Shown here one piece after another: positions 1 through 64,000 of a DNA stretch of 64,000 bases. The stretch spans positions 44,206 to 108,205 of IMG/VR virus record IMGVR_UViG_3300044972_000601; one strand, written 5' to 3'. Under the pieces are notes generated by a model that saw only the letters and a program-made list of their open reading frames with translations, had not been told where the DNA came from and ran no database searches. Every line of letters starts with the position of its first letter. Positions within the stretch are counted from its first letter, which is position 1. This DNA is from a virus. A program made the position numbers and the translations under genes.

Positions 1-2859
1 TCCAAAGTTAACTAGACCAGTGCCTGTGATGAATGTGATTGGGTTCACATGAATGCTTGCTAGCGTATCACGTTGTCCGTTGTTCAATGCAGTTGCATTA
101 AATTCACCAGTTAGCGGATCAACATAACCCACTGAGCTAACATTAGTAATACCGCCACGGCGTGTTCCTGCTGGAGCAAACCATGGATAAGAGACATTAT
201 CGCTTAGAGCAATTGTACGCAACATCATGTGGCTTGGAGGAACAACAATGTTGTTGCCTAACAAGTCTGTGGTATAACCCCATGGATAGAACACACCAAG
301 ATAAGCATCTGTTGCAATTAATCCGTCATCGCCGTTAACTGTTGCGTTTGCTGTGTTGTTACCCCAGTTGCTTAGTGTAGTAGCATCTGGTGTTAAACGT
401 GCTGGTGTATCGCCAACCACGAATGCAGTTTGTCCACGGTCGTAGTTTAAGCCAACCAATGCTGTAATTGCTTCAGTATAACCTGGGCAAGCCATCAAGT
501 TGAAAATAAGTGATTCTTCATCACGCATGTTTGTGTTGCCGTTGATTTCTGCATTGATTGCAGCAAGTACAACTTGACGTACAGCCTTGCGTCCAAATGA
601 TCCAGCACCATTAACTTGGTTGGCAGCATAGCTAACCCAGCGAGCTGGATAGTAGTCTGTCATCACTTCATCACCAAATCGGATGTTACGTGCAAGAACA
701 TCAACATAAGTTTCTTGATAACGTTTAACGTTAAATCCACTACGACGCAAATTCCATAACAATGTTCCTGATGGATACAATGCAGGATCTGGACAGTCAA
801 AATCTACAAAATCGCTGCCTAACAAGTCAACTATAGGACTAGCGTCAGGACCTTCACCAGTTGTGTTCCAACGTGCGTCTGCAAATAAAACACCATTTTG
901 TGTTGTTTGATCTGCGTTATCAAGTAGTACCCATTTCTTAGTGGTAAAGTTAAATTTATAGATTAATGGGAAGTTTTCTAAATCAGCAGTACTGATCCAC
1001 AAATCTCCGTTTACCAGTGCAGTTCCATCAGACTGTAATGTTGGTCTAGTTGCACTAACAATCGGACCTGTTGGATTACTGCCTGCAATACTGCTATAAC
1101 CCTTCCAAATTGTACCGTTATGCACCATGATATCAACTTCGTCAATCATGGTGTTGTACCACAATGTACCGTCTGTTGGTGTTGATGTAGGTGCAGTGTC
1201 ACTTGATGTAATATCAAAAGACTCTGTCCACAAACTTGCAACACCATCTGCAACACCTGTTGGATCTAGGTAGAAATTAGTAGTTGTACCAGCTGCAAAT
1301 AGTTGATTTATCGGAGCACCAGTTCCGTCGGTGAATTTAATGTCGCCGCCGTCTGTGTGACTAATAACAATTTGATTAGTAGTAGTTCTTGTGGCAGTTA
1401 CTGGAAGACCAGTTAGTTGAGAATGTAACTGATCCAACAATGAATTTACGTTTTGCACAGGATCAGTTCCTGCTGTAAATGTAACAGTGACATTGGTGTA
1501 GGTATTTGATCCTGCACGGCTTACGTCCAATTGGAATGTATTAGTGCCAGCAGTGAAATTACGGGCAGTTGTGATTGCAATCGAAGTTACTATAGTTGGA
1601 CCAACTCCTGAACGTGCATAAATTTTAAAATCTGCTTCGTTGGTTGTTTCGGCATCATTTGTTTTTACATAAACAGTACCGATTGCTAGGCCTAGTCCAC
1701 CTGTTAATGGATCTAATCCGTTAAGGGCCTGGGCTGCTGTTGGGTATAACGAAACTGCTTGCTCTACAAAGGCACCAGTAGTTGCACTGTATTTTTTAAT
1801 AATATAGTCTGCACCTTGATTAGGTTTAGTTGTCTTAACCCAGATTGAACCAGTTGGAGCATTGTCTGCATCGAATGTTGGAACTGAAGTGTGTTTGCTG
1901 ATTTGTAATACAGGAGCGATATAAGTAGTTGAAGATAATCCAACTTTTGCTACAGTAGTGCCACTGATCACAATGTCAACACCACTAGAATAAAGATTTA
2001 AAAATCCGCTAATTGCGGCTGCTTTAACACCACCTGCAGAAATGTTTGCAGCATTGATGGCAGCAGCCAATGCAGTCACTGACTCAACACCAGTTACAGT
2101 AACACTGTTAATAACAATTTCGTCGCCCACTAGCAGAGTGGGACTAACTATGTTTCCAGTGGCAGCAGGCCAACTTGCTTTCCAAGCACCTGTTCCAACT
2201 TTAACCCATGTTCCTGCGGCTGTGTTTGTTAAAACTTTTTTGTAGTACAATCTATTAAGACTTGTAGTTGCTACCAGTGCATACTCGCCGTTGGCACCAA
2301 CTGAAGTTGCAGGATCTCCGTCTGCAACTGCTCCGACTAGTTGATTAACATCAGTGATGATTGTTGGGTAACGAACATTGTCCGTGCCAAATGTGCCAGT
2401 GTCTGCGTTATATTGGTTGACGCCAAATTTGGTGTCCGCAGTAGCAAACCAGTATGTTCCGTCAGCTGGTGCACCAGTAGGTGCTTCTGCTTTGCCTGTC
2501 AGTTGGTCAAGATCTAAATCTGCACGTACCACATACGCACGATTGCTCACCCCTAAGAAGCTGTATGCAGCCTCTAAACCATACTCATTCTGTTCACCAG
2601 CATGGATAGGATTGTTGTTTGAGTCAGTGTAAAATTTGGGTATACCAAATGTATCTGAAAGATCTTTCTGGCTAGTAAGCAAATATATTTTGCCTGCGTT
2701 TGCTGCCAGTGTTCCAGGTGCGGTACCAGTACCTGCACCATTTTGTTTATTTTCTGCGGAAGCAACGACAATTAACGGTACAGTGCCGGGGGCAGCTGGA
2801 GTGTAGAAACTCTCGTCTATTACTGTTACGCTTACGCCTGGTGAACTTAATTGAGCCAT
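1..2859 (-). CDS. gp18: Contractile tail sheath protein (T4 gp18-like), 3' end beyond window start; absent from ORF track
   Basis: Manual translation from ATG at 2859 gives MAQLSSPGVSVTVIDESFYTPAAPGTVPLIV..., a typical sheath N-terminus; WFAPAGTRRG sheath motif near 160-190; GGAG RBS and TATAAATA upstream. Confidence 0.93.
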   Translation of the reverse strand, partial: MAQLSSPGVSVTVIDESFYTPAAPGTVPLIVVASAENKQNGAGTGTAPGTLAANAGKIYLLTSQKDLSDTFGIPKFYTDSNNNPIHAGEQNEYGLEAAYSFLGVSNRAYVVRADLDLDQLTGKAEAPTGAPADGTYWFATADTKFGVNQYNADTGTFGTDNVRYPTIITDVNQLVGAVADGDPATSVGANGEYALVATTSLNRLYYKKVLTNTAAGTWVKVGTGAWKASWPAATGNIVSPTLLVGDEIVINSVTVTGVESVTALAAAINAANISAGGVKAAAISGFLNLYSSGVDIVISGTTVAKVGLSSTTYIAPVLQISKHTSVPTFDADNAPTGSIWVKTTKPNQGADYIIKKYSATTGAFVEQAVSLYPTAAQALNGLDPLTGGLGLAIGTVYVKTNDAETTNEADFKIYARSGVGPTIVTSIAITTARNFTAGTNTFQLDVSRAGSNTYTNVTVTFTAGTDPVQNVNSLLDQLHSQLTGLPVTATRTTTNQIVISHTDGGDIKFTDGTGAPINQLFAAGTTTNFYLDPTGVADGVASLWTESFDITSSDTAPTSTPTDGTLWYNTMIDEVDIMVHNGTIWKGYSSIAGSNPTGPIVSATRPTLQSDGTALVNGDLWISTADLENFPLIYKFNFTTKKWVLLDNADQTTQNGVLFADARWNTTGEGPDASPIVDLLGSDFVDFDCPDPALYPSGTLLWNLRRSGFNVKRYQETYVDVLARNIRFGDEVMTDYYPARWVSYAANQVNGAGSFGRKAVRQVVLAAINAEINGNTNMRDEESLIFNLMACPGYTEAITALVGLNYDRGQTAFVVGDTPARLTPDATTLSNWGNNTANATVNGDDGLIATDAYLGVFYPWGYTTDLLGNNIVVPPSHMMLRTIALSDNVSYPWFAPAGTRRGGITNVSSVGYVDPLTGEFNATALNNGQRDTLASIHVNPITFITGTGLVNFG

Positions 2860-2891
2860 ATGTTTTATCTCCATGAATACATGTTCTAATG

Positions 2892-2899
2892 TATTTATA
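2892..2899 (-). promoter_or_regulatory. T4-type late promoter TATAAATA for tail sheath
   Basis: tatttata on + strand, 33 nt upstream of the sheath ATG. Confidence 0.8.
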
Positions 2900-2960
2900 G
2901 GTTTTTTGGTTTTTCTAGCTGATATAGCGTAATGAAATTGACAAAAAAGGCTTGAAAAGG

Positions 2961-2968
2961 TATAAATA
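2961..2968 (+). promoter_or_regulatory. T4-type late promoter TATAAATA for the HNH gene
   Basis: Exact consensus 23 nt upstream of ATG 2992. Confidence 0.7.
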
Positions 2969-2991
2969 TTTTCACAAAGGTCTTAAAAGGT

Positions 2992-3711
2992 ATGCATCCA
3001 GATTTAATAAAAAACAAATATACAAAATGGTACGCTTTGATTATTGCTAATTGTAAAATGCGTGTTAAGCCAACTGTTTATACAGAGTCTCATCATATTC
3101 TTCCTAGGAGTTTAGGAGGTGCTGATGTTCCTGAAAATTTAGTAATCTTAACTGCAAGGGAGCATTTTGTAGCACACTTGCTATTAGCTAAAATGTACAG
3201 AGGCGATAGTGGAATTAAGATGGCACAGGCTATTAATGCTATGTCTATGCAGGATCGTGACGGAAAACGTACTCGATTAAATTCAAAAAAATATGCTCTT
3301 GCAAAGTCAATAATTAGTAAAATATATCGACAAGCTGGCAAAGAATATAAAAAAGAAAAAACAATACAGGATGAAATCTTATCTGCACATACTGATCTAA
3401 CAAAAGTATTTGATAGGGGATCTTGTAAGATATGCGGAATTCGACCAAAAACTATTAATTATATCAAAGAAGGCAAGACCTTTTATAGATCAACTTGTAC
3501 TATTTGTAGTAAAGGAGATACACGAGAACGGGTTCCAGATTGGATGCGGGATGGCTATAAAAAATTAACAAATTGCGAAATATGTAATTTTAAATCAAAA
3601 TTTACAGAACAATTACTTGTAAATAAAGAAAATAAAAAATACAAAACAATCTGTTTAAACTGTCAAGTGGCTATTAAATTGACTCCGCCGAAGTTAATTC
3701 CCGATTTATAA
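2992..3711 (+). CDS. HNH homing-endonuclease-like protein with C-terminal Cys4 zinc-finger domains
   Basis: ESHHILPRSLGG..ENLV.LTAREHFVAHLLL HNH motif; C-terminal CxxC pairs (CKIC, CTIC, CEIC, CLNC); AT-rich. Confidence 0.8.
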   Translation: MHPDLIKNKYTKWYALIIANCKMRVKPTVYTESHHILPRSLGGADVPENLVILTAREHFVAHLLLAKMYRGDSGIKMAQAINAMSMQDRDGKRTRLNSKKYALAKSIISKIYRQAGKEYKKEKTIQDEILSAHTDLTKVFDRGSCKICGIRPKTINYIKEGKTFYRSTCTICSKGDTRERVPDWMRDGYKKLTNCEICNFKSKFTEQLLVNKENKKYKTICLNCQVAIKLTPPKLIPDL

Positions 3712-4333
3712 GAGGGTATACTTGGGCGTACAAGTCATCAATGTGTCCATTGTTGTCTAATACAGCATCAAACTCAGTACCAACCCATGCAGTTTCACTG
3801 GCATGAATTCCTAATTCTTCTATTTTAGACTTGCTCAATGCCCAGGTCATGTTGCCTCGGTCACCTTTATTCATGCTGATTGCCGCGTCGTACCATTCAG
3901 GTTCAGTGCCTCGGAGAACACGTACAACAATGCCGCCAGCATCTTTAATTGACTTAATTTCGTTAGGAAAGCGGCAATCACTGATAACAACATCGTCTGT
4001 ACTATTACGTAGCTTGTTTTCTAAACTGGCAATCCAAATATCATCGTGAAATGCTCGACGACATACTTCAGTACCCCAGTATTGTAACACCCAACGTGGT
4101 GTGAGATTGGGTATATTCAAGCGTTCTGACCACCAAGGATCTACCTGTTCACGCCATTCACGGGCTTGTTTAGTGCGTCCTTCTAACATAGTACGGTCCC
4201 AGCCGAACACTTGTGCCACTGCATCTTTAAGACTATTGGCAAATGATTCTCGACGAAATCCGTGAAAGTTAGTAAGGTAGTCGGCAATAGTATCTTTGCC
4301 AGAACCAATAAAACCGCAAACGCCTATAATCAT
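3674..4333 (-). CDS. Deoxynucleoside monophosphate kinase (T4 gp1-like)
   Basis: IIGVCGFIGSGKDT P-loop, PRWVLQYWGTEVCR, VISDCRFPNE motifs. Confidence 0.9.
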   Translation of the reverse strand: MIIGVCGFIGSGKDTIADYLTNFHGFRRESFANSLKDAVAQVFGWDRTMLEGRTKQAREWREQVDPWWSERLNIPNLTPRWVLQYWGTEVCRRAFHDDIWIASLENKLRNSTDDVVISDCRFPNEIKSIKDAGGIVVRVLRGTEPEWYDAAISMNKGDRGNMTWALSKSKIEELGIHASETAWVGTEFDAVLDNNGHIDDLYAQVYPLINRELTSAESI

Positions 4334-4355
4334 AGAGCCCCCTAATAATAGCTCT

Positions 4356-4384
4356 ATTATATAACAGTTTTATTACAAAGTCAA
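4356..4384 (-). promoter_or_regulatory. Sigma70-type promoter for dNMP kinase
   Basis: Minus strand TTGACT-17 nt-TATAAT ending 23 nt upstream of the ATG. Confidence 0.7.
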
Positions 4385-4392
4385 TTTATTTG

Positions 4393-5178
4393 TTAGCCAA
4401 TAACAAATGCATAGCCTGTACCACCTGCTATGTAAGTTTCCATTTCTTTGTCAAGATCTTTAAGTTCCGCTGTTCCAGCAGTTAATAATGCTGTACCGTT
4501 TAGTGTGATGGCACTACCTGGCCCTGCAATAGAACCAAACTTACTGCGGGCTTCTCCCAGCATGATTTTACAACTTGCCAGTGTATAGTCTTTGAGCCAT
4601 TGTTTGGCATAGATATCCTGTAGCAATACCCAGTCTGGACGATAGTTCTGACTCTTAATTAAAATTTGTTCGCCTTGTGCAAACGGGCGTTGTAAAATGT
4701 TTAGAATATGACTTGTGGGCTTCCAACTAAATTCAATGAACGATCCAAACATTTTACCCACTAGCTTTTGATAGCCAGCAAATAGTTCATATGTTGCAAG
4801 GCCGCCCATCATACTACCCGACATCAAATAGGTATTTGTATAGGCCAAGTTGAATGGTTCAAACAATGTACCACCTGCACCCATACCACTTCTACTGCCA
4901 ATTGCTCTGCGAAATACACTTTGCACATTGATAATTTCGTCGGGCAAGCGATATTCGTTTTGATCCTGTATTAATTCAAGGAAGCTATAACTTTCCTCCA
5001 CTGCGTTTGGACTGCGTTGTCGAAAGCGATTTAACGCACGATCAAGTCCAGTTTCATAGTGAATAGGGTCAAGCTCTACTTCAATCATGCCATCGCCAAG
5101 CATGGCACGAACATAGTCAAACACTTTGTTTCGTTCCAATAATGAATTAGATTCTGTTGTTGCTGGTAGATCGTCCAT
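4393..5178 (-). CDS. gp13: Neck/head-completion protein (T4 gp13-like)
   Basis: LGDGMIEVELD N-terminus, WLKDYTLA..K..LGEARSKF..I.GP..LNG C-terminus; synteny with gp14/gp15. Confidence 0.8.
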   Translation of the reverse strand: MDDLPATTESNSLLERNKVFDYVRAMLGDGMIEVELDPIHYETGLDRALNRFRQRSPNAVEESYSFLELIQDQNEYRLPDEIINVQSVFRRAIGSRSGMGAGGTLFEPFNLAYTNTYLMSGSMMGGLATYELFAGYQKLVGKMFGSFIEFSWKPTSHILNILQRPFAQGEQILIKSQNYRPDWVLLQDIYAKQWLKDYTLASCKIMLGEARSKFGSIAGPGSAITLNGTALLTAGTAELKDLDKEMETYIAGGTGYAFVIG

Positions 5179-5194
5179 ATAAGTTCTCCATGTA

Positions 5195-5214
5195 TATTTA
5201 GCTGGCGATAAATA
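5195..5214. promoter_or_regulatory. Divergent late promoters (GCTAAATA on -, GATAAATA on +)
   Basis: TAAATA cores back-to-back in the 40-nt gap between gp13- and gp14-like genes. Confidence 0.65.
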
Positions 5215-5218
5215 TCAT

Positions 5219-6622
5219 ATGCCAAGACTATCACTGTATAAACCCGAACGTGGGCAAGATTATAAATTCATGGATCGCCAGATTTCTGAGATGTTTCAGG
5301 TTGGCGGTACAGATGTATACTTGCACAAGTATATGGGTCCAAAATTAAACCCAAACGGTACCGCAGATCAACCTGTAATTGATTCATACAATGTGGCAAA
5401 CATACAGGATTTACTGTTTTTAGAAAACCGTGATAGGAAATACGAAGAAGAAATATACCGTATTCGTGGCATTTATAATGTGCAAAATATCGACTTTAAT
5501 CTAAGTCAGTTTGGCCTGTTCATTGATAACGATACAATTTACATGACTGTGCATATCAACGATTTTATCAAGTATATCGATCGTAAACCTATCAGTGGCG
5601 ATGTGATAGAACTACCGCATTTGAAGGATCAATTTGCACTGAATGATTACGATATTGCCTTGCCACGATATTATGTAATTGAGGATGTGGGCCGTGCCAG
5701 TGAAGGATTTAGCCCAACTTGGTATCCGCATTTGTACAGATTAAAACTTAAGAAAATAACAGATAGCCAGCAGTTTGCTGACATTCTCAACAAACCTGCT
5801 ACAGATGCTAACGGTGATCCAAGTGGTATGACATTGCGTGATTTGCTCAGTACACACAACAAAGAACTGGAAATCAACGATCAAGTTGTTGCACAAGCAG
5901 AAGCAGATGCACCCAAGAGTGGATACGAAACAAGACAGTTTTATACACTTGCAGTTGATTCTACGGGCAAACCAACATTAACAACCGCGGATGAAACTGA
6001 TATATCAGCGGCATCTTCAGTAAGAGCAAGTCAAGTGAATGGTGTTCCGGAGCGTACTGGATATACAGGTTATTTGGTAGGCGACGGTTTTCCAGTTAAC
6101 GGATACGAGTTTGGATTTGGAATACAGTTCCCTATGGCACCAGCACAAAATGATTTCTTTTTGCGTACTGATTTTTTACCCAATAGACTGTTTAGATTTG
6201 ATAGTACTAGATGGATCAAAGTTGAAGATGCAGTACGTATGAATATGACTAATAACGACACAAGACGTACTTTTAAGACTAACTTTATTAACAATACTAA
6301 TCACATGTATACTGATATTGTTGCTACTGATTATGTAAGATTAGAAATTGGAGATACGGTTGTACTTACTAACATTGCGTCCACTGTCACAGCACCGTAT
6401 GTTGTGTTAAAACTTGATACAAACAAATTAGAATATGCACTTGCAGATCATCCAGAGTTAATTTCTATTGCAGGTAGTTTTATACAAATAGCATTGCCAG
6501 TTATTAATCTAACACAAGAAACAATTCCTTACGATGGAGCGTGGACTGTAACGCTATACAATGTACGCGAAGAAGAGAGGCAAAGTCTCTCTAAGGCACT
6601 TAAACCCAAGGCAGATCTATAA
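5219..6622 (+). CDS. gp14: Neck protein (T4 gp14-like) with C-terminal extension
   Basis: LSQFGLF..D..YMTVHIND...GDVIELPH pattern; position between gp13- and gp15-like genes. Confidence 0.65.
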   Translation: MPRLSLYKPERGQDYKFMDRQISEMFQVGGTDVYLHKYMGPKLNPNGTADQPVIDSYNVANIQDLLFLENRDRKYEEEIYRIRGIYNVQNIDFNLSQFGLFIDNDTIYMTVHINDFIKYIDRKPISGDVIELPHLKDQFALNDYDIALPRYYVIEDVGRASEGFSPTWYPHLYRLKLKKITDSQQFADILNKPATDANGDPSGMTLRDLLSTHNKELEINDQVVAQAEADAPKSGYETRQFYTLAVDSTGKPTLTTADETDISAASSVRASQVNGVPERTGYTGYLVGDGFPVNGYEFGFGIQFPMAPAQNDFFLRTDFLPNRLFRFDSTRWIKVEDAVRMNMTNNDTRRTFKTNFINNTNHMYTDIVATDYVRLEIGDTVVLTNIASTVTAPYVVLKLDTNKLEYALADHPELISIAGSFIQIALPVINLTQETIPYDGAWTVTLYNVREEERQSLSKALKPKADL

Positions 6623-8133
6623 TGCAACATTTTTACGATGGTCAAATACGTAGATATCTAACACAAACAATTCGGGTGTTCAGTAATTTTGTAGTCAAAT
6701 ACAGCGACGGTACACTAGTACGTATTCCGGTTATGTATGGTGATGCTGACAGACAAGTTGCCAGTATCATAAGGCAAAATAGTGAAAACAAAGTTAATAG
6801 TGTTCCTAGAATTTCTGTGTATATCGGCGAATTAAGTTTGGATCGTAATAGACTTAGCGATTCAAGTTTTGTAGGAAAAGTACACTTTAGAGAACGTGGA
6901 ATCCAAGTTGACACAGCAACTGGGAATGACACGTATAATCAAAGCCAGGGCCGTAATTATACTGTTGAACGTGTGATGCCAACTCCATTCAAACTGACAA
7001 TGAAAGTAGATATATGGGCCGCCAATACTGACCAGAAATTACAAATCATGGAACAGCTATTGGTGTTGTTTAATCCTAGTTTGGAACTACAAACAACTGA
7101 CAATTACATTGATTGGACCAGTTTAACCACCTTAGAATTAACTGATGTAAAATGGGGCAGTAGAACTGTTCCAGTAGGAACTGATACTCCTATTGACATA
7201 GCTACACTAACAGTAGTAACTCCAATTTGGATTAGTCCGCCTGCTAAAGTCAAACACCTTGGCGTTATTACCAAAATTATCACAAGTTTTTATCAAGATT
7301 CAAACACAAGCCCAAGTGGATACATAGATGGCCTAGGGCAAGATCTTGCTGGCCCAACAATAACATTATCAACAGAGCTGACAAGAATAACCGAAACTAC
7401 CAGCGGTAACTTTGGAATTCAAGTATACGGTGGCGAAGTTAGATTAATGGCTTCGAGTGAAAATGCAATACCTAAAAACAATCTTTTAGAATTGCCGGTT
7501 AAACAAGGGCCAGCTATCAATTGGCTAGTGCTGTTTGAACAATTTCCTCAGCAGTATGTTGCTGGTTCCAGTAGATTGTTTTTAACGCAGCCCAACGGAT
7601 CAAGTGTCATAGGTACTATATTGATCAACCCATTGGATAATACACTACTTAATGTGTCATGGGATACTGATACACTTACTACCAACACCGGCATAGATAG
7701 TAATGGATACTTGGATACTGATATTGGATACAATTTAGGCGGGTGTCACAGAGCCAGTAGTCCGGGCACGTTCGATGCCATCATGGACCCACTGGTTACT
7801 GGGCCCAGTGATGCAAAATTTGTTTCTCGATACGGTGCATTAGCAGCTGGTCGACGTTATTTAATAATAGAAGATATCGGCAGTGTGATCAATACAGACG
7901 GTGCCGATGCTTGGAAAAGCACTGCAAATGTTGATTTTGTGGCACATGCCAACGATATTATCGAATGGAGTGGCACAGCATGGCAAGTAATTTTTAACAG
8001 CATTCAAGAAGCAGACACCATGGTATGGCAGACGAATATATACACTGGAGTTCAGTACGCATGGAACGGAGTTTCCTGGGTCAAGAGCTTTGAAGGTGAA
8101 TATAAGGCCGGCCAATGGATGATAGAACTATAA
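6622..8133 (+). CDS. gp15: Tail sheath stabiliser/terminator (T4 gp15-like) with C-terminal extension
   Basis: MQHFYDGQIRRYL, RIPVMYG, PTPFKL..DIW..N.DQKLQI.EQ...FNP motifs. Confidence 0.8.
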   Translation: MQHFYDGQIRRYLTQTIRVFSNFVVKYSDGTLVRIPVMYGDADRQVASIIRQNSENKVNSVPRISVYIGELSLDRNRLSDSSFVGKVHFRERGIQVDTATGNDTYNQSQGRNYTVERVMPTPFKLTMKVDIWAANTDQKLQIMEQLLVLFNPSLELQTTDNYIDWTSLTTLELTDVKWGSRTVPVGTDTPIDIATLTVVTPIWISPPAKVKHLGVITKIITSFYQDSNTSPSGYIDGLGQDLAGPTITLSTELTRITETTSGNFGIQVYGGEVRLMASSENAIPKNNLLELPVKQGPAINWLVLFEQFPQQYVAGSSRLFLTQPNGSSVIGTILINPLDNTLLNVSWDTDTLTTNTGIDSNGYLDTDIGYNLGGCHRASSPGTFDAIMDPLVTGPSDAKFVSRYGALAAGRRYLIIEDIGSVINTDGADAWKSTANVDFVAHANDIIEWSGTAWQVIFNSIQEADTMVWQTNIYTGVQYAWNGVSWVKSFEGEYKAGQWMIEL

Positions 8134-8564
8134 CAGAAAAAATCATATGCAGTGGTGCATTGTTTTGTGCCAAATCAACTCAAAGATTTTTATTACTACA
8201 AAAAGCACACGGCAAACATGTAGGCACTTGGGGACTAGTGGGCGGTACTAATATATCTGGAGAATCTCCTTGGCAAGGTCTTCAGCGTGAAATTGAAGAA
8301 GAAATAGGAAAAGTTCCTTACATTAATAAAACGCTACCTTTAGAAAAATTCACCAGCAATGACAGTGTGTTTAACTTTCACACGTACTTCTGTGTTGTGG
8401 AAGAAGAATTTATTCCTATTCTAAGTGACGAACACAGTGCCTGGGGCTGGTTCAGCTTGGATCGGCTTCCTAAACCCGTACACCGAGGACTCGATTTAAG
8501 TCTGCGTAATCGAGTCATTCAAACCAAAATACAAACTGTGATAGATTTAATAGATAACTTATAA
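8115..8564 (+). CDS. NUDIX hydrolase
   Basis: NUDIX box GGTNISGESPWQGLQREIEEEIG; EHSAWGW. Confidence 0.9.
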   Translation: MDDRTITEKIICSGALFCAKSTQRFLLLQKAHGKHVGTWGLVGGTNISGESPWQGLQREIEEEIGKVPYINKTLPLEKFTSNDSVFNFHTYFCVVEEEFIPILSDEHSAWGWFSLDRLPKPVHRGLDLSLRNRVIQTKIQTVIDLIDNL

Positions 8565-8597
8565 AACAAAAAAGCCGCATCAAGCGGCTTTTTTGTT
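8565..8597. terminator. Bidirectional intrinsic terminator
   Basis: aacaaaaaagccgc-atcaa-gcggcttttttgtt between convergent genes. Confidence 0.85.
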
Positions 8598-8611
8598 GGG
8601 TACTGTTTGAA

Positions 8612-11600
8612 TTAAGCCTGCGCTTCACTCCAACGCAACACCAAGTTACAAGGAATAGTTCCTGAACCTGAAGCACGATAGATATTAATAGCCAACACGT
8701 CTGGACCATTTGGATATGTGCCTCGACCACCCAATGTGGTATTTGTAAGTTCTTTCAACGGACTTAGATTCAGTGAATTGGTAGAACCTGGGGCAGCAAT
8801 AAACGAGAAAATCTGCTCGCCTGGTTGTGCGTATGGGGGTTGTCCAAACTTGAATGTTACTGTGGTTGAACCAGCGGTAATTGTTGTAGTATCCGATGTC
8901 TGGTTAAACGTCACACGATAATACTGTGTTGCAAAATACGTGGACAAGGTCACTGATGAAACAAACGTACCACCTGGAAAAATACCGCCAACGTTGACTT
9001 CAGTACCTGTGGTAGCAGAAGTTGCTTCCCAGCTTGCTTTGGTGAAGAATATTAGTGAAGTTCTTGTAAGAGGATAGCTGATTGTCGATGTTAATGTTGT
9101 GGCACCAGCAGTTGAACCGCTTGGGTTTTTACTCAATGTTATGTAGTAGTATTGTGTACCACTGAAACTGCCCCAGAAGTTTATTGAGTTAATAACAGTA
9201 CCAGATTGTATGTTTGATCCTGTAATAGGTTGCCCAGTTTGTAGCCCAGCTGCAATATATGTTGAGTAATTGGCTGCTGTTATAAACAAGTACGGATACC
9301 CGCTAAGAACGGAATTACTGTTACCAGGAATTAGTTCAATGCTAAGTGTTCCAGTTGGAAACGCCACTGACGTAATAGAACTTGTGGTCTGCGTTGCACC
9401 GCTGGCCCAAACAATACCACCGCCACTTGCTACTTGTGAGAAACTGGGCAATCCGCCAGCTCCTGCACCTTGTAATCCGTTCCATGCCACGTCAGAAACG
9501 TTGAGTGGATAATTTTGTGGATTCAGCACACCTTCAATAACAATACCACCCGTGTATGGAGTTGTGCCGGTGTAACCGTCGGACGTAATTTCAAGAGCTT
9601 GTAATAACAATTGAGCACGGTTAATCAGTTCTCTATCACCCAAGTCGCCAATAAGAGCATTGCTCACGCTGGGTGCCAGTCGAATCATGAAAGCTGTTTG
9701 TTTAGTTGTTGATACCAACAAGTTTGTGGCTTGATAGTTGAACAAATATCCACGGTCTTGGTCAAATCCACCGTCTTGAATATAAGCACTACCCCAGTGA
9801 CTGATGTTTGGAGTTGCTGTGGCAGCAACTTGCAATACACCTTCATACTTGGCATGCGTTGCGGCAACACCTGCACTGTATGCTCTTGCAGAACCTGCAA
9901 CAAAGTGAGTGAATGTTGTGGCACGAACTGCACCTGTCAAGTTGCCTGCATTAACACTGGCACTTTTGCCAGTGTATCTAATTAGTTCGTTGTCAATGTA
10001 CACAGTGCCAGCTGTTGGGAAATATGTCAAATCAGATACTGGAATAGTTGTTTGACTGTCAGTCATTGCTTCTGTCAACACACTCTTTGCACCTTCGTTG
10101 ATGACTTCATAACGAACTGGGCTGTTACCTGAACGTTGATAAGCTTCTCTATTTAAATTGTTACCACGCAATCTATGCACAGTGATGTATCGTCCATCAG
10201 GGCCACGCATCATCCAGTCACAGAAACCAGCACCATACCATGTCCACTGCAAGCCAATCATCTGCATCTTGCCCACATCAATGTTAAAACCGCTGGGGTT
10301 ATGCACTCCGCCAGTGCCGTCACAGCGATCCACATTCCATTCTCTTTGCGGAACAGTGTAGTCAACCACACGAGCCATCTTGATACCAGATGCGGTGTTA
10401 ACACCGCGATAGTCTGGAGTAACTGTGATTTGTGTATCGCTGTTAACTTGGCTGACCACGTGAGTCATACCACGAACAACCACACGGTCACCTGCTGCCA
10501 ACTGGGCAATAAAGCGAGTGTTGGTTCCAGTAAGAATATTGCTATCTGGAGAGACTGCAATAGTTCCAGATACTTGGAATGTGCTGGAACGACGTCCAAT
10601 TGCCAATGTCTGGCCATCGTATTGCCAGTAAGGTCCGTTTTGGTCGTCAAATGTGCCTGCACGAACAATCGCACCAGTCCAGTTTTTAACCACCATGAAA
10701 CTTGGTCCGGCCAAATCTGTAGTTGTTGCGCCTAGTGTTTGGGTGGCCAGTACTGTCAATGTTCTTTCATCCACAATACTGGTAACTGTGTATGAGCCAT
10801 CATAGCCCGAGGTAAGTACTCCGTGAAGTTCTATACCTGCGCCAATCTGACATGAATGATCCACGTCATCTGTGATAATAGTAATAATGCTGCCAACAGT
10901 TGTACCAGATGCAGTTACACTTCTGATGTCATAGTTAGGAGCAAACAATGCGCCTGTGTTGTAGTTAATGGCTTTACCAGATTGATAACGAATATATTTC
11001 TTGCTCATACGAATTGCATGACTACCGTAGCTTGGACTTCCTGTGCTTAGAATAACACCGCCATCCAATGGACGATGTAAGAAATAAGCATCAGGACGAG
11101 CGTAAATTATACCACCAATTGTGCCTGTGATAACCACAGCACTTCTGGCGGTATATGTAAGTGTTGTCAATGTTGGAACTGTTTCAACAAAAAACGGGCC
11201 GCCGGCAAATTTGTGATTCAGTGTGTCGCCTGAGTCACTAGTAGTTGATACTATAATTGTGTCGCCAGGTAAAAAGCCGTGGGCAGCTGGAAATGTAACA
11301 GTGATCACAGGAGTTGCGGCTGCACTGTATGTGAACTGTGGAGCACTTACTTGTGACCCAGTATAAAAACCACCCTTACGTAGTTGAATAATTGGGCTGA
11401 ATAAATTGTCGCCGTTTGTAACACCAACTTGTGCCTTAGCATAATAGGTAAAAGTAGTTGTTGTAGGCACACTAAAAATAATAAAACTTCCTTCAGCACG
11501 ACTAAAACCAGTAATGGCAGTGTTGAAACCTTTAATTGTGACGGGCTGACCAACTGTATATCCGTGAACGCTGGATGTTGTGATGGTAATTAAACTTTCG

Positions 11601-12118
11601 CCTGTTGCAGCATTTGTTACAGCCGCACTAACGTTTGCATCAGAACCTGGAAGTTCGTAAATACTTGGATAACCACGCATCAAACTAACTGCTTGCCACT
11701 TGGTAGGTTGTAATCCGTATTCAAAGTCAGCGTCCAGCATGGACAAGGGCTGTGATACACGAGTACGTTCAAACGCATCTGTACCAACTTCTGGCAAACG
11801 TACATCTGTCCAGGGTTTTTCGTAGAATATTTGAAGTGTATCGTTAGCGTTATGACTAGCGGTATTAACTTGTAATGTAATAGTGGTAATGCCGTCAGTG
11901 CTGTCTAATGCATGTGGAAAGTCCGTACTATTTGCTCTGCTAAAACTGATTGCTGTGCTAGCGTTTGTTGTGTCTGCAAAGTTATAAAGAATAACGTTGC
12001 GGGTGGTGTTTGTAATAATCAACAACTGATTAAGGTCAAGTTTACCCGGAACTTTAATAGTACCTACGCCAGCGACACCTGGGGTAAAAACGTAGCTTCT
12101 AATCTGACTTTTGGCCAT
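8612..12118 (-). CDS. Large virion structural protein (baseplate/fibre-associated, repeated beta-sandwich modules)
   Basis: 1168 aa, T/S/G-rich; three repeats of ITIT...HG...G..I.I.G type; TAAATA promoter at 12147-12152. Confidence 0.6.
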   Translation of the reverse strand: MAKSQIRSYVFTPGVAGVGTIKVPGKLDLNQLLIITNTTRNVILYNFADTTNASTAISFSRANSTDFPHALDSTDGITTITLQVNTASHNANDTLQIFYEKPWTDVRLPEVGTDAFERTRVSQPLSMLDADFEYGLQPTKWQAVSLMRGYPSIYELPGSDANVSAAVTNAATGESLITITTSSVHGYTVGQPVTIKGFNTAITGFSRAEGSFIIFSVPTTTTFTYYAKAQVGVTNGDNLFSPIIQLRKGGFYTGSQVSAPQFTYSAAATPVITVTFPAAHGFLPGDTIIVSTTSDSGDTLNHKFAGGPFFVETVPTLTTLTYTARSAVVITGTIGGIIYARPDAYFLHRPLDGGVILSTGSPSYGSHAIRMSKKYIRYQSGKAINYNTGALFAPNYDIRSVTASGTTVGSIITIITDDVDHSCQIGAGIELHGVLTSGYDGSYTVTSIVDERTLTVLATQTLGATTTDLAGPSFMVVKNWTGAIVRAGTFDDQNGPYWQYDGQTLAIGRRSSTFQVSGTIAVSPDSNILTGTNTRFIAQLAAGDRVVVRGMTHVVSQVNSDTQITVTPDYRGVNTASGIKMARVVDYTVPQREWNVDRCDGTGGVHNPSGFNIDVGKMQMIGLQWTWYGAGFCDWMMRGPDGRYITVHRLRGNNLNREAYQRSGNSPVRYEVINEGAKSVLTEAMTDSQTTIPVSDLTYFPTAGTVYIDNELIRYTGKSASVNAGNLTGAVRATTFTHFVAGSARAYSAGVAATHAKYEGVLQVAATATPNISHWGSAYIQDGGFDQDRGYLFNYQATNLLVSTTKQTAFMIRLAPSVSNALIGDLGDRELINRAQLLLQALEITSDGYTGTTPYTGGIVIEGVLNPQNYPLNVSDVAWNGLQGAGAGGLPSFSQVASGGGIVWASGATQTTSSITSVAFPTGTLSIELIPGNSNSVLSGYPYLFITAANYSTYIAAGLQTGQPITGSNIQSGTVINSINFWGSFSGTQYYYITLSKNPSGSTAGATTLTSTISYPLTRTSLIFFTKASWEATSATTGTEVNVGGIFPGGTFVSSVTLSTYFATQYYRVTFNQTSDTTTITAGSTTVTFKFGQPPYAQPGEQIFSFIAAPGSTNSLNLSPLKELTNTTLGGRGTYPNGPDVLAINIYRASGSGTIPCNLVLRWSEAQA

Positions 12119-12186
12119 TTATGACTTCTCCAAATATTATTAATGTTATTTAGCTTAAATTATTGTTGCTAGTGCTGATTTGTAAT

Positions 12187-12651
12187 TTAAAAGTTTTTGA
12201 TGTCAATTGCATCAATTGCTTCGCGTGTTGTACACGCCAATACTTCAGCTTCTAACGCATTATTTGCATCTCGTATTGCTTGCCTAGCTTGTAACACTTC
12301 AAGTACTCGAGAAGTTGTATTTTCAAGCTGATCTTGTTCTTTGGCTCTTTCTAGTTGCCAGTCCAGGGCCATTATCTTTTCAGCAGCCTTAGCCTTGATC
12401 TGCGGAATTCTGGATTCTTTATATTTTTGCAAAGAATCCGCTTCTTTAGCTGAGTTGTATTCTGTAACTTGTTGATCCAATGTTTTGCCTGGCATTGTGT
12501 GTACAACTACGCCGTCAATCAACTTCAAGGTGGCCAACAATTCTGTTGCTGGATTGTATGGATATGCATAGCTGGTGGTGTGTGCGTCTGACTCAGCATC
12601 GAAAAAATTAGTTGCTTCGTTAGTCAGCGGGTCGAATGTGAGATATTTCAT
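12187..12651 (-). CDS. Tail-fibre assembly chaperone-like protein
   Basis: Helical C-terminus RQAIRDANNALEAEVLACTTREAIDAIDI typical of fibre chaperones; follows fibre-tip pair. Confidence 0.5.
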   Translation of the reverse strand: MKYLTFDPLTNEATNFFDAESDAHTTSYAYPYNPATELLATLKLIDGVVVHTMPGKTLDQQVTEYNSAKEADSLQKYKESRIPQIKAKAAEKIMALDWQLERAKEQDQLENTTSRVLEVLQARQAIRDANNALEAEVLACTTREAIDAIDIKNF

Positions 12652-12663
12652 AATTGTCCTGTT

Positions 12664-14061
12664 TTATAAATCATTGAATGGTTTTGTGTCGTACATTAAC
12701 GGCACAATACACGGATAGTCTGTACTGTTGTAGTTACTGCCAATAATTTCAGTGGCTTGAGTTCGTACCATATTGGCCCTAGCAGAATCAGCAGTGGTGT
12801 TCATCAACCAATCACTGGCAATGTGCTGGAAATACAGGCCTGCTCCGCCGTTTGCATTTGCACCGTTTTGACACATGAAATCGCTTTTGCCAATTGGTGT
12901 AAACTGATAGCCACGACTATTGGGATGTTCAAAATCATAAATTGTTTTGCCATCACTTACTCGGATCAATGCACAGTAAATTCCAGCTTGGTAGTAGTAA
13001 CTTGCACAGTACGCCATGACATATCTGCCGTCTGAACTGACTACAAATCTAATACCATAATTCACACCTTGGTCAATGCCATAGCTGGTGGTATTACTTT
13101 GACTTACAATTGCACCTTCTGCTAAGCCAGTTGTTCCCCATCGGTGTACCCAAAATCCATAACTAGGTATCATGTTAACAAAAACAATTTTTCCATTGTC
13201 GCACATCACAGGAATGCCCCGGTAGTTGTCTTCGGTTCCGTTATTAGTTGGGACTCCAGTACTTGCCGCATACGCAGTACTGTAGTTTGCCGCAGTGTTA
13301 AAATATGTGTACAGATTGCTGGAAGTGGCTTGTGTAAAGGCTGCTAATTGCTCAGTGGTTCCAAAAAATTCTCTATTCGAGTACTGACTTAATCTTGGTA
13401 CATTGTTGTAAACCACAGGTTTGTGAACATAACTACCGTTGCTTTCTATAATGCACAGCTGATTTGTTTTGGCATTGTAGCTGACGCGACCGTATCTAGT
13501 ATTACTATATCCTGCATTTTTAGTAGTAACTGTGACATAGCCTTTGCCTAAACTAAATCTCTGAAAGCCGTACCAAGTTGCACTTCTTGGCCCAACAGAA
13601 ATTTCAGCACTGTTATTAAAAATAGCATACACTTGATCTGATTCGTTGACCACTGTGCCTACATCTCTAAAGGCTTGGCCACGTCGAGTCAATTCAGTAC
13701 TTTCTCTAATAAGATCGCCGGCAAACCCTGAGCCCATGGCATGGCTCAGATTGCCTAAAAATCCTGCACTTGGTGCACCTTGACTGTAACAATCCGATGT
13801 GCCGCCCGGTTGACTACTGGTTAGCGCATATCTACTTCCATAGTATTCTTCACTACTAGGTGCTCCTGTGCTACTCATGGTTGCACCACCACCACCACGA
13901 TTACTATTATTCAACATGAATCTACCTACGCAATTATAGTTATGATCATATATGGAGTAGCCGCCATTTGCACTTTGATTTGACCACACTGCAAACGCTG
14001 CCTGCAAGTATGCATTGCTTGGTGTGTAATTTGTTAAAGTATTGCCTAATAAGGTTGGCAT
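12664..14061 (-). CDS. Asn/Tyr-rich putative fibre-tip/receptor-binding protein, paralog B
   Basis: Colinear similarity to 14085..15491 (e.g. PTNNGTEDNYRGIPVMCDN, SSDGRYV, TPIGKSDF, STDYP). Confidence 0.5.
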   Translation of the reverse strand: MPTLLGNTLTNYTPSNAYLQAAFAVWSNQSANGGYSIYDHNYNCVGRFMLNNSNRGGGGATMSSTGAPSSEEYYGSRYALTSSQPGGTSDCYSQGAPSAGFLGNLSHAMGSGFAGDLIRESTELTRRGQAFRDVGTVVNESDQVYAIFNNSAEISVGPRSATWYGFQRFSLGKGYVTVTTKNAGYSNTRYGRVSYNAKTNQLCIIESNGSYVHKPVVYNNVPRLSQYSNREFFGTTEQLAAFTQATSSNLYTYFNTAANYSTAYAASTGVPTNNGTEDNYRGIPVMCDNGKIVFVNMIPSYGFWVHRWGTTGLAEGAIVSQSNTTSYGIDQGVNYGIRFVVSSDGRYVMAYCASYYYQAGIYCALIRVSDGKTIYDFEHPNSRGYQFTPIGKSDFMCQNGANANGGAGLYFQHIASDWLMNTTADSARANMVRTQATEIIGSNYNSTDYPCIVPLMYDTKPFNDL

Positions 14062-14084
14062 TTTATCGATTCCTTGGATTCATA

Positions 14085-15491
14085 TTATGCATTAATATTG
14101 AACAATGCAGTATCATATTGTACAGATGCAAACGCTGGATAATCAGTTGAGTAAAAATTACTGTGCATAAATCCAGGAAGATAAGTTCTGCATATGTTTG
14201 CCTGGGCAAGATCCGCTGTTTCATTCATTATGGAATCACTCGAAATACTTTGATGGTGTATGCCAGCTCCGCTATCGGCATTGACATTTTCTAACCTCAC
14301 AAAATCACTCTTGCCAATTGGGGTGTAAAAATTCGCATAACTGCCACCATTACTTTCATCCCATACAGTTTTGCCATCGCTGACTCTCACTAGGAATACT
14401 TTAGTGCCCGAACCATAATAATTGTACGGGCAATGTACCAACACATATCTGCCATCTGACGACACTTGATGTCTAATACCATATCTAAATCCCTGATCAG
14501 TTCCGTAACTAGTAGTCAAACTTCTATTAATCAATGCACCGGTATGAGTACCATCTGCATTCCACCTGCTCATCCAAACATTATTACTAGGAATCATCTG
14601 TATCCATACTATTTTATCATTGTCACACATCACAGGTATGCCTCGATAGTTATCTTCAGTGCCGTTGTTTGTGGGCTTACCAGTGGCTGCTACATATGTT
14701 GTGCTGTAATTGGCTGCGGTATTAAAAAAGTTGTACACTGGGCCAGTAGTGCCGGCGGCATATGCGGCAGACTGCTCTGCAACTCCTCTAAACAAAGACG
14801 GTGCATAATATCTAAGATTAGGCACTGCATTATACACAGTAGGTCTAGCACCGTATGAATCGTTGACTTCAATGATGCAGACTTTTTTAGTTTTTACGTT
14901 ATAGCTGATACGCCCTTGAATACTATTTAAATTATAACCAGATTGTTTGGCAGTGACTGTGGTGTAATTCTGAGTATTGACGACTCGCTGATGCACGTAC
15001 CAATTCATACTGCGTTGGCCAATTCTTAAATAACCGCTAGTCGACATGAAAATTGCATAGTCTTGATTGGTTTCATTTACTATAACTCCACAATCTGCAA
15101 GACCACGGGCACGTTGTTCATACCCAGATGACCCCATGATGTCTCCGCAGGCATTTGACCCTTGAGTGAAGCCTATTGACAATAAGCAGTTACCAAGATA
15201 ATTATTAAACTGCGACTGTGCATACGTATCATTGTTACCAGTGGTGGTGCTGGTTCGGGTGAATGCACTGGCAGAATATGAGTCAGTCATTTCGTTTGCT
15301 GAAGTAGAAGTCATTGCACCTCCGCCGTTGACGTTGCTGTCATTCAGCATGAATCTACCAATGCAGTGAAAATTGTGATCATATATGGACCAGCCGCCTT
15401 GACTGCCGTTGTTGCTCCAGCAGGCAAATGCAGGTTGCTTGTACGCTTGACCTGGAACATTCCCACCTACAAAATTAGATAATAACGCCAT
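14085..15491 (-). CDS. Asn/Tyr-rich putative fibre-tip/receptor-binding protein, paralog A
   Basis: Paralog of 12664..14061; directly downstream of fibre-shaft genes. Confidence 0.5.
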   Translation of the reverse strand: MALLSNFVGGNVPGQAYKQPAFACWSNNGSQGGWSIYDHNFHCIGRFMLNDSNVNGGGAMTSTSANEMTDSYSASAFTRTSTTTGNNDTYAQSQFNNYLGNCLLSIGFTQGSNACGDIMGSSGYEQRARGLADCGVIVNETNQDYAIFMSTSGYLRIGQRSMNWYVHQRVVNTQNYTTVTAKQSGYNLNSIQGRISYNVKTKKVCIIEVNDSYGARPTVYNAVPNLRYYAPSLFRGVAEQSAAYAAGTTGPVYNFFNTAANYSTTYVAATGKPTNNGTEDNYRGIPVMCDNDKIVWIQMIPSNNVWMSRWNADGTHTGALINRSLTTSYGTDQGFRYGIRHQVSSDGRYVLVHCPYNYYGSGTKVFLVRVSDGKTVWDESNGGSYANFYTPIGKSDFVRLENVNADSGAGIHHQSISSDSIMNETADLAQANICRTYLPGFMHSNFYSTDYPAFASVQYDTALFNINA

Positions 15492-15500
15492 TTATTTCCC

Positions 15501-16694
15501 TTATACCAATTTCCAACCGTAAGTTACGCCTGAATACACCAGTGCAACGCTTACGTTTTTTATGTTTAAAATTAAATCTTCTGTTAACCCCATAATCAAA
15601 CTGGCGTTTCTTGCAACAGTTAAATTGTTACGGTCAAATGTTCCAGCCAAATCAGCAATGTATATGGTTGCATTAGTTGCAGGTGTTGCTGGCAATGTCA
15701 AGGTAAATGCAGATGTGGCAGTATTGGCAAAATATTTTGCACCTGCCACTGCGGTTGTTGCGGTTGTGATAGTAGACCAAGCGCCGCCGCCTGAAGCATC
15801 CACATAACCTTTTGTTGCAGCTTGTAAATCAGTAGTTGGGTTGCCAGCTAGATACACTGCGGCGCCAAAATAACTGACACCGTTGACTCCTATACCGCCA
15901 GCCACTGTAACTGCTCCAGTTGTTGCACTGCTGGATGCGGTAACATCAGTGGATATTAAAGTTGTAAATTTTCCAGAACTTGCTGTGGCACTGCCAATTG
16001 CAGGAGGACTTGCCAAGTAACTGCTAAAACCAGTGCCACTTATACTGGTGGCAGATAATGAGGTAAATGCTCCTGATAATGCCGTTGTTGCACCAATGGT
16101 GACATTGTTAATTGTGCCGGCAGTTGCTGGATTAATGGTAACTGTGCCAGTACCAAGCGGGCTCAGTGTCACTGTTTGATTGGTAGATACCGCTGATAGC
16201 TGGCCTAAAAACGTAGTAAGCTGTCCAGCTGTTCCGAGTGTTAGTGTACTGGTAGGGCTTATAGTGGCCAATCCTGTTGGACTGATTGTTACATTACCGG
16301 TTGGACTTAAAGTCACTGTGCTGGTTGTGGTCAGTGTAGTAAATCTACCAGCGGCTGCTGTTGTTACACCTATACTTACATTGTTTAATGTGCCAGTCGA
16401 AGTTGGACTTAAACTAAAAGAATTCAACGTTAAATTTAAATTTCCAGAAATGTTAACAGTTCCGTCAACAGTTAGTCCGTCCAATGTTCCTGCAATATGT
16501 GTTACACTTGGTCCTAGTGTGGTAGGAGTCAGTAACTCATCGCCGTTGTAACCTAAATACGATCCAGTAGTAAGTTCAATTTTAGTACCAGTCACAGTGA
16601 TAGTATTTGTGACCAAGTTTCCTTGCACATCTACAACAAAATAAGGGCTAACGTAGCCGTGTGCTGATCTAAATAATTTAGAAACTGTAGTCAT
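15501..16694 (-). CDS. Tail fibre shaft protein
   Basis: Repeated G.INNV.IG.T....G.FT.L motif; P..DLQAATKGYVD; C-terminal FTLTLPATP...IADLAGTF..NNLTV.RN domain common in phage fibres. Confidence 0.7.
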   Translation of the reverse strand: MTTVSKLFRSAHGYVSPYFVVDVQGNLVTNTITVTGTKIELTTGSYLGYNGDELLTPTTLGPSVTHIAGTLDGLTVDGTVNISGNLNLTLNSFSLSPTSTGTLNNVSIGVTTAAAGRFTTLTTTSTVTLSPTGNVTISPTGLATISPTSTLTLGTAGQLTTFLGQLSAVSTNQTVTLSPLGTGTVTINPATAGTINNVTIGATTALSGAFTSLSATSISGTGFSSYLASPPAIGSATASSGKFTTLISTDVTASSSATTGAVTVAGGIGVNGVSYFGAAVYLAGNPTTDLQAATKGYVDASGGGAWSTITTATTAVAGAKYFANTATSAFTLTLPATPATNATIYIADLAGTFDRNNLTVARNASLIMGLTEDLILNIKNVSVALVYSGVTYGWKLV

Positions 16695-16704
16695 ATGTTT
16701 TCCG

Positions 16705-17379
16705 TTAAACCATTGCCATGCCGTATGCGGCTGCTAGGGCGGCTGCATAACCAAATGTAACGGCACTGTTTACACCTGCAGGCTGGCTGGTCATTGTTAA
16801 TGTTGTGAATCTTCCAGTGGATGCTGTGGTGGCACCTATTGAAACATTATTAATATCACCAGTGGTATTTGGGTTTGCAACAAATGTTCCAGTCCCCGAC
16901 GGAGTTATAGATATAATTGCATTTGAGCCGCTAAATGCAACATTGCCTGATGCAGTTAATGCAGTAAATGCACCGGCAGCTGGGGTAATATTGCCAACAG
17001 TGACATTATTCATAGAACCTGTTGTTGCTGGTGCTATTGTTATAGTTCCAGTGCCAGTTGGGCTTAATGTTATTACAGCATTTGAAGAATTAAGATTTAC
17101 AGTGCTAGTTGCAGTTAATGTTGTAAAAGTTCCTGCTTTAGGTGTTATAGCACCAATAATAACGTTATTCATTGCACCAGTTGTCACTGGATTAACTGCT
17201 AAACTGTTGGTCACTGTTAAATCTGCAATTGAGCTACCGGTATTAATAAACAACGTGTTTGTGGTTGCATTTGTTGTGACAGCTATTCCGTTTGTTCCCA
17301 CCACATTTAATACGCTGTTGGATGCGTGAAGATTAATGGCATCTTGCCCACTGACCGCAAGTTGTGTATAACTGTTCAT
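16705..17379 (-). CDS. Short fibre protein with NNV.IG repeats
   Basis: Three copies of TG.MNNV.IG..T...G.FT.LT. Confidence 0.6.
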   Translation of the reverse strand: MNSYTQLAVSGQDAINLHASNSVLNVVGTNGIAVTTNATTNTLFINTGSSIADLTVTNSLAVNPVTTGAMNNVIIGAITPKAGTFTTLTATSTVNLNSSNAVITLSPTGTGTITIAPATTGSMNNVTVGNITPAAGAFTALTASGNVAFSGSNAIISITPSGTGTFVANPNTTGDINNVSIGATTASTGRFTTLTMTSQPAGVNSAVTFGYAAALAAAYGMAMV

Positions 17380-18566
17380 ACTGCTGCTCCTAAAAGAATA
17401 GCCTGTAACTGGCCAAGTGTGATAAGTTGATTGCCCTGAGTGCTTTGATTTAAAACTGTTATAGTAGTAAATCTACCAGCAGCCGGTATTGATGATCCAA
17501 CATTTACATTATCTATAGAACCTATATTACTAGGCCCTATATTAACTGTACCAGTACCGCCAGGGCTTATGTTAACTGTTTGATTATTGCTGTTAAAGAT
17601 TCCGTTATTATTAACAGTGAACGTTGTAAAAGAACCACTATTAGAACTTACTAATCCTATAGTGGTATTATTTATAGTTCCCACGGTTGCTGGATTGACT
17701 GTAACAGTGCCGCTGCCTGTTGGTGCCAACGAAATTAGCTGATTATTACTAACAGCAGACACCGCTCCTATTGCTGTCAGTTCTGTAAATGTTCCAGACT
17801 CTGGCGTAAGTGTTCCTATGTTCACATTATTAAAATTGGATACTTCTACAGTATTTGCTGTGAATGTAGTAGTTACATTTAAATTAGCAATATTTTCTAA
17901 ACTAAACGTTATTGCACTAGGAGCAGTTGTAATTGTAATAGCACCATCTGTATTTAAAATGTTTAGTTTTGTTAGAATAAAATCTGGAGCAAGCTCGGTT
18001 TGGCCAGGAACTTGTATTAACCCAATATTACCAATTGCCACGGATCCAGTTTCGTTAATTATCATGAATCCGTCTGACAGGTTAGTGTTATTCCAATTTC
18101 TGAACACACCTAATTCGCCGCCGGCATTTGAACTTTCACCGTCAATTGTTGGAATATAAGTAGGAGTTAGACGTTCAAAATATGTAACTTTAAAAGTTAA
18201 CTTGACATTTACTAATGGAGTAACACCATCATCTTGATAAAATGGGCTGGCTGTTACAATTACCCTAGATGCATCTGCCACGGCACTGAAACTTACTAAA
18301 TCTCTACCATTATTATTCCTGCCACTTACTGTAATTGATGCTTGTTCAGGGCGAGCTGATATTTTTACATTAATATGCTCAACATCGTTTTTTCCGTACT
18401 CTGCAACAATTTCATAAACCGCACTGGAAAACTCACCAACAAACCACGTGTCTATCACAGTGGCCGTTGGAATAGGTATTTCAGATCCTTTTACAGACCA
18501 GTTTACGCCCCTTTTAAGTCTTAGGGTATTTCTTAAGCCTCTAACAAAGTAGTCTGCAAAGTTCAT
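17376..18566 (-). CDS. Fibre/adaptor protein with NNV.IG repeats
   Basis: Same repeat family in C-terminal half; TAAATA promoter at 18587-18592. Confidence 0.6.
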   Translation of the reverse strand: MNFADYFVRGLRNTLRLKRGVNWSVKGSEIPIPTATVIDTWFVGEFSSAVYEIVAEYGKNDVEHINVKISARPEQASITVSGRNNNGRDLVSFSAVADASRVIVTASPFYQDDGVTPLVNVKLTFKVTYFERLTPTYIPTIDGESSNAGGELGVFRNWNNTNLSDGFMIINETGSVAIGNIGLIQVPGQTELAPDFILTKLNILNTDGAITITTAPSAITFSLENIANLNVTTTFTANTVEVSNFNNVNIGTLTPESGTFTELTAIGAVSAVSNNQLISLAPTGSGTVTVNPATVGTINNTTIGLVSSNSGSFTTFTVNNNGIFNSNNQTVNISPGGTGTVNIGPSNIGSIDNVNVGSSIPAAGRFTTITVLNQSTQGNQLITLGQLQAILLGAAV

Positions 18567-18608
18567 ATAGTCTCACTAGTACAATGTATTTATTCATAGT
18601 CAGATATA

Positions 18609-18637
18609 TTGACTGTGCTCGCTAAAAATGCTAAATT
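18609..18637 (+). promoter_or_regulatory. Sigma70-type promoter
   Basis: TTGACT-17 nt-TAAATT with TG extended -10; AGGAG RBS follows. Confidence 0.5.
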
Positions 18638-18658
18638 AATATAAATTAGGAGTTTGAC

Positions 18659-19240
18659 ATGGGTCGTTATTCGGAATATTTCAAAGAAGTATGGAAGTTG
18701 CAGGCAAACCGCAAGGTTATGGGTGTGGGATTGTTCAATGTATTGGTTGACAACACACGGGTTTTTACACCCGGTGATGCAATTATGCCTGTAGAAGGTG
18801 TTGACAAAGCAATACAGATTCTGTCTCAAAAAGGATACGATTTTATCATTATTACGGGCCAACCTTCTAGCAGAACCCGTGCTTTAGAAATGCACGATTT
18901 TGAAAATATTATCACTGGAGCAAGACAGTTTATCGAACAACTAGGCGGCCGAGTTCGCAATGTTTATTATGCACCGGGTACTGATAAAAATGACCCGTAT
19001 GTTAGACCAAATACGGGTATGTGGGAGCGTGCGGCATCAGAAAATAATCTCAAATGGGATGGGGTGCATTTTGTAGGAAGCGAAACAAACGATGTTAAAG
19101 CATCTACTAAAATGAAAGCTATTCCTGTTTTAATTAAAACTGCTAATAGCGAGTCTAAACTCAAAGCGTTTGAACTAACGCATCAAACTAAAGTAAAAGA
19201 ATTTAGCAGTTTATTAGATTTTGCTAATTCGCTGGAATAA
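18659..19240 (+). CDS. GmhB/HisB-like HAD-fold protein, catalytic motifs degenerate
   Basis: GVDKAI..L...GY..IIITGQ, VYYAP....DPYVRPNTGMWE.A, FVG....DV.A match the GmhB scaffold but DxD is missing. Confidence 0.65.
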   Translation: MGRYSEYFKEVWKLQANRKVMGVGLFNVLVDNTRVFTPGDAIMPVEGVDKAIQILSQKGYDFIIITGQPSSRTRALEMHDFENIITGARQFIEQLGGRVRNVYYAPGTDKNDPYVRPNTGMWERAASENNLKWDGVHFVGSETNDVKASTKMKAIPVLIKTANSESKLKAFELTHQTKVKEFSSLLDFANSLE

Positions 19241-19267
19241 AAAAAGGAGCTAAATGCTCCTTTTTTA
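19239..19267. terminator. Bidirectional intrinsic terminator
   Basis: aaaaaaaggagc-taaat-gctcctttttt between convergent genes. Confidence 0.85.
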
Positions 19268-19885
19268 TTAAAATACTCTAGAATTTAATATATCATCTGC
19301 ATTTCCAGTGCATCCTTTCCAGAATGTATTAAATGCAATAGTCCTACGTGCTGTATCTAGTTGTGCAGGAAAAACTTGATGTCCAACATTTGACAATATC
19401 AGTAGCAAATGATTTTTAAGATTATCTTCGGAGCCAGCTAAATCTCTAATTGTTGCTTGTATTTGCTTTTTATACAAATAACAAGGAATCTCTTGGGAAC
19501 TAGTATTCATAGCAAAATTTAAATTATCAGGATTATCGTCTAAGTATAATACACCACTGACAACGCTAAATGGGTGTGCGTGGTCTTGATGGCTACCGCC
19601 TTGCGTGGATCTATTAGCCCACGAGTTAGTAATTTCTATTTTTTCAAATAGATTAACATTGTATGCATTTCTTAAATAGTCCTCGCATTCCTTCTCTAAT
19701 GCTTCCTTAATTTCTTTAAATTCAGGTCTATTAAATAAATCTCGATTGATACTTATTTCATTATGTAGATTTTTTGTAAATTCAAGTTTGTCAAACTCTG
19801 ATCTGATGAGATCAAAATCAATCTCATCAGACAAGTCTTTAATTAAAATTAAATTAGTTGACAAATTAAAAAAACTATTCATCAA
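19268..19885 (-). CDS. 2OG-Fe(II) oxygenase (TIGR02466-like)
   Basis: SWAN......H..HAHP.SVVSGVLYL ... HQV ... RRTIAFN. Confidence 0.8.
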   Translation of the reverse strand: MMNSFFNLSTNLILIKDLSDEIDFDLIRSEFDKLEFTKNLHNEISINRDLFNRPEFKEIKEALEKECEDYLRNAYNVNLFEKIEITNSWANRSTQGGSHQDHAHPFSVVSGVLYLDDNPDNLNFAMNTSSQEIPCYLYKKQIQATIRDLAGSEDNLKNHLLLILSNVGHQVFPAQLDTARRTIAFNTFWKGCTGNADDILNSRVF

Positions 19886-21594
19886 ACTTCCTGCAATTCA
19901 TTCTTCGTTAACAATTTTCCAATTTCAGGCAACCATAAGTATTTCATGCTAGAGCGATTCAAAGTGTCTAATGCTTCGCTTATTTTTTCAACTAGCGGAT
20001 CTCCTGCCAAGTTAAAACTAGTATTGAACAAAATAGGTACACCTTTAATTTTATTAAACTCGCTGATCAAGTTATAATAGTGAGGATTCTGCTCTTGTGT
20101 AACTGTTTGCACACGACAAGTACCGTCTACGTGTGTAATTGCTGGAATCTTATCACGTTTGTCTGCTAGTACGTCAACAGCATACATCATACTAGGACTT
20201 TCTTTCCTACCTGCAAGGTCAAACCAGTCTAATGCGTGTTCTGCTAAACATGATCCAGCAAATGGACGGAACCATTCTCTGTTTTTAACTAGATTAACAA
20301 TGTCTTTACCGTCAGGCACAGTTGGGTCAAATAAAATACTTCTGTTACCCAGTGCTCGTGGGCCTGCTTCGCTACGTCCTTGGAACAATGTAACAATATT
20401 ACCGTCTGCAATAAGTTTAGCTACATCACTAGCAGTAGTACCTTCAACGGTAAATCCGTCAAAGTTTGCGGCTGCATATTCTCCGGATCTATCTGGACCA
20501 ATGTACAACGATGTCAATGGTGTTGGCTCGTTGTTACCTGTAATTTTCCTATAAACATACTGGCATGCACCCATAACTGTGCCGCCATCGTGACTAACTG
20601 GTTCGTGATAAAATTCAACATCTGGGAATTCTTTCAAAAATTCGTAGTTTGCAACGCAGTTTAAAACATAACCGCCGGCCATTACAATTTTCTTTTTACC
20701 TGTAATTTCGATAGTCTGTTTGATCAACGCAATTACCCGCTCTTCTGTAGATTTTTGTACAGCATAAGCTAGATCTTTTTGAAGATCGTTAATTGCAGAT
20801 TCATCCTTATGCCACGATGCATCACTTTCGTGCTCTTTTAACTCGGGATTTAAATCGCATCGAATTACATTGCCTGCTGGAAACTTAGGTTTAATCAAGT
20901 TACGATTGTTAAATTTACCTTCATGAATTTTAATACTATCATTTGGTTTACCGTAAGGTGCAATGCCCATAGTTTTGCCAGCTTCAATAGCATGGAATCC
21001 TAAGTATTGTGTTACAGCTTCGTAACTCTTTGTAATACCATGGCCGTCAGACATTTCAATATATGTATCGTTGTCGGTTAGGCTGAAACTATCTACTAAA
21101 TTAGTGCCGTAATGCACTAGATGTTTGGTAATTTCTGCTGGGTATGACAAACTCCAGATAGATTCTACTTCCCACGATTCATGTTTTAAACCTTCCATAT
21201 CAGGCAAGTCTAAACCGCTGCCGGCGCCGTCGATAACAATAGCTGCGGCATCGTCGAATCCTGAATTATAAAATGCACAAACTGCATGAGTCATGTGATG
21301 ATCATCACCTAACTTAATAGTTTCCATCTTATGCCCAGGTTGTTTCTTTCTTACATAACAGGTATATGCATCTTCGGCTGTCCAAGGAACTTGTCCAAAC
21401 GCATTTCTAGTCCCGCATAAAATTAAGAAATCAATATGATCAGTATATTTGAATGCTTCTTCCATGCCTAAGAAAGGATTGCCATCGTACTTCATTCTGC
21501 TTAATCGATCTTCTTCGATATAGTATACTAGTTTGTTATCTTCGTACAGCGCACAAGCACCGTTGTGCCCTACATTAATAGCCATTAACCACAT
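19882..21594 (-). CDS. Carbamoyltransferase (NodU/CmcH/TobZ family)
   Basis: EEDRLSRMK, HHMTHA, IDGAG, GKTMG, GG..LNC..N, GPRALGNRSIL, RE.FRPFA, FNTSFNLAG motifs. Confidence 0.93.
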   Translation of the reverse strand: MWLMAINVGHNGACALYEDNKLVYYIEEDRLSRMKYDGNPFLGMEEAFKYTDHIDFLILCGTRNAFGQVPWTAEDAYTCYVRKKQPGHKMETIKLGDDHHMTHAVCAFYNSGFDDAAAIVIDGAGSGLDLPDMEGLKHESWEVESIWSLSYPAEITKHLVHYGTNLVDSFSLTDNDTYIEMSDGHGITKSYEAVTQYLGFHAIEAGKTMGIAPYGKPNDSIKIHEGKFNNRNLIKPKFPAGNVIRCDLNPELKEHESDASWHKDESAINDLQKDLAYAVQKSTEERVIALIKQTIEITGKKKIVMAGGYVLNCVANYEFLKEFPDVEFYHEPVSHDGGTVMGACQYVYRKITGNNEPTPLTSLYIGPDRSGEYAAANFDGFTVEGTTASDVAKLIADGNIVTLFQGRSEAGPRALGNRSILFDPTVPDGKDIVNLVKNREWFRPFAGSCLAEHALDWFDLAGRKESPSMMYAVDVLADKRDKIPAITHVDGTCRVQTVTQEQNPHYYNLISEFNKIKGVPILFNTSFNLAGDPLVEKISEALDTLNRSSMKYLWLPEIGKLLTKNELQEV

Positions 21595-21606
21595 GCTTAG
21601 GTATCC

Positions 21607-22530
21607 TTATTTTGTTGTTTTCTTAATATGTTCTTTGATGCCTGCAATGATAGTTTTTAATTCTTCTTTGCTAAAATCCATCAATGTATCGTTTAATCTA
21701 TCCGCTTCTTCGCTTGCAAATCCAGCAATCCTGATAGGACTATAAACTTTCTTTGCACCTTTCTTTTCAACAATATTGAAATGCTCTGGGAATGAAACAT
21801 TAATGCCAAAAGTGCTTCCTAAGATTACAGTGCCAGGTTTATCAAAAGTATATGCAAGATGCTGTCCTACACTATCGCAACCAATAAAATAGTCGGAGCT
21901 TTCAATGATTGCAGCCCATACCCGCAATGGAACTTGTTCTTGAGGTTGGAACAAAGGCAAGTTTACTACGTCTAGTTTATGTTCACCCATGTAAATCATG
22001 TTATAGTCTTTAGATAGTTCTGCTACAAGTTCCATAAACGTTGCTTGTTCAATACTACGACTGCTTCCGTCATATACAATACCTGGACCCATTTGACTGC
22101 TACGGCCAAACGGCTGAATCACAATTGTTTTTTCTTTCTGATGCTGTTGTTTTACTTGAGTCATTAATCCAACAGCTGCCATTTCTTCGTGTTTGTTTAA
22201 GTTTAGGGTGGGCTTTTGATTTTTATCAGTACGCTCGCCTAAAATATCCCACCAAAAGCTCTGCTGTAAGCTACTTCTCTGGTTGTAGTATTCATGATCT
22301 CTATAAGGTTCTGCACTAACACAGATATTGTCCTTAATAAGATCTTCAAATAACCCCTTGTGGTTAACGTCCCAGGCTTTGGCCTGTAATGTCGGATGTC
22401 CCATGAACATCTCTAGTCCGCCTTCGCAAACAATTCCTGCAAGTTCACCTCTGCTATCTAATTCTTCTAGAGCGGGTATACTTGCTATAACACGGCCTGC
22501 GCCACCATTAATAAAGACAACTTTTTTCAT
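21607..22530 (-). CDS. GT-B glycosyltransferase, GT9/heptosyltransferase-like
   Basis: N-terminal GGAG.V, IVIQPFG, FIGCDSVGQHLA...KPGTVILGST signature. Confidence 0.7.
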   Translation of the reverse strand: MKKVVFINGGAGRVIASIPALEELDSRGELAGIVCEGGLEMFMGHPTLQAKAWDVNHKGLFEDLIKDNICVSAEPYRDHEYYNQRSSLQQSFWWDILGERTDKNQKPTLNLNKHEEMAAVGLMTQVKQQHQKEKTIVIQPFGRSSQMGPGIVYDGSSRSIEQATFMELVAELSKDYNMIYMGEHKLDVVNLPLFQPQEQVPLRVWAAIIESSDYFIGCDSVGQHLAYTFDKPGTVILGSTFGINVSFPEHFNIVEKKGAKKVYSPIRIAGFASEEADRLNDTLMDFSKEELKTIIAGIKEHIKKTTK

Positions 22531-22549
22531 ATGATTCCTATAGTCTGGA

Positions 22550-22557
22550 TATTTATA
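22550..22557 (-). promoter_or_regulatory. Late promoter TATAAATA driving glycosyltransferase-carbamoyltransferase-oxygenase unit
   Basis: tatttata on + strand, 20 nt upstream of ATG 22530. Confidence 0.7.
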
Positions 22558-22570
22558 CTAGCATATAATA

Positions 22571-23338
22571 CTATACAAGGTTTTCTGATATATAGTCAAG
22601 CAAAATTTTGCCGTATTCTTCGTGAACTATTGCATCAAAGTGGCCGGCCATTCGGCGACGGTCAATATGATTAACACTTCCCCAATTGTAAACTGCTTCT
22701 GAATTCAATTTGTAAAAATTTACACAGCTTGTATCGATAATTTTATAGTCAACTTTATCAACTGTGTTTACGAATATATGCTTGTAACCTTTTGATTTTA
22801 AAAATTCATGTAACGCAATTATTCTAGCTTCCTGTTGGGGACGTTGCAGTTCGTCTGTCCACAAATAATCTACACAAAATGGTACAACATCTTCAACTAC
22901 ACTATGAAGTTTACCCTTGGTCTGGACAACGGTTCCACAAGTTGGGTTGACAAACATTGTACCAAAATCTTTAAATTCTATAGGTGCATGTTCGCTTAAA
23001 AAAATATTGTTAAGATTAAGATTAAAATTTGGTATTTTGCTAAACCAAGCAGTACCATCAACTTCTGTTCTATGCAAACTAGACCAACCAATTATAACAA
23101 ATACATCTTCAGGGTTAGTGCCAGTTTTTTCTAACTCAAGTAGATCAAAGATAGTATTTCTAAAAATAAAATCGTTGGTTGCACCGTTATAAGAATTGTT
23201 TATATAAGTTTCGCAATTTAATCCGGATGCAATAACTTTTGGAAATGCATATTCTTTATTATGTTCTTCTCGGTTGTAATCTTCTATAATCTCCATTCCA
23301 AAGATAAATGAATCGCCGTTTGCATATAGTGTTTTCAT
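22571..23338 (-). CDS. SGNH/GDSL-like hydrolase or acyltransferase
   Basis: LYANGDSFIFG block I, N.SYNGATND block II, IIGWS, C-terminal GHF. Confidence 0.6.
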   Translation of the reverse strand: MKTLYANGDSFIFGMEIIEDYNREEHNKEYAFPKVIASGLNCETYINNSYNGATNDFIFRNTIFDLLELEKTGTNPEDVFVIIGWSSLHRTEVDGTAWFSKIPNFNLNLNNIFLSEHAPIEFKDFGTMFVNPTCGTVVQTKGKLHSVVEDVVPFCVDYLWTDELQRPQQEARIIALHEFLKSKGYKHIFVNTVDKVDYKIIDTSCVNFYKLNSEAVYNWGSVNHIDRRRMAGHFDAIVHEEYGKILLDYISENLV

Positions 23339-23341
23339 GAA

Positions 23342-23459
23342 TTATGTACTGTACGGATACCCAATGTTTGTTTGTTGTTTAGCAACCCATTCAAATTGTT
23401 GCTCCATGTGGCCAGACATAGTTTGTAAGCGAACAACCAAAAGTAAAAAGTCTTGCCAT
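23342..23459 (-). pseudogene. Internally deleted remnant of a second SGNH-like gene
   Basis: ATG 23459 gives MARLFTFGCSLTNYVWP then stops after 22 aa; a different frame carries HMEQQFEWVAKQQTNIGYPYST*. Confidence 0.55.
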
Positions 23460-23536
23460 TATCTGTTATTGAAAGTATATCCTAGACTATATATATGCAA
23501 ACAAAAACTGTTTCGTGCCTAAACTGGAGATTTATC

Positions 23537-24175
23537 ATGTTGAAAAAAATTGTTAATGCATTTAGCGTACCTATATTAGAAACTCAATTTGATAATGTTG
23601 ATGCGTTGAACGTTTCTCTTTATGAAAATATAACTGCTATGTTTTCTGATATGGACGACAAGCGACTTTTGAGTTATGAATGGAACAACTTTGTACTAAC
23701 AGATAATCCAAAACCAGCAACAGGATATAGTTCGTTTAATCATGCAAGTCTAGTAGATAATCCTAATTTTAAAGAGTTCTTTGATATAATTACTCCGTTA
23801 ATCACTGATTTTTTCAAACAACTAAATTTTCCCGAAGCTTCCCCGTTTATCAATAAGTGGAGTTTTGAAAATTCATGGGCAAGTGTATATCCGGAAGGTG
23901 CATGGGTTCCTAGTCATAATCACGGTAGCAGTCACTGGAGTGGTGTCTACTATGTAAAAGCAGATCCTGCATGTGGTGATTTAATATTCTCGGATCCTAA
24001 AGAATATTCGTTAAGCAACGAACCTGCAAACACTAAATGGCGTGGCAATAATCGCCATATAATGGGAGCAATTCCGGGCAAGATGTATGTTTTTCCTGGG
24101 TATGTCAAACATGAATCACATCCTAATATGTCCGGCGAAGATCGAGTTATTATCAGTTTCAATATTAAAGCATGA
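23537..24175 (+). CDS. 2OG-Fe(II) oxygenase (TIGR02466-like)
   Basis: SWAS......W.PSHNH..SHWSGVYYV, FPGYVKHES, RVIISFN; start moved to ATG 23537 after GGAG RBS. Confidence 0.85.
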   Translation: MLKKIVNAFSVPILETQFDNVDALNVSLYENITAMFSDMDDKRLLSYEWNNFVLTDNPKPATGYSSFNHASLVDNPNFKEFFDIITPLITDFFKQLNFPEASPFINKWSFENSWASVYPEGAWVPSHNHGSSHWSGVYYVKADPACGDLIFSDPKEYSLSNEPANTKWRGNNRHIMGAIPGKMYVFPGYVKHESHPNMSGEDRVIISFNIKA

Positions 24176-24750
24176 TATACGATCCTAATTTTCCAGAAAT
24201 ACTACAAACAACATTTGCAATAACTGCTGAGACTAGGCAACGGATGATCGATACTGTCTTGTCACAAAAAGATATTGGAAATTATTACGGTGGCTACACG
24301 TTTCGAGTTGTAGATACAGAACAAGGCGATTTTAAAAAACTGTATAACTATACTATCGAATGCACTGAAAAAATATTTGGAAAGTTAATGCTTGCTCCTA
24401 AGAACAGATCTTGGTGTTGGGCAAATGTTTATAACAAAGATAGTTTTAGAACAAACATGCACGAACATAAAGGAACGTGTTCTATCAACGCAATTTATTA
24501 TCTAAAAATACCCGATGACATTGCTAATAATGAAGGCGGATTGTCACTGGTAAAAGATGAAAAACTGTACGGTACATTTCAGCCGGACGAAGGCGATCTT
24601 GTCATAATGCCAAGCTATGTTCCGCACGAGCCGCAGTATCACTCGTCGACTGATTATAGAATAGCAATTAATATGGAGATTGCAACATCTAATCACAGTT
24701 CAAAATACTACACTAAGGAAAACATTTATGCCAACGCCACCATTCTATAA
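24172..24750 (+). CDS. 2OG-Fe(II) oxygenase
   Basis: WANV.......MHEH...INAIYYL, MPSYVPHEP, RIAIN. Confidence 0.8.
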   Translation: MIYDPNFPEILQTTFAITAETRQRMIDTVLSQKDIGNYYGGYTFRVVDTEQGDFKKLYNYTIECTEKIFGKLMLAPKNRSWCWANVYNKDSFRTNMHEHKGTCSINAIYYLKIPDDIANNEGGLSLVKDEKLYGTFQPDEGDLVIMPSYVPHEPQYHSSTDYRIAINMEIATSNHSSKYYTKENIYANATIL

Positions 24751-25270
24751 CCCATCTGTGTACGAACAAATTCGAGTATTATCTAAGCACTTGTTAGAAG
24801 AAGATGTATGTGATAAACTGATTAAAAACTACGATACTGATTTAGAATTAAAAAATCAAGATGGCGACAATAATGTATCTTATAGATCTGTTAAAATAAA
24901 AGATATTGATATTAACGAAATCCCGGGATTACGGGATCAAGTATTATCTGCTAATTTTGAATATTATAGACTCAACGTCAATGCACTTAAATCTGATTGT
25001 TTTTTTGCAAAATATGAAACGGGTATGCATTACCAAGAACTGCATATGGATTGTGTGCCTGGTGATCATCAGCGTAAAATAACTTTTACATTAATGCTGA
25101 ACGACGATTTTGAAGGCGGCCAATTTGAATTGTTAGGCAATACCTATATAGAAAAGGAAAGGGGAAAACTTTTGGTTCTCCCCTCTTTTCTTCCCCATCG
25201 AATCACACAAGTTACATCAGGTGTAAGATATGCAATCTTTGGGTGGTTTTACGGCCCTAACTTTATTTAA
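24728..25270 (+). CDS. 2OG-Fe(II) oxygenase, prolyl-4-hydroxylase-like
   Basis: LHMD...RKITFTLMLNDDFEGG..L, PSFLPHRITQVTSGVRY..FGW; start at ATG 24728 after AAGGA. Confidence 0.85.
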   Translation: MPTPPFYNPSVYEQIRVLSKHLLEEDVCDKLIKNYDTDLELKNQDGDNNVSYRSVKIKDIDINEIPGLRDQVLSANFEYYRLNVNALKSDCFFAKYETGMHYQELHMDCVPGDHQRKITFTLMLNDDFEGGQFELLGNTYIEKERGKLLVLPSFLPHRITQVTSGVRYAIFGWFYGPNFI

Positions 25271-25791
25271 ACTGTAGGAATTTCTACAGGTACTAAAGAT
25301 AGTGGTTTTGCCTGAATCTCCACTGGATCTTTATGCTCGCTAGTTACAGTTCCGCCTGGACCAGTTACTGTTAGAACTACACTAATTACGACTTTTGTTG
25401 CTTGTTTTACAAATTCAATTTCGACAAACTCTTCTTGGCCGTATTCTTCTCCGTTGATAACCCAACTGTAAGTATCCCAAATACCGTTAGGAGTTGCATG
25501 GAATCCCAGTTTGACAGTGTTGCCGTTGTCTTTAACAACGTAGTTAGACCAGTCAGCGAACGGCGGCCCTGGCGGCGGTGTTGGGTTTTCAGCAATGTGC
25601 TCTTCTAACCACTGTCCGCCACTGATCCATTCGTCGTTCTTAAATTTCCAACCTACATTAACATGGTCAGGAACTTGTTCCCAATACCCAGGCAGATCGT
25701 TTTTTGCGATCTGATCTGGATGCCACAGTCCCGAAGGATCTTCGTCATGCGTTTGCATGATTTCATTGTTTACTATTTTTGCCCAAATCAT
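25267..25791 (-). CDS. Fibre-associated chaperone-like protein with PKD-like C-terminus
   Basis: WAKIVN N-terminus, VPDHVNVGWKF, YSW.....V.LTVTGPGG; follows Cys-rich pair. Confidence 0.45.
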   Translation of the reverse strand: MIWAKIVNNEIMQTHDEDPSGLWHPDQIAKNDLPGYWEQVPDHVNVGWKFKNDEWISGGQWLEEHIAENPTPPPGPPFADWSNYVVKDNGNTVKLGFHATPNGIWDTYSWVINGEEYGQEEFVEIEFVKQATKVVISVVLTVTGPGGTVTSEHKDPVEIQAKPLSLVPVEIPTV

Positions 25792-25808
25792 TTATTTCTC
25801 CTGAATTA

Positions 25809-27449
25809 TTAAGCATCTTTCCAATAGATAATAGCCATACCAGTACCAGCATTGCTAATTCTCCAATCTAACTCACATGCAGGGTATGCTAAAGCAGTAA
25901 CTCCGTCGCCGTTGCAAGTGTTAAACGTACTATTACCATAACAAACGCATAAGATATAGTTTCTAAATACGCCGCCACCACCGCCTTTACCTGCTTTTGA
26001 CATCATGGTACAGATTCCTACTCCGCCTGATCCGCCCAATGTTCCTGCACAACTAATAATGTTAGGAAACAACGATTGTGCAAATCTATCTGAGCAACAT
26101 ACCTTACCTGTCAATCCTAGGCAACATACGAATGGCCAATTTACATATAGTGAATTATTATTGTAATGGAACTGTGTAGCACAGCAAACAAATACTACGC
26201 CGCCTGTTCCTGCGCCTTCACCTGCATTTGCTGGACGAGTTGTTTGATCTTCTCGTGTTGCCCACAGAATTGACCCGCACCAGTAGTCATTATCCCTGTG
26301 ATGGCTTCTACCAGCAGAGCCGGATCCGCACATACTGTGAATGTCGTGCCAGCTGTGAACTATTGGATCTTTACTCGGTGGTGTGTACATAGTACACGAC
26401 GCATAATTACCGCAATAGAAGCCGATACAATCCCAATCAATACATCCGCCAACACCTGAGTGGTTATCATAGCCACCCCAACCGCCGTGGCCTTCGATCC
26501 AGAATCCGCAGGTACAATTGGTATTGTACATATTTTGGCATTCACAACAAGTGCAAATTTGCCATTTTGTTCCGCCGCCGCCGCCCGCGCTGTTTGGAAA
26601 ACAGGCATTACGCTGATGCGGCCCGCCTTGCCCGCCTTGGTTTGCTGAGCCGCACATACAACTGCAAGGGCCGCTACGTACATCTTGTCTAAAGGTATAA
26701 CCTACGCCGCCGCCGCCGCCGGCAGTTGCTCCGTGGCCGCCTGATGCGCCGTATATATCAACTGAATTTTGTGCGCCTTGTCCGTTGCCGCCACATAAAT
26801 GTCCCCACCATCCAGCACTTGCACCGCCGGGATAACGTGCATTACAACATTGATCAGAACCGTGGCCTGGAGTTTGGCCAATGCCAACGCCGGCAACAAC
26901 AATACAATACCCGCAGCAAGTTGTTAAAGAAAAACAAATACATGTTCCGCAATAATGGCTGAGAGAACCACCGCAATAGTTACAACCTTTGCCGCCTGTG
27001 CCGCCAATACTATTCCAATCTCCACCAGATGCTGCGCCTGGTGTACAACCGGCTGCTCCGCCGCCGGTTACTGTTCTTGCTACAGCACTTGAGTTAGTGT
27101 AACTTATTGTTGTATCTTGTTCTTGGCGACCAACAACAACCGAAACAACACAGCCTGGGGACACAGTGTCGTAGCGTTCAGCATATCCGCCGCCGCCGCC
27201 TGCATACCCGCAACAAGTTTCTGTACATTTTGGTTTGCCGCCGCCGCCTACTGAAACTACTCGTAAACAAGTAATTCCGGAAGGAACAGTAAATGAATAG
27301 TTACCAGGAGTGTCTAAAATAACTCTATTTTGCCAACAATCGTTGGAACTATAAGAATATTTTTGAGTATTTGACTGATAACAAGTAGTAGATACTGCAA
27401 GCTGACAACTGTTAGCTTGAGAAGTACCAGTGCTTACATAACGTCCCAT
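25809..27449 (-). CDS. Cys/Gly-rich putative fibre-tip protein, paralog B
   Basis: About 48 Cys in 546 aa (hand count); FTVPSG...RVVSVGGGG start and AG.GMAIIYW end typical of phage glycine-rich domains. Confidence 0.6.
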   Translation of the reverse strand: MGRYVSTGTSQANSCQLAVSTTCYQSNTQKYSYSSNDCWQNRVILDTPGNYSFTVPSGITCLRVVSVGGGGKPKCTETCCGYAGGGGGYAERYDTVSPGCVVSVVVGRQEQDTTISYTNSSAVARTVTGGGAAGCTPGAASGGDWNSIGGTGGKGCNYCGGSLSHYCGTCICFSLTTCCGYCIVVAGVGIGQTPGHGSDQCCNARYPGGASAGWWGHLCGGNGQGAQNSVDIYGASGGHGATAGGGGGVGYTFRQDVRSGPCSCMCGSANQGGQGGPHQRNACFPNSAGGGGGTKWQICTCCECQNMYNTNCTCGFWIEGHGGWGGYDNHSGVGGCIDWDCIGFYCGNYASCTMYTPPSKDPIVHSWHDIHSMCGSGSAGRSHHRDNDYWCGSILWATREDQTTRPANAGEGAGTGGVVFVCCATQFHYNNNSLYVNWPFVCCLGLTGKVCCSDRFAQSLFPNIISCAGTLGGSGGVGICTMMSKAGKGGGGGVFRNYILCVCYGNSTFNTCNGDGVTALAYPACELDWRISNAGTGMAIIYWKDA

Positions 27450-27451
27450 TA

Positions 27452-29149
27452 TTATGCTTCCCTATAATATATAATTGCCATTCCTGTACCTGCATTACTG
27501 ACCATTTGATCTAGTAAGCAAGGAGGAAATGCTAGTGGTGTAGCTGCTGTACCGTTACAGCAATCAAATGCACCGCCCCAACATACACAAAGGAATTGAC
27601 ATTTTGCTTGGCCGCCGCCACCGCCTTTGCCGGCTTTGGATGAATATCCGCACCACGACACACCGCCAGAACCGCCTAATGTTCCTGCGCAAGTAATAAA
27701 GAATGGAAATAATGCATCCTGCATTAACCATGCCTGATCACACCAGCCGCAAACGCCTAACTGGCAAATTTTACACCAGTTAACGTTTGGACTTCCGCTT
27801 GTTCCGCTGTTTGCTCCAGCTGTTGTACCAATCATGTTACCCATCATTAAAGGATTACAGCAAGTAGTAGCAATGCCGCCAGTTCCTGCACCTTCACCTG
27901 AGTTTCGTGGACGAACTCCGATGAAAAATCCTCTGCAACCGTTAGTGTTTGCTCTACTTGCAACTGTGCCTGGTGCACCAGATCCGGCCATATCGTGTAT
28001 ATCCCACCATTCTTGTCTTTGAGGGCCTTCTTCGCTACAAGCGTAGCAATGCGTAGTATAGCAGTAAGCAGAACCAAAAGGATACGAACAATATGCTCCA
28101 TAACCCCACTCAACGTGCCATGCTTGTGATTCTTTAGGGTTTGCGCCACCACGGCCTCCGTCACCACCTTTCCATACACCAGACATGCAGTCTTGACTCG
28201 CCCAACTTCTGCATTGTGTTTGTCCTAAACTTGTGCCACCGCCGCCCTGGGCGCTCGGTGGGCAATTTGTACACCAAGTCAAATAAGGAGGAATATACTG
28301 ACACCCCTGCATACAAATACAGTTACAGCAGTTATAATGCCAAGTACAGCCTTGTGCGATCCAGTCGCCAATACCTGCTCCACCACCAACAACTGCTCCG
28401 TGACTTGTGCCGCCGTAGCCGCAAGTACACCAAGATGCGCCGCCACAAGTTGCTAACCAAGAACCTGCGCTTGCACCGCCAACAATATTTGCACTACAGC
28501 AACCGTTACCGTCATGTCCACCTTCAGTATATTGGTAAACTACACAGTATCCACAACAAGTTGTAACACTAAAACATTTACAACTTCCGCAATAGTGACT
28601 GTAAGAACTTCCGCAATTGTTACAAGAATATCCTGACAAGCCGCCGCAACTATTCCAATCTCCACCTGTAGCAACGCCAGAAACACAGCCAGATGCTCCG
28701 CCTGCTGTGTGAGAAGCAACACCATTACAACTTACTGTTGTATCTTGCTCTTGACGGCCTACTTGGATACAGAAATATGTGGAGCCGCCTGTTACTGCGT
28801 GATTTTTCTCGCTGTATGCTCCGCCTGAGCCAGCAGCACTTGCGCACGTTGAACCGCTTGCATCAGGCACACTGCCGCATTTTGGTTTGCCGCCGCCGCC
28901 AACAAGAACTGTTCTGGCACAAACTATGCCAGCTGGCACTGTCCAGCAATATGCTCCGGGTTTATCTAAAACTAACTTGTACTGCCAACATTGCTTGCCG
29001 TCGTAACATGCTTTTCCGCCGTAACGTAAGGTTGTGCCATATGCTTGACTTTGTGCAATGCTACCACCCAAACTTGCGGCTGTCATTTTAAATGCAGCTT
29101 GCTTTTCAGAAGTAATACAAGTAGTTAATACTGGTACAAAACGTCCCAT
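27452..29149 (-). CDS. Cys/Gly-rich putative fibre-tip protein, paralog A
   Basis: About 53 Cys in 565 aa (hand count); shares GGGGKPKC, GRQEQDTT, SHYCG.C.CFS.TTCCGYC, CAGTLGGSGGV with paralog B. Confidence 0.6.
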   Translation of the reverse strand: MGRFVPVLTTCITSEKQAAFKMTAASLGGSIAQSQAYGTTLRYGGKACYDGKQCWQYKLVLDKPGAYCWTVPAGIVCARTVLVGGGGKPKCGSVPDASGSTCASAAGSGGAYSEKNHAVTGGSTYFCIQVGRQEQDTTVSCNGVASHTAGGASGCVSGVATGGDWNSCGGLSGYSCNNCGSSYSHYCGSCKCFSVTTCCGYCVVYQYTEGGHDGNGCCSANIVGGASAGSWLATCGGASWCTCGYGGTSHGAVVGGGAGIGDWIAQGCTWHYNCCNCICMQGCQYIPPYLTWCTNCPPSAQGGGGTSLGQTQCRSWASQDCMSGVWKGGDGGRGGANPKESQAWHVEWGYGAYCSYPFGSAYCYTTHCYACSEEGPQRQEWWDIHDMAGSGAPGTVASRANTNGCRGFFIGVRPRNSGEGAGTGGIATTCCNPLMMGNMIGTTAGANSGTSGSPNVNWCKICQLGVCGWCDQAWLMQDALFPFFITCAGTLGGSGGVSWCGYSSKAGKGGGGGQAKCQFLCVCWGGAFDCCNGTAATPLAFPPCLLDQMVSNAGTGMAIIYYREA

Positions 29150-29164
29150 ATTATCTATTTCCTA

Positions 29165-29485
29165 TTAAGTTGTGCTTGTTTCAATACCGTATGCTACAGC
29201 ATTAACACTGGTTGTGCTTGAATAAACAACTAATACTTTTCCAGCATCTAGTACTAAACCTGTACGCTCTAGTACAGCGTTTGCTGGAATAGTTGTACCA
29301 AATTCTAACCACTCTGCACCACCCGGTGTTGCACTACTAGCAAGAGCTAGTCTAACTGTAACACCTGACGCATTCCTATTACAAATTGTTATGTTTACAA
29401 TAGCAAATGTACCTGTAGGGCAAGTATACAAAGTGGTATTCGTTGCTGCTGACAGATCTGCTGTGCCTAATCTTCCTGTTGCCAT
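29165..29485 (-). CDS. Small virion beta-sandwich adaptor protein
   Basis: LYT.P....I..I.ICN ... IP....L....LVL..G pattern shared with 41858..42187 and 46041..46373. Confidence 0.5.
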   Translation of the reverse strand: MATGRLGTADLSAATNTTLYTCPTGTFAIVNITICNRNASGVTVRLALASSATPGGAEWLEFGTTIPANAVLERTGLVLDAGKVLVVYSSTTSVNAVAYGIETSTT

Positions 29486-29500
29486 AATTTAATTCTCCAA

Positions 29501-32500
29501 TTATCTTAGTAAGAAGTAGTTTAATGCTAAGGGACTACCGTCTATACCCTGTGTAAAGTTAGCTTTATTCTTTATATTTATCTGAGTTCCTGCCGTGTTA
29601 CGAATCTGAGATCCTGTAATTTCGATAGTTCCTGCTACCAGCGTATTTACGTTAACTGTGCTGTTGCCGCCGCCAATTTGGCTAGCAACATATGCCCTGA
29701 TAGCTTTCTGCGTTGGCACAATCGTATCACTGTTTGCACTGAATGTTGCATCAGTACTGAACTGACTAATACTTGTGTTTGAACTGCCCAATGTAACACT
29801 ACCTAATTGTAATGTTTGTAGGCCGCTCAAGTTAAACGCATTGGCATTCAATGTGGCAATACCTGTTGATTGCTGAACAGTGAACAAGTCGCCCACGTTA
29901 AAGTTACCGTCTTGGTCAGTACTTGTGTAGAACACACGCCCGCCGCCCGCTTCGACAGTTTCATTTGCTATGTCGGCTGCTTGAAGTGGTGTGTTTGGAT
30001 AATTGGTTGTGGCAATTGGGCCGGTACCAATACTCAAGAAGTCGTGTCCAGTTAGTCGAGTTTGACTGTATAATATACGCATTGTGATTGCTACACCATG
30101 TACTGGTGCAAGTGCAATGGTCATAACAGGACTAATTTGTAATGTAGCACTGTAGTTACCCGGTGTTCCTGTTTGACTACTAACTGTTACCAACTTGTAG
30201 TACGAACTATTGCCTGCAAATTGTATGTTACTACCCAATGTAGGAATAGCAGTCATACCACTTACATTCATGTACTGATTATTTTGGAAAATGTCAGCAT
30301 AGCCGCTACCACTGATTGTGGTAGTGGAACTGGTATAGCCAGTGCCGCGATTGGTAAATGTTGGGTTGCCCAAAACGCCTATACCAGTTCTCACTGTGTA
30401 CGTGGCCGTTGACGTGGCATTTGGGTCGCCAAGTGTGATTGTTGGAGGAGTAGTGTATCCAGAACCTGGTTCGTAGATTCTAAAACTACTGATCTGTCCG
30501 CTGGTAACAACTGCACGGGCTTCTGCTCGTGTAAAGTTAGGAATACTCAATGCACTTGTACTGCTACTTGCAATAACTGCCCATGTAGGAGCCGCACTGG
30601 TAATAGTAGTGCTGCCTGTTGAAACAGCATGACTAGTGTCAACTGTCCAAGTACTGCTTGAACCAAACTGTGTTCCAGTCAAGTTAGCAGTGATTGTTGT
30701 GCCAGCAATTACACCAACGCCATTCAACACTGCACCAGTAATAATGCCGCTGCCAGTTGGAGTACTTGTAACAGTTAATGTTGTTCCAGTGATACTACCA
30801 GTAAAGCTAGTGCTGGTATTACCAAATGTCAAAGCATTCCAAGATGCATTGCTCAGTGTGCGTGGAGTCCAGTTAATGCCATCCGGACTTGTTGCACCTG
30901 CACCTGCACCTGTTACACTGGTCCAGTTGCCGCCTACATTACTTGAAATAGTAGTAATTGGTGTTAACGTTGCACTTGTACTAACTTGTATCTGACTATT
31001 AGTCTGATTAATTGAGACAACGTAATATGTTGTGGCTGATGTTAAACCGCCAAATGCAGCACCTGCTGTGATTGCCTGTGTACCAGTAGCAGTTGTAACT
31101 GCCAAATTAGTTCCGCCAAAGCTAGCACTTACTGCTACAGTTGTTGCACTTGGAACTGCTGTGACAAAGTATGTTGTACTATTTGACAAGCCACCAAATG
31201 CTCCCGATACATCAGTTACAAAGCTCTCGCCCACTGCCATGCCAGTAGAAGAATCAACGGTAATCAAATTATTAGTACCGGTTATCAAACCTGGAGTTGT
31301 AACAGTTTGACTTGCGTTCAAAGAATAACTAGATCCAGAAATTGCAATACTACCAGTTGCACCAATGGCAGAACTCACTGTGTATGTGCCTGCACCTCCA
31401 GAGCCTGAGCCAAGAGCAGTAATATATCCAGTCAAATTATCTAATTTGATAGCATTGTTTTGATAAGAAACATATCCCAATGTGTATGTTAGGCCAGTTG
31501 GAGTACCAATAGTAGTTACCACACCAGTTGTTACGTTAGGATTAACATTGCTGGTTGTGCTCAGTGTGAATGTTGTACGACCATTTGTAGCAATCACATA
31601 ATAAGTAGTTGGATTGGCATAGCTGGTAATAGAGCCAGTGCCGCCCAGTGTGCCACTAATTGTTATAGTCATACCAACCGCAAGAGTTGTTGCATCACAA
31701 TTAAACTGTCCGCCAGTTCCAATAATATTAACATTGGCCAATACGGGCTGTGTTAATGTATAATGTTGACCTGCAAATAGTGTGCCTCCGCCCACGGTTG
31801 CTGTGGGTGCTGGACTTATGAAATAAGTTCCTGATCCACCAGTGCCTGTGCCGTTAGCAGTAACAAATGATCCTGCACTTACTACGGTTCCGCCAGCACC
31901 AGTTGCACTTGTGGCACTGTCAAATGTACAGATACTTGCTGAACAAGCTGTTACTTTGAATGTGCCGTTAAAGTTGCTGTTGGCATTGCCTGTGATTGTG
32001 ATTGCTTGTCCTGTGGCAAATGGAGCACTTGCTTGTACACTGCTGAATGTAACTGTAGCACTTAATCCGTTACCGTTAACATTATTGATTGCCAAACTTT
32101 GTGCAACGAAACCGTTTGTCCAGCTGATAACTGTACCCGGAACAACAGTGCCAGAACCCACACCCGATACGTTTAGTGTAATAGGAGTTGCTGTGATTGT
32201 GGTACTTGTAACTGTCTGACTCAAGTTAACTAACCATGTGCTTGGATTACTGGTTGCAGTACCGCTCAAACCTGCAGAAACATAAGTTCCTCCAGTAACG
32301 CCTGTGCCGCTTATCACATATCCCACAACAATGCCTGTTCCTGATGGAGCACTGGTCACAGACATAATGCCGCCTAGGCCTACATCCGTTGCACTTACTG
32401 GTGCAATGCTGGCAGTAAATGTCACTGCTGTACCGGCTGTGATGCCGCCAAAGAATGAACTTGGTGCTGAAGCAGCAATAGTATAACTGGCTCCTGTGAT

Positions 32501-35500
32501 ATTAGGACCACTCACATATGCACCAGCCGCTGGAGTTCCAACACTAGTACCTTGCAAACTTAATACGCCGTTCTTAACTTCTGCAAAGTTGTTAGTAACA
32601 ACTGGCCCGCTGATAGCCTGTCCAACTGCCACTGTACCTGTTATAGTACCACCAACAGTTAATGTTACACCGCTTACGCTGGAACTTGTACTTGTAAAAC
32701 TGTTACTTCCAGTAATATACAATGGCTTGCTGAATACTGTTCCGCCAGATACATATGCAGTAGTTGTTGTGCCTGCAAATGTCACGCTGGTAGCAGTTGG
32801 TTGTCCAGTAACAGTGTAACTGCCATTGTAAGCAATAGGGGCTACACCTTGTAAATCAATAGTTTGACCTGATACAAACGGTACTGGTTTAACATAAGTG
32901 TATGTTAAGCCAGTTGGAGTTCCTGTAGTTGTAACAACACCAACTGTTGGTACTACGTAAACGCTAGTTGCCGCTGTGCCTGCGGTAAATGTCAATGCTG
33001 TTCCACCTGGAACAGAACTGATTGTGATACTGGTACTTGCTACGACACTCAACACATAGTAAGGAGTATTAGCAACCAAACCAATTGTTGCCAAGTTTGC
33101 ACCTGTAAAGTAAATTGGGATTCCAGCTTGTATATTTGTTGTACTAGCCATTGCCAATGCGGATGTGCCGTTGCCGGTAAATGTTTGGCCTGCTGCGGCT
33201 GTTCCGCCTGACAACTGGAATCCTGTACTGTTATTGTTAGTCTTGTTAATAAAATAAGTTGTTGGATTTGCATAACCAGTAATAGAGCCAGTGCCGCCCA
33301 ATGTACCACTAACAGTTACTAGCTGTCCAACTTGCAATGCAGATGCTGTTGCTGTGCAAGTAAATTGCCCGGCTGTTCCTGCAATAACAACTCCAGTTAA
33401 TGCTTCTGTTTGTTGAGCATAAGTGACTGTTACTGTTGATCCAGAACCAGTGACACCTGTTACTGCAATGTTTTGTGCAGTTTGTACATTATTACCAGTA
33501 ACAACCATACCTGTAGCAACAGTTCCTTGATTTGCTGACCCAGGTGTTAACACATTGCCAGCACCAGTAATACCTATTGTGCCAGAACTGTTTAAAGATG
33601 CAACTGCTCTTGTAGTAGCTGTTGCGTTAGTAGTTTGACTAGCGACTGTTGGTGTCCACGCTTGCCCTGTTGCCATACCAGCTGTACTGCTTAAAGTAAT
33701 TTGATTACTACCAGTGTAGGCTGCTGTAACTGTGGGTGTCAAATAAGCTGCTGTAGCAAGGAACGATCCTTGACCGTAGGCAACATTTTTCCAAGCATAA
33801 CTGAATGGTAAAACTGTATTAGGAGTTGTCCAAGTAATACCATCTGTTGAGTATGCTGTTGCTGTGCCGCCCTGGGCAACTGCAACAAATCGGCCATTGC
33901 CCCATGCAATACTTGTCCAGTATGCTGTTTGTGGTAATGCTCCAGCTGTCCAAGCTGCTCCGTCTACTGAATATGCAGTGGCTTGGCTTAACACAGTGCC
34001 GCCTGTAATAGCAACAAATCGTTCTGGGCCAGTGCCATATGCAACAGCTATGTAGTTAGCGTTGGCAACTGAGCCACCGTTGTTCCAAGATGTGCCGTTA
34101 GCACTGTAAGCTGTTACTGTTCCGTTGCCAACTGCAACAAACCGGCTATTACCATAAGCAACGCTGGTCCATGTTCCAGATTGTAATCCAGTCATTGCTG
34201 TCCAGCTTGTGCCATTGGTGCTAGAATATGCAACTGTAGTTGCTGCTGTTCCTGCAACTGTTACAAAATAAGTTGTGGCACTTATTGCACCACTTGCAAC
34301 TCCAACATATGCACTAGCAGAACTCAAGCCAGTCATTGCACTCCAGTTTGCACCGTCTACGCTGTATGCACTGTTGCCATCACTGGAAGAAACTGCCACA
34401 AAACGGCCGCTTGCATAAGTGGTAGAACTCCAATTTGTTGCAGTTCCTGGCATTGTGCGACTGGTAGTGGCAAAACTTGGAGCAGTAAATGTTACCCTTG
34501 GTTCAATGCTGTATGTTGTTGTGCTGTCCATTGTTGCACTAATTGCTGTTCCAACAACCACATGATCCCAACCTGCTGCATTTACAATCATTGTACTGGC
34601 AGTTACATCGGTCAAACCAGTGCTGATTGCAGCACCGCCGCTTGTTGCACTGACTGCAAACTGTGTTGCACTAGTGATGGCCTGTACATAGTAAACAGTG
34701 GCCACAGCAAAGCCGCCGATTGCAGTGCCTGTAAAGACGATTGGTTGATTAACATACAATGTTAAAGTGCTAGCAACTGTGACCAATGCACCAGTTGCTG
34801 TAACTGCACTGGCTGTCAATGCTGTGAAACTTTCTTTAGCAATGTATGCTTGCTTGCCTCCAGCGTTATAAAATGCAATATAACCAAATTGACCAACACC
34901 TAGGCCGCTTGTGATTAGTAAACGCATGCCAAGATAGGATGCACTAACCGCAGTATCTGATCCAGCAATAATAATAGTTGTAGTTGTACCGCTTTGTGCC
35001 GTGTTTGTTGCTGATACAAATCCTGCACCAGTAGTTAACATTCTGTTTTCAAATACAGCATTATCACGAACTTCATCACCTACTGCTGTGGCATTGATGC
35101 CGTTTGCACTGTTAAAGGTAAAAGTTGTTCCTGAATTAGGATATGCATTACCAGCATTACTATATTCTAATCTATAGATACTTGCACCGCTGGTGAATGT
35201 ATTTCCAACCACTGCTTGAACAGCACGGTTATTAACAGTAGCAGTGATAGGAGTTTCTGAACTGTTAACTCCTTCAGATACGCTGCCAAATTTACCGTAA
35301 GAGTTGTTGCCGTTGGTGGCACGAATCTTGCCACCGTGTTCTGCAAGATAACCAATGTGTGCGTAGTATGTAAACACCGAAACTAATTCAGCACGGCCTT
35401 GGTTAGTAATCCAAGCACCGATACCATTGTCAATAACTTGTGTAAAGTCGTTGGCAACAATAGATTGATTTCCGCCGTTGTGTAATGCACCATCTACTTT

Positions 35501-37753
35501 TAGTCCAATTGCACAAGATCCAAATGTAGTGACGTTTTGAATATACGGACTACGGCGTGAAATCCATACGCTAGCATCATCTGGGCCTGCACCTGGATCT
35601 AAACTTGCATATGCACCTGCTGTGGGACGCTGTGTTCCATAACTGTTTGCTGCACCTAGTGTGCCGCTTAATCCTTGCAATGTACAATTACGCAGGCCAG
35701 AGCCGTTTCTCATGTAGAACATATTGCTGGTTGTGTATCCGCTGGAGGGTTGAATTACAGTTGATCGCAATTCGTCGCCAATAATTGCACAGTTTTCAGG
35801 AATACTAATAGGCAGTACTTCGGAATAAACACCAGACTTAACATAAATTGAACTAGTGTATCCTGTCGTTGGCAACGGAATACCAGCTGTGTCTACTGCG
35901 GTTAATGCGTTAATAACAATATCAAACAATGCTCCTGCCGCAGTTGTTGCACCAGCTTCTGATGTGTAAGACAAGTTAATCACTTGATTAACTGCTGGAG
36001 TATAACTGGTTAATGTTTGGTAGTTAGTACCTGGAGCAGTATTTGTTAATGCATTAGTAACAATATTAATTTTTAATCTTTGTAGCAATGCAATAATAAA
36101 CGGCATTGCTGATGTTGTGGCTGCATTAACAAATGTAGTGGAAGTAGCAAAATACATCATTGTTGCATTTACAGTGTTAGTATTACTTCCACTACGTAAA
36201 TCTTGAGTGATAGCATCTAAAATAATTCTTGAATCACGCAATGTTTTTACACCGTCATATACTGAGCCCGGTGCAAACGGTGCAATACTAGTTGTTTTAG
36301 CATATTCGCCATACTGATACATTTCACGAACGGCCCAGTTAACGTTTTCGCCAAACAAATAGATAGCATTGGGAAATAATGTTCCCGCTGCAACTTGAGA
36401 GCAAGCGTAGGCAATAGTTGCCCATGGCTTGTCAAGTGTTTTACCTTGATCAGTTGCTGCGGTGTCTGTACCACCAACAGCAACATAATAAACATTGTTA
36501 ATATTACCAAATGTGTTCCAGTATAAGTTTGTTCCCTGTACTGTCAACACTTGACCGTCGGTACCGATAGGCAATCTTGCTGGGCCTGCGCCGCTGTAAT
36601 ATAGCGTGTCGCCTTGTGTTGTTAACACCGCAGTTTCCGATCCAGCAGCCAACAAGTTCCAATAAGTACCAACTAAATCAACAGTTGGTTTGTTTGTTGC
36701 AGTGGCAGCAGTGTGGCCCAACACGCAAACATATGTGTTTACACCATCCTTGATTGAATCCCCAAGTTTATATGCAGTGCCATTTGTCCATGCACCTAAC
36801 CACTGATATCCTGGGTTTAACAATTCCCAGTATGTGCCGTTTGGTGGTTCGTTGTTGGTGTGATCTAGTTTTGATAGATATGTATAACCATTTAATCTCA
36901 CAACATCGCCTACTTTGTAAGCAGTTGCTCCAGACCAGTTGCCAATAAAGTTGAATCCTGTGCTTAACACAGTCCAATACAATGTTGCTGTACTAGGAGT
37001 TTGATTTGTATGATTTTGCAGAGCCACATAACTATAGCCGCCGTATGTAACAACATCGCCTTTTTGGTAAGTTGTTACACCACTCCATGTGCTTTCAAAT
37101 TGCAAACCTTCTACAAATATTGCCCATTTGGTATCGTCAAATGTGCCAGCAGATGTGTGGTATGTTGTGCAAATCCATAAATCAGCACCGTACTTGACAA
37201 CATCATTAAGTTTGTAACGTGTTGTGCCTGACCAGTCTGTTTTATAGTCAAAACTTCTGTTGACTAAATCCCAAGATGATGTATCACCTTCTAATCCTAT
37301 TGAAGTAGATTGGCTAGTATGTGCGGCATTACAAATGTAAACCGATGCTCCGTACTTGACAACATCTCCAACTTTGTATGTTGTAGTTTGTGACCAAGAT
37401 CCAGTCCAATTAAATGCACTGGCAAACAGTGTCCAGTTGCTTTGATTTGTTTCTAATGTAGTACTGCTGGTATGACCTGTGTTACAAATATAAACGCGGC
37501 CGCCATATTGCACAAGGTCATTAATATTGTAATATGTAGGAGTGGTCCAAGTGCCTCTCCATGTTTGGCCGTCGGCGGTAATGTTCCACTTTGATGCTAA
37601 ATCAGTATAAAAATCTGCCGAGCTTGTGTGCCCTGTGGTACAAATATATACTTTACCACTAACTCTAACTACGTCGTCTTTTACGTATGTGGTAGTTCCC
37701 GCCCAGACACCTTTCCAGACAAATCTAATCCTACCTAATTTAAACTCTGCCAT
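29501..37753 (-). CDS. Giant tail fibre/adhesin: CBM5/12-like repeats, pectin-lyase-like beta-helix, large inserted region
   Basis: 2750 aa; about 7 W...T.Y..GDVV.YG..Y.C...H repeats; IYVKSG.Y.E.LPI..P...I.GDELR helix entry; S.DG..W propeller repeats; GATAAATA at 37780-37787. Confidence 0.75.
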   Translation of the reverse strand: MAEFKLGRIRFVWKGVWAGTTTYVKDDVVRVSGKVYICTTGHTSSADFYTDLASKWNITADGQTWRGTWTTPTYYNINDLVQYGGRVYICNTGHTSSTTLETNQSNWTLFASAFNWTGSWSQTTTYKVGDVVKYGASVYICNAAHTSQSTSIGLEGDTSSWDLVNRSFDYKTDWSGTTRYKLNDVVKYGADLWICTTYHTSAGTFDDTKWAIFVEGLQFESTWSGVTTYQKGDVVTYGGYSYVALQNHTNQTPSTATLYWTVLSTGFNFIGNWSGATAYKVGDVVRLNGYTYLSKLDHTNNEPPNGTYWELLNPGYQWLGAWTNGTAYKLGDSIKDGVNTYVCVLGHTAATATNKPTVDLVGTYWNLLAAGSETAVLTTQGDTLYYSGAGPARLPIGTDGQVLTVQGTNLYWNTFGNINNVYYVAVGGTDTAATDQGKTLDKPWATIAYACSQVAAGTLFPNAIYLFGENVNWAVREMYQYGEYAKTTSIAPFAPGSVYDGVKTLRDSRIILDAITQDLRSGSNTNTVNATMMYFATSTTFVNAATTSAMPFIIALLQRLKINIVTNALTNTAPGTNYQTLTSYTPAVNQVINLSYTSEAGATTAAGALFDIVINALTAVDTAGIPLPTTGYTSSIYVKSGVYSEVLPISIPENCAIIGDELRSTVIQPSSGYTTSNMFYMRNGSGLRNCTLQGLSGTLGAANSYGTQRPTAGAYASLDPGAGPDDASVWISRRSPYIQNVTTFGSCAIGLKVDGALHNGGNQSIVANDFTQVIDNGIGAWITNQGRAELVSVFTYYAHIGYLAEHGGKIRATNGNNSYGKFGSVSEGVNSSETPITATVNNRAVQAVVGNTFTSGASIYRLEYSNAGNAYPNSGTTFTFNSANGINATAVGDEVRDNAVFENRMLTTGAGFVSATNTAQSGTTTTIIIAGSDTAVSASYLGMRLLITSGLGVGQFGYIAFYNAGGKQAYIAKESFTALTASAVTATGALVTVASTLTLYVNQPIVFTGTAIGGFAVATVYYVQAITSATQFAVSATSGGAAISTGLTDVTASTMIVNAAGWDHVVVGTAISATMDSTTTYSIEPRVTFTAPSFATTSRTMPGTATNWSSTTYASGRFVAVSSSDGNSAYSVDGANWSAMTGLSSASAYVGVASGAISATTYFVTVAGTAATTVAYSSTNGTSWTAMTGLQSGTWTSVAYGNSRFVAVGNGTVTAYSANGTSWNNGGSVANANYIAVAYGTGPERFVAITGGTVLSQATAYSVDGAAWTAGALPQTAYWTSIAWGNGRFVAVAQGGTATAYSTDGITWTTPNTVLPFSYAWKNVAYGQGSFLATAAYLTPTVTAAYTGSNQITLSSTAGMATGQAWTPTVASQTTNATATTRAVASLNSSGTIGITGAGNVLTPGSANQGTVATGMVVTGNNVQTAQNIAVTGVTGSGSTVTVTYAQQTEALTGVVIAGTAGQFTCTATASALQVGQLVTVSGTLGGTGSITGYANPTTYFINKTNNNSTGFQLSGGTAAAGQTFTGNGTSALAMASTTNIQAGIPIYFTGANLATIGLVANTPYYVLSVVASTSITISSVPGGTALTFTAGTAATSVYVVPTVGVVTTTGTPTGLTYTYVKPVPFVSGQTIDLQGVAPIAYNGSYTVTGQPTATSVTFAGTTTTAYVSGGTVFSKPLYITGSNSFTSTSSSVSGVTLTVGGTITGTVAVGQAISGPVVTNNFAEVKNGVLSLQGTSVGTPAAGAYVSGPNITGASYTIAASAPSSFFGGITAGTAVTFTASIAPVSATDVGLGGIMSVTSAPSGTGIVVGYVISGTGVTGGTYVSAGLSGTATSNPSTWLVNLSQTVTSTTITATPITLNVSGVGSGTVVPGTVISWTNGFVAQSLAINNVNGNGLSATVTFSSVQASAPFATGQAITITGNANSNFNGTFKVTACSASICTFDSATSATGAGGTVVSAGSFVTANGTGTGGSGTYFISPAPTATVGGGTLFAGQHYTLTQPVLANVNIIGTGGQFNCDATTLAVGMTITISGTLGGTGSITSYANPTTYYVIATNGRTTFTLSTTSNVNPNVTTGVVTTIGTPTGLTYTLGYVSYQNNAIKLDNLTGYITALGSGSGGAGTYTVSSAIGATGSIAISGSSYSLNASQTVTTPGLITGTNNLITVDSSTGMAVGESFVTDVSGAFGGLSNSTTYFVTAVPSATTVAVSASFGGTNLAVTTATGTQAITAGAAFGGLTSATTYYVVSINQTNSQIQVSTSATLTPITTISSNVGGNWTSVTGAGAGATSPDGINWTPRTLSNASWNALTFGNTSTSFTGSITGTTLTVTSTPTGSGIITGAVLNGVGVIAGTTITANLTGTQFGSSSTWTVDTSHAVSTGSTTITSAAPTWAVIASSSTSALSIPNFTRAEARAVVTSGQISSFRIYEPGSGYTTPPTITLGDPNATSTATYTVRTGIGVLGNPTFTNRGTGYTSSTTTISGSGYADIFQNNQYMNVSGMTAIPTLGSNIQFAGNSSYYKLVTVSSQTGTPGNYSATLQISPVMTIALAPVHGVAITMRILYSQTRLTGHDFLSIGTGPIATTNYPNTPLQAADIANETVEAGGGRVFYTSTDQDGNFNVGDLFTVQQSTGIATLNANAFNLSGLQTLQLGSVTLGSSNTSISQFSTDATFSANSDTIVPTQKAIRAYVASQIGGGNSTVNVNTLVAGTIEITGSQIRNTAGTQINIKNKANFTQGIDGSPLALNYFLLR

Positions 37754-37797
37754 ATTCTACTCCAGATTTAAGTTCTAAATATTTATCAATATACATT

Positions 37798-40700
37798 TTA
37801 ACGTGCTCCGCTTGATATAAATGAAGCTGTTGCCAACATATTACCACTTACTCCACCTGTAAAATTAACTTTACTTTTAAAATTAATTGCAGTACCAAGA
37901 GTGTTTGTTATTTGATTTGATGTTGCAATTTTAATTTGGCCCGCTGTTGCTTCGTTAACATTTACGTTTGCACCGCCTCCACCAATTCTACTTGCAATAT
38001 ATGATTTAATTGCTCGCTGTGTTACTAATACATTGTCGCTGTTTGCAGGCAATGTTGCATCTGTTGAGATTTCAGTAACTGTTGCACTAGTTCCACCAAG
38101 CACAATGCCGCCCAGTGTTAATTGAGAAAGCCCGTTAAGTTGGAAGAAGCTGGCATTTAATGTTGCTGTTCCGCTGGCTTGTTCAACTTTAAACAAGTTA
38201 CCAACACGGAAGTTACCGTCTTGATCTGTTGCTGTGTAGAACACTCGGCCACCACCACTTTCTACTGCCAGGTTTTGCGGTTTAACTTCGCTTACGTCGA
38301 TATTTGGATAATTTGTCTCAGCGGTATTTCCTGTACCAATTTCTAAGAAATCGTGTCCAGTTAATCGTGTTTGGCTATAGTTAGTTGTAATAGTAACTGT
38401 TTGACCTTGTGGTGGTGCTTCGGCTAACAATATTTCAGGATAAACGGTAAATCTAGCAGAGTATGGACCAGTTCCTGTTATATGTTCGGCTGCTACCAAT
38501 CTAAAATTAGTGCTTGTACTAAGAAAGTTTACGTTTGCTCCAGGGCCAGGAACCGATGTAAGGCCACTAACATAAAGGTATGAACCGTATTGGTACGCAT
38601 CTTGGTAGCCAGTGCCGCCGGTAATAATTGCACTTGATGTCAAATATCCAGTTCCTCTATTACTAAAAGTGGGCGTAGCCAATACTCCGTTTCCGATCCT
38701 AATTTGATACTCTACTCCAGAACCATTTGGATCACCGATAACTATTGTTGGTGCAGATGCGTATCCGGAGCCAGGTTCAAATACTCTAAATTTACTAATC
38801 CGGCCAGATGTTACCACGGCTCTTGCTTGTGCTCTAGTTCCAGACCCTGGAGCACTAAATGTGATTCTAGGTTCAATACTGTACTGGCTTGTGGTATCAA
38901 GATCTACCACTGCATTAACACTTTGCATAGCATCCCAACCAGCTGTTCCGTTACTTTCTTTTAATATAGTGGCTAATTTAGTTGTTGCACTGTATGAACT
39001 AATATATCCGTATTGTCCTGCACCTCTTCCTGAAATAATAACAATACGCATTCCTAGATAGTTACTTTGCACATTTGAATCTCCCGCTGAAAGATAAATT
39101 GTTCCAGAAGATCCGCTACCTGCCTGTGCATAATTAATAACACTTAAATAGCCACCACCGCCGTAACTGCCAGACGAAGTTATGTCTGTTAATCTAATTT
39201 CGTATACTCCACCATCTCTTACTACAGCAGTGCTAGATGCGGCACTTAATCCTGAACCAGTAAATGAAAATGTTGTTGAACTGTCATAACTAACTCCTGC
39301 ATTGTCATATTCAAATCCTAAAATCTTAGAACCGTCTGTGAATACAAAACCAACAACTGCATGCGACCCACCGTTGTTAATTGTTCCTAGGATAGGAGTC
39401 TCCGTTGCCAGCGTGCCTTCTGCTACTGACCCAAAATCTCCGTAGCTATTGTTGCCGTTAGTGGCACGAATTTTGCCGCCGTTTTCCGCCAGATATCCAA
39501 TGTGTGCATAATACGTGAATACTGAAACTAATTCAGCACGGCCACCGTTAGTAATCCACATACCAATGCCATCACTAATTACCTGTGTGAAGTCGTTGGC
39601 CACAATAGATTTGTTGCCCCCACCATGTAACGCACCGTCTACCTTCATGCCAATACAGCCAGTTCCAAAAGTTGTAACGTTCTGCACGTAAGGACTACGA
39701 TATATAATTTGTGCTGCTGAATCTGCAATGCCGGTTGGATCCAAACTTACATACGCACCGGCTGTGGGGCGTTGTGTTCCAAAACTATTTGCTGTACCTA
39801 GTGTACCTCTCAATCCCTGAAGTGTCATATTTTTTAGAACAGTACCATCCCGCATATAAAACATATTACTAGTTGTGTAGCCAGTCGTTGGTTGAATAAC
39901 GGTTCCTCTTAACTCATCTCCAACTAGTGCAACATTGGATTGTATAGTGATAGGCAGCTCTTCTGAATATACGCCAGATTTAATGTATATAGTTGCTGTT
40001 CCAGTTACATTATTACAAGCATATTTGACAGTTCTAAACGGTTTGTCTAATGAAGTACCGTAACCTGGTGCATCAGTTCCTGCCAGTGAAACATAATAAA
40101 CTTTTGTTCTAACGCCCCATAGTCCCCATACTGGACTATTACCAGATACTTTTAATACTTGTCCGTCAGTGCCGGCTGCTAATCTAGTTTTGGCACCTGC
40201 ATTATAATAAATCATATCAGCAGGGCTGGTCATTACGTTGGTTGTTGTACCTTGTACTAGAATAGTCCAGTAAGTACCAGTGGTGCCGCCGCCAATATCA
40301 GTATCTGGTCTACTGCCAGCTGTTGCTCCGTGGGCCAAGGTGCATTGAAATGTGCTAGGACCGTAGCCAACAATATCGCCTAATTTGTATTGAGTTGCAG
40401 TTGGGATTAGGTCTGTTGTTAGCTCGAACCACGGGCCTCGCCATTTTGAACCTTGGTTAACTACTTTCCAATAACCTACATTTGGAGGTTCTTGAAGTGT
40501 ATTATCTGCTGTAGCAACATACAAGTAGCCGCCTACTCTCACAACGTCACCTACTTTGTATTGAATAGCAACTGGAGATGGGCCGCTGGTAGTGGCTACA
40601 TAATCTCCTACAAAATTATAGTTTGCTACTACAATAGACCAATAACTCAAATTGTTAAACGGTGTTTGATTTTCATTATTTTGCTCTGCACGATATGCAT

Positions 40701-41472
40701 ATCCACCATAAGATACAACATCGCCGCGTTGATACGGTGTTATATTATCCCATGTTGCAGATTCAATTTGTAAACCATCTAAATACACTGACCAATTGGC
40801 TAGATTAGCGGCAAATGCTGTTGCGGTATGACCTGCTGTGGCAATCCATAACGATCCACCATATTTGACTACATCGTTAACTTTGTAACGAATGGCAGTG
40901 GTCCAAGTACCCTTAAAATCATTTTGTTGATATACAACTTGCCAGACTCCAATGTCTGCTTCTAAACCGCTGGCATACGATGCCACACTATTGTGAGGAG
41001 CTGTACATCTGTACACAGTGGCACCGTATTTTACAAGGTCGTTAATTTTATATCGTGTGCTTGTTGTCCAATCTTGTGTCCAGTAATCTGATTTGGCCAC
41101 TGTTTCCCATCTGGAAATATTAGCCTCCAATCCCGAAATGGTGTCAGGGCCTGCAACACCCGAAGTTGTTATGCCGCTGCTGGTATGCGATAACAAGCAT
41201 CTGTAAACAATGCCGTTGTAACGAACCAAGTCACCTGGATTGTACAATGTGCTAGTAGCCCAAGTACTTCTCCAAGCATATCCGTCTAACATCAGTACCC
41301 ATGTTGCAGCTGCCAATGCAGGTGCAAATGTAGAGCCGCTGGTATGTGTAACAAAACAAATGAATGTTTTGCCGCCGTACGCTACTACATCGTCTTTGAC
41401 ATATTCTGTGGCAGCAGCCCAGTTACCTTTCCAGGTATATCTAATTCTTGCTATTTTAAAATCTGTAGTCAT
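37798..41472 (-). CDS. Tail fibre/adhesin, shorter paralog (CBM5/12-like repeats + beta-helix)
   Basis: Same architecture and long near-identical peptides (RAELVSVFTYYAHIGYLAE.GGKIRATNGNNSYG, YSQTRLTGHDFL.IGTG). Confidence 0.75.
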   Translation of the reverse strand: MTTDFKIARIRYTWKGNWAAATEYVKDDVVAYGGKTFICFVTHTSGSTFAPALAAATWVLMLDGYAWRSTWATSTLYNPGDLVRYNGIVYRCLLSHTSSGITTSGVAGPDTISGLEANISRWETVAKSDYWTQDWTTSTRYKINDLVKYGATVYRCTAPHNSVASYASGLEADIGVWQVVYQQNDFKGTWTTAIRYKVNDVVKYGGSLWIATAGHTATAFAANLANWSVYLDGLQIESATWDNITPYQRGDVVSYGGYAYRAEQNNENQTPFNNLSYWSIVVANYNFVGDYVATTSGPSPVAIQYKVGDVVRVGGYLYVATADNTLQEPPNVGYWKVVNQGSKWRGPWFELTTDLIPTATQYKLGDIVGYGPSTFQCTLAHGATAGSRPDTDIGGGTTGTYWTILVQGTTTNVMTSPADMIYYNAGAKTRLAAGTDGQVLKVSGNSPVWGLWGVRTKVYYVSLAGTDAPGYGTSLDKPFRTVKYACNNVTGTATIYIKSGVYSEELPITIQSNVALVGDELRGTVIQPTTGYTTSNMFYMRDGTVLKNMTLQGLRGTLGTANSFGTQRPTAGAYVSLDPTGIADSAAQIIYRSPYVQNVTTFGTGCIGMKVDGALHGGGNKSIVANDFTQVISDGIGMWITNGGRAELVSVFTYYAHIGYLAENGGKIRATNGNNSYGDFGSVAEGTLATETPILGTINNGGSHAVVGFVFTDGSKILGFEYDNAGVSYDSSTTFSFTGSGLSAASSTAVVRDGGVYEIRLTDITSSGSYGGGGYLSVINYAQAGSGSSGTIYLSAGDSNVQSNYLGMRIVIISGRGAGQYGYISSYSATTKLATILKESNGTAGWDAMQSVNAVVDLDTTSQYSIEPRITFSAPGSGTRAQARAVVTSGRISKFRVFEPGSGYASAPTIVIGDPNGSGVEYQIRIGNGVLATPTFSNRGTGYLTSSAIITGGTGYQDAYQYGSYLYVSGLTSVPGPGANVNFLSTSTNFRLVAAEHITGTGPYSARFTVYPEILLAEAPPQGQTVTITTNYSQTRLTGHDFLEIGTGNTAETNYPNIDVSEVKPQNLAVESGGGRVFYTATDQDGNFRVGNLFKVEQASGTATLNASFFQLNGLSQLTLGGIVLGGTSATVTEISTDATLPANSDNVLVTQRAIKSYIASRIGGGGANVNVNEATAGQIKIATSNQITNTLGTAINFKSKVNFTGGVSGNMLATASFISSGAR

Positions 41473-41481
41473 AGTTTACTC

Positions 41482-41847
41482 TTAACTTGAAATACCTGTT
41501 GGGTATGTGTATTTTGTGTTTATTCTAGCTACTAACTGGCCAGCTTCATCAACGTAATAATAAATTCTGCGATTGTCCCAGCGATATTGTTCATACAATA
41601 AGTTTTCATAAACGATGTTATGATACACATCACGGCCTTCATAGAAGTCTGTACCTGTATCAAAGTCTTCGTAATTATTTTCAATATCACCGACTGCATT
41701 GACTGACAGTGTGTCTAATCTACTCATTTGATCAACCAGTGTGAGAGTAATTTCGCCATCGTCGTTGCGTTTAATGCCCATGAAGTATCGAGGTTGAGAT
41801 CCAATCAGTTCATCTTGACTACGTCCAAAAAAGTAATTGCTATTCAT
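41482..41847 (-). CDS. Hypothetical virion-associated protein
   Basis: 121-aa ORF in the structural operon with AAGGA RBS. Confidence 0.5.
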   Translation of the reverse strand: MNSNYFFGRSQDELIGSQPRYFMGIKRNDDGEITLTLVDQMSRLDTLSVNAVGDIENNYEDFDTGTDFYEGRDVYHNIVYENLLYEQYRWDNRRIYYYVDEAGQLVARINTKYTYPTGISS

Positions 41848-41857
41848 ATCGGTTCCT

Positions 41858-42187
41858 TTATGCTATTTCAGCGTAACTGGCAATAACATCTAAACTTGCG
41901 GCGGTGTCGCTAATAACACTTAAACTACAACTGTTGCCTAAAATAATCTTTTCGCCATTCTGTACTAATTTTGCCGAGGTATAGGGTGGTATAATAAGTT
42001 GTTTTATATAATAACCCTTGGTTGAAGTAGCATCTGTAATGTACACATCCACAATAACATCATAGTCAACGATGTTTGCCACACTTAATCCAATAAGTGT
42101 AAAAATGTTAGAAGGAGTTGTTGACAAAATTGTCGTTTCAACGGTTCCTATTTCTTTTTCAACTGTTGTTCTAAAATAAGTCGTCAT
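41858..42187 (-). CDS. Small virion beta-sandwich adaptor protein
   Basis: IGLSVAN ... IPP..S..L...GEKIIL ... SLDVI.SY.EI; paralog family of 29165 and 46041 ORFs. Confidence 0.5.
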   Translation of the reverse strand: MTTYFRTTVEKEIGTVETTILSTTPSNIFTLIGLSVANIVDYDVIVDVYITDATSTKGYYIKQLIIPPYTSAKLVQNGEKIILGNSCSLSVISDTAASLDVIASYAEIA

Positions 42188-42192
42188 TTCTA

Positions 42193-43251
42193 TTATCCAA
42201 ATATTAAGGCAGTTTGAATGCCAATGTCTGTGGCCACGTTAGCAGTAACACCTGCGGCTGCACCAGCAACACTAATCCAGGCAGTGCCGTTCCAAATTTC
42301 AACAAGAAACAATTCGTTGTTGTAACGCATCATGCCAGTTTCAACATATATGCCAGTTGGTCTTGCGGCAACAGATCCTACTGGAATTACAACACCACGG
42401 GTGCCAGCAATTTTTATATAGCCGTTATTAGTTTCAACAAATTCAGTTACTGCGTTATTAGAAATATTTGTAATTGTATTATTAAAAATCTTAATATTTC
42501 CAAGAACTACTCCGCCTGTTCCGCTAGTTGTAAAATTAATATTAGTGTCAGCTGTTTTAGCACTGATAGTATTGCCAGTAATTTCTAAATTAACTGTTTG
42601 AAAATTATCAGCTGTGAAATTAGTTGTTGTGATGCTGGATACTGTAACCGCATCACTGTACACGCCCGCCCATTTTAAAGATGGCGTACCAAGTGTAAAC
42701 TGATTGTTCTGACTAGGAATAATGTCACTACCAATTTCGCCTTCAAAGTCAACAACATCTGTAGTTTGATTACCTAATGTGATATTTCCGTTGGCAGTAA
42801 TATTACCAGTGGCATAGATATCACCGTTAACATACACATTACCGTTGACATTAACTTGTCCTGAGCCAGCAGTTGTGATATTTAAATCTTGATTAGTTCC
42901 CAGCGTGGCAATTGTGTTGCCGCTGATTTCAAGTGCAGTTCCGATTAATGCACGGCCTTGATACACAACGCCGTTTGCACCACTTGGTACAAAATTAATT
43001 GTTGAACTTGAACTGCTTATTGTGTTATTTACAAGAGTAAAACTGGCAAGCTGTGCTTGATTATTTACTTCAAGGTTTGTTGATTTTGTTGTGCCGTTGA
43101 CATCGAGTGTGTACTGGGGAGATGCGTTATTAACACCAATTTTATGGCTTGTGACATCTAAGTAAAGTAGGCTCGTCTCAAAGGCCAGATTCACTCCATT
43201 ACGAAGTAAATTATCCTTTAAGAGCGGACCTGAGATACGACCAACAGCCAT
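42193..43251 (-). CDS. Virion structural/fibre protein
   Basis: GRISGPLL.DNLLR.G..LAF.T..LYL.V N-terminus, IGVNNASP..TLDVNG, IP.G....RP....GM.RYN C-terminus. Confidence 0.6.
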   Translation of the reverse strand: MAVGRISGPLLKDNLLRNGVNLAFETSLLYLDVTSHKIGVNNASPQYTLDVNGTTKSTNLEVNNQAQLASFTLVNNTISSSSSTINFVPSGANGVVYQGRALIGTALEISGNTIATLGTNQDLNITTAGSGQVNVNGNVYVNGDIYATGNITANGNITLGNQTTDVVDFEGEIGSDIIPSQNNQFTLGTPSLKWAGVYSDAVTVSSITTTNFTADNFQTVNLEITGNTISAKTADTNINFTTSGTGGVVLGNIKIFNNTITNISNNAVTEFVETNNGYIKIAGTRGVVIPVGSVAARPTGIYVETGMMRYNNELFLVEIWNGTAWISVAGAAAGVTANVATDIGIQTALIFG

Positions 43252-43372
43252 TTACGCTCCTTTGTACACCGAGTTTCACGGATAACCACCTTACATAGCG
43301 GGTTTACCACTGTTGAATATCGTAAAAACTTGGTCAGTCTTTACAGTAATAGTATTTATTATATTTTGGTTT

Positions 43373-44989
43373 TTAACCCAGTATAAGAGTCCAAATGTCC
43401 ATGATGTCAGTGACCTCGTCTGTTGAAAGAACAGGACTGGTACCAATCATAGGAATCCATTTACGTTGTATACTAATATTATTTCCAGATGCTAAAAATC
43501 CAGTTGCGGCTACATCTACATCAATGCTGACTCCTGGAACAACTCCAGTAATCAACGTTAATGTGGCAAATATTCCCGGAGTAGGTGAACTGACAAAATC
43601 ACCTATTGAAAATCCCACAGTGCTGTCCACATAGATTGTGGTATCTCCAATATTAATATCTGCGGTAACAACTGTTAGTGTAACTGTGGTAGTGTTAGAA
43701 ACATTTGCATAAACTTCAGGCGTAAATGAAGTTGTATTATAACGAATTGTTCCTAAGTCAGGACTAGCAGGCCGCTCTAGGGTAGTTCCTATTGGAATTG
43801 ACCAGCCGGTTGGGCCACCGAATTTAAAATATCCGTTGCCTGTTGAAACAAATTCTAATGGAGTGGAATCATGATGTGAAAATGTATTGTCTTTAATGGA
43901 TAAAAAGCTGTTGAAATTCAAACTGCCAGTGCCACTAGGAACTAAATTAACATCATTAGACGTGACAATGTTACTAATAGCATTGCCACTAATCCTAATA
44001 TTACCTGCATCTAGAGTAGTAATAGTTGCGTTGGTTGTGTTAAAATTTGTTGTTACTAAACTGGTAGCATGTATATTCTTCCAAATTGATGGAGTTGTAT
44101 CTTCGCCTAGATTATACGTACCGCCAATGATGGGAATTATATCACTACCTACATTTGCTCCGAATGTAATAACATCGCCGGTGTCATTGCCCAACGTGAT
44201 GTCTCCGTCAAATGTAATATTACCAGTGGAAGTAATTGTACCATCCACATGTAGATTGGTTTTACTAATTGTCAGTGTTATTGTATCTAACGGATTTAAA
44301 TCTACTAATGGGTTATTACTTGTGAAAATTATATAATAGTCTTGTCCGTAATTTGCAAACGGTCCCTGTACAATGGTTACAGTAGTGCCTTTAATAAATT
44401 GTGCAAGATTAGTAAGATATGATCCTACATCTAATCCACTAGATTCCCAACTTGCTCGCGTAGCATAAAAATAATTTAAACTAGTTGTAGTATAAAATCC
44501 TGGATCATTTGGAACAACTAGTGTGGCTGCTACTCCTGTACCAAAAACTAATCTACCAGTAGGATCGAATATAATATTTTGATCAGCAAGTCCAGTAAGT
44601 TCGGAACCAACAAAATTAAATTTATTTGTACTACCTATACCAGTTAATTGAATAATAGGATCAGTGCTTTGATCTGGAGTGATGTAGATATTTTCATTAA
44701 GATAGTTTGCAATTTGATCTAACGTGCCAGTACCGCCAAACGATAAGTGAGCAATATCTGCTTGGGTGTTTATTATAAGATCATCGGAATATATATCTCC
44801 AAATATATCTAAAGTTCTAACAGGTGTATTGGTATTAAATCCTACAAATTTATTATTGACATTAAGGTACAGTACATCTGTATCAAATGCAAGATCAATT
44901 CCGCTACGCAGTAAATTATCTGACAGCAAAGGACCGCTTATGCGACCAAACTCTTTTCCTGGAGAAACTTGATTAATTTTTAAGGCCAT
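43373..44989 (-). CDS. Virion structural/fibre protein, paralog of 42193..43251 with insertions
   Basis: GRISGPLLSDNLLRSGIDLAF and IPIGTT.ERP....G.IRYN shared motifs. Confidence 0.6.
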   Translation of the reverse strand: MALKINQVSPGKEFGRISGPLLSDNLLRSGIDLAFDTDVLYLNVNNKFVGFNTNTPVRTLDIFGDIYSDDLIINTQADIAHLSFGGTGTLDQIANYLNENIYITPDQSTDPIIQLTGIGSTNKFNFVGSELTGLADQNIIFDPTGRLVFGTGVAATLVVPNDPGFYTTTSLNYFYATRASWESSGLDVGSYLTNLAQFIKGTTVTIVQGPFANYGQDYYIIFTSNNPLVDLNPLDTITLTISKTNLHVDGTITSTGNITFDGDITLGNDTGDVITFGANVGSDIIPIIGGTYNLGEDTTPSIWKNIHATSLVTTNFNTTNATITTLDAGNIRISGNAISNIVTSNDVNLVPSGTGSLNFNSFLSIKDNTFSHHDSTPLEFVSTGNGYFKFGGPTGWSIPIGTTLERPASPDLGTIRYNTTSFTPEVYANVSNTTTVTLTVVTADINIGDTTIYVDSTVGFSIGDFVSSPTPGIFATLTLITGVVPGVSIDVDVAATGFLASGNNISIQRKWIPMIGTSPVLSTDEVTDIMDIWTLILG

Positions 44990-45000
44990 AACTAATGCAC

Positions 45001-46041
45001 TTATTGATCAAAACCATGCAATACAGTTACTGGTTTTCCTGGTGGAACTGGGCTACTAAATTGCAAGTACCAACCATCTCCAATCTGTGAAGGGTTGGCA
45101 ATAGTAATGGCGGTTCCTGCAACAATTGGAGATCCAGTAATTGGATTACTAATATCAATGCTGGTCAATGCACCAGTTGCTAGGTCTGTAGTATATTCCA
45201 CTAATGTTGTAAGTGCTGGAATACCAGTTCCAGATACTGCGGCACCAGTAAGATCCATTGCTGGATAAATTGTATTAATACTTGTAATTGTGCCTGCCAC
45301 AGTTTGAGATCCAGTAGTGGTATTCATATAACTTACTGAAGTTGTATTGCAATTAGTTACAACTGCTTCTCCGTTATATCCGTAAGGTGTCATTCCAGTT
45401 ACTAGTATAGTTTCGCCTATTGAAAATGGTGCAGCTGGTTGTGCGGCAAATGTTAAGGTTGCAGTAGTAGTTGAACCACTTGCACCAGTTGTTTGTAAAC
45501 TGGTATTAAAATATAATCTAGTTGCAGTTACAAGTTCAGTTCTACTAAGGGTGCCGTTATAAGTTTCTGCACTAAAAGTTGGATTTTGTTCAACCAAATA
45601 ATTTGTAGTATGCAATTGAATTACATTTTCAACAATTACTAACAAGTTAGCACCTGTCCATGTATACCCGCGTTGTGCGGTAACAGCATACGGTGACGGA
45701 CTTAACGGCCCAAAGTATACAGTGTCGCCGTCGCCTACTCCAAGAGTTTGTTGAGTAATTTCACCAGATTCTCTATAGCGTAATGCACGCCAAGTACTAC
45801 CTTGATACACTTCTATATCAAGTGTTGTTTCGTTATATCGCATCATTCCATTTTGCGGAACAACCGGGCGTTCGTTATCAACATCGCCAAAACCACCAGA
45901 CGGCACAGTATCATCACCAAGGCCGTTGGGCAACTTTAATGCTGTACGAGAGTCCATTATTACAGAACCGTTCGTATCAACATACAGTGTGTTATCGTAA
46001 ACTGCTCTACGATTTAAAGTTTGTCGTCTTAAATATCTCAT
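45001..46041 (-). CDS. Virion structural protein
   Basis: RP..P.NGMMRYN motif; F.SPVP.GKPVTVLHGFD end; structural operon. Confidence 0.5.
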   Translation of the reverse strand: MRYLRRQTLNRRAVYDNTLYVDTNGSVIMDSRTALKLPNGLGDDTVPSGGFGDVDNERPVVPQNGMMRYNETTLDIEVYQGSTWRALRYRESGEITQQTLGVGDGDTVYFGPLSPSPYAVTAQRGYTWTGANLLVIVENVIQLHTTNYLVEQNPTFSAETYNGTLSRTELVTATRLYFNTSLQTTGASGSTTTATLTFAAQPAAPFSIGETILVTGMTPYGYNGEAVVTNCNTTSVSYMNTTTGSQTVAGTITSINTIYPAMDLTGAAVSGTGIPALTTLVEYTTDLATGALTSIDISNPITGSPIVAGTAITIANPSQIGDGWYLQFSSPVPPGKPVTVLHGFDQ

Positions 46042-46373
46042 TATACTGCCAACGTACTTATAGTCATTACTAATGTGCTGCCGTCATCGGCTTTTGCATA
46101 TAGTTTGTCGCCATTTTCTAATACTAATTTTTCTTGATCTAAACTCAATGTTTCTCCAGCTGTGATGGGAAGCCCATTAACAATTAAATTAACATCTGCA
46201 GGTGTGCCGCCACCGGGCACTGCATACAAATAAAAGTTAGTAGCATTAAGTGCAGGATTGCTTGCGGCAAATGGAAATAAATTGCAAACAATTATGCAAG
46301 TGATTGCATTGCTACCGGTACTGGTATATACCGATGCTGCTGTAGTAGTAATAGCCGCTGATGTTATTGCCAT
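46041..46373 (-). CDS. Small virion beta-sandwich adaptor protein
   Basis: VYTS.G.NAIT.IIVCN ... I.AGET..LD.EKLVL.NGD. Confidence 0.5.
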   Translation of the reverse strand: MAITSAAITTTAASVYTSTGSNAITCIIVCNLFPFAASNPALNATNFYLYAVPGGGTPADVNLIVNGLPITAGETLSLDQEKLVLENGDKLYAKADDGSTLVMTISTLAV

Positions 46374-46382
46374 AATTTTTCC

Positions 46383-47438
46383 TTATAATAATATACTTAA
46401 TAAAACTGCACGATTCTTACTTACTAATTCGTCTACATTGTTAGTCATGCCAGTTGTACTGGAGTTTTTAAAAAATAATCCAGTTTTACCAGCACCTATA
46501 TTTGCTGTATTTGAAAATACTTGGGTTTTTGTAGCAGATAATACGGGGAATGTTGATTGATTTGTTAAATTTAAAAACGAATTAATTTCAACGTTGTTGT
46601 TATTTGCAAGCAATGTTAAATTATTACTAGATATGTTATTAATAGAATCGTCAAGAATATTTACATTATTAACACTTAATCCATTTTGGCTCAGTGTTGC
46701 TACAATATTTTGATTGTTAAGTATGCCCGAAGGTCCTACAAAGAATTGAATGTTACTGCCAAATGCTTGGATTTTAGTATCTTCATTACCTGGTGCGGCT
46801 GTTGGAGGAAAGTACATCCTGTCAACAGTAGCAACACCGCCACTAGCTGTTACATAGTTTGTGATCGATTTCCAATTTGGAATATTGTTATCGTTGTCAG
46901 ACACGTGTATATAGTAATCGTCATTGTTGCCGCCATTGACAATACGCAACATGCCGCCTGTACTTTTTAAATCAAATATAAAATCCGCAGCACGGTCATT
47001 TACAATACCTGCTAAACTTAGACCAGTAACAATATTACTTGTTGCAGTTTTTAAAACAAATGTACCATATACCTCAGCAGAAACTGCCGATTCGTAGTAC
47101 GATACTTTTTCATCAAATATTATCAGTGCATTTCCATTAGGATGAGCACCGCGGTCAATTTCAATTCCAGAACGTTTGTTGGACTGAGCATCTGCAACAA
47201 TTCCCCAGTCAGGATAAACTGCAAGAGGATTGGTGTTGCCGCCACCTTTGTTAAGAGTTATAAGTCTATCTTCAATGTATAGTTGTGAAGTGTTAACAGC
47301 CGTAGTGTTACCTTGAACTACCAAATCTCCAGTGATATAAGTAGTGCCAGCATCAGGTCCAGTATCCAATGTTATAGTTCCATTGTAACCTGTTTGAATT
47401 CTATAATTGCTTTGACTGACTTTTAATATTCTTGACAT
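46383..47438 (-). CDS. Virion structural protein
   Basis: ITGDL.V.G.TT.VN....IED..ITLNKG ... SGIEIDRG fibre-type motif. Confidence 0.55.
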   Translation of the reverse strand: MSRILKVSQSNYRIQTGYNGTITLDTGPDAGTTYITGDLVVQGNTTAVNTSQLYIEDRLITLNKGGGNTNPLAVYPDWGIVADAQSNKRSGIEIDRGAHPNGNALIIFDEKVSYYESAVSAEVYGTFVLKTATSNIVTGLSLAGIVNDRAADFIFDLKSTGGMLRIVNGGNNDDYYIHVSDNDNNIPNWKSITNYVTASGGVATVDRMYFPPTAAPGNEDTKIQAFGSNIQFFVGPSGILNNQNIVATLSQNGLSVNNVNILDDSINNISSNNLTLLANNNNVEINSFLNLTNQSTFPVLSATKTQVFSNTANIGAGKTGLFFKNSSTTGMTNNVDELVSKNRAVLLSILL

Positions 47439-47464
47439 CTATTATCCTTAACATTATCCTTAAG

Positions 47465-47484
47465 TTAGGGGCCGAAGCCCCTAA
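47465..47484 (-). terminator. C(UUCG)G hairpin, terminator or mRNA-stabilising stem
   Basis: Minus strand TTAGGGGC-TTCG-GCCCCTAA; weak U-tract. Confidence 0.6.
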
Positions 47485-47489
47485 ATTAA

Positions 47490-48473
47490 TTAAGCGTTAG
47501 CAAGTTGAACATATACTCCAACCGGAGCAACTAGTTTCCAAGGAGCTTGTTGACCAGTAGTATACAAATGTCCCGATCCGCCTGCGACTGTTAATGTTGC
47601 CTTGTGTGCTGTAATCTTAGTAGCAAAGTACTCGCCGCCTGCACTATCAAGAACTGCCACACTACATTCGCCAGCAGCATCAGCTAACGAACCAGTTAAC
47701 TTAACAGTACCAGTTAGTGTACCGTCTGTTACTTTATAACGACGACCAGATACTTGTTTCTTAATGTCAACTGATAGTGCTGATCCGCCTGTTAAGAATG
47801 CTGTCATTAAAATGGCATTTTCTTGATTGGTTGTTGAACCAACGTTGCCAGTGTCAGTGGATAAAACAGCAACTTTAGTAGCATTACCGGTCATTGTGAT
47901 TGATGGTGCTGATACATAACCAGAACCTTTTTCATTAATTGCTACTGCTAATACACCCCACGTAATTGTTACACGTAAGTTGTTACCAGTTCCGCCAGTT
48001 GTAAACATTTGTGTAACAGTACTACCCGGATTGCTTGCTGCGGTAGCTCCGTTGTATGCTAATACTGTGTACGAACCGCCTGCAACTAGTTCAATAGTTG
48101 TAGCTGCGCCGCCGCCGTCTATACTTTTAATTCTAAAACTTGCGCGAGTTGTATATGTGCCGTCAACAGTGCCCGTCCCGCCTGCTGCTGATCCGCTGCC
48201 TAACGTTACAACTTCTTCGTCAAGATAGCTGCCGCCGCCGTTATCAATACTAACTGACTTGACAACCATAGTGATAGCGCCTGCTGTTGCAGTAACACCG
48301 CCTGGTAGTGTAGGTGCTGCAAATGTTGCTGTTGGTACTGCAATGTAATTGTTGTTTGTGCCAGCGATAGTAACGCTAGCAACGCCTTGGCCGCCAATGC
48401 CATTATCGGTTGTTACGCTTGTGGAACCAATGTTTCGGTTACCAAAATATTTTTTATTTAAAGGACGTCCCAT
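47490..48473 (-). CDS. Probable abundant virion protein (capsid-decoration candidate)
   Basis: Follows MCP, own late promoter (48561-48568), strong AAGGAG RBS, G/T/A-rich beta composition. Confidence 0.45.
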   Translation of the reverse strand: MGRPLNKKYFGNRNIGSTSVTTDNGIGGQGVASVTIAGTNNNYIAVPTATFAAPTLPGGVTATAGAITMVVKSVSIDNGGGSYLDEEVVTLGSGSAAGGTGTVDGTYTTRASFRIKSIDGGGAATTIELVAGGSYTVLAYNGATAASNPGSTVTQMFTTGGTGNNLRVTITWGVLAVAINEKGSGYVSAPSITMTGNATKVAVLSTDTGNVGSTTNQENAILMTAFLTGGSALSVDIKKQVSGRRYKVTDGTLTGTVKLTGSLADAAGECSVAVLDSAGGEYFATKITAHKATLTVAGGSGHLYTTGQQAPWKLVAPVGVYVQLANA

Positions 48474-48578
48474 TTTATTTTCTCCTTAAGAAAAGTGGCG
48501 TTTTAGGCCATACGCGGTTGGATTTCCGCATAAAATTCACCCTATGTGAATCATACAAAGTATTTATCACATCGTGAG

Positions 48579-48600
48579 AAAGGGCACCTAAGTGCCCTTT
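48579..48600 (-). terminator. Hairpin terminator after major capsid gene
   Basis: AAAGGGCAC-TTAG-GTGCCCTTT. Confidence 0.65.
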
Positions 48601-48628
48601 GTAGTTTACAATACCTTTCGGTAATTGA

Positions 48629-49804
48629 TTAACTGAACTTAACGTTACCAGCAGTAATAGCAACACGACCTAAGTAGTCAGCTGCGTTACCTAGAGAAGA
48701 CGCTGTGTTTGACAACTCAACATAACCATAACGTGTCATGAATGATACGACTGGTTCGAATGTTGATGGGTCAAGAACAACACCACTGCTCATCAATGGA
48801 ATGTATGGGCAATAGAATGCTGGTGCATCAGACTCGCTAGCACCTTTGTAACCGATAAGAATATCAGTTGAATCATTTGCATAGCTGTTAACATAAACTT
48901 TCATTGCACTGTTCAATGTACCAACAAACTTGGTGTTTGTAGGTGCTTCGAATGTACCTTCTGTAGTACGAGCAAACGCACTAGTTGTAGCACTTTGTAG
49001 GATGGTCAATGCAAATGGGCTAACCACTGCATAGTTACCAGCACCACGACGTGTACGCTGAGCGATCAAGTTGCTAACACGATTGATCTGAACAGCTAAA
49101 GCAGCATGCTCGTCACCCACGAATGTAGCAGTACCAGAAACGGCAGCTTGGTCATAAGTCTGTGTAGCTGAACCAGCTAGTGACAACAACGAAGCAATGA
49201 TTTCTTGGTCGATTTCAGCAGTAATTTCTTGTGCCAAAGCAGCCATAATTTCTGCTTCAACGTCAATACCTTGTTGGGCTTGTGCGTCTTGAGCAGCTTC
49301 AAACGTCCAGCGAGCTGACAACTTACGTGTCTTAGCTTCAACTGTTTGTTTCAAGATTTGAATGCTTAAACGGTTACCAGCACGGCCTTCTAAGCTAGCA
49401 GTTGAAGCTGCTTTAGCTGAAGAACTGTTCTCGTTACCAGAATAAGATTCTGCAATCTTGAATGGGCTTAGTGCCTCTTCTCCAGCTACAATGCCAGCAC
49501 CTGAAGATGTATCGCTATAACGAACACGTAAAGTGTGGATTTGACCAACTGGGCCTGTCATTGGTTGTACACCAACTAACTCGTTAGCAATAACGGTTGG
49601 CATAACACGACGAATCACCGGTAAAATTACGCGGTTTAATGTTGAGACGTTGCCGGCAGAAGTGGCACCAGCTGTAGCAGATTCTTGCAAATACTTGCGA
49701 GTATTCTCAAGAGTCACGCCCATTACTGATTTTTTTGTGCCTTGTAAGCCTTCTAATAGGGCTTCTTTAGTTTCTGCCCAACGTCCATTTAGTAGTTCTG
49801 ACAT
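48629..49804 (-). CDS. gp23: Major capsid protein (T4 gp23-like)
   Basis: ELVGVQPMTGPVGQI, VEAKTRKLSARWT.E.AQD, EI..EID.EII, FYCPYIPL, TRYG motifs. Confidence 0.97.
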   Translation of the reverse strand: MSELLNGRWAETKEALLEGLQGTKKSVMGVTLENTRKYLQESATAGATSAGNVSTLNRVILPVIRRVMPTVIANELVGVQPMTGPVGQIHTLRVRYSDTSSGAGIVAGEEALSPFKIAESYSGNENSSSAKAASTASLEGRAGNRLSIQILKQTVEAKTRKLSARWTFEAAQDAQAQQGIDVEAEIMAALAQEITAEIDQEIIASLLSLAGSATQTYDQAAVSGTATFVGDEHAALAVQINRVSNLIAQRTRRGAGNYAVVSPFALTILQSATTSAFARTTEGTFEAPTNTKFVGTLNSAMKVYVNSYANDSTDILIGYKGASESDAPAFYCPYIPLMSSGVVLDPSTFEPVVSFMTRYGYVELSNTASSLGNAADYLGRVAITAGNVKFS

Positions 49805-49816
49805 TTAAATTTCTCC

Positions 49817-50911
49817 TTAAAATTTTAGTCCTGCGAGCTTGCGAATATCAACGATATTGCTATCTGTCTCGCTGCTACGGGTGGTGTTGGAAATCTTGTT
49901 TCCGGTTACTTCTTTAGCCTCTACTAGTGCCTGTTTCTTCTGCGGAGCCTGGCCAGCAATTACAGCTGGTAGGTACTTGTTAAAACTTTCTTGAAGCTTA
50001 ACAGTCTTTACATTCTCCATCAACTCATTCATAATGCCACGTTGTTCTGCGTTTAGCGGAGCAACTAGTTCACTAATGATTGCTTTTCTTTCTTGAGCTT
50101 CTTTCAAAGCACGTACTTCTGCTTGTTTACTTTCTAGGATTTGTTCAGCTTGAACAACTGCGTGAGCAGCTTCTTTGATAGCTAAATCTTTCAAGTCTAT
50201 GACTTTGAGTAATTTTGCAGTTTCCGATTTTTCATTTAGGTAGCTGGTCGAGTACTCTGCGGCAAAAGCCTCAAATAACTTACGACCAAAATCTGCACGT
50301 CGAGCAGCTTCGATGTCTTCTCTCAGCGATGTAAGCTCAGAACGTAAGTTCTGTGATACAACACCTTCAACCATCTTAGCGGCACGTTGAACAAATTGTT
50401 CTTTGACCTTCTTGATTTCTTGACGACCTTCACGGACTAAGCGTACTTTGGTTTCAGCCAACTCGCGTTTGTCTTTGAAGAATTCTGTGATTTCCTGGGC
50501 TAGAGCCTCAACTACGAATGATTCTAATGCACCAAACTTACTGGCCATTGCAACTTGATCTTCGTGTAGTTCAGAAACTTCAGAAGCCAACTGACGTGTT
50601 ACGAATTCTTTCATAACAGCAGTATCTTTCTTCATCTTCTGTGCATACTTGACTTTCATTTCTGAAAGTTGACGACGATCATCTGCAAACTCAACAAGCT
50701 CAGTAGATAATTGTTCAGAGATCATACGATCCACTGCATCAATCATTGTGTTCTTGTCATGCTCATACTTTTGTGCAAATTCTTCGCGTAATTGTACAGC
50801 AACCGCTTGACGAGCTTCATTAATACGCCCTTCAAATGCTGCCTCAATTGACTCTTTGATCTCCTCAGAAATCACATTGTTTTCAAATAAACTTTTTAGT
50901 GCATCCAACAT
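49817..50911 (-). CDS. gp22: Prohead core scaffold protein (T4 gp22-like)
   Basis: Coiled-coil E/K-rich protein between protease and MCP. Confidence 0.8.
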   Translation of the reverse strand: MLDALKSLFENNVISEEIKESIEAAFEGRINEARQAVAVQLREEFAQKYEHDKNTMIDAVDRMISEQLSTELVEFADDRRQLSEMKVKYAQKMKKDTAVMKEFVTRQLASEVSELHEDQVAMASKFGALESFVVEALAQEITEFFKDKRELAETKVRLVREGRQEIKKVKEQFVQRAAKMVEGVVSQNLRSELTSLREDIEAARRADFGRKLFEAFAAEYSTSYLNEKSETAKLLKVIDLKDLAIKEAAHAVVQAEQILESKQAEVRALKEAQERKAIISELVAPLNAEQRGIMNELMENVKTVKLQESFNKYLPAVIAGQAPQKKQALVEAKEVTGNKISNTTRSSETDSNIVDIRKLAGLKF

Positions 50912-50923
50912 GTGTTTCTCCTT

Positions 50924-51559
50924 TTATTGGAGTTTGCTTATTATGTTCAATAAGCTCTCTTTGAGATATTTCTGTGCTTTGGGGTTGCCCTTGACCTCTT
51001 CCGCTATGCGTAAGGCACTTAGTCCACCGCGACTATTCATCAGGTGTTCATAAATTGGTGTAGGGTATGCTCCCGGAGCACTAGGTTGAGCCACCATATC
51101 TACTGTGATGATCTCAAAATCTGATACTTCACCGGAACCGCTATCGCTAACGTTTCCGGATCCGCGACTTGACACGCCTAATTTTACGCCGCTTTCCAGC
51201 ATTGTGCGAATTAGTTGTCCCATAGGTGTTGGAAGTATTTTCAACTTCCCGTAACCGTTAGGGCCGTCCATCCACATGTTTGTTATCATGTGCGATACAC
51301 GGTCCAGGTTAATTTTTAGATCATCTGGATGATCCACTTCTCCGAGAACTGAATAACCGTTTTGAATCTGATCGTTAAGGGTCTTAACAGCCTTGCCAAT
51401 CTCATTAACAGGGTACACACGCTGATTTGCATTGCGGATGCCGCCTTGTATACAGATACCACTCATATACAAGGACTTCCCATCTTTGTCATCAGATTCA
51501 ACGATCATTTTTGCTTCGTTGAAACTGAGATTCTCTCGGAGGTATAACATATTTTTCAA
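50924..51559 (-). CDS. gp21: Prohead protease (T4 gp21-like)
   Basis: N.N.RVYP, LGEVDHP, INLDRVSH, GVSSRGSG, D.VAQPSAP.A. Confidence 0.95.
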   Translation of the reverse strand: MKNMLYLRENLSFNEAKMIVESDDKDGKSLYMSGICIQGGIRNANQRVYPVNEIGKAVKTLNDQIQNGYSVLGEVDHPDDLKINLDRVSHMITNMWMDGPNGYGKLKILPTPMGQLIRTMLESGVKLGVSSRGSGNVSDSGSGEVSDFEIITVDMVAQPSAPGAYPTPIYEHLMNSRGGLSALRIAEEVKGNPKAQKYLKESLLNIISKLQ

Positions 51560-51567
51560 TGTTTTAA

Positions 51568-52413
51568 TTATTTCTTAGCTTGACGTAACAAACTTTGTTT
51601 GTTATCTGCTGTTTCTCTTGAACCAGCTTTCTCTGCACCATGACCTGGTTCTTTCTTCTTGAACGCTGTCTTGCCTGCATTGGCACCTGGCTTGTTAACA
51701 TTACCAAAGTCTTCCACGCTAGTAGTTGGCTTTAGCAATCCGCCTTGTGTACCGCCTTTCTCTGTTGAGAAAGATTGAGCGATATTTTTGTTAGTGCCGC
51801 CCATGTCGTTTTTCATGTTGTCAATCAACGACTTAGTGTTAACACCGTTGTCACCGCCTTTAGGAACGCTGACTTTGTTTACATATTCAAACAATTGGCC
51901 TTCTAGTTCTTCTTCGTCGCCCATTGCGTCCATTCCGCCCATGTCGTCACCGCCCATTGCGTCCATTCCGCCCATGTCGTCACTGCCCATGTCGTCATCA
52001 CCGCCCATTAATTGTTCAAATTCTGCTTTTAATTCTTCTAACGCATCTTCTAAGTCAAGAATACGATCTGTTTGTTCTGCATCGTCCATATCAGAATCGC
52101 TGCCTTCTTCGTCGCCGAATGGGTTCTCTTCACCTTCTTCGTCATCACCTTCTTCGCTGTCGTCTTCTGCATCGTCAGCTGGTTCTTCGCTGTCGTCTTC
52201 TGCATCGTCGCCAAACATTTCGCCCATTGGCTCTTCACCAGCTTGGCCAGAAGTTGCATTTTCGTCTTCTGATGTAAAGTCTTCTGCTAATAGTTCTTCG
52301 TAAATTTCACGTGATTTAGAAACTACGATGTTGTGAAAAATTTCTTTTGCTGATTCTTGATCTTCGTTGATCAAAGCTTCAAGCATAGCTTCAAATTGTG
52401 CGCGGTCAGTCAT
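51568..52413 (-). CDS. Acidic prohead core protein (gp67-like role)
   Basis: D/E-rich low-complexity protein with DDAEDDSEE x2 and GGDDMGGMDAM repeats, between portal and protease; GTAAATA at 52452-52458. Confidence 0.6.
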   Translation of the reverse strand: MTDRAQFEAMLEALINEDQESAKEIFHNIVVSKSREIYEELLAEDFTSEDENATSGQAGEEPMGEMFGDDAEDDSEEPADDAEDDSEEGDDEEGEENPFGDEEGSDSDMDDAEQTDRILDLEDALEELKAEFEQLMGGDDDMGSDDMGGMDAMGGDDMGGMDAMGDEEELEGQLFEYVNKVSVPKGGDNGVNTKSLIDNMKNDMGGTNKNIAQSFSTEKGGTQGGLLKPTTSVEDFGNVNKPGANAGKTAFKKKEPGHGAEKAGSRETADNKQSLLRQAKK

Positions 52414-52520
52414 GTTTATTCTCCTGTGATTGATGATACAAGGCTGTATTATATTTACACTAATATTACAAAAGTGCAGGGATATAGGCTGAAAACAGTC
52501 AGTTTTTAACTATTTTTAAA

Positions 52521-52760
52521 TTATGCTGGTGGTGCTACGGGAGTAGCATACATGGAATGGATAAATTCTAGTTCATTTTCCTGTTCTAGTATATGTGCTT
52601 CGCTTGTTTTTCTTAGCTCATTGATCTGTCTTAATGTCAATCTAGTCTTACGTGTATCCGAACGATGCAAGACTGTGCTGTCACGCTCAGGGCTATAACG
52701 AAGATCGTTGGCCACATGGCGTTTTTCAGGATCAATATAAAACAATTCTCTAAGTATCAT
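52521..52760 (-). CDS. Small prohead-associated protein
   Basis: 79 aa MILRELF...RKTRLTL.QIN.LRK between portal and core genes. Confidence 0.55.
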   Translation of the reverse strand: MILRELFYIDPEKRHVANDLRYSPERDSTVLHRSDTRKTRLTLRQINELRKTSEAHILEQENELEFIHSMYATPVAPPA

Positions 52761-52767
52761 GATGTAT

Positions 52768-54507
52768 TTATGCTACAGGTGGTGTGCCAGCTTCTGCAGG
52801 ATTAGGCATTGCGCCTGGTTCACTGCCTGGCTCGCCCGGAACTGCCATATCTTCTGGAGGACTCATGTCACCGGCAAAGCCCATGTCACCTTCAATGCCA
52901 GCTGCACTGAGTCCTGCGCCACGCAATTCTCCGGCGGCATCTGTATTAGTTGGCTCACCTTTGCCGGACTCTTCACCCCACAAGCGTTCGTTTTCTGCAA
53001 TCTCGTCTTCGGTCAGTCCTAAGAAACGTTTTAATGCAAAACGTTTTGACATAAATGGTACTGCTTGAATAGTGTTAAATGTATTAATACGTTCAGTATC
53101 CATGGCCGCTTGACGACTACTTGCAAAGTTCATTGGAGGATTAAACTTCAATTCAAACAAGTTTGCGTCAATATTCATGCCACGTGAGTACATGTATTTC
53201 TTAAATTCGCTGTCAAATACTGCGGTAATAAGTGCTTGCAAACGTTCGCAATACTTGTTAAAGCGTAATTCTTGAATGTATGCAGTACCCACCCGCCCAT
53301 CGTTAAATGATGCTTGCGAGTCATCTGCACCAGTTGGCAAATAGCTACTTGGAATGCGTAGTCCACGGAATAACTTGTTGGTAAAGTACTTTAAGTCATC
53401 AATTTCACCTAGATTAGTACCGCCTGGCAATGTTTCAACTTTGCTTCCTCGGCCTTCTGCTGTTGTTGGAAAGAAATAATCTTCGTTAATGCTTAATGGA
53501 TTGTACGCACTATCAATAACGTTCTGACCACCGCCGCTTTGACTTGGAATTCTGCGTTGATGAATTTCATTTTTAACCCGTTCAACGAATGCCATGGCCA
53601 AGTGACTGGGCATATTACCCACGTCAATGTGAAACACACGGCGTTCTGGAGCACGTTGTATACGATAGATAAGAATAGCATCTTCCAACAATTCTTTTTG
53701 TTTGTAAACTTTAAAGATGTTTTCAAGTAAGCTATTGCCAAACGGATAATTGTTGTCTAATCCTTCTGACAAACTTAAATGTATAATATGTTCACCATCG
53801 ATAGCATGTTCGGTTTCACTTAGTCCAAAGCGACTGCCGCTGGCAGATGGGAAGCCGCTGGATCCTTTGGCACTGGCATTTTGTCCCATACCGCCGGCAA
53901 ACGAACTTGTTCCGCCGCCATTGTTCTTTGGATTGATGTTTGGTGTAATTTGTGTGGCAACTAAATTCATAAAGTTAGGTGCCATATCTTTAATAACATA
54001 TTGCTCAGGTTTTTTGCCTTCGCTTTCATTCACAATAATCTTTGTAATCTTTCCCGGATCAACGTAACTCCATTTTTGATTTTCAGGATCGCGAATAAAG
54101 AATACATCACCGTATTTGAACACATTGCGTACAATACGAAATATTTTTGTATCAAATTGTTGCAGTTTGTTCCACTGTGACATGTACTCGCCGAGTACTT
54201 GTATTTCTGTATTAGTAGCTTGATTTTTCCAAGCAACTGTAAATGGACTCTTGCCGTCTTTTAGTTTTTGTGTGCAGAATTCCGCCAAAATATCCAATGC
54301 GGCATTGACTTCTGGATCACTGTCCATAGTTTCATATTGTTGATAACGCTCAATGCGATTTGGACTGCCGGTGTAAACATCTGGCAGATAACTGCTGTAG
54401 TTAGTACTGGCAGGGCCTGGACGGCTACCAGAGTTCTTGCCGCTAATCGGACTAAGATTGCTGCCGTTTCCTTGATCTACAGGAGAAAAATATTTTTTCC
54501 AACTCAT
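52768..54507 (-). CDS. gp20: Portal protein (T4 gp20-like)
   Basis: LLEDAILIYRIQRAPERRVF.IDVGN.P, EDYFFP..EGRG..V.TLPGG.NLG.IDD..YF. Confidence 0.95.
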   Translation of the reverse strand: MSWKKYFSPVDQGNGSNLSPISGKNSGSRPGPASTNYSSYLPDVYTGSPNRIERYQQYETMDSDPEVNAALDILAEFCTQKLKDGKSPFTVAWKNQATNTEIQVLGEYMSQWNKLQQFDTKIFRIVRNVFKYGDVFFIRDPENQKWSYVDPGKITKIIVNESEGKKPEQYVIKDMAPNFMNLVATQITPNINPKNNGGGTSSFAGGMGQNASAKGSSGFPSASGSRFGLSETEHAIDGEHIIHLSLSEGLDNNYPFGNSLLENIFKVYKQKELLEDAILIYRIQRAPERRVFHIDVGNMPSHLAMAFVERVKNEIHQRRIPSQSGGGQNVIDSAYNPLSINEDYFFPTTAEGRGSKVETLPGGTNLGEIDDLKYFTNKLFRGLRIPSSYLPTGADDSQASFNDGRVGTAYIQELRFNKYCERLQALITAVFDSEFKKYMYSRGMNIDANLFELKFNPPMNFASSRQAAMDTERINTFNTIQAVPFMSKRFALKRFLGLTEDEIAENERLWGEESGKGEPTNTDAAGELRGAGLSAAGIEGDMGFAGDMSPPEDMAVPGEPGSEPGAMPNPAEAGTPPVA

Positions 54508-54520
54508 TATTCAGTTATCC

Positions 54521-57500
54521 TTAAGCAAATCTGTTGCCAGACAAACCACGTGTGGCTTTGATTTGAGCTCCAGCAAGGTCAACGCCGCTGGCACTATGTT
54601 CAACTAATTGCCGTATACTACTATTTAACTGAATTAACTGATCGTACAAATCTTTTGCAGTGGCTTCAGAATCATTGAGATTGATTGATTGTGGTTTTTC
54701 ATCTGGTTCTTCTGTTGCATACTCGTCCGGTGTTGGTTCAAACCCTTTCATTACATCAGTAATTGGTACTGATGTAGCTGATTTTTCAACAATATTTCCA
54801 CGTTGTATTCCAGATTCAAATGTAGTTTCTACACTAGTGCCAGCACCGATACGATTGGACAAATCGGATGTCATGGATTTCATACGTGCTTCCAATGCAA
54901 TAGCCTCTGGATTAACTTTTAATTCTTTAAGTACATCTCCTCGTTTTGTATCTGGACCCATGGATTCACTAATTTTATTACTGATTGCCACACGGTCTTT
55001 ATTATACTGGCTTGTCAACGCTTCTAATTGTGTCTGTGCAGACTTTGCATCTTCATTTTGTACAGATTTGCGTGTTGTAGAACCTCCTCCAGTTACTGAA
55101 CTTATAGTTGTTGATACGCTGTCAAATATCTTTTTAATGCCAACATCTGAAGTAAAGGCAGGAGCTGTTGCAAGTGCTGTTTTTTCTGCTTTCTTTTGAG
55201 CATCCGATTGACTCATTCCTTCGGACATGTATTTTTGTATTTCAGAAATGCTTACTGGTTTTGTTGTGGCAGGAGTTGGCATGTTGCTGGGTAACTTGCC
55301 TGATAAATTTCCAAGATCTATTCCAAATTTTGCCAATTGTTTATCAATTATTGAATCTGTTTTATTAGTACTAGTATCTGGAGTTAATGGTTTTGGGGTT
55401 GTTAATGTTACTGGTGGAATAGCTGATACTTTGACATCTGCTACTTTTACTTGTGGTATGCCAGGTACTTTGACATCTGCTACTTTTACTTGTGGTATGC
55501 CAGGTACTTTGACATCTGCTACTTTTACTTGTGGTATGCCAGGTACTTTGACATCTGCTACTTTTACTTGTGGAATAGCTGATACTTTGACATCTGCTAC
55601 TGCCACATTTACTGGTGGTATGCCAGGTACTTTGACATCTGCTACTTTTACTTGTGGAATATCTGGCACTGCTACGTTTATTGGCGGAACAGCTGGTACC
55701 GTTAATGATGTCTTGGATTCTGATTTTCCAGGTTCAGGGGATGTAACACCGTTAATTTCCTTTAAGGCTTTCAATGTGCCGGTGTATATAATATCTGAAG
55801 TTATCGATTCGGGCTTGCTTGCAGAACTAATATTGGTATTAACTGAATCAAACATCTTGGTAATATCAATGCCACCAGATTGGCCAGCACTTTTAGTTCC
55901 AGTCATGTTGGACAACATAGCACTGGCAGTATCACTTGCTGACATCATGCCCACTCCAGATATAAGATTTTTCATCTGTTCTGGAGTTAATACTGTTTCG
56001 CCTTTATGTAGCTTGGCAACTACATCGTTCATTTCAGCTGAGAATCCTGTCTCGCCCACTGTGCCAGTGCCGCGAGTCTCAACAGGTATTGCTTGTGGTG
56101 TTCCAGTAGGACTAATCTGCATTGTTGGGGCGGCAGGGGCATTGTTAGACGGAGTAGTAGGAGTTACCGTAACATTCGGAGATGTTATACTTACATTTGG
56201 CGTAGTTAATTTTAAATCTCCACTTGGAGTCATACCTGGACCACGGACATCTGTAGATGGACCATTGGGATTAAGTAATTTAACAATTTCATCAATGGGT
56301 TTTTGTATGTTTGCTTCTTTTTCTTTTACTGATTCGCTGTTTGGGCCGACTGGTAGTGTTAATACTTTTTTGATTCGGTCAATAACTTCAGCATTTTTCC
56401 CCAGTTGTTCATTTAATTTGGCCAGTGCTCCGGTTGCTGCCGCGGCATTTTTAGAATATGCTTCTGTTAATTCAGAAATAGTTTGAAATACTTTTGCACC
56501 GTCGGCAGTTTTTGGTGGATTTGCACCACTAAATTGTTGTTGTTGTCCCCGTGCGGCTGCACCGCCGGCATTTTCCTGTGCATTTTTTGCAGCCTGTTCT
56601 GGAGTAAATCCTCCCAACTGTCTATTTTTTTGTTCTATTCTAGCAGCTGGCCTGCCTTCCTCAATGGCTTTTTCCAATACGCTTCGATTAGTTCCTTCTT
56701 TCATGCTCTGGGCCAATCTATTTGCTTCTGGAGATTGCTGTCTAGCACGTATTTCTGCCTGAACTCTTCGAAGATTGTCTTCCGCGGCAATACGTTGTGG
56801 ATCGTCTACCTTAAGATTTTTAGTCCGTTGAATATCTTTGACTGCTGACGTAAGTTGGCCGCCCATGCCCATGGTACCAACACTCAGCATTGCTCTATCT
56901 TCTTTTGACAGTCTAGCACCTGAACTTAGTTTAGCAACTAACTTCTCCATCGATTCGCCTGACGGTGTACTGATAGTTTGAGCAGTTTTCATTGCTCTAC
57001 GTGCAGCATCATCTCCTAATGCAGCTTGCCGTATCTGAGATTCATTATTCTCATTCATAGCAATTGAATTTTCTATCAACTTGTCTCTGTTAATGCCGTA
57101 AGCAGATGATATTTGATTTATTAGTGTTGCTTGTTTAGCCATTTCTTTGACTAAGTTGTCTCTACCTTCCTGAGTATCTAATGCTTTATCTTGGCCTTGT
57201 GCTGCCATCATTGCTAGTCTTGGTACATCGGCAGCAGTTATAATATTTTTTTCAATAAGATTTCTAATAGTCTTATCTTTTCGTAACTCTTCTGAATAAT
57301 CGAGAAATTTCTGCGTGGCATCATTTGCACTATATCCTAGCCCTGCCAAACTTCCTCTAAAATTTCCAGCTTCATTTGTTACGCCTTTCAGCATGGCAGC
57401 ATTGTCTTCATAACCAGCTGCTTGAGCTCGAGCACGTTGGCGGACCGGATCGCCTTCGCCAATACCTACGTTAGTATTCTTTTGTGCTTCTTGCCTTAAT

Positions 57501-57841
57501 GAATCGATATGCCTAACAAAATTTCCAACACCTTTGCCAAATATATCAGCTGCATCTTGAAATGCTCTACTAGGAGCTTCAGAACTTCTGTAACCCAGTA
57601 TAGCAGCAGGTATTTGTTTTACTGCATCTGTGTTAATACCCACAGCTTTGGCCATTTCTTCAAGTTTAGTACTAAGATCCTTGAACGATTTTTCGAGATC
57701 TGCAAAACTACCAACAAACGCAGGGCCACCTTTAAGTGATGCACCTTTTGTTTTACCGTCTGGATCTTGCCCGCTGGAATTACCCGTTGGCCGCAAGATA
57801 TCGATCAGGTCTTGTAAGAGTTCTTCTGTAGATTTTGCCAT
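54521..57841 (-). CDS. Tape-measure/baseplate-hub-like protein
   Basis: 1106 aa; helical A/Q/E-rich N-half, LHKGETVLTPEQM.NL motif, L.QLNS.I.QL C-terminus; adjacent to hub genes. Confidence 0.55.
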   Translation of the reverse strand: MAKSTEELLQDLIDILRPTGNSSGQDPDGKTKGASLKGGPAFVGSFADLEKSFKDLSTKLEEMAKAVGINTDAVKQIPAAILGYRSSEAPSRAFQDAADIFGKGVGNFVRHIDSLRQEAQKNTNVGIGEGDPVRQRARAQAAGYEDNAAMLKGVTNEAGNFRGSLAGLGYSANDATQKFLDYSEELRKDKTIRNLIEKNIITAADVPRLAMMAAQGQDKALDTQEGRDNLVKEMAKQATLINQISSAYGINRDKLIENSIAMNENNESQIRQAALGDDAARRAMKTAQTISTPSGESMEKLVAKLSSGARLSKEDRAMLSVGTMGMGGQLTSAVKDIQRTKNLKVDDPQRIAAEDNLRRVQAEIRARQQSPEANRLAQSMKEGTNRSVLEKAIEEGRPAARIEQKNRQLGGFTPEQAAKNAQENAGGAAARGQQQQFSGANPPKTADGAKVFQTISELTEAYSKNAAAATGALAKLNEQLGKNAEVIDRIKKVLTLPVGPNSESVKEKEANIQKPIDEIVKLLNPNGPSTDVRGPGMTPSGDLKLTTPNVSITSPNVTVTPTTPSNNAPAAPTMQISPTGTPQAIPVETRGTGTVGETGFSAEMNDVVAKLHKGETVLTPEQMKNLISGVGMMSASDTASAMLSNMTGTKSAGQSGGIDITKMFDSVNTNISSASKPESITSDIIYTGTLKALKEINGVTSPEPGKSESKTSLTVPAVPPINVAVPDIPQVKVADVKVPGIPPVNVAVADVKVSAIPQVKVADVKVPGIPQVKVADVKVPGIPQVKVADVKVPGIPQVKVADVKVSAIPPVTLTTPKPLTPDTSTNKTDSIIDKQLAKFGIDLGNLSGKLPSNMPTPATTKPVSISEIQKYMSEGMSQSDAQKKAEKTALATAPAFTSDVGIKKIFDSVSTTISSVTGGGSTTRKSVQNEDAKSAQTQLEALTSQYNKDRVAISNKISESMGPDTKRGDVLKELKVNPEAIALEARMKSMTSDLSNRIGAGTSVETTFESGIQRGNIVEKSATSVPITDVMKGFEPTPDEYATEEPDEKPQSINLNDSEATAKDLYDQLIQLNSSIRQLVEHSASGVDLAGAQIKATRGLSGNRFA
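55427..55660. repeat. 39-bp coding tandem repeat (PQVKVADVKVPGI), about 6 units
   Basis: Unit tactttgacatctgctacttttacttgtggtatgccagg at 55427, 55466, 55505 (identical), variants at 55544, 55583, 55628. Confidence 0.95.
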
Positions 57842-57865
57842 AATTTTTTCCTGGAAATATGCGTA

Positions 57866-57891
57866 TATAAATACTACACATGATATTTATC
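57866..57891. promoter_or_regulatory. Crossed divergent late promoters (TATAAATA on + at 57866; GATAAATA on - at 57891)
   Basis: Both motifs lie in the 61-nt gap, each nearer the gene it does not serve, so the 5' leaders would abut or overlap. Confidence 0.65.
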
Positions 57892-57902
57892 TGGAGTTAA
57901 TA

Positions 57903-58730
57903 ATGGTACAAAATCCCTTACAGCAGTATTTTAGACAGCCAAAAATTTACATATCTCTTCCCAGTAACGGTGTATACAACTCCGTGGGTACTGTGGAAGG
58001 AGACTTAACCAACATGCCAATTTTTGGCATGACAGGTATGGATGAGATTATATTAAAAACTCCGGATGCCTTGATCAGCGGAGAAAGTGCTGTGAAAGTA
58101 ATTGAAAGTTGTTGCCCAAGCATCAAAGATGCTTGGGGATTGTCAGCACTTGATACTAATTTGTTATATGCAGCCATAAAAATTGCAACATACGGAAATA
58201 AAATTTCAGTTACACAGACTTGTCCGGTATGCAGTACTGAAAACGATTATGATTTGGATTTAAATGTAGTGGTGGAACATTATGCAAATTGTAAGTATGA
58301 TAATAAAATTACAATTGGCGAATTAGTTGTTAAAACGCAACCGTTAACATATCGAATGGCAACGGATCTCAGCATCAGAACATTTAAACTACAGCAACGT
58401 CTTGCACAAATTCAGCGATTAGAGTCTGAAGATGAACAAAATGAATTATTTAAAGGCTTGTTTGTTGAGTTGCGTAATGCACAAAACGAATTATATCTTG
58501 CCAGTGTTGAAAGTGTAGAAGCAAATAACACAGTTGTTGTTGAACGTGAGTTCATAGCTGAATGGTTGCATAACTGCGACAAGGAAATTTTTGATTTGCT
58601 CAAGGAACACATTGATAAGAATAGAAATGCATGGAATTTTCCAACATACCCGGTAAAATGTACAAATTGTGAAACTGAATCAAATGTTTATATTGAACTT
58701 GATCAAACAAATTTTTTCGACAACGCCTAA
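57903..58730 (+). CDS. Baseplate hub assembly protein (T4 gp26-like)
   Basis: Start at ATG 57903 after GGAG; NPLQQYFRQPK.YI.LPS, MT..DEI.LKTPD, CPVC, C..C and terminal NFF. Confidence 0.7.
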   Translation: MVQNPLQQYFRQPKIYISLPSNGVYNSVGTVEGDLTNMPIFGMTGMDEIILKTPDALISGESAVKVIESCCPSIKDAWGLSALDTNLLYAAIKIATYGNKISVTQTCPVCSTENDYDLDLNVVVEHYANCKYDNKITIGELVVKTQPLTYRMATDLSIRTFKLQQRLAQIQRLESEDEQNELFKGLFVELRNAQNELYLASVESVEANNTVVVEREFIAEWLHNCDKEIFDLLKEHIDKNRNAWNFPTYPVKCTNCETESNVYIELDQTNFFDNA

Positions 58731-58951
58731 TCAGTTCTTCCTCGGACGAAATTCAGGCGGATTTAAACAGACTGGATCAAGAGACTAAACAATTTAAAGA
58801 AGAATTGTTTAGGATTTGTTGGTACATGCGTGGAGGAGTTACAGTAAACGATTTACTGTATCTCTACAGCTACGAAGATAGGGAAGCTATCTACGTTATC
58901 ATAAAAGAAAATATAAAAGCAACCAAAGAAACTCAAATGCCGTTACTGTGA
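58709..58951 (+). CDS. Small gp51-like hub ORF in -1 frame, probably reached by frameshift; absent from ORF track
   Basis: Open frame KFFRQRLISSSSDEIQADLNRLDQETKQFKEELFRICWYMRGGVTVNDLLYLYSYEDREAIYVIIKENIKATKETQMPLL*, no ATG in its first half. Confidence 0.65.
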   Translation, partial: KFFRQRLISSSSDEIQADLNRLDQETKQFKEELFRICWYMRGGVTVNDLLYLYSYEDREAIYVIIKENIKATKETQMPLL

Positions 58952-60208
58952 TTGTATTTTTTTCTGATAGTCTTGACGAGATATCACTGCTTGAGTTTTG
59001 TTATTTTGATAAAATCCAGACTTTGTCTGTGTCCAATCGCCAGGATTAAATTTTTCGTCGGACGGTGTGTTTGCGCTGGGTGAACTGGCTGGAGCAGATG
59101 GAGCAACAGCAGGAGTAGGCGCAACCGCAGGCGGCGTTGATGTGCCTAACGATTTTTTACTTCCTGGCACAGCACTTGGCAATGGTTTGGCTCCAACTTT
59201 TGACAATCCAGTGTTTATATCAACTCCGTATTTTTCAATTAAATCTTCATAGGCCAAAATAAGTGCTTGTTCAAGAGGGCCAACAAGGCCAGCGGCAACA
59301 CCAGCTGTTTTGCCAACTACATAAAATGCATCATCAACTATCAACCATTTAATTGCATCCAGCGGACGTAGAGATTCTTTTTTCCCGTCACTGTTGATGT
59401 CTGCATTCATGATAGGTATATCAGAATTTAAAAAAGCCAAATATCCTGCCAACACAGACTTGGCACCGTAACTGGCAAACTGTCCAAGTGCATTGAGTCC
59501 AGCAGCTACTTTTTTAAAACCAATAAGAGTCAGTGCTCCGTTTCTCAGCAGGTTTAATACTTTAAATACAGCAAGCGCACCGCCCAGTAATAATGTAGGA
59601 GTCTGAAATGCCAATCTGCCAACTGCTATTTTCAAAGTTTCCCTGTGTGCTTCCTCAAAGTTCTCCTGCGTAATTGCCCCTGATTTAAGTCTATCTTCCC
59701 AATAACGCATCACAGGCATGTATCCATTCTTTGGATTATTAAATACTTCATCTACATTTGAAAAAATCTCATAGGCCAATAATGTATTGATAGCAGTTTT
59801 AACACCTGTTAGAAACAAAGATCCGCCTGTGTTACCAGTTTTTGCAGCATCAGCACCAACTTTTGCAGCGGCTGTGGAACGTTCGTGTGCTTTTTTAACA
59901 GCAGTATAGATCATATCCTGAATCCAAGCTTCGCCTTCAGCACCTTCTGATTTTTTAGCAGCCAGTAAACCAGAATCTATATACCGCTCTGCGTCTTTGA
60001 TGTTGGGTGCATGGTCAAGACCTCCGCTCTTCATCTTAGCGGCAATAATATCAGCCAACTCATCGGAAGCTTCTTCAAATGCTCTTTTATCAGCCGCTGA
60101 TATAAATTTACGAGGAACAGCTTTGGCACCACCCTTTAAAAGACCAAGCCATGAAAATGGATTAGCTTCAGTTAGATTGGATTCACAAATAATATCGTAG
60201 ACTTTCAT
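58943..60208 (-). CDS. Probable internal head (ejected) protein with hydrophobic segments
   Basis: Start at ATG 60208 (MKVYDIICESNLTEA, with gp21-type L/I-x-E sites) downstream of TATAAATA 60229-60236. Confidence 0.5.
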   Translation of the reverse strand: MKVYDIICESNLTEANPFSWLGLLKGGAKAVPRKFISAADKRAFEEASDELADIIAAKMKSGGLDHAPNIKDAERYIDSGLLAAKKSEGAEGEAWIQDMIYTAVKKAHERSTAAAKVGADAAKTGNTGGSLFLTGVKTAINTLLAYEIFSNVDEVFNNPKNGYMPVMRYWEDRLKSGAITQENFEEAHRETLKIAVGRLAFQTPTLLLGGALAVFKVLNLLRNGALTLIGFKKVAAGLNALGQFASYGAKSVLAGYLAFLNSDIPIMNADINSDGKKESLRPLDAIKWLIVDDAFYVVGKTAGVAAGLVGPLEQALILAYEDLIEKYGVDINTGLSKVGAKPLPSAVPGSKKSLGTSTPPAVAPTPAVAPSAPASSPSANTPSDEKFNPGDWTQTKSGFYQNNKTQAVISRQDYQKKIQSQ

Positions 60209-60239
60209 AGAGAACTGTTCATATGCTGTATTTATAACT

Positions 60240-60709
60240 ATATCAAGATGAACTACGTTCATCTGTTCTTCGCTATCGCTCGAACTTTTATACTTCGTAG
60301 AATACAATCAGTTACGGAGTAATTTTAATATTATCTAGATTGTGTAGTCACACTTAGCCCTGGCGGGCTAAAAATGAACATTATCTGAGTTGAGCAGTTC
60401 ACTTAGCGTTACAGCATTACAGTGGCGGTTGTCCGGTACCACGAGCTGAGTCTTAATTACAACGGCAGGTCTACACATATACGCTAACATACACATAGCC
60501 GCGGGTATTTCTCCCTCTTTTAGCCTTTTAAAAATACTTTTCTTATAAATCAAACGGGTTATATATAGGCATATCCCATCGTCGTCCTGTAAAGGATAGT
60601 GATTCACAACTCTGCTGCCAAGCAGAAATTCCATTACCTGAGATGCACGTAGACCAGGCAGTAAGGACACTTAACAACGCCAGTGCGGGCTTATTTGGCA
60701 GTAAATTGC
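60240..60709 (-). ncRNA. Candidate structured non-coding RNA / origin-like region
   Basis: Longest gap without a credible gene; multiple hairpins, one forming only on the minus strand via G.U pairs. Confidence 0.45.
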
Positions 60710-61144
60710 CTAGATTTGTTGAGCCTTGAGTATATGCGAGCCATGTACACGAACACTAATCTGCCCGTTATAATAGTCTTTTGATTCTAATACTTTGTGA
60801 TTGAATTGTTCTCTGGCCTCTATATAGGAGCATTCTGATTTACTTTTACAATAAAACAGTATCTCTCTACTGAAGTTTTCCTTGCCTAATTTTAATACAT
60901 CTGCGTGTAGTTCTAGATTTGAGCCATAATATTCTTGCCAGTCGCTGTCGACTTTGCTTCGAATTTTCTTTTTTTTCTTAGTGCCATTTTTTAACTTGAC
61001 TACTTTGTAAGTAGTTTTTGCAAATTTAGCTAGTTTTTTGCCTATGTATTTTCTTCCAGAGATGTTATTTGTTATCAAATACACAAACCCTACACAATCT
61101 TCGGGTAGAGTTTCTAGTAATATATTCTGATAGGTCCATGACAT
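60710..61144 (-). CDS. Stand-alone GIY-YIG-family nuclease (Seg-like catalytic domain)
   Basis: GFVYLITN..SGRKYIGKK, YYGS, F.REIL, E, YYN motifs. Confidence 0.8.
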   Translation of the reverse strand: MSWTYQNILLETLPEDCVGFVYLITNNISGRKYIGKKLAKFAKTTYKVVKLKNGTKKKKKIRSKVDSDWQEYYGSNLELHADVLKLGKENFSREILFYCKSKSECSYIEAREQFNHKVLESKDYYNGQISVRVHGSHILKAQQI

Positions 61145-61147
61145 GCT

Positions 61148-61402
61148 TTAGTTAGCATCATCTTCCTCGTTGCCTGTATGATCCTGATTTGCCTTGCGTT
61201 CTGCCTTGTCGGCGTCGATCCAATGTCGCCAATCTTGTATGTTTGCTCGTCGCTGCCTTGCTATAATTCTAAGTTCGGATAATAGTTGCCTAGTTTCCAA
61301 TCCTGCCTGTCGTGTGCCTTTATCAAGCCAACGTTGATTGGCTTTGTAATATTCTCTAAATACACGCATGAGTTCATCATGCGTTTCTTCATCTCGTTTC
61401 AT
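61148..61402 (-). CDS. Small basic helical protein, Hc1/histone-like
   Basis: KGTRQAG..TR..LSEL....R.RR..IQ pattern; co-transcribed with gp46. Confidence 0.4.
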   Translation of the reverse strand: MKRDEETHDELMRVFREYYKANQRWLDKGTRQAGLETRQLLSELRIIARQRRANIQDWRHWIDADKAERKANQDHTGNEEDDAN

Positions 61403-63177
61403 TCACTTACTTCAACATCATTTGCATAACTTGTGAATCCATTTTCTTTAATAACCTTGAGCACATTGTTTACACGACCGATAAGTTCGTCCTTGTGACT
61501 GATAAGGAAAATATTCTTCTTACGTTCACGGCTCATCTTTTTAAGAACAGCCAACGCACCTTCGACACCACTTGCATCAAGACCGTTATCAACCAACTCG
61601 TCCACAAACAACAAGTTAATCTGCTGATACAAACTTTCCCACACGTCACGGAACGCCCAAGACAATGACAAGATAAGTCTATTGCGTTCTCCACGGCTCA
61701 AGTTATCAAAGTCAAGATCCTGACCAAGCTGTGTAATCAACACAGTTAGGTCGTTCTGGAACAATACACTGTGCGGCAAGCCCATCTTGTCGAGATAGTA
61801 GGTAAGTCTGTTGTTTAGATACGCAAGATTCTGATCAATAATCTTTTTACGGATAAAACTATCCTTGCTTGTTAACAGTTTAAGCAAAAACTCTTGATGT
61901 TCTTTCAAACTAGTAAAAGAATTTACCTTATCCCATGTAATTTCTTGCATGGCTGTGTTGCGTAGTTCGTCAATTTGTTCTTGATACGGATCTGTTTCGC
62001 TTGCTTTAACAGTTAATTGTGTTTCAAGTGTTTTTAAATTATTTTGATGCTTGAGTGCTTGCTCAACTGTATCATAATACGTATCAGGTCTTGTGCTTAC
62101 ATCACCGATGTTTGCGATCTCTTTGGTAATCTTGGCCAGATCTGTTGTAACTTTATCCAAATACTTCTGAGCCTCTGCAAGATGCAGAGTAGCTTCCCCA
62201 GTCATGGACTCGTGTTTGTGGTCGTGAAGCTGTTGTTCACAAGCATGACAAGTTTTGTTTGCTAGACTTTCTAATTCTTTTGTATACTTTGTTAGACTTT
62301 TTTCAGCTTGTGTTAATGCACTTTCTAAAGTTGCACGTTCTTTATTCAAACTTTTTAACTGTGCAGTTTGCTCAATGTACAATTTTAACTGATTATGAGA
62401 TGCAAGTTCAGCTTCAATATCAACATTTTCCAATTCAATGATAGCCCGTGCCATCTTTTCAATGTCCACATCGTGTTGAGTATTCCATGCAGTTTGTCTT
62501 GTAAGCAAACTATCAACACTTAGCTGGATCTTTTCATTGGATTTCTTTGCTGCCTCTATATCAGCATTCTCTTGATAGATGTTATCTTTAGTAGTTTTAA
62601 CAAGTTCTTTAAGCAACTCTGCTTTTTCACTTAGCAACGTAATGCCCAACAACTGTTCAATAATAACACGCTGGTCATTTGCCCGCATGGACAAAAATGG
62701 TTCTGTATAAGTGTTTAGTGCTACAATATGTTTGAACATATCGTGACTCATGCCCAACAAATCGTCAAGGTCCTTTTGCGTTTCACGCATATCGCCTTGT
62801 GCGTCGTCAGTTTCTTCTGTTTCTTGTGCTTGATTGTTGACAAAGAACTGTAGCACATTAGGTTTACGACCACGTTCAATACGATAATCGATTCCGTTCT
62901 TTTCAAAACTCAGTGTAACCAACATTCCTTTATTATTAATCTTGTTAATGAGATTATCTTTTTTAATGTTAGTTAAGGCATTGCCGTAAAGTGCATAGCT
63001 TAATGCATTGACGATAGTAGTTTTGCCTGTGCCATTACGACTTCCGCTGTCATCCCCACCTTGATCCAAGTTTTCTCCAAGGACCAGTGTTAAATGTTCT
63101 TTATCAAAATTTACAGCTTGGGTTTGATTACCCACGCTCATGAAATTACGTACTGTTAAATCTTTAATTGTTATCAT
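61399..63177 (-). CDS. gp46: Recombination ATPase (T4 gp46/Rad50/SbcC)
   Basis: Walker A NGTGKTT, coiled coils with CHAC zinc hook, LSRGE signature, LLFVDE Walker B, ISH. Confidence 0.95.
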   Translation of the reverse strand: MITIKDLTVRNFMSVGNQTQAVNFDKEHLTLVLGENLDQGGDDSGSRNGTGKTTIVNALSYALYGNALTNIKKDNLINKINNKGMLVTLSFEKNGIDYRIERGRKPNVLQFFVNNQAQETEETDDAQGDMRETQKDLDDLLGMSHDMFKHIVALNTYTEPFLSMRANDQRVIIEQLLGITLLSEKAELLKELVKTTKDNIYQENADIEAAKKSNEKIQLSVDSLLTRQTAWNTQHDVDIEKMARAIIELENVDIEAELASHNQLKLYIEQTAQLKSLNKERATLESALTQAEKSLTKYTKELESLANKTCHACEQQLHDHKHESMTGEATLHLAEAQKYLDKVTTDLAKITKEIANIGDVSTRPDTYYDTVEQALKHQNNLKTLETQLTVKASETDPYQEQIDELRNTAMQEITWDKVNSFTSLKEHQEFLLKLLTSKDSFIRKKIIDQNLAYLNNRLTYYLDKMGLPHSVLFQNDLTVLITQLGQDLDFDNLSRGERNRLILSLSWAFRDVWESLYQQINLLFVDELVDNGLDASGVEGALAVLKKMSRERKKNIFLISHKDELIGRVNNVLKVIKENGFTSYANDVEVSE

Positions 63178-64000
63178 AGGCTATTATAAATTTCCAAAAG
63201 TGTATTTTTGTTAAACTGTTCTGAATCAATGCTAATAATTTGACTAGAAACAATCTGATCCACACTTTCAAATGATTGGATGTCAATGCTTGTATTGATT
63301 TCAAGATCCTTCTTTTCCGCAATCAACGTAAGTTCGCGAATATTGTAATCTGAAATAAACTTTTCTTTAATAAAACTTGCTTCTTCGTAGCTGATATCTA
63401 TGTCTAGTGTAACACGTAAATGTTGCTTGGGCAAGATAATTTTATCCGCATCGTCTATTAGCTGGCTGAGTTTTACTGTACGGAATGTGGGTTGATTATC
63501 CCAAGCATGATACACTGGTTTACCGCCCCATTCTAAAATCATCATACCGCGATCATCGTCCCATGCGTCTGCATAATTGTGTGGGAACGCATTGCCAATA
63601 TAAATCATGTTTTGACGTTGTTGTCGTTTATGAAAGTGTCCGCTAAACCCAAGTTCGTAGTTTTTAAAACTATCCAACTGAATTTCACCATGATCCGGCA
63701 TCTGAACCATGGCATTCATGAAGAAACTGGGCAATTCAAAGTGACCAAAGATATATTTGCCACCTTTCTTGCCTATGGTTTTCCATTCGTCTCCGACAAG
63801 CCACGGACATAAGGTGACGTCGCCAATAGTAGTAGGTTCGTGTACCACAGTAATTCCAGGAATATACTTTCCGAATTCGACGCTGTGAATATCCCGCTTG
63901 TCTTTGTAATAAAGATCATGATTACCAGGAAAGAAATAAAACTTATCAAAAGCCTGTCCCAGTTTCTCAAGGGCTCTAAGGCTGTAGTCCATAGTTGTAA
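63174..64000 (-). CDS. gp47: Recombination nuclease (T4 gp47/Mre11/SbcD), 5' end beyond window
   Basis: PGNHD, FGHFE, FSGHFH, YIGN metallophosphoesterase motifs; overlaps gp46 start. Confidence 0.92.
   Translation of the reverse strand, partial: TTMDYSLRALEKLGQAFDKFYFFPGNHDLYYKDKRDIHSVEFGKYIPGITVVHEPTTIGDVTLCPWLVGDEWKTIGKKGGKYIFGHFELPSFFMNAMVQMPDHGEIQLDSFKNYELGFSGHFHKRQQRQNMIYIGNAFPHNYADAWDDDRGMMILEWGGKPVYHAWDNQPTFRTVKLSQLIDDADKIILPKQHLRVTLDIDISYEEASFIKEKFISDYNIRELTLIAEKKDLEINTSIDIQSFESVDQIVSSQIISIDSEQFNKNTLLEIYNSL

Follow-up and report, generated by a model that had tools for sequence, protein, structure and literature searches.

Glycosyltransferase and carbamoyltransferase genes in a candidate fibre-tip maturation block of an ocean T4-like cyanophage

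Among the major killers of Prochlorococcus and Synechococcus are the T4-like cyanophages, in which fibre tips that are still poorly understood determine the host range. The large cyanophages also possess 'LPS genes' which, to our knowledge, have been left without an assigned function since 2005-2010 and were even proposed as stuffer DNA. A stretch of 64,000 nucleotides (the window) from IMG/VR record IMGVR_UViG_3300044972_000601, an uncultured ocean T4-like cyanophage, raises the question of what a group of enzymes encoded among tail fibre genes may act upon. The gene content and layout given by the initial annotation were borne out: two pairs of paralogs, four 2OG-Fe(II) oxygenases, a carbamoyltransferase (CT), a glycosyltransferase (GT), a DUF6071 protein and a GmhB-like HAD protein. 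Its reading of the region as a protein-decoration system was kept for a core composed of the GT, the CT and the Cys-rich tips, and given up for a set of eight enzymes between two equal fibre modules. The core displays a conserved order: a long fibre comes first, then between one and three glycine-rich-domain tip proteins containing 8-13% Cys, a chaperone-like gene, a late-promoter motif, the GT and the CT. The established part of the picture comprises the fold and family assignments, the conserved gene order, the co-occurrence and the late motif. As judged from the whole analysis, the chances are about even that this is a late-expressed fibre-tip maturation block whose GT and CT would glycosylate the phage's own fibres.

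The block, encoded on the minus strand, is headed by a giant tail fibre of 2750 aa from the T4-GC296 family (29501..37753), which matches the 'tail fiber protein' genes of S-CAM1, P-SSM2 and S-SSM7 using tblastn and has its own late motif at 37780 (ATAAATA, 27 nt upstream of the start). It is followed by f106 (29165..29485, minus), a small conserved fibre-associated protein and possible adaptor matching the tail fiber families phrog_11338 and phrog_693; homologs occupy the equivalent position in S-CAM1, S-CAM3, P-SSM2, AG-345-P14 and the IMG/VR relatives. The putative fibre-tip proteins come next on the same strand as paralog A, cys565 (27452..29149, 9.4% Cys, 18.6% Gly), and paralog B, cys546 (25809..27449, 8.8% Cys, about 19% Gly), with 41% identity to each other. 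Both are retained in seven related loci at 47-60% identity, and 18 of their approximately 50 cysteines are invariant among eight homologs. No direct match to the PF21722 (Gly_rich_2) profile was obtained in cys565 or cys546; this domain is found in some of their homologs (P0327, P0331, P0332, P0361) and in two of the Cys-rich paralogs of the isolates. In hhalign, the tips of the window align to the isolates' Cys-rich paralogs at 90% probability over 64 columns. The best PDB matches of the cys565 AlphaFold model (pLDDT 80.5), both weak, are the Pam3 fibre gp24 (7ypx, E 3e-3, 149 columns), which ranks first, and ALK glycine-rich domains.

The Cys-rich pair is followed by c174 (25267..25791, minus), a small non-Cys gene conserved at 50-62% identity in the relatives. 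Profile searches with c174 and with c154, its positional counterpart after the second paralog pair, returned no chaperone family, and PF16778 (phage tail assembly chaperone) remained without a match when E was relaxed to 1; the label 'chaperone-like' is therefore positional. As proposed earlier, both pairs are indeed followed by a small gene. The gene at the c174 position does carry PF16778 in S-SSM7, Sf-FS3 and AG-345-O18 (1e-9 to 5e-11). A glycine-rich, receptor-binding tip preceding a chaperone gene is also seen in Pam3, with gp24 and chaperone gp25 (7ypx, 7yfw; PMC9608196), and for the S16 gp38 adhesin. The resemblance of cys565 to gp24, with gp25 as the next gene, favours fibre glycosylation; the proteins described here nevertheless differ from gp24 in being twice as long, rich in cysteine and present as tandem paralogs.

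A T4-type late-promoter motif, TATAAATA, is located 20 nt upstream of the GT start (22550..22557, minus). The count of this octamer in the window is at chance level (6 observed versus 5.6 expected), and 11 of 14 ATAAATA sites fall within intergenic DNA, which represents 4.7% of the window. The late promoter announced for a GT-CT-oxygenase unit is thus present as a motif and is kept ahead of the GT in 10 of 12 lineages, preceded by a terminator hairpin in S-CAM1 and S-CAM3. Such a recurrent, fibre-like late motif argues for glycosylation of the fibres.

The GT, gt307 (21607..22530, minus), is a GT9-fold heptosyltransferase-like protein of 307 residues with an N-terminal GGxGR loop. Its predicted structure (AlphaFold, pLDDT 97) has a GT9-type GT-B fold and its top Foldseek matches are all GT9 enzymes (TibC, 3tov, WaaF and WaaC; E 3e-9 to 2e-6). 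The gt307 sequence itself does not match PF01075 (GT9) in a Pfam search and scores 17 bits against TIGR02201 (cut-off 170); PF01075 is matched by 49 of 74 family members (E up to 0.1; best 1e-8). The earlier assignment to a GT9-like glycosyltransferase therefore stands for the modelled fold and through the relatives, and fails at the sequence cut-offs and at the catalytic residue. The donor-binding motif D219-S-x-G-Q-H224, with D219 and H224 invariant in 74 sequences, aligns to the D-(T/S)-G-x-x-H motif shared by WaaF and WaaC (PDB 1psw and 2gt1). Unlike these enzymes, gt307 lacks the catalytic Asp (WaaC D13, TibC D110), which is replaced by R13 in at least 90% of the family, the alignment to WaaC being weak at this position. 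Accordingly, gt307 may use another chemistry or may lack transferase activity altogether. The near-invariant Arg counts against fibre glycosylation; it is equally unlike the LPS heptosyltransferases.

The best structural match (E 3e-9) belongs to the TibC/AAH enzymes (PDB 4rap, 4rb4; PMC4358343), which add heptose to a repetitive, beta-structured adhesin whose gene lies beside their own; TibC modifies serines of a beta-helical adhesin, and this too speaks for fibre glycosylation. The margin over the LPS enzymes is small (2e-8 to 4e-8), and identity of gt307 to TibC/AAH is about 12%. The N-terminal beta-barrel, beta-hairpin thumb and four-Cys iron finger of these enzymes are missing from gt307 (PMC4358343), which contains 1% Cys and whose model opens directly with a Rossmann strand; it consequently falls outside the BAHT group, of which the dodecamer is a further feature (PMC4358343). 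The proposed base of TibC, Asp110, is the equivalent of WaaC Asp13 by structural superposition (PMC4358343). Distant GT homologs with the GGxGR loop sit among tail genes in N4-like Vibrio phages, again in favour of a fibre target, and one in Aeromonas phage HJ05 adjoins a protein of unknown function with 4.1% Cys. The proteins adjoining these distant homologs contain 4.1-4.4% Cys, and the CT is absent.

The CT, ct570 (19882..21594, minus), starts 12 nt after the GT. Its identification as a NodU/CmcH/TobZ-type O-carbamoyltransferase was confirmed by both domains, Carbam_trans_N (PF02543, Kae1-like; E 1.5e-20, 74 bits, cut-off 24) and Carbam_trans_C (PF16861, YrdC-like; E 3e-60, 203 bits, cut-off 27), and by phrog_1601 (9e-156). 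Since it scores 143 bits against the NodU equivalog model, far under the cut-off of 1000, ct570 is by sequence not NodU itself. Its putative substrate is a sugar hydroxyl. A GT9 enzyme paired with a carbamoyltransferase of the NodU family is known from WaaC/WaaF and WapO, the HepII 7-O-carbamoyltransferase (PMC8005017). WapO favours fibre glycosylation as a precedent for heptose O-carbamoylation by this family, although the pair considered here is phage-encoded, equipped with a late promoter and placed among fibre genes.

The heptose carbamoylated by WapO is that of LPS (PMC8005017), and the same pair could serve to remodel the host envelope. The GT and CT would then decorate host LPS, or some other surface glycan, with carbamoyl-heptose, masking the receptor of the neighbouring tips and sparing progeny adsorption to debris or infected cells. 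GT9 together with a heptose pathway is classic LPS-core machinery, the related genes were published as 'LPS genes' (PMC3037559, PMC7378029) and one member of the gt307 family contains a fused GT8 domain, which would be expected of LPS-core enzymes. A receptor-modifying enzyme would likewise co-vary with receptor-binding proteins. The late-type promoter and the site inside a fibre operon nevertheless fit poorly, lipid-linked sugars would have to be assembled and exported shortly before lysis, and marine Synechococcus LPS is reported to lack heptose. Taken together, envelope remodelling appears rather unlikely.

The 'LPS gene' cassette of cyanomyoviruses corresponds to T4-GC 302-308 (Sullivan et al. 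2010, PMC3037559), with members in P-SSM2 (PSSM2_307-313), S-SSM7 (SSSM7_120-131), S-CAM1 and S-CAM3. It shares with the window an orthologous GT (38-48% identity) and CT (43-51%) in equal order, located after Cys-rich paralogs between a long fibre and a virion structural protein. It differs in that the nucleotidyltransferase, kinase, active small HAD, cupin and epimerase of the isolates are absent from this contig, where a dead HAD relic is all that is left, and in that gt307 is devoid of a 60-100 residue C-terminal extension. The isolates' cassette is linked to a heptose pathway, which hints that gt307 may transfer heptose from ADP-heptose. No heptose pathway was found on this 108-kb contig (about 30% of the genome) and the HAD relic is inactive, two points that count against fibre glycosylation. 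The original description tied the cassette neither to Cys-rich genes nor to virion modification (PMC3037559). Its 'LPS genes' label, and the fact that GT9 enzymes classically act on LPS, count against fibre glycosylation.

The order of fibre, Cys/Gly-rich tips, chaperone-like gene, GT and CT was observed in at least nine cyanomyovirus lineages: that of the window (seven IMG/VR loci), L137, S-CAM1, S-CAM3, S-SSM7, Sf-FS3, P-SSM2, AG-345-P14 and AG-345-O18. Glycine-rich-domain proteins with 8-13% Cys lie directly upstream of GT-CT in all nine lineages examined. A whole-genome scan for ORFs at or above 8% Cys and 10% Gly detected none in nine complete cyanomyovirus genomes devoid of the GT; in S-CAM1, P-SSM2 and our own contig such ORFs occur only beside the GT. 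The anticipated co-occurrence of GT, CT and Cys-rich tips is thus seen in 9/9 lineages with the GT versus 0/9 genomes without it, in a tally that ignores phylogeny. This order and co-occurrence across nine lineages favour fibre glycosylation, and may also come from the inheritance of one physical block rather than from an enzyme-substrate tie. Among the relatives, no genes of the island are better conserved than the GT (78-80%) and the CT (73-79%); across the GT-CT lineages, GT identity drops to 38-49% and the tips diverge beyond BLAST detection. Conservation of the enzymes while the tips diverge is a further point for fibre glycosylation.

The other enzymes behave differently. All four 2OG-Fe(II) oxygenases were verified using Pfam (three PF13759, one PF13640). 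Three of them, ox226, ox192 and ox196 (23495..25270), are on the plus strand, as is had193 (18659..19240); these four genes display sigma70-like boxes upstream and no late motif, which is incompatible with eight enzymes forming one unit. The three oxygenases vary in presence among the relatives. The fourth, ox205 (19268..19885, minus; PF13759 at 2.6e-11), overlaps the CT stop by 4 nt at its start and is retained only in L014, other relatives containing a different PF13640-like gene at this site. The SGNH-like gene, duf255 (22571..23338, minus), was supported by DUF6071 (PF19547, E 1e-8) and by an N-terminal NGDSF motif (GDS), and is present only in L007 among the related loci. The degenerate GmhB was recognized as well: the best NCBIfam match of had193 is GmhB (NF006506) at 65 bits, under the cut-off of 178, and its motif I, DxDGT, has become LFNVL and is kept so in an alignment of seven lineages. 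In motifs III and IV, K and D have also been substituted, leaving a pseudo-phosphatase without catalytic aspartates, whereas the small HAD genes of the isolates keep a DIDGT motif I. The oxygenases, the DUF6071 protein and the pseudo-HAD are best explained as variable accessories, and the three plus strand oxygenases are not shown to be core members. The suggested order of hydroxylation followed by glycosylation found no support.

Such variability could also mean that the fibre region is a hyperplastic, tolerated insertion site where the enzymes are unrelated auxiliaries with no common target, acting on small molecules or metabolites. The genes surrounding GT-CT do differ between close relatives (GATase-like, TctC-like, methyltransferase-like, various oxygenases), strands and promoter types are mixed, and 2OG oxygenases are scattered through 14/16 cyanomyovirus genomes (PMC3037559). 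This accessory island would leave unexplained both the adjacency of GT, CT and Cys-rich tips in nine lineages at 38-80% identity and the position of GT and CT as the most conserved genes there; we hold it to be unlikely.

DNA could be the target instead, the oxygenases, GT and CT producing glycosylated or carbamoylated bases. The glucosyltransferases acting on T4 DNA belong to the GT-B enzymes. In phage DNA, 5-carbamoyloxymethylcytosine is produced by an enzyme of the NodU family, and modified contigs are the only ones on which the DNA-modifying carbamoyltransferases are found together with PF00303 (PMC8670742). In five complete GT-CT genomes, neither PF00303 (hydroxymethylase/thymidylate synthase), PF00145 (C5-methylase) nor TET/JBP was found above cut-off. 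This absence of hydroxymethyl-pyrimidine-route enzymes disfavours DNA as the target, in agreement with the initial annotation, and the genes are placed among late structural rather than replication genes. DNA hypermodification is accordingly regarded as highly improbable.

The second module is of a different nature. Downstream of the enzymes, three fibre-shaft proteins, s396, s224 and s397 (15501..18566, minus), have repeats in common, as previously noted; an ATAAATA late motif at 18587 precedes s396 by 21 nt and the s397 C-terminus matches tail PHROGs. The Asn/Tyr-rich paralogs n468 (14085..15491, minus) and n465 (12664..14061, minus), with 9-10% Asn, 7-8% Tyr and 49% identity to each other, are then followed by the small non-Cys gene c154 (12187..12651, minus), which has no detectable similarity to c174. 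This cassette, expected to accompany the enzymes, is absent from the nine closest loci (L006-L014) and present in L138 and L137. Since the L137 cassette is 82-87% identical while the L137 GT and CT are only 49% identical, it is, on sequence grounds, sporadic and horizontally exchanged; Asn/Tyr-rich paralog pairs are also found on common contigs in metagenomes. It is best explained as a separate, exchangeable tip module, which does not qualify as a partner of the enzymes.

Returning to fibre glycosylation, the Cys-rich proteins with their glycine-rich domain would be the receptor-binding tips of the long fibre, folding with the help of the chaperone-like gene product. The GT9-fold enzyme would use a nucleotide sugar to attach a heptose-type residue to a virion protein, with the Cys-rich tips or the Ser/Thr-rich fibre shafts as the most likely acceptors, and the CT would then O-carbamoylate the transferred sugar. 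The product would be a carbamoyl-heptose decoration as on HepII of the Pseudomonas LPS core, but on a phage protein. Donor sugar, protein acceptor, order of the steps and effect on binding or stability are what we infer. Mycobacteriophage glycosyltransferases that reportedly decorate virion proteins provide a precedent (cited in PMC11256854), with other GT families, capsid and tail-tube targets, Gram-positive-type hosts and no carbamoylation. The most specific version, in which a widespread group of ocean cyanomyoviruses glycosylates its receptor-binding tips with carbamoyl-heptose through a GT9 offshoot with an Asp to Arg exchange, possibly on another nucleophile such as the abundant cysteines (S-glycosylation), is quite doubtful. 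If true, phage tail-fibre glycosylation would be seen for the first time in a Gram-negative-type host, and the GT9 chemistry involved would be new.

By tying GT-CT to a specific, fast-evolving family of Cys-rich tips, the present analysis yields a concrete hypothesis, that the phage decorates its own adhesins, which can be addressed in the cultured phages P-SSM2, S-SSM7 and S-CAM1. If true, protein heptosylation would extend from bacterial adhesins to viruses, and what determines host range and the stability of virions in the ocean would gain an extra layer.

The sequence analysed belongs to a 108-kb IMG/VR fragment from a T4-like cyanomyovirus, and CheckV estimates the completeness of this fragment at about 30%. 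The nearest isolates display a DNA identity of only approximately 70% to it over the carbamoyltransferase gene. Close homologs of the glycosyltransferase, of a Cys-rich tip and of n468, an Asn/Tyr-rich protein, are carried by metagenomic contigs of 281-355 kb (near-complete lineage contigs 160-355 kb), and the lineage may be oversized for a cyanomyovirus. All the components named in the initial annotation were found in the window. The fibre region starts on the minus strand with a 1224-aa fibre, a 2750-aa fibre, the small fibre-associated protein f106, the Cys-rich tips cys565 (27452..29149) and cys546 (25809..27449) and the trailing gene c174 (25267..25791). Three oxygenases follow on the plus strand (ox226, ox192 and ox196, 23495..25270), then duf255 (22571..23338), the glycosyltransferase gt307 (GT, 21607..22530), the carbamoyltransferase ct570 (CT, 19882..21594) and the oxygenase ox205 (19268..19885) on the minus strand. 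Past the plus-strand gene had193 (18659..19240), the minus strand resumes with the fibre-shaft genes s396, s224 and s397 (15501..18566) and the Asn/Tyr-rich cassette n468, n465 and c154 (12187..15491), and the block ends with a 1168-aa virion structural protein. The two paralog pairs share 41% identity (about 9% Cys, 19% Gly) and 49% identity (9-10% Asn), and Pfam recognizes four 2OG-Fe(II) oxygenases, a two-domain carbamoyltransferase, the HAD protein and DUF6071. The chaperone-like character ascribed to c174 and c154 is positional: neither gene matches any family, and sequence and profile comparisons support homology neither between the two nor with known chaperones. A 90-aa ORF (18590-18862, minus strand), which overlaps the 5' end of had193 from the opposite strand, is probably no gene, and its matches in relatives are due to this overlap.

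GT, CT and the Cys-rich tips are robustly associated. GT always adjoins CT, in S-CAM1, S-CAM3, S-SSM7/S-SSM6a, P-SSM2/P-SSM5, Sf-FS3 and four single-cell-derived contigs. The unannotated genes located between the long fibre and GT in the isolates encode products with 8-12% Cys and 14-18% Gly. They form paralog sets of two or three members, and two of these proteins match PF21722 (Gly_rich_2). A non-Cys gene follows them, in which PF16778 (tail assembly chaperone) is detected in S-SSM7, Sf-FS3 and AG-345-O18. Using hhalign, these Cys-rich proteins align with the pair of the window at the start of the glycine-rich domain (90% probability, E 1e-6). Comparison of cys565 and n468 with isolated phages using TBLASTN returned no match, and the same search with an S-CAM1 tip retrieved S-CAM1 and S-CAM3 only. 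The null result for cys565 is attributed to low sensitivity, and absence of such tips from isolates was ruled out, since composition, Pfam and hhalign all reveal equivalent Cys-rich proteins. In the lineage of the window, seven IMG/VR loci retain f106, cys565, cys546 and c174, then GT and CT, and locus L137, with a GT identity of only 49%, displays three Cys-rich ORFs, a non-Cys ORF, GT and CT.

As a control, every ORF of at least 200 aa was scanned in whole genomes for minimum contents of 8% Cys and 10% Gly. Such ORFs are found solely beside GT in S-CAM1, P-SSM2 and the contig under study. Neither an ORF of this composition nor a GT homolog is present in Syn9, S-PM2, P-SSM4, S-RSM4, S-SM1, S-BM3, S-CAM8, S-SM2 and S-SSM5; P-RSM4, checked for GT alone, has no GT homolog either. 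The co-occurrence to be tested according to the initial annotation is thus borne out for the Cys-rich tips, which accompany GT in 9/9 cases and are found in 0/9 cases without it, a count uncorrected for phylogeny with which functional and physical linkage are both compatible. The fibre of S-BM3 is reduced to an N-terminal stub, with neither tips nor enzymes, and S-CAM8 carries CT without GT, beside ordinary low-Cys fibre genes. To our knowledge, this core association is apparently unreported in the literature, although the cassette itself is already known from isolates.

The predicted structure of cys565 (pLDDT 80.5) best matches, weakly (E 3e-3), the Pam3 fibre gp24 and ALK/LTK glycine-rich domains. 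The glycine-rich domain of Pam3 gp24 is a receptor-binding tip, and the next gene encodes the chaperone gp25 (PMC9608196). Among eight homologs, 18 cysteines are invariant, a pattern suggestive of structural disulfides or metal sites.

The Asn/Tyr-rich module, also proposed as a partner of the enzymes, behaves differently from the Cys-rich one. None of the nine close loci carries n468, n465 or c154; in one of them (L014), the shaft genes directly adjoin the structural protein. A single close relative (L138) has the cassette. The L137 copy (10001-13313) is 82-87% identical to positions 12187-15491 of the window while the identity of GT and CT there reaches only 49%, a gap which points to a recent horizontal exchange of the complete fibre-tip cassette. 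This module is therefore a horizontally exchanged cassette with no fixed tie to the enzymes.

The genes surrounding GT-CT also differ among relatives, and include GATase-like, TctC-like and GDSL-like genes as well as other oxygenases. Pfam returned only weak or unrelated matches for these extra genes, and the assignment of two of them as sulfotransferases was unsupported. In close relatives, class-I glutamine amidotransferase-like and TctC-family periplasmic binding-protein genes are inserted between CT and the HAD gene (L007:15591-17059), an odd cargo for a fibre region. Four of the five PF13759/PF13640 genes of the contig fall in the island, so the clustering of oxygenases is real.

The late promoter announced before GT was upheld by the placement of its motif. 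The octamer TATAAATA occurs at chance level in the window; 11 of the 14 ATAAATA sites lie in the intergenic DNA, which represents 4.7% of the window. Most of these intergenic sites are located 5-90 nt upstream of a start codon on the correct strand, including those of both giant fibres, s396 and GT. An (A/C)TAAATA box is kept 20-50 nt upstream of the GT start in 10/12 lineages, directly behind a strong terminator hairpin in S-CAM1 and S-CAM3. GT and CT are separated by 12 nt, and CT and ox205 overlap by 4 nt. The opposite-strand genes ox226, ox192, ox196 and had193 are preceded by sigma70-like boxes and lack the late motif. Judging from these promoter motifs, GT would be expressed late. Overall, ATAAATA is rarer than expected (14 sites, spread over positions 2892-60235, versus 21), and several sites lie only 4-5 nt upstream of an ATG (5208, 52765), which leaves no space for a Shine-Dalgarno sequence.

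The GT9-like assignment of GT stands on profile and fold evidence: the 307-aa gt307 itself has no Pfam match, and 49 of 74 diverse relatives match GT9. The invariant D219-S-x-G-Q-H224 of the family is aligned by profile with the WaaF/WaaC donor motif, and the gt307 model (pLDDT 97) matches TibC (E 3e-9), a Veillonella GT9, WaaF and WaaC. A near-invariant Arg occupies, in a weak alignment, the position of the catalytic Asp of WaaC; the proposed catalytic Asp of TibC is at the equivalent position (PMC4358343). The description of had193 as a degenerate GmhB was confirmed, GmhB being its best score, far under the cut-off. The motif I aspartates are lost, a state kept in seven lineages; the small HAD genes of isolates retain a DIDGT motif I. 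In S-CAM1, P-SSM2, S-CAM3 and Sf-FS3, genes of about 110 aa labelled 'phosphoheptose isomerase' (L001:12910-13233, L003:13030-13374, L021:12924-13244, L022:15315-15641) carry a HAD motif I (V/I-D-I-D-G-T-I-C) at their start. Their alignment with HAD phosphatases makes the label look wrong, and the isomerase may be the neighbouring cupin.

In isolates, GT-CT is followed by nucleotidyltransferase, PfkB kinase, small HAD, cupin and epimerase genes. This 'LPS gene' cassette (T4-GC 302-308) was left unexplained by Sullivan et al., who weighed stuffer DNA as a reading (PMC3037559). The 108-kb contig carries none of these pathway genes, which does not equate to absence as about 70% of the genome is unseen. 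Action of GT and CT on LPS rather than on virion proteins would agree with the classical role of GT9 enzymes, with the heptose pathway and with WapO (PMC8005017), as well as with one GT8-GT9 fusion within the GT family. In this fusion (P0223, 558 aa), a GT8 domain (PF01501) is joined to a GT9-like domain, which hints that some relatives assemble a glycan with at least two sugars. Virion proteins are favored as targets because the gene adjacency is kept, a late motif is present and TibC is the top fold match; in addition, GT (78-80%) and CT (73-79%) are more strongly conserved than the tips (47-60%). The independent location of GGxGR homologs, flanked by tail genes in N4-like Vibrio phages and beside an unannotated protein with 4.1% Cys in Aeromonas phage HJ05, argues in the same direction. 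Proteins next to GGxGR homologs contain 4.1-4.4% Cys (L004:6745-9522, L005:4309-5988), several-fold the usual level; in the Vibrio phage, this Cys-enriched neighbour is annotated as a tail protein. DNA as the substrate was set aside after searching five complete GT-CT genomes: PF00303, which co-occurs with DNA-modifying carbamoyltransferases (PMC8670742), and PF00145 are missing, and no TET/JBP (PF12851) scores above cut-off. Putative decoration of the fibres is the best-supported mechanism for these enzymes.

What the first reader, a model, noticed from the sequence alone, without database searches (positions are those of the whole stretch)
60301..61144. Minimal GIY-YIG nuclease followed directly by a ~400-nt structured non-coding tract
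Seen: in an otherwise dense genome, about 400 nt after the GIY-YIG stop lack a credible gene and contain serial stems on the minus strand: GGCA..TGCC at the stop (60697-60710), CTGC-TTG-GCAG (within 60609-60630), UAUGUGUAUG-UUAG-CGUAUAUGUG (about 60474-60497; five G.U pairs, so it folds only as minus-strand RNA) and TTAGCCC-GCCA-GGGCTAA (60354-60371). The 144-aa protein lacks the C-terminal DNA-binding modules of typical Seg/I-TevI homing enzymes but has a Lys-rich insert (KLKNGTKKKKKIRSK). Inference: a co-transcribed ncRNA that may partner the nuclease as a ribonucleoprotein (RNA-supplied specificity), or an R-loop origin transcript beside gp46/47. I recognise no tRNA, tmRNA, RNase P or group I core.
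Basis: partly seen in the sequence, partly recalled or inferred. Interest (0 to 1): 0.8.

Follow-up and report, generated by a model that had tools for sequence, protein, structure and literature searches.

The report
Full-length Polynucleobacter-1 twin-box phage RNA
The gene-free stretch behind a small nuclease gene of this uncultured freshwater T4-like phage encodes a real, knotted non-coding RNA of about 460 bases. Its first third is an orphan RNA motif catalogued in 2010, and the rest carries one 7-letter word twice for a reader that is still unknown.

Summary
The tract is real and non-coding. Window 60543-60691 (minus strand) matches Rfam RF01718, the Polynucleobacter-1 RNA, at 69.8 bits against a cut-off of 37. 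The conserved RNA is about three times longer than that, running from roughly 60711 to 60246.

On a 42-sequence alignment, 104 proposed pairs in 22 helices are 90% paired, against 37-40% in slid controls, and 67 pairs show compensatory changes. The fold includes three covarying pseudoknots.

The 3' half carries a 7-nt word twice: AGAUAAU at 60386-60380 and at 60336-60330. The two copies are identical in 140 of 140 distinct relatives, although at least 13 word variants exist across them.

The other two are replaced by a pseudoknot. The 100-aa ORF is broken in all 41 aligned relatives.

The RNA closes the gp47-gp46-GIY-YIG operon and ends before a late promoter, so it is not a leader of the next gene. 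The GIY-YIG gene is a near-constant upstream neighbour, which Weinberg 2010 already noted as "GOS11034/PSSM2_218". However, extra genes can sit between them, one RNA has no GIY-YIG nearby, and more distant GIY-YIG homologues have no RNA. A nuclease-RNA complex is therefore unproven. I found no partner for the boxes.

This scan has reported the same RNA on other genomes before.

The parts
60246..60711 (-). Full-length structured non-coding RNA, about 460 nt. The 5' limit is set by pseudoknot PK0 (60701) and the conserved AGGC overlapping the stop codon. The 3' limit is set by hairpin P19.
   Evidence: Conserved directly behind the GIY-YIG gene in 66 of 84 loci by blastn. On alignment A1, 104 pairs are 90% paired against 37-40% in slid controls, 67 pairs are compensatory, and 0 of 500 shuffles reach this.
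60543..60691 (-). 5' domain, matching Rfam RF01718 Polynucleobacter-1 RNA (helices P1-P6)
   Evidence: 69.8 bits against a gathering score of 37, E 3.7e-14, model positions 1-141 of 141. It is the only copy in the 108-kb record.
60615..60701 (-). Pseudoknot PK0. CUGCC (60701-60697, 9 nt after the stop codon) pairs with the P3 loop GGCAG (60619-60615). It lies outside the Rfam model.
   Evidence: All 5 pairs show changes on both sides, for example GCGG/CCGC, GAGG/CCUC and UCACC/GGUGA (helix 2).
60468..60500 (-). Long hairpin P8+P9 with the conserved 8-nt loop GUUAGCGU.
   Evidence: 12 of 12 pairs compensatory, 92% paired (helix 11). Registers compared.
60403..60487 (-). Pseudoknot P13. Loop UUAGCG (60487-60482) pairs with CGCUAA (60408-60403), just 5' of box module 1.
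   Evidence: 97% paired, 6 of 6 pairs compensatory (helix 12).
60412..60466 (-). Knotted core. P10 is GCCGUUG (60466-60460) with CAACCGC (60431-60425). It is crossed by P11 (CAGC 60448-45 with GCUG 60415-12) and P12 (UGG 60441-39 with CCA 60425-23). The near-invariant GGUACCGG lies at 60440-60433.
   Evidence: helices 13-15: 100%, 85% and 95% paired, with compensatory pairs in each. Near-invariant columns (G277-G284; 2 of the 8 positions are conserved only at 90% or more).
60380..60386 (-). Box 1, AGAUAAU, preceded by the invariant ACUC
   Evidence: identical to box 2 in every distinct relative.
60330..60336 (-). Box 2, AGAUAAU, preceded by GUGUGAC-N4-CAAUCU
   Evidence: 140 of 140 distinct RNAs have two identical boxes. 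Twelve variants in the viral set and four more in other loci (AGCUGAA, AAAUGAA, AGAUGAG, and the L207 pair).
60354..60371 (-).
   Evidence: 91% paired, compensatory changes such as UUUGCCC/GGGCAAA, UCUCCC/GGGAGA and UUCACCG/CGGUGAA (helix 17).
60246..60322 (-). 3' hairpins. P17 is 60322-60312. P18 is 60285-60265, with an inner GC/GC stem capped by a 4-nt loop (GAUA here; GNRA-type GAAA, GCAA or GUGA in many relatives). P19 is 60264-60246.
   Evidence: helices 18-22, 82-100% paired, compensatory pairs in four of the five. P18/P19 are also present in the divergent RNA of L207.
60710..61144 (-). 144-aa stand-alone GIY-YIG (SegE-type) nuclease gene
   Evidence: Pfam PF19835 at 7.3e-32, phrog_447. 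39% identical to P-SSM2 PSSM2_218. Catalytic-type residues conserved across the family.
60368..60670 (-). 100-aa ORF inside the RNA: spurious
   Evidence: Interrupted by stops or frameshifts in 41 of 41 aligned relatives. No Pfam or PHROG family.
60229..60236 (-). T4-type late promoter word TATAAATA, between the RNA and the next gene
   Evidence: Read directly from the sequence. The exact word lies 65-106 nt after box 2 in 30 of 149 relatives and never in the first 335 nt of the RNA.
58943..60208 (-). Next gene, 421 aa, no family. Its probable start is ATG 60208, not the TTG 60307 or ATG 60262 given by the ORF list.
   Evidence: ATG 60262 lies inside hairpin P19 and is not conserved (AGAAGAAC in relatives). 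ATG 60208 is in frame and follows the late promoter. This is an inference.
61148..63177 (-). Upstream genes of the same operon: gp46-like Rad50/SMC ATPase (61399-63177) and an 84-aa basic ORF (61148-61402)
   Evidence: AAA_23 and SMC_N matches. A homologue of the 84-aa ORF is found in only 77 of 154 loci.

Best explanation
Identity (shown). The tract is a single-copy gene for a non-coding RNA of about 460 nt. It is the full-length form of the orphan Rfam family Polynucleobacter-1 (RF01718).

The RNA has a 5' domain, which is the Rfam motif plus an uncatalogued pseudoknot to the leader. Next comes a knotted core around the near-invariant GGUACCGG. The 3' domain holds two look-alike modules, each ending in the same unpaired 7-nt box, and the RNA ends in two terminal hairpins.

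Expression (inferred). The RNA is made by read-through as the last element of the early/middle operon gp47-gp46-ORF84-GIY-YIG. It starts within about 10 nt of the stop codon, ends before the late promoter of the next gene, and is probably a stable RNA.

Action (inferred, weakest step). It most likely works in trans as a folded scaffold that offers two identical single-stranded words to one bivalent reader. On this reading the GIY-YIG gene is a fixed upstream neighbour, not a demonstrated partner.
For: Identity:
- RF01718 scores 69.8 bits against a cut-off of 37.
- The 3' extension is visible in the 2010 seed alignment.
- It sits behind a homologue of PSSM2_218, as that paper described.

Structure:
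- 90% of pair cells are paired against 37-40% in slid controls. 67 pairs are compensatory and 0 of 500 shuffles reach the observed values.
- Three pseudoknots have compensatory pairs.

Non-coding: the ORF is broken in 41 of 41 relatives.

Last element of the operon:
- Same strand, 9-19 nt after the stop, with no promoter-like site between them.
- In five relatives an extra ORF lies between the GIY-YIG gene and the RNA. In L100 the RNA starts 20 nt after that ORF's stop; in the others the ORF ends at the usual distance before module 2.
- RNA-library contigs bridge the stop codon: X15 covers 60615-60865 with 1 mismatch, and X18 covers 60612-60771.

Not a leader:
- TATAAATA follows the RNA.
- In several relatives the next genes are on the opposite strand.

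Twin boxes:
- 140 of 140 distinct RNAs have identical boxes, found without requiring identity.
- Twelve box variants occur in the viral set alone.
- There are at least 5 independent switches at box position 1 on well-supported branches of the GIY tree, and 28 on the best tree.
- The boxes lie outside every covarying helix.
Against: - No transcript ends or strand were measured. The RNA-library evidence is contigs only and could be DNA carry-over.
- No reader was found. There is no covarying complement in the RNA and no covarying third site in five phage genomes, one of them complete.
- The bivalent-reader idea rests only on the identity of the two boxes.
- The very tight linkage to the GIY-YIG gene could still mean a functional tie. 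In the gene-first direction 55 of 56 loci have the RNA. In the RNA-first direction 30 of 31 metagenome loci have the gene, as do all viral loci with enough upstream sequence that were checked.
- P14, which would enclose box 1 in a loop, is only 75% paired with no compensatory change.
Confidence: 0.6

Rival explanations
1. Cis-acting 3' UTR element. The knotted RNA stays attached to the operon mRNA. There it protects the mRNA from 3' exonucleases, or it sets translation or decay of the GIY-YIG and upstream genes, for instance as an autoregulatory binding site.
For: The RNA abuts the stop codon. A terminating ribosome would cover the 5' strand of PK0, so translation and folding are coupled. The RNA always follows the last ORF of the operon, whichever ORF that is. 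Contigs bridge the ORF and the RNA.
Against: A 460-nt RNA with many invariant single-stranded positions and co-changing boxes is far more than end protection needs. It follows unrelated ORFs equally well. In L307 it sits in another context altogether.
Confidence: 0.15
2. Ribonucleoprotein with the GIY-YIG nuclease. The RNA binds the 144-aa nuclease, which lacks a DNA-binding domain, and aims or restrains it. The twin boxes would act as short recognition words.
For: Linkage is very tight in both directions. It persists down to 57% protein identity in L207, and the 2010 paper noted it as well. The nuclease has no DNA-binding module. Catalytic-type residues are conserved.
Against: - Homologues at 36-50% identity, including those common in cyanophages, have no RNA.
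- L060 has the gene without the RNA.
- L307 has the RNA without the gene.
- Genes can be inserted between the two.
- The basic insert is not specific to RNA-bearing clades.
- The boxes switch often on the GIY tree, 42 changes against 64 for shuffled labels.
- There is no guide-length variable segment.
Confidence: 0.08
3. 5' leader or riboswitch of the downstream gene, which is the 'cis-regulatory' label the 2010 catalogue gave the motif.
For: The motif was listed as probably cis-regulatory in 2010. In this window a same-strand gene follows.
Against: A late promoter word lies between the RNA and that gene. The following gene differs between relatives, and in L050, L065, L052, L068, L047 and L083 the next genes are on the opposite strand.
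Confidence: 0.03
4. A DNA-level element. The boxes would be direct repeats read on DNA, for example an origin or R-loop site, iterons, or a homing or recombination site.
For: The two words are identical 7-bp direct repeats about 50 bp apart. The element lies next to the recombination genes gp46/gp47 and a GIY-YIG gene.
Against: Dozens of compensatory base-pair changes and conserved G.U pairs show selection on a minus-strand RNA fold around the boxes. The flanks of the two boxes stay distinct (ACUC against AUCU), which argues against simple repeat homogenisation.
Confidence: 0.03
5. A protein-coding gene, the 100-aa ORF at 60368-60670.
For: The frame is open in this window and in the near-identical contig L006.
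Against: It has stops or frameshifts in 41 of 41 aligned relatives and no family match. The substitutions preserve base pairs instead.
Confidence: 0.01

Closest known systems
Polynucleobacter-1 RNA motif (Rfam RF01718; Weinberg et al. 2010, Genome Biol 11:R31, PMC2864571)
   Same: The 5' 149 nt match the whole model at 69.8 bits. The RNA sits behind a homologue of P-SSM2 PSSM2_218, as that paper states. The setting is freshwater. The function is unknown.
   Different: The conserved RNA is about three times longer than the model. It adds a leader pseudoknot, a knotted core, two box modules and terminal hairpins. The paper found no copy in any purified phage, whereas here the RNA sits in T4-like phage contigs. 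The neighbouring gene is now recognisable as a GIY-YIG nuclease.
Large ornate phage-associated RNAs of unknown function, such as GOLLD and ROOL (recalled from the literature, not tested here beyond the Rfam scan)
   Same: Several hundred nucleotides, many pseudoknots, carried by phages or prophages, with no known biochemical role.
   Different: No Rfam match to those families. This RNA is smaller, is not next to tRNA genes, and has the twin-box feature.
Free-standing Seg-type GIY-YIG homing endonucleases of T4 (Pfam PF19835, SegE_GIY-YIG)
   Same: The catalytic domain matches at 7e-32, and the gene is free-standing in a T4-like genome.
   Different: It has no C-terminal DNA-binding region. The family is widely conserved at fixed positions in cyanophages, where it is mislabelled 'NAD synthetase'. 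That pattern is unlike a sporadic selfish gene. No homing was tested.
OMEGA systems (TnpB or IscB with omega RNA): an RNA encoded at the 3' end of a nuclease gene
   Same: A structured RNA starts at or near the stop codon of a small nuclease gene.
   Different: The nuclease fold differs (GIY-YIG, not RuvC/HNH). There are no transposon ends and no guide of 12-20 nt, and gene and RNA can occur apart. This is a resemblance in layout only.
Type III toxin-antitoxin RNAs (ToxI and relatives), which are repeated pseudoknotted units cut at identical sites
   Same: Short identical words at a fixed spacing in a pseudoknotted phage-related RNA could be identical processing sites.
   Different: The RNA lies downstream of the protein gene, not upstream. 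Only the 7-nt words repeat, not whole units. No ToxN-like RNase gene was seen, and no processing data exist.

Membership tests
Rfam RF01718 Polynucleobacter-1 RNA | Covariance-model score at or above the curated gathering score of 37 bits | tested here: met
   69.8 bits, E 3.7e-14, full model 1-141. Relatives score 57-118 bits.
Rfam RF01718 Polynucleobacter-1 RNA | The model's helices are kept by compensatory changes | tested here: met
   P1, P3, P4 and P6 are 84-100% paired with 3-5 compensatory pairs each. P2 is poorly aligned and P5 hardly varies, with no compensatory change.
Rfam RF01718 Polynucleobacter-1 RNA | Lies downstream of a GOS11034 / PSSM2_218-like gene (Weinberg 2010 supplement) | tested here: met
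   The upstream gene is 39% identical to PSSM2_218, E 1e-17.
GIY-YIG nuclease superfamily (SegE type, PF19835) | Domain match above the Pfam cut-off, and conserved GIY, YIG, Arg, Glu and Asn positions | tested here: met
   110.6 bits against a cut-off of 25. Y22, Y33, G35, E94 and N126 are invariant and R62 is at least 90% conserved in A2. Nuclease activity itself cannot be tested here.
Homing endonuclease (mobile, with sporadic distribution and a DNA-binding domain) | A DNA-binding region, and presence or absence varying between close relatives | tested here: not met
   There is no sequence beyond the catalytic domain. The gene holds a fixed position behind gp46, directly or after one or two short ORFs, in most of the 24 viral contigs whose gene order was checked.
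RNA-guided nuclease systems (CRISPR, OMEGA) | A variable guide segment complementary to a target, and obligate co-occurrence of RNA and nuclease | tested here: not met
   Only 7-nt boxes vary. No covarying complement was found. The gene occurs without the RNA (L060, Melnitz, cyanophages) and the RNA without the gene (L307).
Cis-regulatory leader or riboswitch | Constant position in the 5' UTR of a conserved downstream gene | tested here: not met
   The downstream gene varies or lies on the opposite strand. A late promoter lies after the RNA.
Group I intron, tRNA, tmRNA, RNase P | A match to the family model | tested here: not met
   Scanning 59500-62000 at E up to 10 gave only RF01718 and a chance 13.5-bit hit. 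ARAGORN found no tRNA or tmRNA.

The most novel reading that the evidence does not exclude
The two identical, fast-switching 7-nt boxes are a programmable recognition word. The RNA would present this word twice to a phage enzyme, most obviously the adjacent GIY-YIG nuclease that lacks a DNA-binding domain. That would make an RNA-specified nuclease or exclusion system used in competition between related phages.
Probability: 0.04. Interest if true: 0.9.

Novelty: new variant of a known kind. Interest (0 to 1): 0.5.

Why it matters
Polynucleobacter-1 has been an orphan motif since 2010, listed as possibly cis-regulatory and not found in any isolated phage. This window and about 190 related loci show three things:
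- It is the head of a much larger, multiply knotted RNA gene.
- That gene belongs to giant freshwater T4-like phages.
- Its tail holds two words that change between lineages yet always match each other.

A pattern like that implies a specific reader still to be found. It gives a concrete experiment: change one box, or both. The work also corrects the 'NAD synthetase' label carried by hundreds of cyanophage genes that are GIY-YIG nucleases. The function remains unknown, so the value for now is a well-defined target, not a mechanism.

Tried and rejected
- **Partner for the boxes inside the RNA.** A scan for complements with G.U allowed found only the U-rich 3' end of the Rfam domain. That segment pairs promiscuously and does not compensate for the C variant. 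Mutual information on A1 gave only the other box, plus signals that track phylogeny.
- **Partner elsewhere in phage genomes.** I compared five records carrying five different boxes, one of them complete at 355 kb. No conserved third site carried the word or its complement. The best candidate, G000:20903, lies in a gp41-like helicase coding sequence and drifts synonymously.
- **Co-evolution of GIY-YIG residues with the boxes.** Only 5 independent pairs sit on supported branches, so the test has no power.
- **The 84-aa basic ORF as a partner.** A homologue is present in only 77 of 154 loci.
- **Helix P16 (ACAAUC/GAUUGU).** It is 52% paired and was rejected.
- **PKx (AGGC with GCCU of the P6 loop).** It is 72% paired with one compensatory pair of four (a single sequence), so it stays undecided.
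- **Promoter and terminator scans.** Nothing above chance on the minus strand.
- **blastn against isolated phages.** No match.
- **Bacterial genomes.** Only short MAG contigs that look like phage DNA were found. The Polynucleobacter copy of the 2010 paper could not be fetched.
- **Metatranscriptome contigs.** They cover the locus but cannot give strand, ends or level.
- **Literature.** Only the 2010 paper names the motif.
- **Resemblances considered and dropped.** These were the T-box sequence (GUGGUACCG is shared, but its UGG is paired inside the RNA), CsrA sites, box C/D, anticodon-loop mimicry and sigma-70 -10 boxes.
Full report
**Setting.** The window is part of a 108-kb IMG/VR virus record. 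On the minus strand lie a gp47-like gene (called by its Mre11-type motifs), a gp46-like Rad50/SMC ATPase (AAA_23 and SMC_N) and an 84-aa basic ORF. A 144-aa ORF follows, then about 500 nt without a credible gene, then a 421-aa gene of no known family. A baseplate-hub gene lies on the other strand. The 144-aa protein is a stand-alone SegE-type GIY-YIG domain: PF19835 at 7e-32 covers residues 3-129. Its nearest cultured homologue is in Methylophilales phage Melnitz, at 49% identity.

**What the gap is.** An Rfam scan places RF01718, the Polynucleobacter-1 RNA, at 60543-60691 on the minus strand. It scores 69.8 bits against a cut-off of 37 and covers the full model. It is the only copy in the record. 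No tRNA, tmRNA or other family matches.

The only paper in the library that names this motif is Weinberg et al. 2010. Its supplement says the RNAs lie downstream of genes of family GOS11034, "with possible homology to PSSM2_218", and that none was found in a purified phage. I fetched PSSM2_218, which is annotated "NAD synthetase". It is 39% identical to the window's GIY-YIG protein, E 1e-17. The raw 2010 alignment already shows conserved sequence 3' of the model.

**Extent and conservation.**
- A protein-first search of viral contigs returned 594 relatives and kept the best 80, at 74-100% identity.
- The DNA behind the gene is conserved in 66 of the 84 loci, over the whole gap and not only the Rfam part.
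- Of 56 distinct loci with enough downstream DNA, 55 carry the RNA's twin-box tail. Only L060 does not.
- Some loci lack an RF01718-level 5' domain but keep the tail and the terminal hairpins.

**Structure.** I aligned the window (60230-60716, minus strand) with 41 relatives of 68-83% identity (A1). RNAalifold gave 52 nested pairs, 30 of them with compensatory changes. I added long-range pairings seen in the alignment and counted a 104-pair, 22-helix model.

| Measure | Model | Controls |
|---|---|---|
| Pair cells that are paired | 90.0% | 37-40% when partners are slid by 1-3 columns |
| Pairs changed on both sides | 67 | 28-39 |
| Covariation score | 0.388 | 0.06-0.09 |
| Shuffles reaching the observed values | 0 of 500 | n/a |

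Three pseudoknots show compensatory changes:
- PK0 joins CUGCC (60701-60697), only 9 nt after the stop codon, to the P3 loop GGCAG (60619-60615). All 5 pairs are compensatory.
- P13 joins the 8-nt hairpin loop (60487-60482) to 60408-60403. All 6 pairs are compensatory and 97% of cells are paired.
- P11/P12 cross P10 around the near-invariant GGUACCGG (60440-60433).

The RNA therefore runs from about 60711 or 60701 to the end of hairpin P19 at 60246, some 460 nt. Folding energy alone is not exceptional (z = -1.08), so the case rests on covariation.

- Stem 4 is P15 and is confirmed.
- Stem 3 is the P8/P9 hairpin, but the conserved register has 7 bp and an 8-nt loop.
- CTGC-TTG-GCAG (61% paired) and the GGCA/TGCC hairpin at the stop (61%) are not conserved. 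Their 3' arms belong to PK0.

**Not coding.** The homologous frame of the 100-aa ORF at 60368-60670 has stops or frameshifts in all 41 aligned relatives.

**Twin boxes.** Two look-alike modules lie about 50 nt apart, each reading helix, GUG(U)GAC, 4-6 nt, (C)AAYCY, box. In the window both boxes read AGAUAAU (60386-60380 and 60336-60330).

A search that did not require identity found 140 distinct RNAs, and every one has two identical boxes. The 33 non-identical hits were random matches elsewhere in the loci. Twelve variants occur in 188 loci. AGCUGAA, AAAUGAA and AGAUGAG occur in other loci. A divergent RNA in L207 has GUUAGAU and GUUAGAG, which is 6 of 7 identical.

On a tree of 120 GIY-YIG proteins the variant changes 42 times, against 64 for shuffled labels. 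Only 5 independent switches at position 1 sit on well-supported branches, so the true number lies between about 5 and 28 for that position. The flanks of the two boxes stay different (ACUC against AUCU), and the boxes lie in no covarying helix.

**Who reads the boxes?** I found no answer.
- Complement scans within the RNA hit only a U-rich conserved segment that does not compensate.
- Mutual information found only the other box.
- I compared five phage records with five different boxes, one of them a complete 355-kb genome. I searched for a conserved third site carrying the word or a wobble complement. The only candidate lies in a helicase coding sequence and changes synonymously.

**Relation to neighbouring genes.**
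- *RNA-first, viral contigs.* Using a module-2 pattern, all loci with enough upstream DNA had a GIY-YIG gene directly upstream except for a handful. The five such exceptions I checked further still have the gene on the same strand in the same contig. In four of them I measured it 1.1-1.3 kb upstream of module 2, with an extra ORF of 258-358 aa in between. In L100 the Rfam domain starts 20 nt after that ORF's stop.
- *RNA-first, metagenomes.* Using the invariant core as the pattern, I found 31 true RNAs with upstream DNA. Thirty have the gene. L307 has no GIY-YIG, gp46 or hub homologue in 12.8 kb.
- *Gene without RNA.* More distant homologues in Melnitz, phiM7, Synechococcus phage B3 and P-SSM2 are followed directly by other genes or by a late promoter.
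- *Downstream.* The gene after the RNA varies, and in several relatives the next genes are on the opposite strand. In the window, TATAAATA (60236-60229) lies between P19 and the probable start of the next gene at 60208. The same word follows the RNA in 30 of 149 relatives and never occurs in the first 335 nt of the RNA.

The RNA is therefore an autonomous unit that closes the early/middle operon. It is not a leader.

**Expression.** No promoter-like or terminator-like site above chance lies between the nuclease gene and the RNA on the minus strand. Six metatranscriptome runs hold parts of the locus. Contigs from two studies span the stop codon into the RNA: X15 covers 60615-60865 with one mismatch, and X18 covers 60612-60771. 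A third study covers 60227-60511. Contigs cannot show strand, ends or level, and DNA carry-over is possible, so this is weak support for co-transcription.

**Verdict.** The element is a member of a catalogued but unexplained RNA family, seen here at full length. The tight synteny favours some link, but the separable occurrences and the lack of any guide-like segment make a fixed-neighbour reading more likely.

My best account is a stable, knotted RNA that presents two identical words to a bivalent reader. This mechanism is an inference. Earlier reports of this scan on other genomes reached the same description. I re-derived the structure, the boxes and the neighbour statistics independently here.

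Noticed in passing
window 48471-48551 (-): A second catalogued orphan RNA, Rfam RF02980 freshwater-2, matches at 69.7 bits against a cut-off of 49.9.
   Followed up: no
L212:26712-27149 (P-SSM2 PSSM2_218) and hundreds of cyanophage records: Genes annotated 'NAD synthetase' (phrog_447) are homologues of this SegE-type GIY-YIG domain, so the label looks like a propagated misannotation.
   Followed up: partly
window 60208-60307: The ORF list starts the next gene at TTG 60307. ATG 60262 lies inside RNA hairpin P19 and is not conserved. The likely start is ATG 60208, just after the late-promoter word TATAAATA at 60236-60229.
   Followed up: partly
L100:7891-8826 (-); also L103, L109, L128, L159: In some relatives an extra gene sits exactly between the GIY-YIG stop and the RNA. 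In L100 it is methyltransferase-like (PF08003). In the others it is 258-358 aa with no family.
   Followed up: partly
L207:3409-3800: A MAG contig labelled Legionellales carries a GIY-YIG gene (57% identity) followed by a divergent RNA. There is no RF01718 hit, the P18/P19-type hairpins are the same, and the boxes GUUAGAU and GUUAGAG differ by one letter. This is the only mismatched pair seen.
   Followed up: partly
L307:9500-10100: This is the one twin-box RNA (box AAAUGAA) found away from any GIY-YIG, gp46 or hub gene. It lies behind a 135-aa ORF of no family and an AAA ATPase gene.
   Followed up: partly
window 60433-60440 (-): GGUACCGG is near-invariant in all 42 aligned RNAs (6 of 8 positions fully invariant) and contains the palindrome GGUACC, which could let two RNA molecules pair. 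This was not tested.
   Followed up: no
Weinberg 2010 alignment, NC_009379.1 2130672-2131206: The bacterial Polynucleobacter copy shows the same two-module layout with the box AGCGAAA. A similar word, AGCGAAG, sits at P18 in the window (60274-60268).
   Followed up: no
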